Positions 1 to 20,000 of a stretch of DNA of 20,000 nucleotides are shown one piece after another. Below the pieces are notes generated by a model, which was not told where the DNA came from, did no database searches, and saw only the letters and a program-made list of their open reading frames with translations. Within the stretch, counting starts at the first letter, position 1; every line of letters begins with the position of its first letter. This DNA is from an uncultured virus (IMG/VR IMGVR_UViG_3300012920_000027). Taxonomy: Duplodnaviria; Heunggongvirae; Uroviricota; Caudoviricetes. The stretch is from IMG/VR virus record IMGVR_UViG_3300012920_000027; one strand, 5' to 3'. The position numbers were made by a program, and so were the translations under genes.

Positions 1-74
1 ACCTCATCACAGTTCATCGTACTTGAGTACAGTTGCCATGATTCAGCGTCCATGTTGCAGGTGTAGTGTTCCAT
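1..74 (-). CDS. Hypothetical protein, 5' part only (MEHYTCNMDAESWQLYSSTMNCDE...), runs off the window
   Basis: ATG at 74 fused to ACCGCTC; frame open to the window edge. Confidence 0.7.
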   Translation of the reverse strand, partial: MEHYTCNMDAESWQLYSSTMNCDE

Positions 75-90
75 GAGCGGTAGTTGACCC

Positions 91-315
91 TCACAAGTCC
101 TTTTCCTTTACCTCTTGACGAACTGTGATCACAGCCCTTTCTCTGTTCAGCAAGAGACGCAAATCGCTCAAAGAGATTTGCAGGGGGATGTAGGTCATCC
201 CGTCCTGTGCAGTGTAGGTATCACAGTCCCGAAGGGCGTTCCTGTTCAAGGAAAGCTTGAGGCTGTCTTCGGCAGTCGAGCGTCGGGCGTATCCGGTTAG
301 GATGTTTTCAGTCAT
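91..315 (-). CDS. Conserved hypothetical protein, 74 aa, resembling small Thermoplasmatota/MGII proteins
   Basis: ACCGCTC-ATG start; the pattern GYxRxS...LKxS...Y.xxDGxxYxPLxISL...ERAV is recalled from Thermoplasmatota hypotheticals (not searched). Confidence 0.8.
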   Translation of the reverse strand: MTENILTGYARRSTAEDSLKLSLNRNALRDCDTYTAQDGMTYIPLQISLSDLRLLLNRERAVITVRQEVKEKDL

Positions 316-329
316 GAGCGGTTTGACCC

Positions 330-590
330 TCAGTTGGGTCGGTAGCAGTTCGATGGTTCTGTGACCACACGAATGCGGGCGTCAGCCATTGACTCAAGCG
401 TGACGGCTTCACCGTCAATCTCAATCACGGTGGCAAAATCGCCTGCTTCGAGGGTCTTGTTGCCATTTGAGATTGTTGCGTAGACGGTGACGAAGTCGCC
501 CTCTTCCAAATCGTAGGTGTTTTGCGTGTAGGTCTGTTCTGCTGCGGATTCCACCAGCTTGCGCAGGTGGGCGTTCACTCGGTTTCCCAT
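330..590 (-). CDS. Hypothetical protein, 86 aa, possible SH3/KOW-like beta-barrel
   Basis: Motif start; LEEGDFVTV...LEAGDFATVIEIDGEAVTL beta-rich pattern. Confidence 0.8.
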   Translation of the reverse strand: MGNRVNAHLRKLVESAAEQTYTQNTYDLEEGDFVTVYATISNGNKTLEAGDFATVIEIDGEAVTLESMADARIRVVTEPSNCYRPN

Positions 591-602
591 GAGCGGTTGG
601 CT

Positions 603-1106
603 TCAAAAGCCTTCTATGGAGACGATCCATTCAATTTCAGCCTCGGTAAGTGCTGCAAAACCTTCAGGGTCGTCCTTCTCAAAGCGAATCTTGGTTTCTT
701 CGGTGTTGGGTTCCCATTCGACCTTCTTGCGTGGGTCGTTTTCTGAGAGTTCATCCCATTCTCCATAGGTGAGACCATGGCGATCCACTCGCCAATCAGG
801 TTCACCACCGATTTCATCGCCCCACATGTCGTCTTCTCGAAGGTCCCACCAATGGCTTCCCAGCTCGATGGCGACATTCCTCACCGTAAAGCCTCGGCTT
901 TTGATAAGGAATTCAAGCCATTCTGAGTCCGGGGTCCACTTGCAGGCCCATTCCAAAACCAAGGTGTTTTCATCGGGTCGTTCTACAATCATGTAGTAAC
1001 CCCGAGGTTCCTTGTTCAGTTCGTTCTGCAGGGTGGTTATCGCCAGGGCGCTTGTTTCAAGCCCTGTGTGGGTAATCTTCGTGTAATTGTGACACCAGTT
1101 TGCCAT
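603..1106 (-). CDS. YubB/DUF1281 (Api92)-like ferredoxin-fold protein, 167 aa
   Basis: Starts MANWCHN (family begins MPNWCxN); later WACKWTP resembles the family F.TAW.PP; start set at the ACCTCTC-ATG variant. Confidence 0.65.
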   Translation of the reverse strand: MANWCHNYTKITHTGLETSALAITTLQNELNKEPRGYYMIVERPDENTLVLEWACKWTPDSEWLEFLIKSRGFTVRNVAIELGSHWWDLREDDMWGDEIGGEPDWRVDRHGLTYGEWDELSENDPRKKVEWEPNTEETKIRFEKDDPEGFAALTEAEIEWIVSIEGF

Positions 1107-1195
1107 GAGAGGTGCTCTCCACCACCGATTCATGGTGGGAGTTCAAACCGCATTCCAAATTTGGTCCAGGGCGGCATCTGGAGAGCGAGCGGTTT

Positions 1196-1570
1196 TCAGA
1201 CCAAGCCGGCTTCTTGCCAGTATTCCCTGATCTTTGCGATTGTTTCCTCGGTGTCCTCCGGGATTGGGAGGTCGAGGACGATTTGCTTCACATGGTCCGG
1301 ACGACGGAGCACGATGTCTTCCCAAAACGGGCTTTCGATCAGTACCTCCTTGCTTCCGGTTTGGTGATAGTCGGGGGCCATGCTACGGATTCCCTCTTCG
1401 GGATGGACGAACCAGGCTTGGATGAAGTAGCCGTACATTGGGCTCTCTGCTCCAAGCAATCCGCCGGTATCAAACCCGTAGCTCAAGGTCCATTCTCCTG
1501 TTACTTCCATGTCGTCGATTGAGCTGTGTGCTGTGCGATCTTCATGGGTGATTCCTTTGAATCGTGACAT
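1196..1570 (-). CDS. Hypothetical protein, 124 aa
   Basis: Motif start; tiles with neighbours. Confidence 0.85.
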   Translation of the reverse strand: MSRFKGITHEDRTAHSSIDDMEVTGEWTLSYGFDTGGLLGAESPMYGYFIQAWFVHPEEGIRSMAPDYHQTGSKEVLIESPFWEDIVLRRPDHVKQIVLDLPIPEDTEETIAKIREYWQEAGLV

Positions 1571-1578
1571 GAGCGGTG

Positions 1579-1827
1579 CTATAGGCGGTATCCTTCCTTG
1601 TCGTGAAATGCATGGAATTCGTATCCAGCTTCGATTTTTTCAACGATTGTGAAAATATCGGTGACTTCAAGGAGCAAGTAGCAATACTTCTTTTGGCGGT
1701 CGGACCACAATTCGGATGGTCCGTTTCGTTCAGAGTAGATCAATCCTATCGTTCCTGTGCCTTCCGGCCATTTTCCTTTCGGAGGATAGGCCCAAGCTCG
1801 ATTCCCGAACTCGAAATCACTTACCAT
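1579..1827 (-). CDS. Hypothetical protein, 82 aa
   Basis: Motif start; stop 1 nt from the next motif. Confidence 0.85.
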   Translation of the reverse strand: MVSDFEFGNRAWAYPPKGKWPEGTGTIGLIYSERNGPSELWSDRQKKYCYLLLEVTDIFTIVEKIEAGYEFHAFHDKEGYRL

Positions 1828-1835
1828 GAGCGGTA

Positions 1836-2309
1836 TCAGCCTTCGTAATCGTTCTCAAGGAACGAGGCGACGGCCTTCAACCCTTCTTCGATTGAAGGGG
1901 CTTCATTGACTTCAAACAACACAGCATCGTGCAAAAAAGGACGAATCCGCTGCTTTGCTTCATTGGTCAACTGTAACCACAGGTGGTCCGGAATTATGGG
2001 CTCTCGTTGCGCGTAAAGGCCGATGAAGTATTCCATTCCTGTTGGGGTCGCTGTTGGGTGAATCCTGAGATGACCGAACTTGCTGATTTCTTCCATCAGC
2101 TTGTTGAGGTCGGGCAACAGGTTGTCCCAGACGACCTTCTTGACAGTCATGCGAAGGTCTTGGTCTGCATCGAAGATCCATGTTTCGTCTCCATTGTTTT
2201 CAATTTCGGCGTAGTCTGTGAGGTCTTCATCCTCAACCTTCCATTGGTCGTTGAGGGTATCGAAGAAGTGTCCAGCCATAGCGCCGTCATATCCGTACTT
2301 GATGTGCAT
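1836..2309 (-). CDS. Hypothetical protein, 157 aa (MHIKYGYDG...)
   Basis: Start moved to the motif ATG at 2309. Confidence 0.85.
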   Translation of the reverse strand: MHIKYGYDGAMAGHFFDTLNDQWKVEDEDLTDYAEIENNGDETWIFDADQDLRMTVKKVVWDNLLPDLNKLMEEISKFGHLRIHPTATPTGMEYFIGLYAQREPIIPDHLWLQLTNEAKQRIRPFLHDAVLFEVNEAPSIEEGLKAVASFLENDYEG

Positions 2310-2317
2310 GAGCGGTC

Positions 2318-2542
2318 TCAACCGTACTCCCAATACCAGTTCTCTCCTGCGGAGGCGGCTTCGGCAGCACGGATAACAAGGTCGAATTTGCGTTCAAGTT
2401 CAATGATTCGTTCCTCAAGTTGCTTCAGGAAAGCGAGCCCTTTGTCGCTGTCCCAAGCCTGTTTGAGATCGTGAAGCAATTTCCCTTGCTGAATGAATCG
2501 CCACTCGAGGTCATCGATGGCTTCTTCAGTCGTTTTGTTCAT
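2318..2542 (-). CDS. Coiled-coil hypothetical protein, 74 aa
   Basis: ACCTCTC-ATG start; LKQLEERIIELERKF heptads. Confidence 0.8.
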   Translation of the reverse strand: MNKTTEEAIDDLEWRFIQQGKLLHDLKQAWDSDKGLAFLKQLEERIIELERKFDLVIRAAEAASAGENWYWEYG

Positions 2543-2777
2543 GAGAGGTGTTCCAGACCTGCACCTTGTATCGTCCACCAAGAATGCTGTCCGTGAAGGT
2601 GGATTCTACCGATTGGATGTGGTCTGGGTTCTTCGAGAGCACATTCGTCAGCGTCTGCATGGTCGTACCATGCCTCGTCGTGTTGTTGATGTGCTCAAAA
2701 ATAGCGGTTGTGGAGCTTGCGCCCTCGGAATTGAGGTACTTCACAACCAGGCTCAGGAGTCTCTTTGTTTTGCCCAT
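2526..2777 (-). CDS. DUF3860-like winged-helix putative DNA-binding protein, 83 aa
   Basis: T.xIFEHINxTxRHGTTxQxLxNVLSK...ILGGxYxVxxW matches my recollection of DUF3860 from marine Group II Euryarchaeota; the motif sits 16 nt upstream of this ATG. Confidence 0.75.
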   Translation of the reverse strand: MGKTKRLLSLVVKYLNSEGASSTTAIFEHINNTTRHGTTMQTLTNVLSKNPDHIQSVESTFTDSILGGRYKVQVWNTSHEQND

Positions 2778-2813
2778 AAACGGGCATAAGCGGGAGCGGT
2801 ATTTCAAAACATC

Positions 2814-3713
2814 TCATGACCATTCTGTGATGCGTGAGCCCTTGGGCTTGTTGAATCCAAGATCGTTCTTCAGCCGATCAAAGCCGGCGGTCAGGAACTC
2901 CTTGGACATTTCAATCCCAACGGCGAAACGGTCAGTCAGCATTGCTGCCATGCCCAGGCTGAAAGACCCTGCAAATGGGTCAAGCACCGTGTCTCCAGGG
3001 TTTGTGGAGAACTTCAGGAGCTCGATTAGCAGTTCCACGGGTTTCTCGGTTTGATGCACCTTGTTCTTGCCCATCACTCGGGCGTGCGTAAGGACATCGG
3101 GAATCGAGTTGTTGATCCTGCGTCGCTTCCCCTTGGAGAAGAACAGGATGAGTTCGTGGCGTGGTCGTCCGTTGTAGCCAAGGGAGATGACCTTCTTGTC
3201 CCAGACCCATTGAGAGTTGAATGTGAATCCAGCATTCTCAGCGAGTTTGACCTGGTTGTAGATGTAGTCAATCGTGTCTGCCTTGGCGGCGGGCATGAAA
3301 CAGAAGAAGTGGCCGTTTGGCTTGAGAACGCGGTGCATTTGCGAGAACAGGTCATGGTCGAGGTCTTTGGTCTCGAAGTCCCATCCCTTGTTCAGATTGC
3401 GCTTGCGTGTCGTTCCTCTTTGCATCTGGTCATTGAGCACAGCGTAGGGTGGATCGGTGATGATGGCGTCAAAGGAATCGTCCTCAAAATCAGCCAACAC
3501 CTCCCAGGCATCACCCTCGATGAGGGCACATTGGGAGTCACCAACGGTTGCGATGTAGACACCGCGCCCTACGCGCTTGAAGCATGAATTGATGTTCTCA
3601 TTGAGCCTACCTCTGATGGTGGACTCCTTCTCCCCAGGGAACGCCTCGTAGATCTCCGAGAGGTGATGGGCGTTCTTGAGAAGAAAGTCAATCAATCTGT
3701 CTTTCAAAGTCAT
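2814..3713 (-). CDS. Site-specific DNA methyltransferase (N4-C/N6-A, beta class) with N-terminal HTH-like extension, 299 aa
   Basis: Catalytic IITDPPY precedes H.TEKPVEL and SAM-binding GDTVLDPFAGS, which is beta-class order; no cognate restriction endonuclease recognised nearby. Confidence 0.93.
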   Translation of the reverse strand: MTLKDRLIDFLLKNAHHLSEIYEAFPGEKESTIRGRLNENINSCFKRVGRGVYIATVGDSQCALIEGDAWEVLADFEDDSFDAIITDPPYAVLNDQMQRGTTRKRNLNKGWDFETKDLDHDLFSQMHRVLKPNGHFFCFMPAAKADTIDYIYNQVKLAENAGFTFNSQWVWDKKVISLGYNGRPRHELILFFSKGKRRRINNSIPDVLTHARVMGKNKVHQTEKPVELLIELLKFSTNPGDTVLDPFAGSFSLGMAAMLTDRFAVGIEMSKEFLTAGFDRLKNDLGFNKPKGSRITEWS

Positions 3714-3721
3714 GAGCGGTT

Positions 3722-3994
3722 TCAGTCAAGGAAAAAATCCCTGAGGTCATTCGGATGCCATCGGGGAAAATTGGGACCAGGATTGAGGACTTTTAGGCAT
3801 TCAGCAATGAGTTCCATAACCCTCTTGTCTCTTGATTCAATCTCCTCAGGCGTCAAATCGTTGTCTTCACGACTTCCCAGTCCGAGAGCCCACCACAAGT
3901 AGTACAATCCGTGATCGTCGCTGTTTGCTTCCCAGTAACGAACACAAGTCCAAATTGCGTTATGTTGGCTTGGAGTCAGTTCGATTCGTTTCAT
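3722..3994 (-). CDS. Hypothetical protein, 90 aa
   Basis: Motif ATG at 3994. Confidence 0.8.
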   Translation of the reverse strand: MKRIELTPSQHNAIWTCVRYWEANSDDHGLYYLWWALGLGSREDNDLTPEEIESRDKRVMELIAECLKVLNPGPNFPRWHPNDLRDFFLD

Positions 3995-4001
3995 GAGCGG
4001 T

Positions 4002-4385
4002 TCAATTGATTGGAGCCGGCTTGAACTCACTTGGACGGGGTTCGTTGTGCTTCCCAGAGCGAGCTTGCCGGATCATCCAGCTTTCGGTTCCGACCAGAGC
4101 TGAAACCCAATCACGAGGCGACGGGATGAACCCGAAGTCTTCGAGAAGGTGTTGTTCTCCGATCCATTGAGTTGGGATGGTCTGTCCGTCGCTGTTGGTC
4201 AATGACGGCCCGAATACCTCAACCATCGTGTTGATGCCCTGGCTGTGGTGCCTGAACATTCGATGGCGGAAGTCATGGATGTGCTCCTTCGGGGCGTCAA
4301 ACCATTCGTGGATGGCGAGGTAATCCTCGACTTTTCCTCCGTACTTTTGGACAGAACCCATTGCATGGTGTAGTGCGTGACTCAT
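4002..4385 (-). CDS. DUF6915-like His-rich protein, 127 aa
   Basis: HxxHHA.S.KYGG..EDYLAIHEWFD...DFRHR..RHH..GI...FG...TNSDG..IP...IGEQH..EDFG.IPS..DW signature. Confidence 0.8.
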   Translation of the reverse strand: MSHALHHAMGSVQKYGGKVEDYLAIHEWFDAPKEHIHDFRHRMFRHHSQGINTMVEVFGPSLTNSDGQTIPTQWIGEQHLLEDFGFIPSPRDWVSALVGTESWMIRQARSGKHNEPRPSEFKPAPIN

Positions 4386-4401
4386 GAGCGGTAGTGAGGT
4401 T

Positions 4402-4839
4402 TCACTGGTTCTTCCATTGAGATCCCTCGGGTTGCTTATTGGGCTCCCATGTCCCGTATGCGAGACTGTCGTCTCTGAAGTCAATCCAGAACCCTTGGCC
4501 AGACGCGATGCCATCAAAGATGGAGTCGTCGATCGGCAGGCACTCCACGAAGTCATCGCCACCTACAGCTTCACGACTCTTTTCCCAGCAATCGGGGATT
4601 TCATCAGGATCGTAACCTTGGGCGAAGATGGCTAAGGACCATTTGTTGTCGCGTTCATTCACCAGTTCTTCGGTCGAACCGGACATGATGTAAATGCCTC
4701 TGTCCTTCACAAAGTCAATGTGTGCCGTGTCCTGCATCTCTGGCTGTACGCCATATGGATCAGTCCACTTGGTAGCGTTCTTTGTGTGTTCAAAGATTGT
4801 CCTCAAATTGTCTGAGGGCACAAAAATCAGTTGGGTCAT
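4402..4839 (-). CDS. DUF3085-like protein, 145 aa
   Basis: FVKDRGIYIMS...AIFAQGYDP...W...R..VGGDDFVE signature of DUF3085, a mobile-element family. Confidence 0.8.
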   Translation of the reverse strand: MTQLIFVPSDNLRTIFEHTKNATKWTDPYGVQPEMQDTAHIDFVKDRGIYIMSGSTEELVNERDNKWSLAIFAQGYDPDEIPDCWEKSREAVGGDDFVECLPIDDSIFDGIASGQGFWIDFRDDSLAYGTWEPNKQPEGSQWKNQ

Positions 4840-4846
4840 GAGCGGT

Positions 4847-5137
4847 TCATGCGTCCTCGTAGACGCAATTGTCCATGTTTCCGGACTGATACTCTTCAAT
4901 CAGAAGGAATGTAGCTTCGTACAAAACCGTGTGGTCCATCATTTCCCAACACATTTCATTCATTTGAATGATGTTCTTGGCGAGCTTGTTCGGCAAGCTC
5001 TGTGTGATTTCCAGCAGTTGATTGTACCATTCGGGGTCTCTTTCTTTGATTGGGTCAACTTCGTAGCCGTTGAAGACAAACTGCCTCGGCTTCTGTGTGA
5101 ATTCGTTAGCTGTGTCAAGCCGTTTATTCATGGTCAT
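4847..5137 (-). CDS. Hypothetical protein, 96 aa
   Basis: Motif start; its stop abuts the next motif. Confidence 0.8.
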   Translation of the reverse strand: MTMNKRLDTANEFTQKPRQFVFNGYEVDPIKERDPEWYNQLLEITQSLPNKLAKNIIQMNEMCWEMMDHTVLYEATFLLIEEYQSGNMDNCVYEDA

Positions 5138-5144
5138 GAGCGGT

Positions 5145-5345
5145 TCAGGGCTTTCGTACCTCGGTGACGGCGTGGACGATTTCAATGTCCATCTCCCAGC
5201 CACAGTTGGAGCATGTGTAGGTGTAGGTGGTTGCATCACCACCCTCCTGCTCTAGCGTTCCTTCTGCTTGGCAATGTGGGCATTGTCCGCCCCATAGTTC
5301 TCCGGGGGCGAGAGTGTCTCCTTCTTCGTAAGAATGTCGGGTCAT
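5145..5345 (-). CDS. Zn-ribbon protein, 66 aa
   Basis: CPHC...CSNC; motif start. Confidence 0.8.
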   Translation of the reverse strand: MTRHSYEEGDTLAPGELWGGQCPHCQAEGTLEQEGGDATTYTYTCSNCGWEMDIEIVHAVTEVRKP

Positions 5346-5352
5346 GAGCGGT

Positions 5353-5658
5353 TCATCGGCGTTGGACAAAGTCCATCGTCGATTGCCAATACGAGATGAC
5401 TCCCTCTGGCCTCTCGGCCCATTCCTGTTCGGAAGGTGCTTCAATCATGTCGTAGCGCCAGTCCCAGAAAAGTTCGAGGTCAAAGTCCCCACCAAGTTTG
5501 GGTGGCCGTGCGATCTCCCAAAGGTTCACATCCAAGAACCCAGGGATTGTTTTCTCCCAGTATTCCTTCGGACTTAGCGGTGTATCAACCAAGTAAGGTT
5601 CGTTTTGGTCCCCATCTCCTGTCGTTTCAACGATGTAAAATCGCGATTCGGTGTTCAT
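5353..5658 (-). CDS. Hypothetical protein, 101 aa
   Basis: Motif ATG at 5658 (MNTESRFY...). Confidence 0.8.
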   Translation of the reverse strand: MNTESRFYIVETTGDGDQNEPYLVDTPLSPKEYWEKTIPGFLDVNLWEIARPPKLGGDFDLELFWDWRYDMIEAPSEQEWAERPEGVISYWQSTMDFVQRR

Positions 5659-5666
5659 GAGCGGTC

Positions 5667-6764
5667 TCAGAGACGGCGTCGGACAGCGTCCCTCAGGGCT
5701 GTGAGCCTCTGCAGGTATTCGTCCAAGTCCGAAAGGGTCTCTTCGTAGGCGTCCACGATTTGCTCGATCTTGCGTTCGACCTGCTTCTCCTTCACAAAGA
5801 TGGAAGTCATGGTCTTTGGATCGTTGTCGTGGACAACAGGGACTGGCCCCGAGTAGCCGCCTCGCTTGTTCTTGCGTAGAGGCTTGATGGTTCTCCCATC
5901 CGTGTCTACCATTGGAGGCTCCACAGGGGGTTCCAGTACATGTTCTGTTTCGACCTGGTCCGACCATCGCAAATCAAGCGTTGCGGAGGTGTCGAGTTGT
6001 TCGTCCGTCACAGGTTCGGGCTCTGCCTCTGGCTCAGGCACCACGGGGGGTTCTGGCTCAGGGATTTCAACCGATGGAGATTCCGTTTCAATCACCGGCT
6101 CTGGCTCAAGTTCCACTTCGGGAACAGGCTCAGGCTCTTGCGTTGGTTCTTCCACGGGCTCCGGCTCGGTTTCCGGCTCGGTTTCTGGGTCCTCAGGGTA
6201 GAGGATGTCCAGAGATTTCTTGACGGCTTCAGCCTCTTCAGGGGTAAGGTCCTCTTCGGATTCCTCCCAAAAGTCGTCGGCTTCTTCCTCTTCCTCGTCG
6301 TCTTCTTCCTCAAGGAGGGACGCGAGGTCACCTGGTTCCTCAAGCTCATGTCCGAGTAGCTCTTTCATGGCGAGGATCGGGTCTTGGTCGTTCTGAAGTG
6401 CTTGAGTCGCTATATCCCACAGTTCTTCGCCCCGAAGGCGCTCTTCTGCGGTCAAATCGGCCATGAACTCGGTCACGGTATCGATGAGTTCGGGTTCAGG
6501 ATCAGTGTCCTTTTCCGGAGTCTCTGTTCGGTCGTAATAGCTCACGAGGCGTTCGTTGAGGACGCGGGCCATCTCAATCATTCGAGAAGTCCCTGCGGGG
6601 AATTCGTCAAACGCGCCTTCTGCGACAGCGTCTTCAAGCACAATTTTTGCGAGCTTACGCTTCTTGCGAATGCGTCTCTTCAGTTCTTCATCTGCTTCAG
6701 CCTCCTCTCGCGAATTCATTCGTTCAAGGATGCTGTCGATGTCTTGCATCATTTCTGCTTGCAT
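5667..6764 (-). CDS. Very acidic protein with (EP)n low-complexity linker and C-terminal coiled coil, 365 aa
   Basis: Motif start MQAEMM; EEEDDEEEEE and EPEPEP tracts. Confidence 0.88.
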   Translation of the reverse strand: MQAEMMQDIDSILERMNSREEAEADEELKRRIRKKRKLAKIVLEDAVAEGAFDEFPAGTSRMIEMARVLNERLVSYYDRTETPEKDTDPEPELIDTVTEFMADLTAEERLRGEELWDIATQALQNDQDPILAMKELLGHELEEPGDLASLLEEEDDEEEEEADDFWEESEEDLTPEEAEAVKKSLDILYPEDPETEPETEPEPVEEPTQEPEPVPEVELEPEPVIETESPSVEIPEPEPPVVPEPEAEPEPVTDEQLDTSATLDLRWSDQVETEHVLEPPVEPPMVDTDGRTIKPLRKNKRGGYSGPVPVVHDNDPKTMTSIFVKEKQVERKIEQIVDAYEETLSDLDEYLQRLTALRDAVRRRL

Positions 6765-6771
6765 GAGCGGT

Positions 6772-7044
6772 TCATAGGTCGTAGAGACCTGATTCACGGA
6801 TGAGTTTCGCAGCCTTGCCGGCGTTCGGCCCGATGTAATTCGGGTTCACATCCGTTGATTCAAGTGCAGCGACAATCAATCCGAGGATGATGTTTTGGTG
6901 CTTCAGTAGCGTGAGCTTCTGTCGAGTCAAGGCGATCTCAAGAGGCTTCGTGTCCTCTTGGTTTTCTTGGGATTGCTCGGCTGCTCGATTTGTTTCCTCA
7001 AGCACTTGTTTTGCAGTTTGGATCCATTGTGGTTCAGTTTGCAT
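6772..7044 (-). CDS. Hypothetical protein, 90 aa
   Basis: Motif start MQTEPQW. Confidence 0.8.
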   Translation of the reverse strand: MQTEPQWIQTAKQVLEETNRAAEQSQENQEDTKPLEIALTRQKLTLLKHQNIILGLIVAALESTDVNPNYIGPNAGKAAKLIRESGLYDL

Positions 7045-7051
7045 GAGCGGT

Positions 7052-7525
7052 TCAGTCGACGCGAATCGCGCCGAGTTCGTCGTCCCAGTAGGAACCAATC
7101 ACCTTCACCTCGATGTCCTCGATTTTGAAGTGCTTCAGGTTCTCCTGGACACAATGGACGCCATAGACGGCCATGTTGATGTTGATTGAGACTCTCCAGA
7201 GCTTGTCCCTGTAAAGGGTGATGTACTCGTAGGACTCGTGAATTGAGTCCTTGACTGGAGGAAAGCGATCTGTGCTGGTGAAAGCAAGAACCTGCCCATC
7301 AATCGTGTGATCTTCCCAAGCATTCCATGTGTTGTACAGGACGAGGAACTTCTCCTCATCAATGTCGTCATGGCTCGAGAATGTCCACGGTATGAGTTCA
7401 TCGTGTTCATGTCCTTCCCAGCTCCATTCGCCAGTCTCTGGATCTCCATCGTCACCCAATTCGCCGGTGCGAGGTGGGTAAAATTGGTTCAGCAGTTCAG
7501 TTTCCTTTTCGTTGAATCTGGTCAT
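7052..7525 (-). CDS. Hypothetical acidic protein, 157 aa
   Basis: Motif start; tiles with neighbours. Confidence 0.85.
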   Translation of the reverse strand: MTRFNEKETELLNQFYPPRTGELGDDGDPETGEWSWEGHEHDELIPWTFSSHDDIDEEKFLVLYNTWNAWEDHTIDGQVLAFTSTDRFPPVKDSIHESYEYITLYRDKLWRVSININMAVYGVHCVQENLKHFKIEDIEVKVIGSYWDDELGAIRVD

Positions 7526-7534
7526 GAGCGGTAC

Positions 7535-7771
7535 TCAGAATCCGTTCGTGACTCCATAGTCGTGCAGGATTTCGAATATGGCTTTCAAAGCCATGACTTC
7601 GACGGATTTGATGTTTTTTCGATTCATTCTCTCGAGGGTACCACCACAGGTGATGTCGTACCAAGAAAGAACTCGGAAAAGTTGTCGAGTCAAGGCTGGT
7701 CCATCAGGACCATCCCATGGACCGGTGTTTTCCTCCAACCAATCGTCGAGTTGAGCGTGTAGTGCTTTCAT
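7535..7771 (-). CDS. Hypothetical protein, 78 aa
   Basis: Motif start MKALHAQ. Confidence 0.8.
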   Translation of the reverse strand: MKALHAQLDDWLEENTGPWDGPDGPALTRQLFRVLSWYDITCGGTLERMNRKNIKSVEVMALKAIFEILHDYGVTNGF

Positions 7772-7785
7772 GAGCGGTTCCTGTA

Positions 7786-8235
7786 TCATTCTGCACACCA
7801 GGTTGCGTCGGCAGGCCATTGATGGTAGATGTAATCTTCATTCAATTCGCCGGAATCAAGGAACTTAGGGCCGTGGTACGATGCCGATGCGTGGTACGCA
7901 TGGGGCTCGACATCGACCAGCTCAAGGGTGAGGGCGACGATCAGTTCCTTGAACATTTGATCGGTCATCGTCGTACGCCCACCGATGTGGAGGTTGTCGT
8001 CTTCTCCTTTCCAGTCGTAAATGGTGAATTGCTGACCACGGTAACGGCCCCAGAAGTTCACGGATGACTTGTACCCATCGTAAATCGGGTATTGTCCAGA
8101 TACCGTGATCAATCGGGCCACCGTTTCAGCGAAGGAGTAGGGAAGTGGTTGCCACAACCCTACCCGGCTCGTGCCAGTCATTTCGCCAGCACGCCATTCA
8201 ATTTCGGTGTCCACGCGGATGTTCTTTGTTGTCAT
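7786..8235 (-). CDS. Hypothetical protein, 149 aa, with phage-type FTIYDWK...HIGG signature
   Basis: Motif start; DGYK...W...FTIYDWK...LHIGG resembles a phage hypothetical family (from memory). Confidence 0.8.
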   Translation of the reverse strand: MTTKNIRVDTEIEWRAGEMTGTSRVGLWQPLPYSFAETVARLITVSGQYPIYDGYKSSVNFWGRYRGQQFTIYDWKGEDDNLHIGGRTTMTDQMFKELIVALTLELVDVEPHAYHASASYHGPKFLDSGELNEDYIYHQWPADATWCAE

Positions 8236-8243
8236 GAGCGGTT

Positions 8244-8480
8244 TCAGAACTCGTTCGTCTTCCCTGTCTTCAGCAAGGACACGACCATTCGGTTCAGGGC
8301 AATCATGCGTTTGTACAAGTGCTCGTTTTCGATGTCTTCGAAATAGCTCATCAGATCCTCATATTCACTCATGCTCCATGTGTGTTCAAGAACTAAGCGT
8401 TCAACAGTTTCAACATCGGTCGCAGGTGCAGTATTCGGAAAGGTGGCTTCAAGCATTTGGCTTACCCAATCTTCGTTCAT
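8244..8480 (-). CDS. Hypothetical protein, 78 aa
   Basis: Motif start MNEDW. Confidence 0.8.
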   Translation of the reverse strand: MNEDWVSQMLEATFPNTAPATDVETVERLVLEHTWSMSEYEDLMSYFEDIENEHLYKRMIALNRMVVSLLKTGKTNEF

Positions 8481-8497
8481 GAGCGGTGAGGCTTGTT

Positions 8498-8716
8498 TCA
8501 TCCCTGGAGAACGGACATGCCTGTTGCCAGGACATTCTCATAGGTTCCAGCCATCATCTCGTTCACAACGACCTGTGTATCAGCGTAGGACCATCCATTG
8601 CGGTTCAACTGGCGCTGCACATAGCCAATCACTGCGAAGGCGTTTCCATCAACACCAATGAGGGTGCCTGGTGCCTTGCCGTTCTTCTCAATCAGTTCAA
8701 TGATTTGCGGGTTCAT
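8498..8716 (-). CDS. Small phage/MGE-type hypothetical protein with LxGxDGNAF motif, 72 aa
   Basis: LIGVDGNAFAVIG...GW...EMMAGTYENVL pattern; ACCACTC-ATG start. Confidence 0.8.
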   Translation of the reverse strand: MNPQIIELIEKNGKAPGTLIGVDGNAFAVIGYVQRQLNRNGWSYADTQVVVNEMMAGTYENVLATGMSVLQG

Positions 8717-8855
8717 GAGTGGTGAGGCCTAGTTCTCTTGCTGCCAATTCAATGGCAACCTCAAGGGGGATTTTGTTACCTCCCTTGGCGCGATAGTTGT
8801 AGGCCATGTAGATTTTCACGGTTCTTTGAGAGTGTTCTTGATTCAAAATATCCAT
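8697..8855 (-). CDS. Small hypothetical protein, 52 aa (MDILNQEHSQRTVKIYMAYNYRAKGG...), not in the ORF track
   Basis: Motif ATG at 8855; hand-translated to TGA at 8697-8699; overlaps the next gene by 20 nt. Confidence 0.65.
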   Translation of the reverse strand: MDILNQEHSQRTVKIYMAYNYRAKGGNKIPLEVAIELAARELGLTTHEPANH

Positions 8856-8879
8856 GAGCGGTTCACCTGAGTTTCGTGG

Positions 8880-9470
8880 TTACGAGTGTTTCCCGTCATT
8901 CACGGTCGCTTCTCTGGTACCGTTCTTCCATTTGAACTCACTCGTGAGATGCTTCAGGTTGTGTTTGATGTGCCACATTTCATCCTCTGTCCAATCGGAG
9001 CGAATGCGGAGCTTGGCTGCGATTCTTGGCATTGTTGAGGAAATGAGGTACTCCATTGTGTTCGCGTAACTGGTTCGATCCGAGCCCGGAACTGCAGTTG
9101 GTCCATGCCATGTGGCTGCCATGCCTGCGCTGAGAAGTTCGACCTTTGTAGGCGGGTCGAGGGTCAATCCAACCCGTATTCGGTTGATCAACTCCTTGTA
9201 GTGGCTCCTGAGAGCCTCGTGGTTCTTCGACAGGTCATTGGGCATGCCTCCATCCACGCCACCTTTCGTGAGGCGTAGAATGGACACGGGAGCTTCCTTC
9301 AAGCGTTTGTAGGCGTCAGAGGATTTCCTCTGCCGGTTCATTTCAGCGTCAAGCATGGTCCATGCCAGTTCAATCTTCTCCATTGTTTCGGCGAAGCTGT
9401 TCAGAGCTGGAAAATACTGGGCGAGGAGTTCAGTCTTGAGGTCCTCTTGGATTTGTTCCAATAGTTGCAT
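8880..9470 (-). CDS. Hypothetical protein, 196 aa
   Basis: Motif start MQLLEQ. Confidence 0.85.
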   Translation of the reverse strand: MQLLEQIQEDLKTELLAQYFPALNSFAETMEKIELAWTMLDAEMNRQRKSSDAYKRLKEAPVSILRLTKGGVDGGMPNDLSKNHEALRSHYKELINRIRVGLTLDPPTKVELLSAGMAATWHGPTAVPGSDRTSYANTMEYLISSTMPRIAAKLRIRSDWTEDEMWHIKHNLKHLTSEFKWKNGTREATVNDGKHS

Positions 9471-9477
9471 GAGCGGT

Positions 9478-9621
9478 TCAAGAGTGGCTACTTGGGGATG
9501 ATGAACCTGTGGCATTTTCAAATCCCATATCGCAGCATTCGCCGCTGCAGTAGCTTCCGTGCCAGGTATCGAAAGGTAGCCTCTTCATGTGTTCACCACA
9601 CATGTTGCATTCTTCAGTCAT
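9478..9621 (-). CDS. Cys-rich metal-binding mini-protein (TRASH/FCS-like), 47 aa, not in the ORF track
   Basis: MTEECNMCGEH...YCSGECC; motif start; TGA abuts the next motif. Confidence 0.75.
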   Translation of the reverse strand: MTEECNMCGEHMKRLPFDTWHGSYCSGECCDMGFENATGSSSPSSHS

Positions 9622-9629
9622 GAGCGGTT

Positions 9630-10088
9630 TCAGCATTCAACTACATCGTCGTAGTCGATGCCTGCTTCTTCGAGAACGGCCCCCTCACAAGCATCCCACC
9701 AATCGCAGGCGACCTTCTGAGCGAAGCGTGCGTCTTCGACGAGCCAATGCGTGTAAATCTCCGGTCGGTCATCCCGGCTACGGGATCCTGGACGGGGGTC
9801 ATTCTTGGGGTAACCAATCAGAAAGAACAGGGATTTGTCCTCGGGTATCAACGCTTGCTGTTCTGAAGTGAGATCCTCATATGCGGGGTCCCCAAGTAGG
9901 TCTTCCTTGGAACCAAAGGTGTAGCCATCAAAGTGGGTGATTTCACCTAGGTACATGCGGAAACCTCGCGTGTTGTCTCCTTGAAACCAGCCGTCAAGGC
10001 TGTCGTCGTATTTGCCATCAGGGCAACGAGCATTCAAGCAGTCTGCGATTCGATCAGCGGTGCGGTCGTTGAGTTCGTCTTTGTTCAT
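9630..10088 (-). CDS. Hypothetical acidic protein, 152 aa
   Basis: Motif start. Confidence 0.85.
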   Translation of the reverse strand: MNKDELNDRTADRIADCLNARCPDGKYDDSLDGWFQGDNTRGFRMYLGEITHFDGYTFGSKEDLLGDPAYEDLTSEQQALIPEDKSLFFLIGYPKNDPRPGSRSRDDRPEIYTHWLVEDARFAQKVACDWWDACEGAVLEEAGIDYDDVVEC

Positions 10089-10113
10089 GAGCGGTGCAAG
10101 ATGGCGTTTGCCG

Positions 10114-10153
10114 AAAAACGAACCCAGCCGGCGTTCCAGCTGGGTTGATTTTT
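10114..10153 (-). terminator. Intrinsic-terminator-like hairpin flanked by A5 and T5
   Basis: Minus strand AAAAATC-AACCCAGCTGG-AACG-CCGGCTGGGTT-CGTTTTT. Confidence 0.6.
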
Positions 10154-10166
10154 GGTGTGAGCGGCC

Positions 10167-10355
10167 TCAGAAAATCGCATCCTTGCGAACGAACCCGTGG
10201 TCGCAGCGGTTACATTCCGCTGCATCGAGCTCATCGGGCTCCTGTTCGCCAGGTGCAATCATTGGGTCATCGTGATTGTGGATCGTGATATTGCTCGTTC
10301 CACACTTTGGGCATCGGAGCCGTGGAGGCTCGACATGCATCAAAATCAAGTTCAT
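10167..10355 (-). CDS. Zn-ribbon protein, 62 aa
   Basis: CPKCG...CNRCDH; motif start. Confidence 0.8.
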   Translation of the reverse strand: MNLILMHVEPPRLRCPKCGTSNITIHNHDDPMIAPGEQEPDELDAAECNRCDHGFVRKDAIF

Positions 10356-10362
10356 GAGCGGT

Positions 10363-10593
10363 TCAGTAGTCCGGAGAGTCACGAAGACCCAGGAACCATT
10401 CAAGCGTCGCCTCCACGCCACGGAGGGCGTTGTAGTTGCGAACTGCAGAGCGGAATCTGGGAAGCCTCATCGCCTCCGAGCGTTTGTAGTGACTGTACTC
10501 GTCAAGGACGCCCTTCCATCGAACAAGTCTCTGGCGGACATCGTCCAAGTGTTTGAGCACCTCCTCGCGGGATTTCATAGAATGAGTCAACAT
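10363..10593 (-). CDS. Hypothetical protein, 76 aa
   Basis: Motif start MLTHSMK. Confidence 0.8.
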   Translation of the reverse strand: MLTHSMKSREEVLKHLDDVRQRLVRWKGVLDEYSHYKRSEAMRLPRFRSAVRNYNALRGVEATLEWFLGLRDSPDY

Positions 10594-10616
10594 GAGCGGT
10601 TGTTGCGCCGAAGCGC

Positions 10617-11072
10617 TCAGTCCAAGAACTCTTCTCTGGGATCGTCTTCCCATCGCTCCCTCATCCGGGTGATGCCGGCAAGGGGAACGCCATGGGTGTT
10701 GCGTTCTGCAAGAAGCTCATCGGTGTGTTCAGGACGGTTGAAATTCAAAACGGTGATTTCGTAGTCGAACATTTCAGCGATAAGGATGTAGTTCTTGTAT
10801 TCCCACATAACGGTGTTCGTGTTGTCAAGGACAACAGAACGACCTTGGCGAATGGCCTTGATCCATTTCTCGAGGCACCATTGGTGCGCTTCAGAGAGCT
10901 TGTAGGGGTTGAAGTCGTATTCGCCCTCGTCGTTGATGAAGAAATCATCAGCCGAGCAGATAATGAGCGAAGGTTCCACCTCCTTGAATTGGTTCAAGAC
11001 ATGAGACTTTCCTGAGCCAGGGAGGCCTCTGCCAATGAATGCGTGTTTCTTGATGTCGTTGTAGGTTTTCAT
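10617..11072 (-). CDS. P-loop kinase, AAA_33 / N4BP2-like (polynucleotide-kinase-like), 151 aa
   Basis: GRGLPGSGKS Walker A, ICSADDFF, VVLDNTN, RNTHGVP. Confidence 0.88.
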   Translation of the reverse strand: MKTYNDIKKHAFIGRGLPGSGKSHVLNQFKEVEPSLIICSADDFFINDEGEYDFNPYKLSEAHQWCLEKWIKAIRQGRSVVLDNTNTVMWEYKNYILIAEMFDYEITVLNFNRPEHTDELLAERNTHGVPLAGITRMRERWEDDPREEFLD

Positions 11073-11470
11073 GAGCGGATTTTGTCTTTGAATTCGATTC
11101 TCATGCTGCAGTGGGAGCCTTGCCTGTACTTCTCAAAAAATTCGTACTGAGGCATTTTTCCCTGCCAGGCATTGTCGAAAACAATGATGCTGAATTGTAG
11201 AGGTCGATCGTCACAACTGTCGTTTTGAAAGTAGTAGGCTTCTTTATCTCCAGGAGTCCCAACGAAGGGTATCTCGTAGATGCGAGCCTCATCATTGTTG
11301 GTGATGTCGAAGAGATTGTGTTCTTCGAGTTCTGCTCTCCTTTCGGCGTTCAGTTCTTCCAACGAATCAGCGTATTTGTCCGCTTCTTCGATGGTTTAGA
11401 AGAACTCCCGATCAAAACAAGTCATGGGCCAGTCGGCGTCTACATTGCATGCCATGTAAATGGTGTTCAT
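11069..11470 (-). pseudogene. 133-codon gene interrupted by an in-frame TAA at codon 25
   Basis: Motif ATG at 11470 reads MNTIYMACNVDADWPMTCFDREFF*TIEEADKYADSLEELNAERR..., in frame with the track ORF 11069..11362; TAA at 11396-11398. Confidence 0.7.
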
Positions 11471-11480
11471 GAGCGGCTGT

Positions 11481-11615
11481 TCAAGCTTCGAAGTACTCCT
11501 CGTAGATGTACTCCTCAGTTTCAATGCGAATTTTCAACAGGTTCACTAGATTAGCAAGTGTCTGCATCCGTCTCTTGACGGGCCATTTTCGCACATCATC
11601 TTTAGTGTAGTCCAT
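11481..11615 (-). CDS. Small hypothetical protein, 44 aa (MDYTKDDVRKW...), not in the ORF track
   Basis: Motif start; TGA 3 nt before the next motif. Confidence 0.7.
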   Translation of the reverse strand: MDYTKDDVRKWPVKRRMQTLANLVNLLKIRIETEEYIYEEYFEA

Positions 11616-11623
11616 GAGCGGTT

Positions 11624-11902
11624 TCAAGGGAAGTCCACATCGTCATTTTCCAGCCCGTAGGCCAGCGCTGCTGACAAGTACGGAGCAAGGAGCTTTGAGC
11701 GTTTTCGTGGCGACAACCCTTTCGGGAGGTACCCTCCATGAATCTTTTTCACCCAGTTGAAAGGGTCGGCCAAGAATGCAGGGTACACAAGGGAAATCCA
11801 TTGTCCCTTTGCAGTACCGAGGAAAGAGAATTGTTCTTGTGTGACTTCTTTTCCATGGATGATCGTTGCGAATTCAAAAATTGTAGGCGGTTTTGCGTAC
11901 AT
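11624..11902 (-). CDS. Hypothetical protein, 92 aa
   Basis: Motif start. Confidence 0.8.
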   Translation of the reverse strand: MYAKPPTIFEFATIIHGKEVTQEQFSFLGTAKGQWISLVYPAFLADPFNWVKKIHGGYLPKGLSPRKRSKLLAPYLSAALAYGLENDDVDFP

Positions 11903-11918
11903 GAGCGGTTTTCAGCCC

Positions 11919-12311
11919 TCAATAAGGGCTGACCATGTACCTCTGCTCGTCGGGTATAAAGAAGTAGACCGTATTCAGGTAGCCTGATTGCAGGTCGTTC
12001 TTCCGTTGCCATTCATCGGCTTCTGCACGCTCTTGGGGCGTGAGGTCGCTTGAGAATGGGTTCTTGCCGTTGTAAGCAGGGCGGTCAAGGGTGACGATCA
12101 TGCGAGAACTGCTGCGGGAAACCTGGAGCTTACGCATGCAGAACCAGGCTTCAAGGAGTTCGTCAGGGCTCGCTTCGAGTTGCGTTGCGAGTTCCATCAG
12201 GAACTTTCGGTTCACACGCTTTGGTCGTAGTCGTACGCTCCAGTAACCTGTGAAAGTTCCCATTTTGTACCCAAAGGCTTCGATGATGTCTTGTTGACGG
12301 TTTTGTGTCAT
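11919..12311 (-). CDS. Hypothetical protein, 130 aa
   Basis: Motif start. Confidence 0.82.
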   Translation of the reverse strand: MTQNRQQDIIEAFGYKMGTFTGYWSVRLRPKRVNRKFLMELATQLEASPDELLEAWFCMRKLQVSRSSSRMIVTLDRPAYNGKNPFSSDLTPQERAEADEWQRKNDLQSGYLNTVYFFIPDEQRYMVSPY

Positions 12312-12320
12312 GAGCGGTGT

Positions 12321-12548
12321 TCAGCGGATGATCGGCACCAGTTTGAACTTGCAGCCGATCATCCACTCGTACATCAATCCCCAAACGGGGTCAGTGCGAC
12401 GGACAACCCACCATCGGGGTCCGAGAGGTTCCACCCCCTGTGAATCAAGCCACTTCATAGCGGCTTTTCGGTTCTTGAATTTGGGGGATTTGAAGCGCAC
12501 TTTCTCATTGCCTCTGTAGAGGTGTAAGGTGTAACGATGTTCAGTCAT
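12321..12548 (-). CDS. Basic hypothetical protein, 75 aa
   Basis: Motif start MTEHRY. Confidence 0.78.
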   Translation of the reverse strand: MTEHRYTLHLYRGNEKVRFKSPKFKNRKAAMKWLDSQGVEPLGPRWWVVRRTDPVWGLMYEWMIGCKFKLVPIIR

Positions 12549-12564
12549 GAGCGGTGTGGGGATT

Positions 12565-12963
12565 TCACTCCCCGAACAGGTTGAACCTGTCGCTACGGAC
12601 TCGTTTATCCTCGAAGGCCACGCCACGGCCGGATGTTTCCGGCGTTGGGACGGTGGAGACTACGGGAAAACCATACGCCTGGGCGGCGATGGCCGAGGTG
12701 ATCACCAACACTCCCTCTGGGAGGGAGGCAAGGAAGGCTAGGCCCTCCTCGAGAGGCTCCCAGCCAGTCATCTGGAAAGGAGCCCCCCGGGGGTGCTCCT
12801 TGTCGATTGGACTGGCATTGAGCCCCTTGCGGCCACCAGTTTCCAGCGGAGCTGGCTTCACCACGGTTTCATCATCAAAGACGAACGGGTGAGGGCTGGT
12901 GTTGATAACACGGGTTCCATTGCTAAGGGTCACGATTGATTCGGTAAAATCTTGGTTGTTCAT
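12565..12963 (-). CDS. Hypothetical protein, 132 aa (INxxPH motif)
   Basis: Motif start; VINTSPHP resembles phage 'NLTPH' hypotheticals (from memory). Confidence 0.82.
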   Translation of the reverse strand: MNNQDFTESIVTLSNGTRVINTSPHPFVFDDETVVKPAPLETGGRKGLNASPIDKEHPRGAPFQMTGWEPLEEGLAFLASLPEGVLVITSAIAAQAYGFPVVSTVPTPETSGRGVAFEDKRVRSDRFNLFGE

Positions 12964-12981
12964 GAGCGGTAGGTTCGAGGG

Positions 12982-13104
12982 TTAATACCCCCAGTTGCAC
13001 GCGCAGTCTTCCCAAACAGGGCCAAAGAAAGGACAATAGGTCACAATCCCGGTCCCGTCGCAAAAGGGGCATTCTGCTTGGATTTGCTCCAGTTTTGTCG
13101 TCAT
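12982..13104 (-). CDS. DnaJ-type Zn-finger mini-protein, 40 aa
   Basis: CPFCDGTG...CAC; motif start. Confidence 0.72.
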   Translation of the reverse strand: MTTKLEQIQAECPFCDGTGIVTYCPFFGPVWEDCACNWGY

Positions 13105-13117
13105 GAGCGGTTCTCGA

Positions 13118-13384
13118 TCAACAAATCGAGTTCCATGCGTCTGCGATGTCCATGGCTTCTTCGTTGGACACCGCGATTGTCTTGCCGTTTCTCGCCAAGC
13201 CAATGATTGCACCTCCAAGTGACCAGCGCTTGGCTTGATCTTGAGCGAACTTGAGGTACTTCTTGCGCTTTTGACGGTTGTTTGATTCGATCATCCGAGC
13301 GGCGTGCTCGAATGTTTCTGTGGTTCGAAGGTAGTTGATGGATCCGGTCTTGTGATTGACCTTCCATGGTAGCTTTCGAGACAT
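13118..13384 (-). CDS. Basic hypothetical protein, 88 aa
   Basis: Motif start. Confidence 0.8.
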   Translation of the reverse strand: MSRKLPWKVNHKTGSINYLRTTETFEHAARMIESNNRQKRKKYLKFAQDQAKRWSLGGAIIGLARNGKTIAVSNEEAMDIADAWNSIC

Positions 13385-13402
13385 GAGCGGTTGTTGCTTT
13401 CA

Positions 13403-14287
13403 TCACACACCGAAGGTGTCGAGAAGTTCCTTCCAGTCTGCCTTGTTGGTTTCGGCGAAGAGTCTGGTTCGGATTGCTCGGTCCAAAGACCGGAATGTGA
13501 CGGGGTCCTCTTCCGAAGCCACTTCCTTCAGGTGAGCCAACACTTCTTGTTTCATTGGCATCGACACCCTTGGGTGGATGTTCGGTAGGACCTTTTGCAT
13601 GCGTTCCAGAACTTCAGTCCCAGTTAGAACGACGGGGACAAAGAAGCTACGGTCGATTAGGGGTTGGGGCATGTCCTTTTCCTCCTTGTTGGTGATGAAC
13701 ACCACCTGTCCTTTGAACGCGAACTTCCGTGGCAGTCCATGTTGGTCTGCCCAACCGGAGTTCCAGCTGATTGTTCGTTCGGAGTAGGAGTCAAGTGCAG
13801 CCTTGCAGAGTTCCATCATGGTCTCGTTTCCCCAGATGTCCACATCGTCAAGGACAAGCACGCCGCCATCTTTGCGTTGATGCATGGCGGTGTAGAGTCC
13901 TGTGGGGGCCATGTGACCTGCGACCCAAGTGTAGCCCGTGGGGCCTTCCTTGTCTTCGACTAGGCCTGCTGCCTTGAGGATCTGCTTGACCGTGTAGGTC
14001 TTTCCAAGTCCGCCCGTTCCACAAATGATCATGGAGGGGACGAATTTCTTGACGACCATTTTGATGATCTGTTCCATCAGTTCGAATCGTTTGTTCACAG
14101 GGAGTTTGGCCATCCGCTTGGTCACGACCTCGTTTCTGGCTTTGCTCTTCTGTTGCTTCTTTCGCCGCTTTGCTGCTTCCACAGCGTCAATCACCTCCTT
14201 GTCGGGGGTGGGTTGAGGGCGATAGGTTGATTCTGGCATTGGTTGTGAATGATTTCCTCCATCGGAGGTTTTCAGTTCAGGTTGCAT
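13403..14287 (-). CDS. AAA+ ATPase of phage type, 294 aa
   Basis: Walker A GTGGLGKT, Walker B VLVLDDVD, sensor-1 VVFITN, arginine finger LIDRS. Confidence 0.9.
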   Translation of the reverse strand: MQPELKTSDGGNHSQPMPESTYRPQPTPDKEVIDAVEAAKRRKKQQKSKARNEVVTKRMAKLPVNKRFELMEQIIKMVVKKFVPSMIICGTGGLGKTYTVKQILKAAGLVEDKEGPTGYTWVAGHMAPTGLYTAMHQRKDGGVLVLDDVDIWGNETMMELCKAALDSYSERTISWNSGWADQHGLPRKFAFKGQVVFITNKEEKDMPQPLIDRSFFVPVVLTGTEVLERMQKVLPNIHPRVSMPMKQEVLAHLKEVASEEDPVTFRSLDRAIRTRLFAETNKADWKELLDTFGV

Positions 14288-14312
14288 GAGAGGCAAGATG
14301 GGGTAGAGCGAA

Positions 14313-14350
14313 CGAAAGCCCCACACCGCAGATGCGGTATGGGGCTTTCG
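14313..14350. terminator. Long near-perfect hairpin upstream of the AAA+ gene (terminator-like or processing stem)
   Basis: CGAAAGCCCCA-CACCGCA-GA-TGCGGTA-TGGGGCTTTCG. Confidence 0.5.
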
Positions 14351-14370
14351 AACACGCTTGCGTGAGAGGT

Positions 14371-14548
14371 GAGTGCAATTCAGGGTCGCTACCAGGCCTG
14401 CTACCTAGGCTGCACTAAGCCATGCCTGTGACCCTCTGCCGTGCCCGGGACACCTTTCGGGTCGCCGGATAAACAGGGGGTTGCCGTTCCAGTAGGCTCA
14501 CAATCCCTACCCCGTTCGGAGGGGTCTGAGGGAAGATGATTGGGCATT
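14371..14548 (-). ncRNA. Candidate structured RNA, copy A of a tandem pair
   Basis: Shares ATGCC/GGCAT closing stem, TGGAAC-loop hairpin and 3' GGTA(A)GCAGG...GCGA.CC block with copy B; compensatory changes between copies. Confidence 0.6.
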
Positions 14549-14578
14549 CTACCAATGGGGGACTTGTGGGTTCTCCAT
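14549..14578 (-). CDS. 9-codon ORF MENPQVPHW*
   Basis: ACCTCTC-ATG start; same length and TGG-TAG-AATGCC end as the ORF at 14791. Confidence 0.45.
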   Translation of the reverse strand: MENPQVPHW

Positions 14579-14589
14579 GAGAGGTGAGT

Positions 14590-14790
14590 GGTTTTTTCGG
14601 TTCGCCATCCTACCTGCTTACCGAAGGGACCACCATCCCATGCCTTGAGCCCCGTTTTCTAAGGGGCCGCCCGTTCCATTTGGGCGCGCATAGAGCTCGA
14701 GTGGTGGCTCGGCCCATGCGGATTACCGCAATAGCTCCGGGGGCTATCGCGGATAATCACTGCTTGGGCTGCTCAAAACGCTGTGGCATT
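14590..14790 (-). ncRNA. Candidate structured RNA, copy B of a tandem pair
   Basis: As copy A; additional stem CCGCGATAGC/GCTATTGCGG with a G-U pair. Confidence 0.6.
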
Positions 14791-14820
14791 CTACCAGCGG
14801 ATGATGTAGTTGATCTCCAT
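14791..14820 (-). CDS. 9-codon ORF MEINYIIRW*
   Basis: Exact ACCGCTC-ATG start; TGG-TAG-AATGCC end. Confidence 0.45.
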   Translation of the reverse strand: MEINYIIRW

Positions 14821-14840
14821 GAGCGGTTTGACCTCAGCGA

Positions 14841-14901
14841 GGCCACCCCGGGGCGCCGTAGCGCCCCGGGGGGCGGTGTTCAGGTCAGTGACCTGAAGGC
14901 C
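14841..14901 (-). repeat. Palindrome plus C(UACG)G hairpin element, copy 1
   Basis: CAGGTCA-N-TGACCTG followed by CCCGGGGCGC-TACG-GCGCCCCGGG, just 3' of a CDS. Confidence 0.85.
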
Positions 14902-14915
14902 AGAGCCGGTTAAGC

Positions 14916-15827
14916 TCAGACATCCACGACCACGAGGGTCGGGAAGCCGGCGTCGAGTTGCAGGTCGACGAAGTACTGCCGGATGCGGGCGTTGCAGTCA
15001 AGGGCACGCCTCCACGAGTTCCCCTGGCCAGGGAACTGTGCGACCGGGAATCCACGCACGCCCGAATCGACGAGCGTTTGGTGTGCGTCGTTGTCGGCCG
15101 TGTTGGGCGTGGTTCCTCGTCCGGTGAGGAGGAAACCGGGGTTGATGCCGTTTCCATCGCTGCGTCGCAGGGACATCTTCCGGTTGTCGCCGTTGATGTC
15201 TGCGATGATCTGGATGAATCCGTGCTGGGCCCGGCTGCGCTTGTTGTCCTTGCGCTTCTCCTGTCCCGCCTTGGTGTACGGGATGCTGCGGAGGCGAAGG
15301 GCTGCGTTGACCAGCAGGCAGTAGCCGTTGACCAGGACCTTGTCGCGGGAACTCGAGAGTTGCCACTTGTTCAGTCCGTTGTAGTCGGGAGTAGGCCAAT
15401 GAGTGAGGCCTTTGCTGTCCCAACCGTCCTCAGGTGCCGGCAACATCTCAACGAAGATGGCGTGATCCATGTCGGCCATTTCGGTGGTGTAGCGGATTTT
15501 GAGCATTCCTGCCTCCTTGAGGGGCGTGAGGGCGCTGACGATTGCATCAATGTCGGCCTGAGTTTTGATGGCGTCGTTGATGGTTTTTCCGTCTGCGTCT
15601 GTGTGCTTCACGAGGAAGAGAGGATTGTCGTCCTTGCTCATTTCCATGTAGGCGAAGCGGGTGCCACTGGCAGTCTTGAACTGCGGGTGGGGCTTGCCTT
15701 TCGTGAAGACCGTCTCGACGGTGACGCCGTTCAGGTGCTCCTCTGCCGTGTGGATCGCTTGCGCGAAGTCCTCCACGGTGTAGGTCAGGTTGTTGGTCTG
15801 GTTTTCGGGGTATGCTGCGGTTTGCAT
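14916..15827 (-). CDS. Hypothetical protein, 303 aa, strongly codon-biased and possibly highly expressed
   Basis: ACCACTC-ATG start (MQTAAYP); C/G-ending codons; stop-free antisense frame. Confidence 0.88.
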   Translation of the reverse strand: MQTAAYPENQTNNLTYTVEDFAQAIHTAEEHLNGVTVETVFTKGKPHPQFKTASGTRFAYMEMSKDDNPLFLVKHTDADGKTINDAIKTQADIDAIVSALTPLKEAGMLKIRYTTEMADMDHAIFVEMLPAPEDGWDSKGLTHWPTPDYNGLNKWQLSSSRDKVLVNGYCLLVNAALRLRSIPYTKAGQEKRKDNKRSRAQHGFIQIIADINGDNRKMSLRRSDGNGINPGFLLTGRGTTPNTADNDAHQTLVDSGVRGFPVAQFPGQGNSWRRALDCNARIRQYFVDLQLDAGFPTLVVVDV

Positions 15828-15834
15828 GAGTGGT

Positions 15835-16116
15835 GTGTGTGGGCGGTCCATTTGCTATCCGGCGTTCTGTCAAACCTTGCGCGGTTTGTCCCCTCGCCCT
15901 GCCGGGGTCATAGGGGCTTCCAGCAATTCCCCCGGCTTGATGTGAGTACCCCCTCTCGAGGGCAGAGCACACCGTTCCAGGCAGAAAAGCGTTGTTTGGG
16001 CTCTTTCTCGGGTTGCAATCCCACCACTTTCGTGGTGAAGGAGTTCAATCGGCCGAGTTTGTCCTGCTCAGAGTCCTTCGAGTGGAGAAGGAGGCAGGCT
16101 ATCAGTCCCTTACGGG
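15835..16116 (-). ncRNA. Candidate ~280-nt structured RNA between two motif copies
   Basis: Begins after ACCGCTC-ACA; CCC-GTAA-GGG, CACCAC-GAAA-GTGGTG, GCCGGGG/CCCCGGC stem, TGGAAC loop. Confidence 0.5.
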
Positions 16117-16144
16117 TGTGAGCGGTTCATCGGACAAGTCCGAA

Positions 16145-16447
16145 TCAGCGGTATGCGCCCATTGCCAGTCCAGGCAGGCTCGAGGCCTCGCCCTTCTGCG
16201 ACTTGATACGCAGGCTCGACAGGATGCTGTGAAGCACCTTGTTACCATCGAAGCTGATGTTGCCATCGGCTTGGATCTCCGACTCGAAGTCGAAGCAGCC
16301 AGTGTCTGCGAGGTCCTTCTCGCAGAGCGAGCAAAGGAATTCGGGAGCACGGGCAATGGTCAGAACCTTGCGATGTCCCACCCCCTGGAACTCGGGGGCG
16401 TTCAAATCGGCTTGGCAAATGGCGCAGGTACAAATTTTGGTTTGCAT
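16145..16447 (-). CDS. Zn-finger protein, 100 aa
   Basis: CTCAIC...CSLC; GCCGCTC-ATG start. Confidence 0.8.
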   Translation of the reverse strand: MQTKICTCAICQADLNAPEFQGVGHRKVLTIARAPEFLCSLCEKDLADTGCFDFESEIQADGNISFDGNKVLHSILSSLRIKSQKGEASSLPGLAMGAYR

Positions 16448-16460
16448 GAGCGGCTTACAT

Positions 16461-16526
16461 GACCACCCTGGGCCGCCGTAGCGACCCAGGGGGTGTTGTA
16501 CAGGTCAATGACCTGGGACGAAGGTC
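16461..16526 (-). repeat. Palindrome plus C(UACG)G hairpin element, copy 2
   Basis: GACC...CAGGTCATTGACCTG-TACAACACC-CCCTGGGTCGC-TACG-GCGGCCCAGGG-TGGTC. Confidence 0.85.
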
Positions 16527-16530
16527 GAGC

Positions 16531-16890
16531 TCAAAGCTCGATGGCGCCTTCAATGGCCGAAGCCCTTGATTCCCTCTTGATTGCGCTGCGGCGGTGCCGC
16601 ACTTGGCGTTCGTTGGGGAAGGCCTCTGGGCAGTACTTGTCTACCCAGTCCTTCATCATCAGAACCGATTTCAGATGTCCAAGGCTGGTGCCAGAGACCA
16701 CTTCGTTCCCGTCCCAGTTGTCGAAGAAGCGGTGAAGCGCTTGTTCGGTGCGACTGGAGATGCGGGGTGGTGCTCGGCCACGGACCTTGTGGATCCAGCC
16801 CTCCCACGAAAGCACCCAAAGGGGCACCTTCGTATCGTCGCTGGTCAAAATCTGGTTGTCGGTTGGCATTGTTTTACGAGTGTAGAACAT
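16531..16890 (-). CDS. Basic hypothetical protein, 119 aa
   Basis: ACCTCTC-ATG start. Confidence 0.8.
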   Translation of the reverse strand: MFYTRKTMPTDNQILTSDDTKVPLWVLSWEGWIHKVRGRAPPRISSRTEQALHRFFDNWDGNEVVSGTSLGHLKSVLMMKDWVDKYCPEAFPNERQVRHRRSAIKRESRASAIEGAIEL

Positions 16891-16963
16891 GAGAGGTCTC
16901 GTCTTTCCGAAGTGTCATCCAGTTTTTGCGGTCCTGGAAGCGACCGCCGGCAACCGGTGAGAG

Positions 16964-17239
16964 TCAGAGCTCCACCATCGCCTCAAGGTTCAGCTTAGGC
17001 GCCGCCTTCTTGCGGTTGCCTTTGCTGTTCTTCTTGCGGCGGTTGGATTTGGAGGACTTCTTCGTCTGCTGTGCCTTGTGCGCTGCGATCATCTCGCTGC
17101 GAATGGCGTTCACAAGCTTCGGGTCAAAGTCCCCAGAGAAGGTGATGTTTCCGACGGTGGTGGTGTTATCCACCTCCTGTCGGGGCTTGCTCGTCTTCTT
17201 CTTGCGGTTCACGGTGACGGTGCGGGTAAAGCGGGTCAT
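16964..17239 (-). CDS. Lys/Arg-rich protein, 91 aa, putative nucleic-acid-binding
   Basis: GCCTCTC-ATG start MTRFTR; NRKKK and KKSSKSNRRKKNSKGNRKK tracts. Confidence 0.8.
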   Translation of the reverse strand: MTRFTRTVTVNRKKKTSKPRQEVDNTTTVGNITFSGDFDPKLVNAIRSEMIAAHKAQQTKKSSKSNRRKKNSKGNRKKAAPKLNLEAMVEL

Positions 17240-17416
17240 GAGAGGCACCACCCCTGCCGGGGGTTGGCCCCCCCCAGAGCAGGGGGGGCCAGTTTGACTC
17301 CGCACGGTAGAACGAGACGGAGCCGGAGGCTGCGGCGGGGTGGCGATGCGTCGGTGCGCGGGGGCCCGTTGGATGAACTGCAATCAAGCTAAGAGTGGGC
17401 TAGACTCCAGGCTGCT

Positions 17417-17887
17417 TCACGAAAGGTCCTCGGTGTAGTCCCAGCCATCGTAGTGGCTGAGGTCGTAGGAGGCGTCGTCGTCGTCGGCGTCGTCAAGGAC
17501 ATCTTCGACCTCGTCCGGGTTGCCGGTGGGACCGGCGGGGATTCCGTCGAGGGAAGTGGTACCGATGCGGTCACGGCTGTGGAGGTTTTCCTCGGCAGAC
17601 TCGAGAGACCACCCGAAGGCGGTGGCGAGTGCCATGAGGTGTTCCGGTGCGTGCGACCATCGGCCGTCGTAGACGATGTTTGCCATGTTGAGCGCTTCCA
17701 AGAGAGTGCGTTCGACTTCCATTCGGGACATGTCTCGCATGTCTGCGTAGATGTCGAAGGCAACTTCGAGTGCGTTGTCGAGGCTGGAGATGTCAGCGAA
17801 GATGCTGAGGAAGGAGGTGATCATCACCTCCAAAGCTCCAAGTGTTCGTTCGGCGGTCAGGCTGATTGGGTTGGTATGCTGTTGCAT
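17417..17887 (-). CDS. Acidic hypothetical protein, 156 aa
   Basis: ACCACTC-ATG start; D/E-rich tail. Confidence 0.85.
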   Translation of the reverse strand: MQQHTNPISLTAERTLGALEVMITSFLSIFADISSLDNALEVAFDIYADMRDMSRMEVERTLLEALNMANIVYDGRWSHAPEHLMALATAFGWSLESAEENLHSRDRIGTTSLDGIPAGPTGNPDEVEDVLDDADDDDASYDLSHYDGWDYTEDLS

Positions 17888-17921
17888 GAGTGGTTGGCGA
17901 GGGTGTTCCTTCCCTCATACC

Positions 17922-18319
17922 TAAGGCCCACAGGGGCCTTAGGGCGTGTTCGTGAGTGGTTGTGTGCGGTGACCGACTTCCCAGAGAAGTCGGCTCCTTG
18001 ATCGGCATTTTGTTGTCCTGCTCAGGGGGATCTATCCCCTTTGCGACATCCGGATGCTCTGGCATCCTCCTGTCCTACGGACTGGACTTAGCAACATCGA
18101 AGAGCTTGCTAGGCTCAACGAATCGGCTTTGTCCACAAAATGAGTCTCATAAGGGTGAGTTGTGACCTTGGCAGGACTCCTCGCTCAAACGGCGGGCGTC
18201 GATGCCTCGTTAAGGCCACAATACTCGGTAAATTACGAGTGGTGGGTGGAGAAAGCACCCTTTCGGGTCTTCCTCACTTCTAAGGTCCACAGGGGCCTTA
18301 GGGCGTGTTCGTGTGTGGT
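17922..18319. repeat. Two ~39-bp direct repeats with an internal hairpin (17922-17960 and 18281-18319)
   Basis: TAAGG(C/T)CCACAGGGGCCTTAGGGCGTGTTCGTG(A/T)GTGGT. Confidence 0.85.
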
Positions 18320-18329
18320 GATGTGAAAG

Positions 18330-18401
18330 GACCCACCTGGGTCGCCGTAGCGACTCAGGGGGTGTTGTACAGGTCAGTGACCTGGAAAAGCGGCGAAGGT
18401 C
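18330..18401 (-). repeat. Palindrome plus C(UACG)G hairpin element, copy 3
   Basis: GACC...CAGGTCACTGACCTG-TACAACACC-CCCTGAGTCGC-TACG-GCGACCCAGG-TGGGTC. Confidence 0.85.
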
Positions 18402-18409
18402 ACGAAGTC

Positions 18410-19027
18410 TCAGTCTTCATCGGCATAAATGTTTGATAGGATCGTGTGGTGTTCCTCCTTGCTGCGGTGCTTGTCGAGCTCCTTTTGCAAGAAGTGTAAC
18501 TCGTGCTTCGTCATGTCGTGGAGGGTTCGCTCCTCGTCGATCTCTTGCTCGAGGTCTGCATGGTGTTCTGCAGTCTTGAATCGAGTGGCTTGAATCATCT
18601 GGATGATGACTTCCCATTGTTCGAGGTCGTATTCGATGCGGCCGAGCGGAGTCACAACCGTGACGCCAATTGGCGTGTCCTTGTTCAGAAGGTAGTCGAT
18701 GTACTGCTGGTTCTCGGTGAAGTATTCGTGTGCTTCTTCGCGCAGTTTGTCGATGAGGGCTGAAAGGCTGTTGCACTTGTCGGCGAGCTCTTCGGGGGAC
18801 TTGCCCCCTGTTTCTGCGTCCTCATGGGAAATCAGAACCTTTCGCGTGATGCGATGCTCGGTTGGTGCGGTTTCAATCCAGCGAGGTACCCAGGGTTCCT
18901 CAACAGGTAGTGGGTACCGGTGGTAGACCTTGATGATGCCATCAAAGTTCATGATCAGTCCCTCGTCGTTCCCGGTCTTGTCTTCCTCGGAGCCCGGGCT
19001 GGCTCCGTCGTGGTTGGCTTGTGCCAT
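18410..19027 (-). CDS. Hypothetical protein with C-terminal coiled coil, 205 aa
   Basis: Start MAQANH follows ACCACTC-AC-ATG; the track's longer N-terminus overlaps structured non-coding sequence. Confidence 0.8.
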   Translation of the reverse strand: MAQANHDGASPGSEEDKTGNDEGLIMNFDGIIKVYHRYPLPVEEPWVPRWIETAPTEHRITRKVLISHEDAETGGKSPEELADKCNSLSALIDKLREEAHEYFTENQQYIDYLLNKDTPIGVTVVTPLGRIEYDLEQWEVIIQMIQATRFKTAEHHADLEQEIDEERTLHDMTKHELHFLQKELDKHRSKEEHHTILSNIYADED

Positions 19028-19049
19028 GTGAGTGGTGTTTGTGATTGTG

Positions 19050-19790
19050 TGTGGTGAGAACCCGATTCCAGTCCATACTGACGAAATTCCTCGGAATGCT
19101 GATTCTGGCCTGTTTCCAGGCACGCTCGGCAACCGTAGAAGAGCGGGATCTTGACCCATAGGGCTGTAGATCCTCGTAACTCGCCTTCTGTTCAACAGTG
19201 GCCATTGCTGGCGACTGCTGCTCTTCCATTACTAGCGGCAGGAGACTGATGTTGCGTGTAAGCGGTCCAATCCCGGATTCGTGGGCTCAAGGCCCAACCA
19301 TCCTTCGTCGGAGGCTTGCGTTTGCGTATCAGTTCCTAGCACATTCAGGGGTGTCCTTCGCCGTCAAGCGGCGTCGGTAACGCTGTTTTCCTTATTTTCC
19401 CCTCTTCCCAGCACTGGAATCGTTTGGTGTAGTTCTCAATTTAGCGTACGAGCCCTGGACTACCTCATGTCCGGCGGGCTAACCCTCACTGCCCTTTCGG
19501 GTCACAGGCACATCTGCAAGGCAACCAGCCTCGGTTTTCGTCTCCATCCCGAAGGATTTCGACGGTTTCGATGTAACTGCATTGACGATCGGCGCTGATG
19601 GGCGCTCGATTGTCGAATCAGTTTGGGTCCGTTCACCGGACAGGGCTGGGGCCAGTGGCCACCAGGGGTATCCCTGTTATCCGGTGCAGAGCTCGGTGGG
19701 ATCCTCTCGAAAGAGGGTCCGCCACCCCTTATCCTCTGTCTCCAGAGCTTGGGGGGCATCCCGTGAAGGCCCGTAGGCCAACCGAGTGAG
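19050..19790 (-). ncRNA. Candidate large (~750 nt) structured non-coding RNA
   Basis: No motif-started ORF; GAAA and UUCG tetraloop hairpins read on the minus strand; long-range helix between 19055-19072 and 19413-19438. Confidence 0.6.
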
Positions 19791-19799
19791 GGCTCTTGT

Positions 19800-19996
19800 C
19801 CCTCATAGTGAGGGGCCATTGGAGCCCTAAGGCCTGCATAGTGCAGGTTGGTGAGTGGTTTATGTTGCTCGTAGTGCAACGCCACAGGAGGTACTTGAAG
19901 CGGCCTCCATGTGGCCTTCGAGCAGCAGTCCGATCCACAGCTCGCCCTGGCTTAAGGCACAGGTGCAAGTCGGTAGTATGTTCATGTTGCTCGTAG
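19800..19996. repeat. Imperfect ~45-bp direct repeats and a hairpin cluster with CACTA(T/C)G apices
   Basis: ATGTTGCTCGTAG at 19862 and 19984, each preceded by TAAGGC...GTGCA.GT.GGT. Confidence 0.6.
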
Positions 19997-20000
19997 CATA

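Follow-up and report, generated by a model that had tools for sequence, protein, structure and literature searches.

ACCGCTC-ATG, a motif fused to the start codons of one viral gene class, as a candidate start-of-unit expression signal

The window, the whole 20,000-nt stretch of DNA analysed here, covers the greater part of one block of accessory, early-type genes in the genome of an uncultured virus of marine or estuarine origin. The motif recurs in relatives: in G001, a viral genome complete at 127.6 kb; in C65, a 128-kb contig assigned to the bin of an archaeal MAG; and in contigs from metagenomes. The features are given below from the head of the block onwards, with the strand after the coordinates.

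19841..19996, no strand: start of tandem-repeat array, ~122-nt units, each with a motif-like ACCACTC-ACC
18410..19036, −: first block gene, 205 aa from the ATG at 19027; true start uncertain
18330..18385, −: 56-nt double-hairpin repeat (D1), copy 3 of 3
17911..17948, no strand: 38-nt hairpin repeat (also 18270-18307 and 19799-19836), common to G001
17417..17894, −: ACCACTC-ATG, 156-aa ORF; G001 homologue
16964..17246, −: GCCTCTC-ATG (2 mismatches), 91-aa ORF
16531..16897, −: ACCTCTC-ATG, 119-aa ORF; G001 homologue from residue 1
16461..16516, −: 56-nt double-hairpin repeat (D1), copy 2 of 3
16145..16454, −: GCCGCTC-ATG, 100-aa ORF; G001 homologue from residue 1
16120..16126, −: ACCGCTC copy followed by AC instead of ATG, directly 3′ of a TGA
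14916..15834, −: ACCACTC-ATG, 303-aa ORF, conserved head protein, function unassigned
14841..14896, −: 56-nt double-hairpin repeat (D1), copy 1 of 3, just upstream of a motif
14586..14827, −: unit A, non-coding-like; ACCGCTC-ATGGAG, 9-codon ORF, then ~200 nt without ORF
14296..14585, −: unit B, non-coding-like; ACCTCTC-ATGGAG, 9-codon ORF, strong hairpin at end
13403..14294, −: GCCTCTC-ATG (2 mismatches), 294-aa ORF, AAA+-like (phrog_1250)
13118..13391, −: ACCGCTC-ATG, 88-aa ORF; homologues in G001 and C65
12982..13111, −: ACCGCTC-ATG, 40-aa ORF; cassette missing in other strains
12565..12970, −: ACCGCTC-ATG, 132-aa ORF; C65 homologue
12321..12555, −: ACCGCTC-ATG, 75-aa ORF
11919..12318, −: ACCGCTC-ATG, 130-aa ORF; G001 homologue
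11624..11909, −: ACCGCTC-ATG, 92-aa ORF
11481..11622, −: ACCGCTC-ATG, 44-aa ORF
11396..11477, −: GCCGCTC-ATG, 24-aa ORF, doubtful gene
10617..11079, −: TCCGCTC-ATG, 151-aa ORF, AAA_33/PNK-like ATPase
10363..10600, −: ACCGCTC-ATG, 76-aa ORF
10167..10362, −: ACCGCTC-ATG, 62-aa ORF, zinc-ribbon-like
10121..10146, −: terminator-like hairpin within the block, 11 pairs then a T run, 33 nt before the next motif-ATG
9630..10095, −: ACCGCTC-ATG, 152-aa ORF
9478..9628, −: ACCGCTC-ATG, 47-aa ORF; cassette missing in another strain
8880..9477, −: ACCGCTC-ATG, 196-aa ORF; G001 homologue at a distant place (18360)
8697..8862, −: ACCGCTC-ATG, 52-aa ORF
8498..8723, −: ACCACTC-ATG, 72-aa ORF (phrog_1933); the window's only junction with the upstream ORF overlapping the motif
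8244..8487, −: ACCGCTC-ATG, 78-aa ORF
7786..8242, −: ACCGCTC-ATG, 149-aa ORF
7535..7778, −: ACCGCTC-ATG, 78-aa ORF; replaced in other strains
7052..7532, −: ACCGCTC-ATG, 157-aa ORF; C65 homologue
6772..7051, −: ACCGCTC-ATG, 90-aa ORF
5667..6771, −: ACCGCTC-ATG, 365-aa ORF; C-terminal part alone conserved
5353..5665, −: ACCGCTC-ATG, 101-aa ORF; cassette missing in other strains
5145..5352, −: ACCGCTC-ATG, 66-aa ORF, zinc-ribbon-like
4847..5144, −: ACCGCTC-ATG, 96-aa ORF
4402..4846, −: ACCGCTC-ATG, 145-aa ORF, DUF3085
4002..4392, −: ACCGCTC-ATG, 127-aa ORF, DUF6915 (family match from residue 3)
3722..4001, −: ACCGCTC-ATG, 90-aa ORF; cassette missing in other strains
2814..3720, −: ACCGCTC-ATG, 299-aa ORF, N6/N4 DNA methyltransferase
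2794..2800, −: ACCGCTC copy then CCGCTTATG, degenerate doublet
2318..2549, −: ACCTCTC-ATG, 74-aa ORF
1836..2316, −: ACCGCTC-ATG, 157-aa ORF
1579..1834, −: ACCGCTC-ATG, 82-aa ORF; cassette missing in other strains
1196..1577, −: ACCGCTC-ATG, 124-aa ORF; C65 homologue
1114..1193, −: motif copy without immediate ATG (ACCGCTC-GCTCTCCAGATGCCGCC...), short conserved unit; also in G001 at 44321
603..1113, −: ACCTCTC-ATG, 167-aa ORF
330..597, −: ACCGCTC-ATG, 86-aa ORF
91..322, −: ACCGCTC-ATG, 74-aa ORF
1..81, −: ACCGCTC-ATG, ORF running off the window end

The first block gene has a near-motif, ACCACTC-AC-ATG, with a 2-nt spacer and lying 3′ of a CA-rich stretch; it is at 19036, the end coordinate of the motif array in a previous sequence-only reading. 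At the heads of the blocks in G001 and C65, too, a conserved CAGTATGGAYTGGAA precedes a CA-rich leader, and the ~122-nt tandem repeat is present in G001 as five copies at 57.5-58.1 kb. The 303-aa head protein has only 10 homologue clusters, its AF2 model has a pLDDT of 57, and a fold search returned no match; the 294-aa AAA+-like protein is 77-82% identical in relatives. Only 4 of 38 ORFs pass the Pfam cut-off (N6_N4 methylase, AAA_33, DUF3085, and DUF6915) and 6 of 38 match PHROG families, so the earlier description of the array as unrelated genes was fair.

Allowing at most one mismatch, CATGAGCGGT matches the window 43 times (33 exact, 10 with one mismatch), against a mean of 1.65 and a maximum of 6 in 200 dinucleotide shuffles, none of which reached 43. 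All 43 matches are on the + strand as written, and the motif therefore reads ACCGCTC-ATG on the − strand. The count by eye of 33 exact plus 12 near-exact copies was thus essentially right, and the single orientation and direct contact with ATGs that had been described are borne out: at the matched window sites, the CAT of the motif provides a − strand ORF with its first in-frame ATG. With the ATG fixed and up to two mismatches there are 48 sites, a few of which (17635, 2787, and 18952) are chance or internal matches. Of the 233 ACCGCTC copies within the blocks, 228 have A as the next base (AT 212, AC 16) and none has GTG or TTG next. Upstream of −8, no position of the motif genes is conserved, and the first ~20 coding nucleotides are G-poor and A-rich.

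A G001 homologue exists for 25 of 39 window motif genes, most alignments starting at residue 1 with the motif ATG in both, and the DUF6915 and phrog_8143 family matches start at residue 1-3 of motif ORFs, so the motif ATGs are real gene starts. GGAG, GAGG, or GGGG occurs at −18 to −4 of 5/40 motif sites in the window and 10/101 in G001, versus 26/45 crude gene starts in the Shine-Dalgarno (SD)-led part of G001 (Fisher p = 2.5e-9), in agreement with the earlier remark that no purine-rich SD was seen. The eight TGA-ACCGCTC-ATG junctions that had been picked out (3992, 4837, 5135, 5343, 6762, 7042, 9468, and 10353) are correct and are the eight places in the window where stop and ATG lie exactly 7 nt apart. 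Among 107 G001 junctions, the upstream stop lies 6-8 nt from the motif ATG in 56 and the upstream ORF runs over the motif in only three; stops directly before the motif are far commoner than compaction alone would need.

The motif is present at ~100 copies per genome, confined to one co-oriented block of ~45 kb. In G001, ACCNCTCATG occurs 101 times, always in reverse orientation, between 11.9 and 56.7 kb of the 127.6 kb, and in C65, 95 of the 100 motif places listed lie at 24.7-68.2 kb. The motif is unchanged across lineages in which the RNA polymerase (RNAP) subunit is 46% identical and GC content ranges from 43% to 54%. Genes outside the block have normal SD sites or else a promoter box 15 nt upstream of the ATG or tRNA; this box, AAACGGYTGAAC, has its end 13-16 nt upstream of the ATG in long ORFs lacking SD, and at exactly 15 nt upstream in the two tRNA genes. 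Neither pattern that the sequence-only reading had named as telling against it appears: structural and large genes are SD-led and not preceded by the motif, and the co-binned archaeal genes are unmarked, with only 5 of the 100 motif places listed in the 1.5-Mb archaeal bin lying off the viral contig. The motif is therefore restricted to the element and, there, to a single class of genes.

Some motif copies do not head evident genes. Units A and B (14827-14296) share conserved blocks with each other, with G001 (52419-52155), and with L133; these non-coding-like units consist of the motif, a 9-codon ORF, and ~200 nt of conserved sequence with a hairpin at the end, and have no Rfam match. At the block head a CA-rich leader of 15-24 nt comes after the motif, and G001 and C65 have one more copy 3′ of the last gene, running into a hairpin. 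Together these units, leaders, and terminal copies indicate a motif with no fixed link to translation.

Comparison of strains shows whole genes gained and lost at the motif. Among the joints listed, from contigs of four independent studies, 5 of 15 are exact motif-to-motif single-gene skips; the skip joints share 10-12 letters, with a chance of ~1e-4 per joint. Joint 12959->13101 skips the 40-aa gene in X2, X3, and X4 (the gene is also missing in L133), 9467->9619 the 47-aa gene in X4, 5341->5655 the 101-aa gene in X4 and X10, 3709->3991 the 90-aa gene in X2 and X3, and 1567->1825 the 82-aa gene in 4/4 runs, while at 7532->7798 the 78-aa gene gives way to 17 other letters in X4, a joint seen in X10 as well. 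Reciprocal motif-to-motif units of 79, 130, and 141 nt distinguish the pairs L138/G001, L133/window, and L136/G001; the extra 130-nt unit of L133 sits at the motif of the 75-aa gene, and L133/window homology stops exactly at the motif of the 44-aa gene. Between lineages the gene order is permuted: 48 of 105 G001 block genes are found again in C65 with motif heads, and only 4 of 47 shared adjacent pairs are still adjacent. Exact single-gene indels at the motif together with permuted order make the cassette behavior real, without integron machinery. Of the gene-capture system suggested earlier, the predicted turnover and shuffling of genes at motif breakpoints is therefore borne out, in the listed joints and the locus pairs, and an integron-like machine is not supported: the window encodes no integrase, and the stop-to-ATG distance, often 6-8 nt, leaves no room for an attC-like site. 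We infer that recombination or slippage between ~100 identical direct copies at gene boundaries would remove, add, and reorder whole genes seamlessly, letting the block evolve like a cassette array. A pure recombination scar as the motif's sole role would leave the expression of genes without SD unexplained.

The virus probably infects archaea, judging from an 829-aa RNAP subunit of archaeal A''/Rpo1C type (TIGR02389, 1e-32; best PDB matches archaeal), an archaeal-type thermosome, the co-binning, and a viral tRNA that shares 85% identity with a tRNA from a different contig in the archaeal bin. Contrary to such a host, one homologue lies in a bin labeled as a bacterium. A TFIIS-type zinc ribbon is present, the A'' protein is the one RNAP subunit recognized in the virus, and a TFIIB-like match fell below the Pfam cut-off, with no match in a PDB sequence search.

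We propose that the 11-nt (A)ACCGCTC-A(TG) is a start-of-unit expression signal of one gene class, and give the leaderless-mRNA account as a whole roughly an even chance. The RNA 5′ end would be set at the A after CTC, which in about nine in ten copies is the A of AUG, so that each gene would have a leaderless mRNA and need no SD site. Among the alternatives raised by the sequence-only reading, an initiation signal pairing with 16S rRNA was without support when checked; the two that would yield leaderless mRNAs, RNA cleavage and a per-gene transcription start, fit best. The stops directly before the motif (56/107) and the rare overruns (3/107) are what a cleavage site, or translational coupling, would demand, and are not demanded by a promoter. 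Promoters would also mean ~100 starts in tandem, with gaps down to 6-8 nt and almost no terminators, hence massive read-through, and the GC-rich −7 to −1 is odd for a region required to melt.

Even so, the most likely route appears to be a minimal initiator-type promoter at each motif (pyrimidine at −1, purine at +1), where transcription would begin. The proposal as a whole draws support from the near-constant A after ACCGCTC, from the motif also heading non-coding-like units, from the promoter-positioned starts elsewhere in the virus (the box), from the depletion of sigma70-like promoters in the window (4 versus 9.4 ± 2.6 expected), and from the virus's own transcription genes, the A'' protein and the TFIIS-type zinc ribbon. 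Block genes showed no TATA/BRE-like signal near −26 and thus give no indication of a standard archaeal pre-initiation complex; the initiator-type promoter may instead be recognized by the host's archaeal-type RNAP once viral factors have reprogrammed it.

This virus is similar to the "group D" elements, relatives of the Marine Group II viruses. At the putative promoter, C at −1 and A at +1 agree with the pyrimidine/purine preference described as universal for transcription starts, and in archaea with leaderless mRNAs the Inr is reported to overlap start codons (PMC7289017). Very short promoters that overlap the start are likewise described for phage multisubunit RNAPs, as in the phiKZ late promoter T-3ATG+1 and the AR9 promoter AACA-N6-TA/G (PMC7598289, PMC5312081).

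At up to one mismatch, the motif (CATGAGCGGT) occurs 43 times in the 20-kb window, 33 times exactly and 10 times with a single mismatch, where a mean of 1.65 is expected by chance and none of 200 dinucleotide-preserving shuffles reached 43. All 43 copies lie on the + strand as written, so that the − strand reads ACCGCTC-ATG, and every motif CAT in the window is the first ATG of a − strand ORF. The eight TGA-ACCGCTC-ATG junctions quoted in the sequence-only reading proved to be exactly the eight at which the previous stop ends 7 nt before the ATG. That reading also ended the array at 19036, where a near-copy does stand at the array head, but with a 2-nt spacer before its ATG. It was right that a Shine-Dalgarno (SD) sequence is lacking: of 40 window sites, 5 have GGAG, GAGG, or GGGG at −18 to −4, as do 10 of 101 in G001, a related complete viral genome, compared with 26 of 45 crude gene starts in the SD-using part of G001 (Fisher p = 2.5e-9). 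The motif itself has neither the composition nor the spacing of an SD sequence, being pyrimidine-rich and, in 212 of 233 copies, separated from the start codon by 0 nt.

Only 4 of the 38 window ORFs pass the Pfam cut-off (N6/N4 DNA methyltransferase, AAA_33, DUF3085, and DUF6915) and 6 have a PHROG match; the DUF6915 and phrog_8143 matches start at residue 1-3 of their ORFs. For 39 window motif genes, homologues were found for 25 in G001 and for 18 in C65, a related 128-kb contig inside an archaeal metagenome-assembled genome (MAG), and most of these alignments start at residue 1, on the motif ATG in both genomes. The alignments indicate that the motif genes are real and that the motif ATGs are their starts. 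For genome annotation, this would be a lineage-specific start signal, overlooked by gene callers that have been trained on SD motifs.

The whole window had no megablast match among 50,697 phage records, and a 365-aa protein of the window has no relatives in viral_contigs. A 294-aa window protein led to G001, which is 127,570 bp long, has direct terminal repeats, and is classed complete. When viral_contigs was scanned with the 14-mer TGAACCGCTCATGA, at least 123 stretches were found, nearly all with single chance matches; among the matches listed, only G001 held several. An 829-aa protein of G001 is an RNA polymerase (RNAP) subunit of the archaeal A″/Rpo1C type (Pfam Rpb1 domain 5, 5e-20; TIGR02389, 1e-32), and in the PDB its best matches are archaeal, followed by eukaryotic RPC1/RPB1, with bacterial β′ far weaker. 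G001 further encodes a thermosome subunit (1e-100), a serine recombinase at 72020-72817 (phrog_95, 4.6e-64; CcrB-like, 1.7e-30), a RusA resolvase, two tRNAs, and a 2,458-aa protein that combines DNA-ligase with TFIIS zinc-ribbon domains. It also has a 252-aa FtsK/HerA-like ATPase, and its giant ORFs are 2,458, 1,596, 1,478, and 1,191 aa long. No DNA polymerase, major capsid, or portal family was recognized in the scanned G001 proteins, several giant ORFs being without a family match. A TFIIB-like 363-aa protein of G001 was dropped as evidence, its Pfam score lying below the cut-off and the PDB giving no sequence match.

C65 is 128,049 bp long and sits in a MAG labelled as an archaeon; its A″ protein is 46% identical to that of G001. 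Over 69 nt, the tRNA-Lys of G001 shares 85% identity with a tRNA that the same bin carries on a different contig. An RNAP alignment search in viral_contigs returned, besides G001, only RPB1 genes of giant-virus MAGs. Parts of the window occur in DNA runs of marine, estuary, and river metagenomes from 14 studies; none of the runs listed for window 3500-13400 is an RNA run. To our knowledge, an archaeal-type RNAP subunit is unusual among archaeal viruses. In the available text of Philosof et al. 2017, a ‘group D’ related to the Marine Group II viruses is described as having thermosome, resolvase, and archaeal-type RNAP A genes, with no closed genome and its nature left undetermined (PMC5434244). 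G001 has this gene set, in the form of the thermosome, the serine recombinase and RusA resolvase, and the A″-type subunit. Because its genes match those of ‘group D’, C65 is binned with an archaeon, and the tRNAs are similar, we consider the host archaeal with moderate confidence; bin labels are weak evidence, given that one homologue comes from a bin with a bacterial label. Viral contigs of the lineage sit in cellular MAGs: C65 in an archaeal-labelled bin (G002) and the contig of protein P0003 in a Marinimicrobia-labelled one. Such bins carry an entire viral genome, which may be a contaminant or a host-linked element. The lineage is one of poorly known, globally distributed marine viruses resembling the unresolved ‘group D’ relatives of the Marine Group II archaeal viruses, and G001 would be a closed ‘group D’-type genome with terminal repeats.

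The distribution of the motif within these genomes is uneven. In G001, ACCNCTCATG occurs 101 times between 11.9 and 56.7 kb on a single strand and 0 times on the opposite strand. In the 1.5-Mb bin of C65, 95 of the 100 places listed are on C65 itself at 24.7-68.2 kb and 5 are on other contigs, which is chance level, since a reversed-pattern control also gave 5. The motif is present in all six metagenome loci compared (L133-L138). Structural and large genes of G001 outside this block of co-oriented small genes have GGAGG or GAGGT at normal spacing. The sequence-only reading had allowed that the motif might precede structural genes equally, or ordinary host genes genome-wide; the former is contradicted by the SD-led structural and large genes of G001, and the latter is not seen among the places listed in the co-binned archaeal MAG, where off-virus copies are at chance. 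On this distribution, the motif is to be read as the mark of one gene class of the virus.

A third class of starts in G001 consists of long ORFs without SD, preceded by a box, AAACGGYTGAAC, that ends 13-16 nt before the ATG. Copies include 5205-5232, 6249-6276, and 6357-6385 of G001 (L141 numbering), and the box also ends exactly 15 nt before both tRNA genes. It is partly palindromic (TTCAAnnnnTTGAA), and the sequence past it is often motif-like (AACC-N1-2-CTC), the tRNA-Lys copy holding an exact ACCGCTC-A. A constant spacing to ATGs as well as to tRNA 5′ ends marks the box as a transcription signal and indicates that this virus places start codons at or very near RNA 5′ ends.

Conservation around the block starts is confined to −8 (A in 55-60%) through +3, with none further upstream, and the first ~20 coding nt are A-rich and G-poor. 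Within the blocks of the three genomes pooled, the base after ACCGCTC is A in 228 of 233 copies (AT 212, AC 16), G in 4, and C in 1; GTG or TTG follows in 0 of 233, and the motif as defined always has C at −1. The 7-mer ACCGCTC is expected 1.7-5.7 times per strand from base composition. Of 107 G001 junctions, 56 have the stop 6-8 nt ahead of the ATG, and 16 of the 42 in the window have it 7-8 nt ahead; the upstream ORF overlaps the motif or the ATG in only 3 of 107 and 1 of 42, respectively. None of the three frames of the motif has a stop codon, and ATGA opens 58 of the 108 motif genes in G001. GC content climbs from about 0.51 at 1-13 kb of the window to 0.57-0.61 at 14-20 kb, towards the block head, and the variants ACCACTC, ACCTCTC, GCCGCTC, and GCCTCTC are concentrated in the same 14-20 kb. 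The block-head genes are the sole collinear ones across the three lineages.

Other expression signals were sought around the same starts. In the window, sigma70-like promoters are rarer than expected (4 versus 9.4 +/- 2.6) and terminator-like sites are at chance level, with one strong hairpin at 10146-10121. No TATA/BRE signal was seen before the block genes, with at most 0.16 bit at −25 to −20 in the window, where the profile ends at −25; in the three sets, information is at most 0.22 bit anywhere from −25 to −11 and there is no AT-rich peak. For the co-binned archaeal MAG, a profile of 115 crude ORF starts in 125 kb was too noisy to reveal an SD or TATA signal. Complementarity to 16S rRNA, raised in the sequence-only reading, found no support in either rRNA tested: the best pairing with the E. 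coli 16S, a stand-in, is 6 of 7, equalled by 97.8% of shuffled motifs, and that with the 3′ 786 nt of the 16S of the co-binned archaeon, which may not be the host, is also 6 of 7, with 82% of shuffles as good. The archaeal 16S ends in the canonical GGATCACCTCCT. Nor was TURBS-like complementarity found to these stand-in and co-binned rRNAs, which may not be the host's.

Not every motif copy leads a protein-coding gene. Some units contain only a 9-codon ORF, ending TGG/AGG-TAG-AATGC, and ~200 nt of shared conserved blocks (GGTAGAATGC, CCAATGGAACGG, and GCAAGCAGG.AGGATGGCGA.CC), two of them paralogues in the window; these and a short conserved unit are:

Window 14827-14586, − strand: non-coding-like unit
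Window 14585-14296, − strand: non-coding-like unit
G001 52419-52155: non-coding-like unit
L133 (a metagenome locus) 1486-1730: non-coding-like unit
Window 1114-1193 and G001 about 44236-44321: short conserved unit of ~85 nt, starting ACCGCTC-GCTCTCCAGATGC.GCC..TGGACC, with an ATG 9 nt past the motif

The last non-coding-like unit before the AAA+ gene terminates in a strong hairpin followed by TTTCGTTCG, and related strains differ by small indels within these units. Rfam gave no window match at gathering thresholds, the only match being a tRNA in the head region of G001, and a permissive scan of window 14250-14900 gave sub-threshold chance rows only. The 9-codon units are likely to be an unnamed non-coding RNA family, duplicated in the window, and the ~85-nt unit may be a small RNA or a micro-ORF. 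In G001 and C65, a CA-rich leader of 15-24 nt separates the ACCGCTC at the block head from the ATG, and past the last block gene of both there is an extra copy, ACCGCTC-ACCC, that runs into a strong hairpin. The copies before non-coding-like units, before the leader, and past the last gene imply that the motif marks the 5′ edge of units that start with A, most of which are ORFs.

Structured repeats are found at the block head:

Window 14841-14896, 16461-16516, and 18330-18385: three copies of a 56-nt double-hairpin repeat
Window 17911-17948, 18270-18307, and 19799-19836, and G001 2135, 3530, and 4085 (L141 numbering): 34-38-nt hairpin element, ..GGCCCACAGGGGCC..
Window 19841-19996 and G001 57.5-58.1 kb (5 copies): ~122-nt tandem repeat array, lying immediately before the block and cut by the window end

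The 56-nt element consists of a GC-rich stem with a TACG loop and a CAGGTCA..TGACCTG hairpin, and at the block head two of its copies are followed by motif genes after 6-13 nt; the copies are candidate promoters, attenuators, or processing signals. The GGCCCACAGGGGCC element is conserved between window and G001, one G001 copy lying directly before the ATG of the 363-aa gene, which points away from the block. The ~122-nt repeats contain motif-like copies without ATG, and the array could be a replication origin or a promoter array. More generally, the structured repeats could hold real promoters. A conserved 303-aa protein encoded at the head (10 homologue clusters; AF2 mean pLDDT 57) was considered as a reader of the motif and set aside, with no Atlas match and no fold match at E <= 0.001.

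To place these units in natural variation, contigs of four metagenome runs (X2, X3, X4, and X10) from four studies were compared with the window, with 15 of 37 joints listed; the X4 run includes a 71-kb contig at a depth of ~40. Five of these 15 joints are exact one-gene skips between motifs, with 10-12 letters that fit either side of the joint:

1567 to 1825: skipped in all four runs
3709 to 3991: skipped in two runs
5341 to 5655: skipped in two runs
9467 to 9619: skipped in one run
12959 to 13101: skipped in three runs

Three of the remaining listed joints touch a motif on one side and 7 touch none. The chance that both joint ends fall within 2 nt of motif starts is about 1e-4. A caveat to these comparisons is that, as the genes are tightly packed, any viable indel must break near a motif. 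Locus pairs agree with the strain joints. A 79-nt motif-to-motif unit of G001 is absent from L138, L133 lacks a 141-nt unit of the window and has a 130-nt unit that the window does not, and in two pairs, L133/window and L136/G001, the homologous stretch breaks off at a motif and unrelated sequence follows; the pairs L137/G001 and L134/L135 were left uncounted because their members are identical. Over longer divergence, 48 of 105 block genes are common to G001 and C65, all motif-led, their positions correlate weakly (Spearman 0.57, or 0.35 without the collinear head), and adjacency is kept in 4 of 47 adjacent shared pairs. Gene gain, loss, and shuffling with breakpoints at the motif, as the sequence-only reading had envisaged, are thus seen in strain joints, locus pairs, and permuted order, and the cassette behaviour, as judged from these comparisons, is real. 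Despite the caveat, the seamless one-period junctions point to crossover inside the repeat. Direct repeats of 10-12 nt can by themselves yield such deletions through slippage or microhomology. Exchange would proceed by recombination among ~100 direct repeats, as with the promoter-early stem-loops (PeSLs) of T4-type phages, which is simpler than a dedicated system.

Because the block genes have no other expression signal, the motif must be that signal or part of it. The reading we favour, to which we give about an even chance, is transcription initiation at the motif with leaderless products: the motif would set the RNA 5′ end at its A, yielding leaderless mRNAs. Such an element fits the invariant C|A step, the AUG requirement, the missing SD, the A-rich downstream region, the copies before non-coding-like units, and the other start class of the virus, which is clearly transcriptional. 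As in an initiator, C at −1 is followed by A (228/233) or G (4/233), and as in leaderless starts the codon is AUG, never GUG or UUG. Everything that such initiation accounts for is accounted for equally by RNA processing, in which a sequence-specific endoribonuclease of the virus or the host would cut a few long precursors, made from promoters among the hairpin repeats and the ~122-nt tandem array at the head, just before the A, freeing leaderless mRNAs and non-coding units. Processing would also explain two features better, namely the extra copy past the last gene and the avoidance of ORF overlap (3/107 in G001, 1/42 in the window), for the motif is stop-free and a cut inside an ORF would leave a non-stop mRNA. 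The block is strictly co-oriented and contiguous, as a precursor needs, with conserved structured repeats at its head, and MazF-type RNA interferases with seven-base specificity exist. We nevertheless consider processing unlikely: Pfam, PHROG, and NCBIfam scans of window and G001 proteins gave no nuclease candidate, the 303-aa head protein has no fold match, and the terminator-like hairpin at 10146-10121 inside the block would interrupt a precursor, if heeded by the polymerase.

The tight stop-start geometry, the lack of SD, and the A-rich downstream region would suit a translation signal, that is, an SD-independent initiation or termination-reinitiation element on a polycistronic mRNA, read by the ribosome or a factor to bring the next AUG into the P site. 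This appears distinctly improbable, given that complementarity to 16S (E. coli, and the partial sequence of the co-binned archaeon) is no better than that of shuffles, that overlapping stop/start pairs, the best arrangement for coupling, are avoided, and that the motif is also present ahead of units lacking a plausible ORF, ahead of a CA-rich leader, and past the last gene. We know of no rRNA or factor contact that selects starts at −7 to −1, so the motif lies outside the known start-selecting contacts. Dedicated gene capture, with the 10-mer as the core site of a site-specific recombinase acting precisely at the ATG and expression being secondary, would agree with the exact motif-to-motif gain, loss, and replacement in natural strains, the permuted order of shared genes, the n+1 copies for n genes, and the serine recombinase of G001. 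Yet that enzyme, of a kind for which the sequence-only reading proposed to search the flanks, is encoded about 15 kb outside the block among SD-led genes, and in the window the absence of an integrase that it reported was borne out among the 38 ORFs (Pfam, PHROG), with no recombinase of any kind. The site has no dyad symmetry except CATG, the 6-8-nt junctions are too short for an attC-like structure, and direct repeats alone could produce the deletions; the genes would still need an expression signal, of which there is no other, and the one-strand restriction and invariant A indicate expression. We regard dedicated capture as very unlikely; a dedicated recombination system does not seem to be needed for the observed exchanges, and no enzyme for one was identified. 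Three further explanations were rejected: a CRISPR array, because the units are genes with homologues; an assembly artefact, because the motif recurs in independent assemblies from several studies; and restriction or methylation as the main role of the site, because this leaves the ATG fusion unexplained.

Initiation at the motif could be part of a wider arrangement, which we put forward as a doubtful proposal only: an initiator-only promoter of 10-11 bp that is also the cassette crossover point, a minimal unit of expression and mobility undescribed for any virus. Host RNAP with the viral A″ would read the motif, possibly stop-start along the block, producing ~100 monocistronic leaderless mRNAs without TATA/BRE or SD, and the motif would double as the designated crossover point of a cassette-exchange mechanism. 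If the motif is what it seems to be, whether or not this wider arrangement holds, ten bases suffice both for expression of an ORF without ribosome-binding site or upstream promoter and for its seamless gain, loss, and reordering, making the motif the most compact natural gene-cassette head known to us. How viruses of uncultured archaea program early gene expression would become a testable question in metatranscriptomes, and the motif would provide a defined short element for studying start-site selection by archaeal-type polymerases in vitro and leaderless translation.

Literature searches with the 10-mer returned only unrelated papers among the matches listed, the main texts of two magrovirus papers (supplements aside) do not contain ‘promoter’ or ‘leaderless’, and searches combining archaeal virus RNA polymerase subunits, Poseidoniales, and leaderless gave nothing relevant, again supplements aside. 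The motif system can still be compared with several known ones. The PeSL cassettes of T4-type phages are reportedly also a subject of Comeau et al. in 2014. In the available text of Arbiol et al. 2010, PeSLs are repeated regulatory elements of hyperplastic regions, where they directly precede about 50 small genes, most of them ORFans; each is composed of an AT-rich region, sigma70 −35/−10 boxes, a stem-loop terminator, an SD, and an ATG, and recombination between copies produces the insertions, deletions, and replacements that distinguish related phages (PMC2839356). As with PeSLs, a regulatory repeat before small ORFans doubles here as a shuffling point. Unlike PeSLs, the motif is only 10-11 nt long, GC-rich, and fused to the ATG, has no sigma70 boxes or SD, and is found in a virus whose host is probably archaeal; nor is there a stem-loop per element, hairpin repeats being present only at the block head and at 10146-10121, and most junctions being too short for one. 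The likeness to integron arrays lies in unrelated small ORFs in one orientation, a boundary sequence at which gain and loss occur, and n+1 sites. Integron attC sites are imperfect inverted repeats of tens of bp, and arrays are served by the tyrosine integrase IntI; here there is no IntI and no attC, only 10-11 nt are conserved, the boundary site abuts the ATG and also serves expression, and the element is viral and class-specific.

Start-codon-fused viral promoters offer another parallel. The poxvirus late promoter, TAAATG, is fused to the start codon. The phiKZ late promoter T-3ATG+1 and the AR9 late promoter AACA-N6-TA/G are described, in the parts of the sources available, as short, start-overlapping elements of multisubunit RNAPs (PMC7598289, PMC5312081). 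In all of these, as in our virus, a very short element lies at the start without upstream conservation and the virus carries an RNAP component; in our virus the start is inferred from sequence alone, the GC-rich motif is unrelated in sequence, its copies are packed far more densely (each gene has one, without intergenic spacing), and only one RNAP subunit is recognized. The archaeal initiator has a pyrimidine at −1 and a purine at +1 and overlaps the start codon in leaderless mRNAs, according to the available text of Fouqueau et al. 2018 (PMC7289017). The motif shares the pyrimidine/purine step at −1/+1 and the obligatory AUG, but cellular archaeal promoters have TATA/BRE at about −26, which is not seen here, and the conserved stretch is 7-8 nt rather than 2. 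Closely similar promoters before unrelated genes are described as prokaryotic promoter reuse or putative mobile promoters in the available text of Nijveen et al. 2012 (PMC3575422); those are longer, upstream, and scattered over the genome, whereas here a 10-mer is fused to about 100 consecutive ATGs. Because sigma70 boxes, stem-loop, SD, attC, and IntI are all missing, the motif system, as far as its sequence tells, is not a member of the PeSLs, the start-codon-fused viral promoters, or the integrons. By analogy, PeSLs and start-codon-fused viral promoters would be its closest functional parallels, and it is notable for its minimal size, its invariance across deep divergence, its ~100 copies per genome, and its likely archaeal-virus setting.

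What the first reader, a model, noticed from the sequence alone, without database searches (positions are those of the whole stretch)
1107..17960. ATG-less copies of the motif head non-coding hairpin units
Seen: the motif core occurs without ATG at about 1187 (ACCGCTC-GCT), 10159 (GCCGCTC-ACA), 14361 (ACCTCTC-ACG), 16117 (ACCGCTC-ACA) and 17951 (ACCACTC-ACG). At 1187, 10159 and 16117 it sits shortly after an upstream stop. Each is followed by 55-280 nt of hairpin-containing non-coding sequence and then a normal motif-ATG. Two of these units end in the same CCATCTTGC before the next start (+ strand GCAAGATGG at 10096 and 14293). Inference: the motif delimits units whether or not they code, which favours a recombination or RNA-processing boundary over a pure ribosome-binding signal.
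Basis: partly seen in the sequence, partly recalled or inferred. Interest (0 to 1): 0.75.

Follow-up and report, generated by a model that had tools for sequence, protein, structure and literature searches.

The report
Seven-letter signal frames shuffled viral cassettes
In a virus-like element of marine archaea, one seven-letter signal heads about 130 small genes and also several structured non-coding RNAs; relatives swap these units exactly at the signal, which most likely also marks where each RNA begins.

Summary
Observation confirmed. The window is the head of a 48-kb array in an archaeal (probably Poseidoniales) virus-like element, where ACC[G/A/T]CTC abuts about 130 units. All five ATG-less copies exist. 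Four are conserved without ATG in relatives (one of them in degenerate form in one relative), so they are not decayed genes. They head a conserved tRNA-like RNA (1114-1186), two hairpin+CCATCTTGC units of the kind repeated at the array's end (probable terminators), and structured spacers. Shown: units move as blocks. Strains from four other studies gain or lose motif-to-motif segments with 10-11 nt shared, gene order is scrambled among relatives, and the tRNA-like unit has different neighbours. Inferred: the motif is kept because it fixes an RNA 5' end at the next purine, giving leaderless mRNAs. Best reading is a TATA-less start-site promoter (0.5), plausibly read by host polymerase carrying the element's own Rpo1C and TFB homologues. 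Obligatory RNA cutting is weakened by conserved reading frames running across the motif, and pure ribosome binding by no 16S match. No RNA data exist here. The scan has not reported this on other DNA.

The parts
75..19859 (-). Head 20 kb of a 48-kb array (G000:C1:27,830-75,652) of about 130 units, each starting directly after RCC[G/A/T]CTC; 44 motif-ATG genes in the window
1187..1193 (-). ATG-less motif ACCGCTC, 2 nt after a stop
1114..1186 (-). T unit: 73-nt three-way-junction RNA with an 8-bp terminal helix starting exactly at +1, stacked on a 5-bp helix (tRNA-like shape); conserved in 5 of 17 related sources, with different neighbours
   Evidence: no Rfam match
1107..1113 (-). Variant motif ACCTCTC-ATG that travels with the T unit, not with the downstream gene
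10159..10165 (-). ATG-less motif GCCGCTC, 1 nt after a stop
10096..10158 (-). H unit: 11-bp hairpin (10122-10145), pyrimidine tail and CCATCTTGC (10096-10104); terminator-like; marks the border between the collinear front and the shuffled part of the array
14364..14370 (-). ATG-less motif ACCTCTC
14295..14363 (-). H-type unit: 17-bp hairpin (14313-14350) and CCATCTTGC (14293-14301, overlapping the next motif), upstream of the conserved ATPase gene
16120..16126 (-). ATG-less motif ACCGCTC, 18 nt after a stop; a sequence breakpoint versus L020
15835..16119 (-). 285-nt non-coding unit; first ~100 nt replaced in relatives, frame-breaking indels in strains, folding not better than shuffles
17954..17960 (-). 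ATG-less motif ACCACTC
17895..17953 (-). 59-nt two-hairpin unit, related to repeats at 18270-18336 and 19799-19836; least well supported of the five
19037..19859 (-). First unit of the array: ATG-less motif (19853-19859) plus 816 nt of structured non-coding sequence, about 77% identical in G001
2794..2800 (-). ATG-less motif followed by C, 16 nt before the DUF3860 gene; an exception to the purine +1 rule
1568..1824 (-). Whole motif-to-motif cassette absent in contigs of 4 of 4 runs laid (10 nt shared at the joint)
5342..5654 (-). Motif-to-motif cassette absent in 3 of 4 runs (11 nt shared)
9468..9618 (-). Motif-to-motif cassette skipped or replaced in 1 of 4 runs (11 nt shared)
12960..13100 (-). 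Motif-to-motif cassette skipped or replaced in 3 of 4 runs (11 nt shared)
19860..20000 (.). Start of a tandem repeat (121-bp period, about 4 copies in G001) between the array head and a divergent TFB-like gene; each copy has a weak TATA-like word

Best explanation
CC[G/A]CTC|A(Y) is a minimal, TATA-less start-site signal. RNA begins at the purine right after it, so coding units give leaderless mRNAs starting at AUG, and ATG-less copies start non-coding units (a tRNA-like RNA, a real tRNA in a relative, terminator-like hairpins, structured leaders). It is probably read by host RNA polymerase altered by the element's own Rpo1C and/or TFB homologue. Because every unit is bracketed by the same 8-11 bp, the signal also serves as the crossover joint, and units are gained, lost and reordered one at a time while keeping their expression signal. 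Shown: unit boundaries, block exchange at the motif, conservation of non-coding units, absence of SD and TATA in the array, presence of Rpo1C and TFB homologues. Inferred: that +1 is an RNA 5' end, that it is made by initiation, which protein reads it, and that H units terminate.
For: ATG lies at offset 0 in 432 of 462 ACCGCTC copies, with no information from -50 to -11 (17 related sources, not independent). A host-type TATA is found at -27..-31 for 0 of 130, 1 of 119 and 1 of 91 unit starts, against 1.4-2% at random. The host starts many genes 29-30 nt after TT[C/G]A[A/T], so leaderless mRNA is probably normal there, and non-array viral genes use that promoter or an SD. Post-stop ATG-less copies have a purine at +1 in 24 of 27, AC in 18. 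The T helix starts at +1 in 5 of 5. An intron-containing tRNA in G001 has a 4-nt leader behind the motif and no TATA-like word seen at -29. CC[G/A]CTC is depleted inside array genes on both strands (12 vs 39, 20 vs 72), like TATA words, and less or not in non-array genes. 20 of 495 upstream frames run across the next +1, 16 over the canonical core, which is harmless for a promoter. Order is nearly free behind the H unit (rho 0.25, n=49) but fixed in front (rho 0.97, n=13). Rpo1C homologue: PF04998 E 6e-22, best hits archaeal Rpo1C. TFB homologue in G001: PF00382 E 8e-5, just under the cut-off, plus Atlas fold hits. Shuffling.
Against: No transcript data. A 7-9 nt promoter without TATA is not established for archaea, and about 130 abutting promoters would interfere. 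Small variable genes are usually expressed before viral transcription factors exist. Each upstream 121-bp repeat has a TATA-like word in register (G000 score 8.9 vs host median 9.1; G001 only 5.5-6.1), which could drive one long transcript. The motif is kept before C at 2794-2800 and in one relative, where it cannot be a good start. The gene after the strongest hairpin has the weak variant GCCTCTC, whose core is not depleted. Two-strand depletion is also expected under the RNA and recombination models. Position is still correlated in other pairs (rho 0.55 and 0.31).
Confidence: 0.5

Rival explanations
1. RNA cleavage: a long transcript from promoters in the 121-bp repeats is cut at ACCGCUC^A by a sequence-specific RNase, releasing leaderless mRNAs and non-coding RNAs (T7/RNase III-like logic, recalled).
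For: Explains zero spacing, helices starting at +1, a motif after the last gene, sense-strand avoidance of ACC[GAT]CTCA (1 vs 5.8), slightly higher motif accessibility (0.51 vs 0.48, p about 0.004) and more variant motifs where frames overlap (4 of 20 vs 20 of 475, p 0.012).
Against: 16 of 20 overlapping frames cross a canonical core, including one gene family whose frame crosses the next start in 4 genomes; a cut would remove its stop. No RNase other than RNase H was found among 219 viral proteins scanned with Pfam (most have no family). It needs a 48-kb transcript passing two strong hairpin units.
Confidence: 0.15
2. Translation signal: the motif couples termination to re-initiation or positions the ribosome; ATG-less copies are by-products of shuffling.
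For: The upstream stop ends within -1..+3 nt of the motif in 318 of 483 junctions. The first 40 nt of genes are weakly structured.
Against: No GAGCGGT in 4 of 4 Poseidoniales 16S loci examined, and the anti-SD is standard; only GAGTGGT at an internal site in 3 of 4. C-to-T changes that wobble pairing would allow are nearly absent at -5, -3 and -1 (1 of 511). Depletion on the antisense strand and perfect copies before non-coding units in several genomes are unexplained.
Confidence: 0.15
3. Recombination site only: an integron-like system in which a recombinase recognises the motif, with no role in expression.
For: Joints share exactly 10-11 nt. Homology blocks start at a motif in 17 of 28 and end at one in 22 of 32 cases (4-5% expected). 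G001 has a serine recombinase, RusA-like resolvase and ligase domain.
Against: The site has no dyad or hairpin. There is no tyrosine integrase in complete G001, and the serine recombinase lies about 14 kb from the array. It does not explain how SD-less, TATA-less genes are expressed, nor the strict zero spacing.
Confidence: 0.12
4. The ATG-less units are decayed genes or chance matches.
For: ATG-less hits are only about twice chance. ACG and ACA are one or two changes from ATG. The 285-nt unit folds no better than shuffles, and the 17960 copy lacks an orthologue in G001.
Against: No ATG in any relative holding a unit. The T unit is 89% identical in G001, where most genes are about 65-80%. Compensatory changes in 1 of 20, 2 of 14 and 2 of 11 pairs of T, H and array-end units (few sequences).
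Confidence: 0.03

Closest known systems
T4-type PeSL regulatory cassettes (PMC2839356; abstract and section 13 read)
   Same: A repeated expression signal in front of small unknown genes doubles as the joint for modular shuffling; stem-loop terminators are part of the system.
   Different: PeSLs are long composites (sigma70 -35/-10, stem-loop, SD), about 50 per genome. Here the shared part is 7 nt plus A, heads nearly every unit, has no SD, and hairpins are separate cassettes.
Halovirus HF2 intergenic repeats (PMC8707807, PMC7230728; passages read)
   Same: Archaeal virus, repeats before unknown genes, shown there to be promoters.
   Different: IRs are 29-58 bp, AT-rich, with BRE/TATA; few copies. 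Here there is no TATA, about 130 copies, and gene-by-gene shuffling.
Mycobacteriophage cluster K Start-Associated Sequences (PMC3203893; passages read)
   Same: Asymmetric, one-orientation repeat at starts of non-structural genes, function unknown.
   Different: SAS is 13 bp, contains an SD core, lies 3-7 bp from the start, 11-19 copies. Here spacing is zero, there is no SD, and non-coding units are included.
Magrovirus 'group D' of MG-II archaea (PMC5434244; passages read)
   Same: Thermosome, resolvase and RNA polymerase A homologues; no morphogenetic block recognised.
   Different: Group D was defined by a PolB gene; none in G001 or G000. No motif array is mentioned in the passages seen.
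Integron cassette arrays (recalled)
   Same: Single-ORF units, mostly unknown function, exchanged as blocks; some non-coding cassettes.
   Different: No attC hairpin, no tyrosine integrase.
Initiator-only viral promoters (poxvirus late TAAAT, baculovirus TAAG, phiKZ TATG; recalled)
   Same: Short motif at the start site, often wedged between a stop and ATG, read by virus-encoded polymerase parts.
   Different: Those viruses encode full polymerases; here only Rpo1C and TFB homologues were found.

Membership tests
PeSL | sigma70-like -35/-10 promoter plus SD in the repeat | tested here: not met
   No information upstream of -10 and no SD
PeSL | Indels and replacements bounded by the repeat | tested here: met
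PeSL | Excised mini-circles | not testable with these tools
   Only contigs, no raw reads, were available
HF2-type intergenic repeat | TATA/BRE core in the repeat | tested here: not met
   0 of 130, 1 of 119, 1 of 91
HF2-type intergenic repeat | Promoter activity | not testable with these tools
   No RNA data
Integron | Tyrosine integrase | tested here: not met
   PF00589: 0 of 2 records, one of them complete
Integron | attC imperfect inverted repeat at each cassette end | tested here: not met
   Most 3' ends are stop plus motif with 0-3 nt between
Shine-Dalgarno / SAS | Complementarity to the 16S 3' end, spaced from the start codon | tested here: not met
tRNA gene (T unit) | Cloverleaf with anticodon arm, matched by ARAGORN or Rfam | tested here: not met
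   three-way junction only
Magrovirus group D | PolB gene | tested here: not met
Magrovirus group D | Thermosome, resolvase, RNA polymerase A homologue | tested here: met
   (thermosome seen in G001 only; G000 is 59% complete)
Intrinsic terminator (H units) | RNA 3' ends at the hairpin tail | not testable with these tools
   Position only: repeated 2-3 times between last array gene and next TATA promoter

The most novel reading that the evidence does not exclude
An archaeal virus swaps its own Rpo1C and TFB into the host polymerase to read a TATA-independent 8-bp start signal. That signal is also the crossover site, making a self-expressing, integrase-free cassette array of about 130 freely reorderable units that includes regulatory parts (terminators, a tRNA mimic, tRNAs) as mobile cassettes.
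Probability: 0.35. Interest if true: 0.9.

Novelty: new variant of a known kind. Interest (0 to 1): 0.72.

Why it matters
It shows a very small signal organising about 40% of a viral genome into exchangeable, probably self-expressing parts, a natural case of gene-by-gene modular evolution with exact joints. If the motif is a promoter, it is a TATA-independent archaeal promoter class tied to a virus-encoded polymerase subunit, which I did not find in print. It makes testable how a virus of uncultured marine archaea redirects host transcription.

Tried and rejected
No RNA holder listed, so expression could not be examined. The motif before tRNA-Lys in G001 (59,214, + strand) first looked like support, but it overlaps a host-type TATA promoter 29 nt from the tRNA, so it was dropped. 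The TT[C/A]AAACGG promoter of non-array genes first looked virus-specific but matches the host pattern. The motif is not a host start signal: 53 matches vs 42 control in 5 genomes, and about 2 of 20 inspected sit at plausible long-ORF starts. Rfam gave nothing in the window and only tRNAs and one weak chance hit in two other 20-kb loci. Viral-contig scans found one relative only. A thermosome scan of genomes found nothing. No DxDGD polymerase motif was found in a large protein. Variant tracking was noisy (follows upstream 24 of 118, downstream 8 of 85, pairs not independent). CCATCTTGC after a hairpin was not found outside the array and its end. CCGCTC equals a restriction site (BsrBI, recalled), but avoidance is array-limited, unlike ACGT, so I rejected that reading. 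The first depletion test was inflated by frames running into the next motif and was redone.
Full report
Setting. The window is the last 20 kb of a 75,793-bp virus record, G000 (59% complete). From C1:27,830 to 75,652 nearly every unit on the - strand starts directly after RCC[G/A/T]CTC: 117 with ATG and 15 intergenic without. Genes outside this array use SD sequences or a TATA-type promoter. G000 encodes an 841-aa Rpo1C homologue that keeps the trigger-loop motif. Most named cellular matches of that length class are Poseidoniales, so the host assignment is an inference. A complete 127,570-bp relative, G001, adds a TFB homologue next to the array head, a thermosome, a serine recombinase and a packaging-type ATPase, but no PolB or tyrosine integrase.

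Relatives used. I tested 33 candidate loci by tblastn and kept 14, plus a 44-kb stretch of Ga0181393_1000007, G001 and G000, giving 17 sources. They are related, so pooled counts are not independent. L020 and L035 were dropped from the depletion tests as too close to G000.

Observation. All five ATG-less copies, their unit lengths (73, 63, 69, 285, 59 nt) and both CCATCTTGC ends are as described. Four units fold better than shuffles; the 285-nt unit does not. ATG-less hits as a class are only about twice chance, so the case rests on position and conservation.

Not decayed genes. The 1186-1114 unit occurs in 5 of 17 sources, always starting GC at +1, with the same three-way fold and one compensatory pair of 20. 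It is 89% identical in G001, where most genes are about 65-80%. The 10158-10096 unit occurs in G001 and L020 with 2 compensatory pairs of 14. The 16119 and 14363 units are also ATG-less in relatives; 17953 has no orthologue at that place in G001.

Units move as blocks. Contigs from four other studies skip 1567-1825 (4 of 4 runs, 10 nt shared), 5341-5655 (3 of 4, 11 nt), 12959-13101 (3 of 4) and 9467-9619 (1 of 4). These are 4 of the 15 joints listed (24 more were not shown); the others are replacements or small indels, some ending at a motif. Homology blocks between G000 and G001 start at a motif in 17 of 28 and end at one in 22 of 32 cases, against 4-5% expected. Order among shared units is kept in 21 of 62, 20 of 54 and 9 of 51 consecutive pairs, while non-array genes are collinear. 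The T unit has different neighbours on both sides in G000 and G001. L020 is nearly identical up to ACCGCTCAC at 16126 and diverges there. G001 has an intron-containing tRNA where G000 has a coding unit behind the same upstream gene.

H units. Hairpin plus CCA[T/A][C/T]TTGC occurs at 10096, at 14293, and two to three times at the array's far end, just before a TATA-type promoter. I infer terminators or 3'-end signals. Order is conserved in front of the 10165 unit (rho 0.97) and largely free behind it (rho 0.25 with G001; 0.55 and 0.31 in the other pairs).

Why the motif is kept. Shuffling uses the motif but need not maintain it. ATG sits at offset 0 in 432 of 462 copies, the sequence is exact in 429 of 511, and nothing is conserved upstream. 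Four Poseidoniales 16S loci lack GAGCGGT. In 400 kb of one host genome TT.A[AT] peaks 29-30 nt before ATG (28 and 12 genes vs about 4 per position), so leaderless mRNA is probably common; array starts lack that box. After a stop, ATG-less copies continue with a purine in 24 of 27. CC[G/A]CTC is avoided in array genes on both strands (ranks 38 and 40 of 2052 six-mers). These points favour +1 as an RNA 5' end. Between initiation and cutting, the 16 canonical motifs crossed by upstream frames favour initiation, as do the Rpo1C and TFB genes. Against it: TATA-like words in the upstream repeats, the copy before C at 2794-2800, a weak variant after the strongest hairpin, a small accessibility signal, and more variants at overlaps. 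Odds: start-site promoter 0.5, cleavage 0.15, translation signal 0.15, recombination only 0.12, decay or other 0.08.

Literature. Nine searches ran and none listed this motif or array. Read: PMC2839356 (abstract, section 13), PMC8707807, PMC7230728, PMC5434244 and PMC3203893 (passages), PMC5069720 (passages, section 10; no promoter consensus there). No supplements were read; those of PMC5434244 may describe group D contigs that belong to this family. The library lacks most subscription papers. Poxvirus, baculovirus, phiKZ, T7 and integron comparisons are recalled.

Verdict. The feature is real and its role as a cassette joint is shown. It works like a PeSL reduced to 8-11 bp but fails membership of PeSL, HF2-type repeats, SAS and integrons. 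The expression role is inferred and awaits RNA end mapping.

Noticed in passing
G000:C1:24951-27476 (L002:9951-12476): 841-aa Rpo1C homologue with intact trigger loop and a long divergent middle; only 5 close homologues, all probably from this virus family; has a host-type TATA promoter.
   Followed up: partly
L015:18114-19205 (G001): TFB homologue transcribed away from the array head, across about four 121-bp tandem repeats that may be promoters or an origin.
   Followed up: partly
window 19037-19852: 816-nt highly structured non-coding first unit (z -5 and -8.7 for its first 300 nt), more conserved than most genes; no Rfam match.
   Followed up: partly
whole G000 and G001 coding sequence: ACGT is almost absent (18 vs 415 expected in array genes, 0 vs 217 elsewhere), suggesting avoidance of a host restriction site.
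   Followed up: no
window 14376-14827: Two 9-codon ORFs ending W-stop, each followed by structured sequence; G001 has one copy, and one strain skips or replaces 14376-14914.
   Followed up: partly
G000:C1:51660 and 50780; G001:32526 and 32263; L042, L064, L065: Further ATG-less units of 175-425 nt sharing short helices (GATCAAGGTCTAG-like; GTCCTATCCTTGGAC) that look like unknown ncRNA families.
   Followed up: no
L015:10410-10540 (G001): tRNA with a 55-nt intron inserted as a cassette in the array.
   Followed up: partly
G001 whole record: 127.6-kb record with end repeats, no PolB, terminase-portal or capsid recognised; may be a non-tailed virus or a large mobile element, resembling magrovirus group D.
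   Followed up: partly
window 14841-14896, 16461-16516, 18330-18385: Three copies of a 56-nt hairpin repeat directly after stop codons in the front of the array.
   Followed up: no
window 14916-15827 and 13403-14287: Conserved front-of-array genes (303 aa, no family; 294-aa ATPase, phrog_1250) keep their place in relatives and are candidates for the factor that reads or recombines the motif.
   Followed up: partly

Follow-up and report, generated by a model that had tools for sequence, protein, structure and literature searches.

A candidate family of structured RNAs with nine-codon open reading frames in a narrow clade of uncultured viruses

Introduction

In 20,000 nucleotides of DNA from an uncultured marine virus (IMG/VR IMGVR_UViG_3300012920_000027; we call this whole stretch the window), a gap of 590 nt separates two minus-strand genes (14916-15826 and 13403-14287). 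An initial annotation, made from the sequence alone, placed two homologous structured RNAs in tandem in this gap, each behind a nine-codon open reading frame (ORF). Why would an RNA that appears to be built for folding open like a gene, and to what is it related? Here we describe the locus and its counterpart in a related viral genome, and weigh what the RNA may do.

Results

Organization of the locus

All elements listed in the initial annotation were present, but the feature belongs to the minus strand. In the 5' to 3' direction of that strand, the gap contains three hairpins, unit 1 (U1), unit 2 (U2), a small hairpin, a 17-bp hairpin and 25 nt that lead to the start of a P-loop ATPase gene. 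U1 spans 14823-14578 (246 nt) and U2 spans 14581-14363 (219 nt). The two units adjoin head to tail exactly at the start signal described below, with CTCA common to U2 and the end of U1. They are diverged copies with 72% column identity. Each starts with CTCATG, 22 nt and GGTAGAATGCC. Variable hairpins and one with a UGGAAC loop come next, then GGCAT and two more hairpins, and CACTCACCTCTCA ends the unit. The blocks identical in both are CTCATG-22 nt-GGTAGAATGCC, the GCC-(N3)UGGAAC-GGC hairpin, AGGCATGG, AGCAGG..GCGA.CC and CACTCACCTCTCA, and a short hairpin sits between AGGCATGG and AGCAGG..GCGA.CC in both units. The shared 12-mer reported earlier, TGGTAGAATGCC, is exact at 14554-14543 and 14796-14785, an offset of 242. 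The 13-mer CACTCACCTCTCA is exact at 14375-14363 and 14590-14578, where the offset is 215, U1 being the longer unit by 27 nt. The hairpin that reads GGGAU/GUCCC in one copy and GGCU/AGCC in the other, as well as the AGCAGG..GCGA.CC hairpin, were found at the positions claimed.

The upstream gene encodes about 303 aa from a motif-led ATG (14916-15826, minus strand; the ORF as listed is 14916-15851) and starts with CACCACTC directly before the ATG at about 15826. No family was found for the protein, for which an atlas look-up also yielded nothing usable. A homologue lies upstream of the unit in G001, a related and complete viral genome of 127,570 bp with terminal repeats. The three hairpins that follow on the minus strand are CAGGTC-ACT-GACCTG (14895-14881), a GC-rich hairpin (about 14874-14843) and CCTC-GCT-GAGG (14842-14832). 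The first two recur together at 18384, and G001 has a GC-rich hairpin of different sequence in the same place. After the tail of U2, the small minus-strand hairpin CACG-CAAG-CGUG (14353-14364; ACGC-A-GCGU in G001) is followed by the 17-bp hairpin CGAAAGCCCCAUACCGC-AUCU-GCGGUGUGGGGCUUUCG and UUCG (14313-14350, minus strand). The latter is unique in each genome, differs at 1 of 34 nt when the window is compared with G001, and is terminator-like according to a bacterial scan. Its C-to-U change keeps a G.U pair in minus-strand RNA only. Reading by eye, we found no alternative pairing of more than about 4 contiguous bp between a unit and this hairpin (14350-14313).

The downstream gene (13403-14287, minus strand; start GCCTCTC directly before ATG) encodes a 294-aa P-loop ATPase of phrog_1250, with which the G001 orthologue shares 80% identity. 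Over residues 61-288, identity to T4-type nrdC.10 proteins, which are sometimes annotated 'clamp loader', is 32-34%. The basic N-terminal stretch is clade-specific and lies outside the part aligned with the T4-type homologues. A PDB sequence search with the ATPase returned nothing below E 0.3. Most other proteins of the window had no match; those matched were an N6/N4 methylase, a DUF6915 protein and a small AAA_33 kinase-like protein.

Distribution of the family

The initial annotation did not recognise the RNA, and Rfam 15 (4227 models) agreed, with no matches at gathering thresholds in the whole window. At E <= 10, five matches were obtained on 14200-14950, all far below threshold; they covered flanking hairpins or overlapped a unit only at its edge, by ~20 nt at the start (Rubella_3) or ~16 nt at the end (PtaRNA1). 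The conserved core was without any Rfam match on 14200-14950, even at E <= 10, and the T-box covariance model gave no match there at the same cut-off. The UGGAA of the P4 loop presumably resembles a T-loop pentad. ARAGORN found no tRNA or tmRNA genes in the window, and the sole match in an Rfam scan of G001 was one tRNA.

Exact-pattern scans revealed a homologous single unit in G001. BLAST of the unit pair against G001 missed this homologue because it is too diverged. Identical copies of the G001 unit are carried by two near-identical metagenome contigs (L123 and L124), and a third contig (L045) is a close relative of the window with a two-unit locus. The ordered blocks thus recur in three further sequences from other contigs, which bears out the claim that they are more than chance. 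The family comprises at least five distinct sequences from three lineages (U1 type, U2 type and G001 type). Copy number is two in the window lineage and one in the G001 lineage, and the conserved blocks are kept across genomes of 43% and 54% G+C.

In metagenome contigs, the 3' pattern hit at least 119 stretches; among the matches listed, the true ones were L045 (two units), L123 and L124. In viral contigs, the 5' pattern matched seven loci, none of them related. G001 alone was related among the five loci for the 3' pattern, the 31 for CTCATG..GGTAGAATGC and the three for the long hairpin. Across 185,579 prokaryote genomes, 16 loci matched and none was related, and blastn against phage records gave no match. 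Searching by the ATPase protein gave one relative among nine stretches; with alignment it gave three loci among 155 stretches, of which the two new ones are 28% identical and lack the RNA. The protein of the upstream gene led to no relatives. A covariance model (R1) that covers the 3' third of the unit, the 3' domain, was run over 156,896 bases and returned seven matches at E <= 1.7e-17, all of them known units; the next best had E = 0.15. By this model, each genome has exactly one locus. Among DNA contigs of four public runs there were close variants, one of which has 280 nt replacing 537 nt, consistent with a one-unit form. Among the matches listed, no literature on this RNA was found under CCGCTCATG or under marine phage RNA motifs.

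A common fold with a pseudoknot

All five sequences were divided into the same twelve segments; the regular expression describing them was fitted to these five. Since MAFFT misaligned the middles of the units, full-length pair tables came from an anchor-based script. The model runs in the order 5' extension (start signal, AUG, 22 nt), P1a, P2 (AUGCY), P3, P4, P5, P2' (RGCAU), P6, P7, link and tail, and contains two multi-helix junctions, P2/P3/P4/P5 and P1a/P2/P6/P7. Both cores are on the minus strand and were delimited by segmentation, local folds and pair tables. The core of U1 (14578-14795; covariance-model match of 83.9 bits) consists of the P1a 5' strand GGUAGA (14795-14790), the P2 5' strand AUGCC (14789-14785), the branched P3 domain (14784-14686), P4 with the loop AAAUGGAAC (14685-14669), P5 (14668-14645), the P2 3' strand GGCAU (14644-14640), P6 (14639-14626), P7 (AGCAGG..GCGA; 14625-14598), the link (14597-14591) and the tail CACUCACCUCUCA (14590-14578). 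In U2 (core 14363-14553; 78.3 bits), the corresponding elements are P1a 5' (14553-14548), P2 5' (14547-14543), P3 (14542-14498), P4 (14497-14483), P5 (14482-14427), P2 3' (14426-14422), P6 (14421-14408), P7 (14407-14383), the link (14382-14376) and the tail (14375-14363). P4 and the P2 3' strand are, respectively, the UGGAAC hairpin and the pair-back element GGCAT that had been pointed out in both units.

The fold is closed at three places. In P1a, GGUAGA pairs with UCACC of the tail; in P2, AUGCC pairs with GGCAU; and a 5-bp pseudoknot joins the P6 loop RGUGS (GGUGG or AGUGC) to SCACU, made of the last link base and the tail CACU. The pseudoknot is paired in 25/25 cells of the pair table, including one G-C to C-G swap, and together with P1a it accounts for the invariance of CACUCACC. 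P2 covaries from C-G to U-A in G001, P1a pairing is kept through two G-C to G.U changes, and one pair of P7 appears as C-G, A-U or U-A. The long-range compensatory changes join partners 140-200 nt apart. G.U pairs in P1a (in G001), P6 and the long hairpin fit minus-strand RNA only. Shared blocks and the changes in P2, P7 and the pseudoknot support the earlier proposal that the units belong to a conserved family of structured RNAs whose stems have diverged and show compensatory changes. Core pairs are mostly invariant across the five sequences, and the covariation rests on three independent lineages, too few for formal covariation statistics. The loops UGGAAC in P4 and AGG...GAUG in P7 are invariant.

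In the 3' third, 90% of cells pair as proposed, compared with 79.4% in shuffled controls (5/500 shuffles reach the proposed value) and 20-47.5% when the partners were slid. The variable segments each fold locally as a hairpin or branched hairpin in all five sequences, and the unconstrained minimum free energy (MFE) structure of the G001 unit alone (RNAfold) recovered P2, P3, P4, P5 and P7. The MFE z-score stood out for U1 only (-3.36); U2 scored +0.15 and the G001 unit +0.12, with 110/200 and 105/200 shuffles, respectively, folding equally well. Two further pairings were tried. One, a second pseudoknot joining the P7 loop to positions 15-19 of the mini-ORF, pairs at 5/5 positions in U1 types, 4/5 in G001 and 2-3/5 in U2 types, and is an idea only. 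A GAGA/UCUC helix joining the extreme ends is lost in L045 unit 2 and in G001.

DNA contigs of the four public runs gave 71 substitution rows, of which 40 were listed. Inside the units were 35/40, all in the P0 loop or bulge, P3, P5 or J5/2; none of the 40 listed rows fell in P1a, P2, P4, P6, P7, the link or the tail. Three double compensatory pairs occur among the listed variants (U1 46/135, U1 76/94 and U2 103/149), and several others disrupt local-fold pairs in P3 and P5, mostly beside indels. The three listed variants in the mini-ORF region of U1 all lie in the P0 loop or bulge.

The mini-ORF and its gene-start signal

The mini-ORFs MEINYIIRW* and MENPQVPHW* of the initial annotation are read on the minus strand at 14820-14791 and 14578-14549. 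That of U1 (14791-14820) is an ATG, eight codons and TAG behind the signal ACCGCTC (14821-14827); that of U2 (14549-14578) follows ACCTCTC (14585-14579), which lies within the U1 tail. In U1, the AUG region pairs with CCGCUGG in a 5' hairpin, P0. Pairing of the AUG itself in a small 5' hairpin is seen in window-type units; in G001 the AUG is unpaired. All five sequences (5/5) have nine codons and UAG, a constancy that the invariant spacer of 22 nt already entails. Peptide sequence is not conserved (MEINYIIRW, MEINHIIRW, MENPQVPHW, MNDPQVTHW and MKVINDIKR), and the close pairs differ by five non-synonymous changes and one synonymous change. A short upstream ORF is present as in trp/his-type attenuators, but it lacks their regulatory codons. 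The TAG stop is unusual, as 38/41 window genes end in TGA. A read-through or recoded TAG was considered and rejected, since stops abound in each of the region's three frames. The UAG had been described as abutting the closing helix; it is instead part of that helix, where it makes up U31-A32-G33 of GGUAGA. Together with the 8 nt after it, the UAG supplies the 5' strands of both closing helices, with UAG in P1a and then the five bases of P2.

In both the window and G001, almost all genes on the minus strand have ACCGCTC immediately ahead of the ATG as their start signal. CNCTCATG occurs at 45 minus-strand sites in the window, 41 of them followed by an ORF of at least 40 codons, and at one plus-strand site, which is also followed by such an ORF. 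The counts in G001 are 112 (102 with such an ORF) on the minus strand and four (two) on the plus strand. CCGCTC is found 44 times on the minus strand of the window and never on the plus strand. Information is confined to positions -7 to -1, and the spacing to ATG is always zero. Every unit opens with this signal. Nowhere else in either genome does the full signal precede a very short ORF in non-coding DNA; the remaining short-ORF sites in G001 are inside longer ORFs. Plus-strand genes of G001 lack ACCGCTC and show GGTGA-type ribosome-binding sites, so the signal is not how translation starts in the host at large. It may instead initiate transcription in a virus-specific way, mark a site of processing or provide a special context for translation.

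The tail of the last unit keeps a start-like signal, ACCUCUC directly before ACG (ACUACUC before ACG in G001), and other non-coding stretches of the window also open with the signal and ACA or ACG. The ORF from the tail ACG to the ATPase start is open in both lineages, but it is probably due to chance, since the frames differ between lineages after an indel. We also discarded promoter readings of TGGTAGAAT. A bacterial promoter scan found no sigma-70 promoter-like sites in 13900-15300, and the G001 counterpart, AGGTAGAAT, lacks the TG of an extended -10 element. The AUGCC downstream of TGGTAGAAT covaries with GGCAU and is therefore in the RNA.

Host of the clade

G001 encodes a thermosome-type chaperonin (E 1.1e-100 to NCBIfam thermosome models, thermosome_alpha, versus 1e-14 to 1e-19 to GroEL) and an RpoA''-like protein (E 1e-32, NCBIfam), both scoring below the curated cut-offs. 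A TFIIS zinc ribbon and a weak TFIIB-repeat match were also found. Philosof et al. 2017 (PMC5434244) describe 'group D' scaffolds, unclosed and related to magroviruses, that encode a thermosome and RNA polymerase A of archaeal type. The same combination, a thermosome-type chaperonin with an archaeal-type RNA polymerase subunit A, is present in G001. Because these archaeal-type genes match the description of group D, the clade probably infects marine archaea, an assignment made through the relative G001 and not through the window itself.

Discussion

We tentatively favor the view, at somewhat short of even confidence, that the locus encodes a structured viral RNA whose folded, pseudoknotted core would be active and whose nine-codon ORF would couple it to translation. 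Each unit would be a gene-like module making a compact structured RNA of about 190-245 nt. A ribosome reading or terminating on the mini-ORF would have to open P1a and P2, so that the folded core and mini-ORF translation would be mutually exclusive; here the geometry is seen in the fold, and we infer the consequence. The earlier suggestion that mini-ORF translation gates folding is plausible because the UAG and the following 8 nt form the 5' strands of the closing helices and the AUG carries a genuine gene-start signal. The folded core would be the working product and could bind a protein or small ligand (the partner is our guess) through the invariant P4 and P7 loops. Mini-ORF translation would then be the virus's means to reset or titrate the core. 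A trans-acting or ribonucleoprotein role seems likelier than bacterial-style attenuation because the related genome looks like that of an archaeal virus. The strong start signal is odd for a trans-acting RNA, and it would suit a cis-acting leader equally. The initial annotation had also raised an attenuator. We disfavor a leader-peptide attenuator of the bacterial type because the unconserved peptides hold no regulatory codons, no alternative hairpin pairing was found by eye and the host, judging from the relative, is probably archaeal.

A possible, though rather unlikely, alternative is that the units form a cis-acting leader of the ATPase gene, in which one or two sensor domains, riboswitch-like or binding a protein, act with the mini-ORF to set how much ribosome or polymerase traffic passes the conserved hairpin to the ATPase start. 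In both lineages the RNA stands immediately ahead of the ATPase orthologue, but gene order is conserved on its other side as well, and common ancestry may suffice to explain the linkage. Complex junctions, invariant loops and variable peripheral stems are aptamer-like, two sensors ahead of one hairpin recall tandem aptamers, the 17-bp hairpin looks like a terminator to a bacterial scan, and the basic N-terminus specific to the clade's ATPase could bind its own leader. Yet we saw by eye no convincing pairing of a unit with either hairpin arm, the ATPase has its own start signal, and copy number changes without change to the hairpin. The host is also probably archaeal, and hairpin terminators are not the known rule in archaea. 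It is improbable, in turn, that the units are a processing cassette, cut from a long transcript at CUC before A by self-catalysis or by a viral or host nuclease to yield discrete RNAs and leaderless messages. This would explain why head-to-tail junctions fall exactly at the signal, why the last unit keeps a start-like tail though no ORF follows and why other non-coding window stretches open with the signal and ACA or ACG; a fixed zero spacing to ATG is also unusual for a ribosome-binding site. However, no known ribozyme family in Rfam matches, and P1a and the pseudoknot already explain the tail except for its last 5 nt.

Two readings dispense with a functional RNA. Protein-binding blocks or palindromes of a replication origin or regulatory region beside an AAA+ ATPase gene are a quite improbable source of the pattern. 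Diverged repeats with short invariant blocks do adjoin the ATPase, whose Walker region is faintly Orc1/Cdc6-like (E 4.4e-4, far below the family cut-off), and the G001 locus is near a change in GC and AT skew at about 52 kb. That skew change, however, coincides with a coding-strand switch, the G.U pairs and the C-to-U change of the hairpin preserve pairing on one strand only, and compensatory changes occur in pairs 140-200 nt apart, all of which count against an element acting as DNA. Finally, units that begin like genes and have unconstrained peptides could be decaying duplicated gene starts or another non-functional spacer. We consider this very improbable, as the two copies, about 72% identical elsewhere, agree fully in the core blocks, which are also kept across genomes of 43% and 54% G+C and are avoided by the listed strain variants (40 of 71 rows).

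The structured, translation-coupled RNA that we favor shares features with several known systems. The Salmonella mgtA Mg2+ leader has a short ORF, mgtL, inside a structured mRNA leader. Our units likewise have a short ORF within a structured RNA of roughly 200 nt, and translation would compete with folding. The units differ in having no sequence or Rfam relation to that leader, no alternative terminator pairing that we could find, no regulatory codons, tandem copies and a probably archaeal host. The glycine riboswitch consists of tandem aptamers, and it likewise has two homologous junction-rich domains with variable peripheral stems in series, then one hairpin and a gene. The units, in contrast, are single-copy in the relative G001, have their own start signal and mini-ORF per copy, offer no hint of a ligand or of gene function and lack an Rfam match. 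In type III toxin-antitoxin systems, ToxI consists of near-identical tandem repeats of about 36 nt and stands with a gene for a ToxN-type nuclease. The succession of tandem RNA repeats, hairpin and protein gene is similar, but our units are 192-246 nt, diverged (72% column identity in the window) and followed by an nrdC.10-like P-loop ATPase rather than ToxN.

In the ribosome-shunt leader of cauliflower mosaic virus, a short ORF ends at the foot of a large structure, a eukaryotic mechanism. In the units, too, the stop is found where a closed structure begins, and pairing of the closing helix would bring it near a following start; in U1 the next AUG is 5 nt after the P1a 3' strand. Unlike in the shunt leader, what lies beyond the helix after the last unit is ACG and no AUG. 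GOLLD and ROOL are large ornate phage-associated RNAs (Nature 2025, PMC12286853). They resemble the units as complex conserved RNAs carried by viruses of prokaryotes, but they are 2-4 times larger and in Rfam, scans of which gave no GOLLD or ROOL match in the window or G001.

Judged by sequence, the RNA is a new class without a known family, so far in one narrow viral clade, and of a broad kind, a structured viral RNA with an upstream mini-ORF, that is known. To our knowledge, structured RNAs from viruses of uncultured marine microbes are almost unexplored, and we know of no RNA of comparable complexity in archaeal viruses. A speculative and doubtful extension would make it the founding example, among archaeal virus lineages, of an RNA class with a complex, pseudoknotted fold of riboswitch or ribozyme grade, expressed from a virus-specific signal of the initiator type. 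The A after ACCGCTC would then be the first base of leaderless RNAs (AUG in coding ones, ACG or ACA in non-coding ones) and default leaderless translation of nine codons would act as an unfolding switch. A small regulon of non-coding RNAs led by the signal would then lie in the window, comprising this pair, 15827-16144 and 17888-18409.

The locus supplies a compact fold that combines two junctions with a pseudoknot and occurs naturally both as a single copy and as a pair. It has a mini-ORF that is physically linked to the closing helices of the same fold. In these viruses ACCGCTC before ATG replaces Shine-Dalgarno sites on one strand only, which hints at a virus-specific transcript or translation start.

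Start signals in the window and G001

Despite a G+C content 11 points apart (53.6% in the window and 42.9% in G001, a related complete 127.6-kb viral genome), the two share an identical start signal. Also conserved across this gap are the 294-aa P-loop ATPase (window 13403-14287, minus strand), which is 80% identical, and the 17-bp hairpin preceding it (14350-14313, minus strand), which matches at 33/34 positions. On the minus strand of the window, 41 of the 45 CNCTCATG sites head ORFs, with ACCGCTC abutting the ATG at a spacing of zero (for example at 3713, 7525, 8235, 10088, 11072, 12311, 12963 and 16447), whereas only one site heads an ORF on the plus strand. The equivalent signal heads ORFs at 102 of 112 sites in G001. 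The ACCGCTC-led minus-strand ORFs of the window are without a Shine-Dalgarno site, and the preceding stop codon is most often found 10-11 nt upstream. Their own stops are strongly biased (TGA 38, TAA 2, TAG 1); the counts for G001, at 43% G+C, are TGA 63, TAA 34 and TAG 5.

Plus-strand genes of G001 at 1-12 kb and 57-70 kb are without ACCGCTC, and many carry GGAGG or GGTGA 5-9 nt 5' of the ATG. Six of the 30 plus-strand genes listed have a AAACGGTTGAAC-like box ending ~17-18 nt 5' of the ATG, a candidate second promoter class.

Non-coding stretches and the RNA locus

One DNA contig from X9, a public sequencing run with contigs resembling the window, carries 280 unalignable nt instead of the 537 nt at window 14376-14914, and still matches the window in the conserved 3' end of the RNA unit, the hairpin and the upstream gene. 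This contig probably represents a one-unit strain.

A minus-strand non-coding stretch of ~318 nt (15827-16144) starts with AACCGCTC-ACA, not ATG, and contains TGGAACGG at 15979 and CTGAGCAGGACAA at 16069; within it, CCUGCC pairs at long range with GGCAGG. This stretch could be a further structured RNA, perhaps distantly akin to the two units at the RNA locus. Another minus-strand non-coding stretch, of ~520 nt (17888-18409), shares CTGAGCAGGACAA (at 18023) and contains two copies of a 58-nt repeat (18325-18269 and 17966-17909) around a hairpin, CCUAAGGCC..GGRCCUUAGG, the second copy being headed by AACCACTC-ACG. A two-hairpin module, CAGGTCACTGACCTG followed by a GC-rich ..GCTACGGCG.. hairpin, occurs after two different genes (18384 and 14895, minus strand), for which it may act as a common element of termination or 3'-end formation.

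Gene content and host

In G001, one gene product is RpoA''-like, another is a thermosome-type chaperonin, and a third, of 1602 aa, has both a TFIIS zinc ribbon and ligase-like parts; a fourth gives a weak match to the TFIIB repeat. The genes in question lie in three stretches of that genome: L165 (8522-11011, plus), L169 (7010-8497 and 8514-13322, both minus) and L167 (18114-19205, plus). This gene content points to an archaeal host, and possibly to virus-directed transcription.

Follow-up and report, generated by a model that had tools for sequence, protein, structure and literature searches.

At one end of a viral contig of 75,793 bases (G000, estimated to be 59% complete), several hundred bases that code for no credible protein stand at the head of a long array of small genes. 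What does this stretch encode, and what might the virus use it for? We address the question in the window, by which we mean the whole 20,000-nucleotide stretch of DNA that was analysed and that forms the end of this contig. An earlier note on the window, made from its letters, had proposed a large non-coding RNA between positions 19050 and 19790, either of the GOLLD or ROOL type, or two adjacent RNAs, or a new class.

A structured, non-coding RNA

The region encodes a genuine structured RNA of about 800 bases on the minus strand. Judging from folding, from alignments of homologues and from one metatranscriptome contig, we place the whole RNA at 19055-19852. Its true 5' start is probably some 60 nt upstream of the limit drawn in the earlier note (19790), with a start near 19790 as the alternative. 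The elements that the note had read on the minus strand are all present: four tetraloop hairpins (19703-19716, 19547-19556, 19492-19501 and 19108-19121), a nested stem at 19635-19686, and both arms of a long-range helix at 19055-19438. The 127-aa open reading frame, which the note had not considered credible, is broken by stops or frame changes in all four homologues tested.

The comparison with shuffled sequence that the note had suggested also favours structure. For the minus strand of the region (741 nt) the folding energy is -294.1 kcal/mol; none of 20 shuffles folds as well (z = -4.35), and two homologues likewise beat their shuffles (z = -3.44 and z = -5.70); the plus strand of the same region reaches z = -3.23. 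When the fold is measured in windows of 200 nt, the signal is concentrated in the 5' half (z from -3 to -5), and the 3' half is unremarkable at that scale (z from -1.7 to +0.9). Folding energy alone is no proof, since two coding windows elsewhere on the minus strand (8001-8200 and 17001-17200) reach z-scores of -4.2 and -3.4. Covariation is the stronger evidence: across an alignment of 11 rows, 52 of the 162 predicted pairs show changes on both sides.

Homologues were reached by several routes. The array signal described below led to a complete virus of 127,570 bases (G001), which carries the RNA at 77% identity, and a viral contig of 128,049 bases that was binned in an archaeal genome (G002:C65, here the G002 contig) carries it at 71%. 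Another complete virus, of 128,784 bases (G077), was reached through an alignment of its thermosome, which is 53% identical; blastn detects no similarity to the RNA in this genome, but a motif scan does find the RNA there. A 19-base pattern gave 26 metagenome matches, ten of them full-length homologues and 16 not homologues. The number of independent lineages is nevertheless two, not many: a close family (G000, G001 and the G002 contig) and G077. Annotated phage genomes gave no match to the RNA. A first pattern scan of viral sequences returned no matches, because the pattern was too specific; a loose pattern returned 120 loci, with the G001 locus as the sole homologue, and a later one returned nine, with homologues only in G001 and G077. 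When more lineages were sought with TFB-like and RpoA''-like alignments, G001 and G077 were the only close relatives recovered; a scan with a single protein gave none, and an RNA model (R2) run on 141 genomes found only the G002 contig. A 45% fragment (G078) holds neither the RNA nor the array and, being a fragment, is uninformative.

The RNA is probably transcribed. Among 24 sequencing runs that hold part of this stretch, and were chosen for that reason, 22 are recorded as RNA. Contigs lie on the RNA in all four of the runs examined; being assembled, these contigs carry neither strand, true ends nor level, and DNA carry-over is possible. The most complete view comes from a 794-nt metatranscriptome contig that covers 19062-19838 and stops about 10 bases from both predicted ends. 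The contigs of the four runs contain no back-joint of the kind expected for a circular RNA, which does not imply that such a form is absent. In two studies, contigs break off within the gene at 17887, 11-25 nt from its start, which hints weakly at a 5' end near that gene start.

Thus the proposal of a large structured RNA stands: it is conserved, non-coding and probably transcribed. Of the forms that the note had considered for it, two adjacent RNAs are less likely than a single unit, because no homologue found has the 5' half without the 3' half or the reverse, and one metatranscriptome contig extends across the two. Junction details of the RNA come from alignments and unconstrained folds. 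GOLLD and ROOL are large, ornate RNAs with many helices and a viral location. The viral RNA resembles GOLLD, ROOL, OLE and HEARO in size and helices, and the first two in viral location as well, but it matches none of these families in Rfam at any tested threshold, nor group I or group II introns, and so the proposed identity does not hold. In the window, Rfam gives no match at the gathering threshold and two chance-level matches at E<=10, and the whole contig and the homologues match neither archaeal RNase P RNA (RF00373) nor any other relevant family. The linear model of RF00373, however, cannot score an RNA whose parts stand in rotated order.

The 3' half and archaeal RNase P

RNase P RNA is among the very few universal ribozymes, and descriptions of it are of a cellular gene whose parts keep a set order and whose active site has an invariant U. 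As judged from sequence and predicted pairing, the 3' half of the viral RNA is the catalytic domain of an RNase P RNA in circularly permuted order, which the earlier note had missed. From 5' to 3', the order is a closing helix, a strand of P5, an arm like P15/P16, a variable insertion, CR-IV, P2, P19, CR-V and the P1 hairpin, followed by P2, P3, CR-I, P4, P5 and again the closing helix. This is the order that results when the RNase P catalytic domain is cut open at P7 and a loop connects its natural 5' and 3' ends.

All of these parts lie on the minus strand. The closing helix (19055-19438, with inner pairs between 19422-19414 and 19071-19063) occupies the position of P7, and the permutation break is at its end. 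Within it are P5 (19076-19413, in which 19413-19410 pairs with 19079-19076) and the P15/P16-like arm (19347-19403), which has an A-rich internal loop and a terminal hairpin at 19373-19359 and is followed by the variable insertion of about 100 nt. A CR-IV-like strand and the 3' strand of P2 lie at 19220-19235, the P2 strand pairing with 19144-19137; the P19 hairpin (19194-19219) comes from fold and pair analysis, and CR-V with the 3' strand of P4 (19178-19191) from profile, descriptor and pair analysis. P1 (19146-19173), identified by descriptor and pair analysis, is closed by a hairpin where the natural ends would be. P3 (19092-19135) is long and has an internal loop, and CR-I with the 5' strand of P4 occupies 19080-19092. 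Around P4, the parts P1, P2, P3, P5 and CR-IV stand at their natural spacing. In all homologues CR-V comes before CR-I and P1 takes the form of a hairpin; none has the natural order, in which P1 joins the two ends.

The best evidence for the rotated core is provided by G077. The P4 helix formed by CR-I and CR-V has seven or eight of its eight pairs in all 11 viral sequences, and in G077 it has been rewritten, with three two-sided changes, yet all eight pairs are formed. The same is true more broadly: P4, P5, P2, P1 and the P15-like arm are all rewritten in this virus with pairing kept, and its P3 is a short hairpin, as in natural archaeal RNAs. A model built without G077 ranks it first and in register when filters are off (17.8 bits, E ~0.001), with the second-best match, at 16.0 bits, due to chance; under default filters G077 is missed. 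In alignment A4, which contains 69 named pairs, 93.3% of the cells are paired and 20 pairs show two-sided changes; none of 500 shuffles is paired to this degree, and controls in which the structure was slid along the alignment reach 31-44%. These values apply to rows that are related, to a structure taken from the window's own row, and to an alignment in which G077 is partly misaligned.

For comparison we used 68 natural archaeal RNase P RNAs (55 from two locus sets, and 13 more). A strict descriptor of the rotated order had no matches in 102 Mb, but it passed only 5 of the 11 viral RNAs and 2 of 67 natural RNAs after rotation; because this made it a poor test, it was relaxed. The relaxed descriptor passes all 11 viral RNAs, 43 of the 67 natural RNAs when rotated, and none of the 67 unrotated. 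Its background is 17 matches in 126 Mb of shuffled genome, or about 0.02 per genome, and other loci (2.28 Mb) gave one match. Since the descriptors were written after the sequence had been seen, the background rate serves only as a guide.

Could the likeness to RNase P be a coincidence, and the RNA simply a new class of large structured RNA? Besides the missing Rfam match, sequence profiles of natural RNase P RNAs match only CR-V, at E ~1: these nhmmer profiles, from 64 of the 68 natural RNAs (four with aberrant CR-I were excluded) and in six rotations, reach at best 2.2-2.4 bits, and shuffles up to 2.6. A model of the natural specificity domain fails as well. Such a coincidence would, however, have to account for three conserved strands, together with P1-P5 and P19 at natural spacing, all maintained by compensatory changes in two lineages that are far apart, and we regard it as very unlikely. 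The 3' half has, in all likelihood, an RNase P origin. The features shared with archaeal RNase P RNA (the CR-I, CR-IV and CR-V strands, helices P1-P5 and P19, a P4 of 8 bp, and a P15 region followed by CR-IV with no P18 in between) make the viral RNA look derived from an RNA of the RF00373 type.

Departures from RNase P

Although it shares this core, the viral RNA departs from archaeal RNase P RNA in several respects. Its parts are rotated and its P1 is closed by a loop; the P15/L15 region is remodelled; and with about 250 nt of extra 5' domains it is some 800 nt long, compared to 250-400 nt for the archaeal RNAs, and is viral. By eye, neither P6 nor the L15 loop that binds the tRNA 3' end could be identified in alignments A4 and A10, and the parts that recognise tRNA look altered from their sequence.

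The most specific departure concerns the bulged U of P4. Compared with natural RNase P RNA, the 5' strand of P4 lacks one base, so that the bulged U is missing and the helix is continuous. This is the case in all 11 viral sequences, in both lineages, whereas the U is bulged in all 60 natural RNAs that were scored. Together with the rotated order, the missing U places the viral RNA outside RF00373. In the strain of the window itself, P4 (19087-19080 and 19185-19178) carries two changes unlike all other homologues; by eye, these could break one pair or allow a shifted register with a bulged U. The U is important for natural enzymes, but its loss need not be fatal: in one study, its loss or change leaves some activity, reduced 13- to 100-fold (PMC3488217), and another reports that a change of the U in E. 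coli RNase P lowers catalysis more than 500-fold and leaves binding unaffected (PMC11221534).

The 5' half is also conserved and covarying. Its first domain, a multi-branch junction at 19692-19786 on the minus strand, has no counterpart in RNase P and is recognisable in G077. The second is the nested stem at 19635-19686, in which homologues show compensatory changes. A candidate specificity-domain module follows at 19522-19584 on the same strand, where two A-rich strands flank a variable helix; by eye it resembles CR-II, P12 and CR-III, and it sits where a rotation at P7 would place them. A model of 31 natural specificity domains (R1) gave 46 matches at E<=10, none of them at this module, and so the reading of the 5' module as a specificity domain is unproven.

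A similar combination of an RNase P-derived core and a diverged second domain is found in RNase MRP RNA. Unlike the viral RNA, RNase MRP is eukaryotic, unrotated and furnished with many protein subunits, and it keeps the bulged U; we use it as an analogy for the proposed function only. Engineered permuted RNase P RNAs tolerate new ends. In the M1GS guide ribozymes, the RNase P core has been retargeted to mRNA (PMC11143913). Permuted and M1GS RNAs differ from the viral RNA in being laboratory constructs, with a covalent guide strand, and no guide that covaries with the array signal was found in the viral RNA. The openly available literature that was searched shows no natural permuted or virus-encoded RNase P RNA, and the term 'RNase P' is absent from the main text of two virus surveys. 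Since a rotated viral version without the U escapes Rfam, similar RNAs may be widespread and overlooked. What we describe, then, is a conserved, rotated RNase P-like RNA in marine viruses whose hosts are probably archaea, and its function is possibly new.

The gene array and the possible function of the RNA

On its 5' side the RNA adjoins a promoter-like repeat unit at 19852-19893 (minus strand), which contains a GC box, a TATA-like 8-mer and the gene-head signal at 19859-19852, with a partial second copy at 19963-19996. Relatives have two to six tandem copies upstream of the RNA and, from their spacing, we infer that these are promoters. A head module of repeat family D9 (19799-19836, minus strand) also stands before other early genes, at 17911 and 18270. 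A 56-nt repeat with an internal hairpin occurs in three copies (14841-14896, 16461-16516 and 18330-18385) upstream of early genes.

On its 3' side the RNA is directly followed by signal-like words (19028-19055, minus strand) before the gene at 18410-19027; the exact signal stands there in G001 and the G002 contig. The array occupies 72-17893 of the window on the minus strand and runs on to 27.9 kb of the contig, each gene being headed by the signal directly before its ATG. The contig of G000 has 106 copies of the signal on the minus strand and none on the plus strand, so that all are on the strand of the RNA, and the gap between a stop and the next ATG is 6-10 nt in 69 of 105 cases. Signal-headed genes number 106 in G000, 93 in G001, 91 in the G002 contig and 61 in G077, and in all four the RNA and the array occur together, with the RNA at the head. 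The signal itself is ACCGCTC in G000 and ACTGACC in G077. The arrays comprise 60-110 small genes, mostly of unknown function (27.9-73.7 kb in the contig of G000).

The signal does more than precede genes. Copies without an ATG lie close behind stop codons, in three of the four arrays also 0-2 nt after the stop of the last gene, and such copies likewise adjoin the ends of the RNA in the close family, though G077 has no signal at the RNA's 5' end; the signal therefore marks boundaries, not only starts. Several G077 array genes that have no signal carry Shine-Dalgarno-like leaders. Inside reading frames the 6-mer of the signal is not depleted. At the far ends of three arrays (G001:11385, G002:C65:23872 and G000:27837), a strong GC-rich hairpin follows the signal; it may act as a terminator, or stabilise a 3' end, opposite the convergent RpoA''-like gene.

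Two kinds of pairing with the signal were considered and dropped. A hairpin of the RNA at 19452-19479 (minus strand) has an 8-nt loop (19468-19461) that does not vary within the close family and shows partial complementarity to the gene heads. In G077, however, no loop corresponds in this way to that virus's signal, and the idea of a guide was rejected; nor does any strand of the RNA pair with the signal in both lineages. Pairing with 16S rRNA is unsupported, as the complements of the two signals lie at different places and that of ACCGCTC is incomplete and present in three of six loci.

Poseidoniaceae and Thalassarchaeaceae are among the nearest named cellular matches of the thermosome that these viruses encode, which makes marine group II archaea the likely hosts. 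The viruses also have genes for an RpoA''-like protein (~830 aa) and, beside the repeats, for a TFB-like protein; G077 has one for an RpoH-like protein as well (loci L007:10951-13476, L160:8522-11011, L373:9544-12063, L162:18114-19205 and L376:3241-3537). In this way they may rebuild the host RNA polymerase. These proteins could read the signal as a promoter.

If the RNA descends from RNase P, it may simply be a working viral RNase P, which trims viral tRNAs, possibly in cis, or sustains host tRNA maturation, with the signal as a separate device: a compact promoter, a re-initiation signal or a recombination junction. A tRNA gene does lie about 120-130 nt downstream of the RNA on the same strand in G077 and the G002 contig, and catalytic domains without a specificity domain still cut (PMC5839562). 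The order of the array genes, moreover, is scrambled as for cassettes: 63 of the 114 array proteins of G000 match G001, and the two arrays are collinear mainly at the head. Yet each virus has only 0-3 detectable tRNA genes, the RNase P RNA of the likely host is normal (237 bits), and the viral RNA has no bulged U and a specificity domain that the natural model does not recognise, so that we think this explanation unlikely.

The RNA might instead be a catalytically dampened mimic, which would bind pre-tRNA or the RNase P proteins of the host and thereby delay the maturation of host tRNAs while the virus takes over. The loss of a metal-binding bulged U in both lineages would suit such a role, given that the change in E. 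coli reported in PMC11221534 hits catalysis and not binding. The RNA would, in addition, be made first, from the tandem promoter-like repeats, and a protein to bind is available, in that every one of 41 genomes from the likely host order, that of G002, contains Rpp29. The conserved core fits less well. Pop5 binds the RNase P catalytic domain, and the strands of the catalytic core are the best conserved of the viral RNA. By Pfam, however, Pop5 is found in none of these 41 genomes, and therefore protein binding explains the conserved core poorly. The rotation and the extra 5' domains would also be needless in a mimic, and we consider this reading, too, improbable. No viral Pop5 was found in G000, G001 and G077, and the host RNase P of this order seems reduced or diverged, though its RNA is normal.

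The explanation that we favour, tentatively, is that of a nuclease with a new target, which would cleave the early transcript at the array signal. A conserved core implies retained binding or catalysis, altered tRNA-contact regions imply a changed substrate, and the position beside the array together with the co-occurrence of the two points to the array as target; it is the combination of the three that favours this reading. The RNA would be the first early transcript, made from the tandem promoter-like repeats; it would fold with P4 intact and act as an endonuclease with host Rpp29 or a viral protein. Like RNase MRP, it would have abandoned tRNA for a short single-stranded sequence and would cut the long early transcript at each signal, these two steps being the least secure. 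Each gene might thereby gain a 5' end of its own, with almost no leader and no Shine-Dalgarno site. There is a precedent in RNase MRP, which cuts single strands at a weak sequence consensus (PMC3737539). Several observations weigh against the favoured reading: the missing bulged U, the poor scores of natural RNase P profiles, the finding that no strand of the RNA pairs with the signal in both lineages, the undepleted 6-mer inside reading frames, the missing signal at the RNA's 5' end in G077, and the viral transcription proteins, for which the signal could be a promoter. In its most specific form, a captured, rotated RNase P RNA without the bulged U would be a sequence-directed ribozyme that makes about 100 cuts in a 45-kb early transcript and yields leaderless messages, the signal and the enzyme having changed together between the lineages; this version is possible but doubtful.

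In the early region of phage T7, tandem promoters head a polycistronic transcript, and RNase III cuts it into single messages. In T7 the enzyme is a host protein and the sites are a few hairpins, whereas the viral array offers 60-110 unstructured 7-base sites and a candidate RNA enzyme. If cutting at the signal is true, it would represent a new mode of expression for an operon of a hundred genes and a natural counterpart of the engineered RNase P that cuts mRNA. The viral RNA also allows direct tests of how far the bulged U can be dispensed with and of how the RNase P core can be retargeted, the latter being the step thought to have produced RNase MRP.

Among the viral proteins tested, Pfam scans matched no DNA polymerase or capsid family. 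G001 (L164, L165) and G077 (L370-L372) encode multi-domain proteins of 2,000-2,900 aa, with ligase, guanylate kinase and DUF7831 among their domains. A tRNA-like gene whose anticodon arm carries a long insertion (L173:116-246 and L162:10410-10540) comes immediately after the RNA in the G002 contig; in G001 its distance downstream of the RNA is 6 kb.
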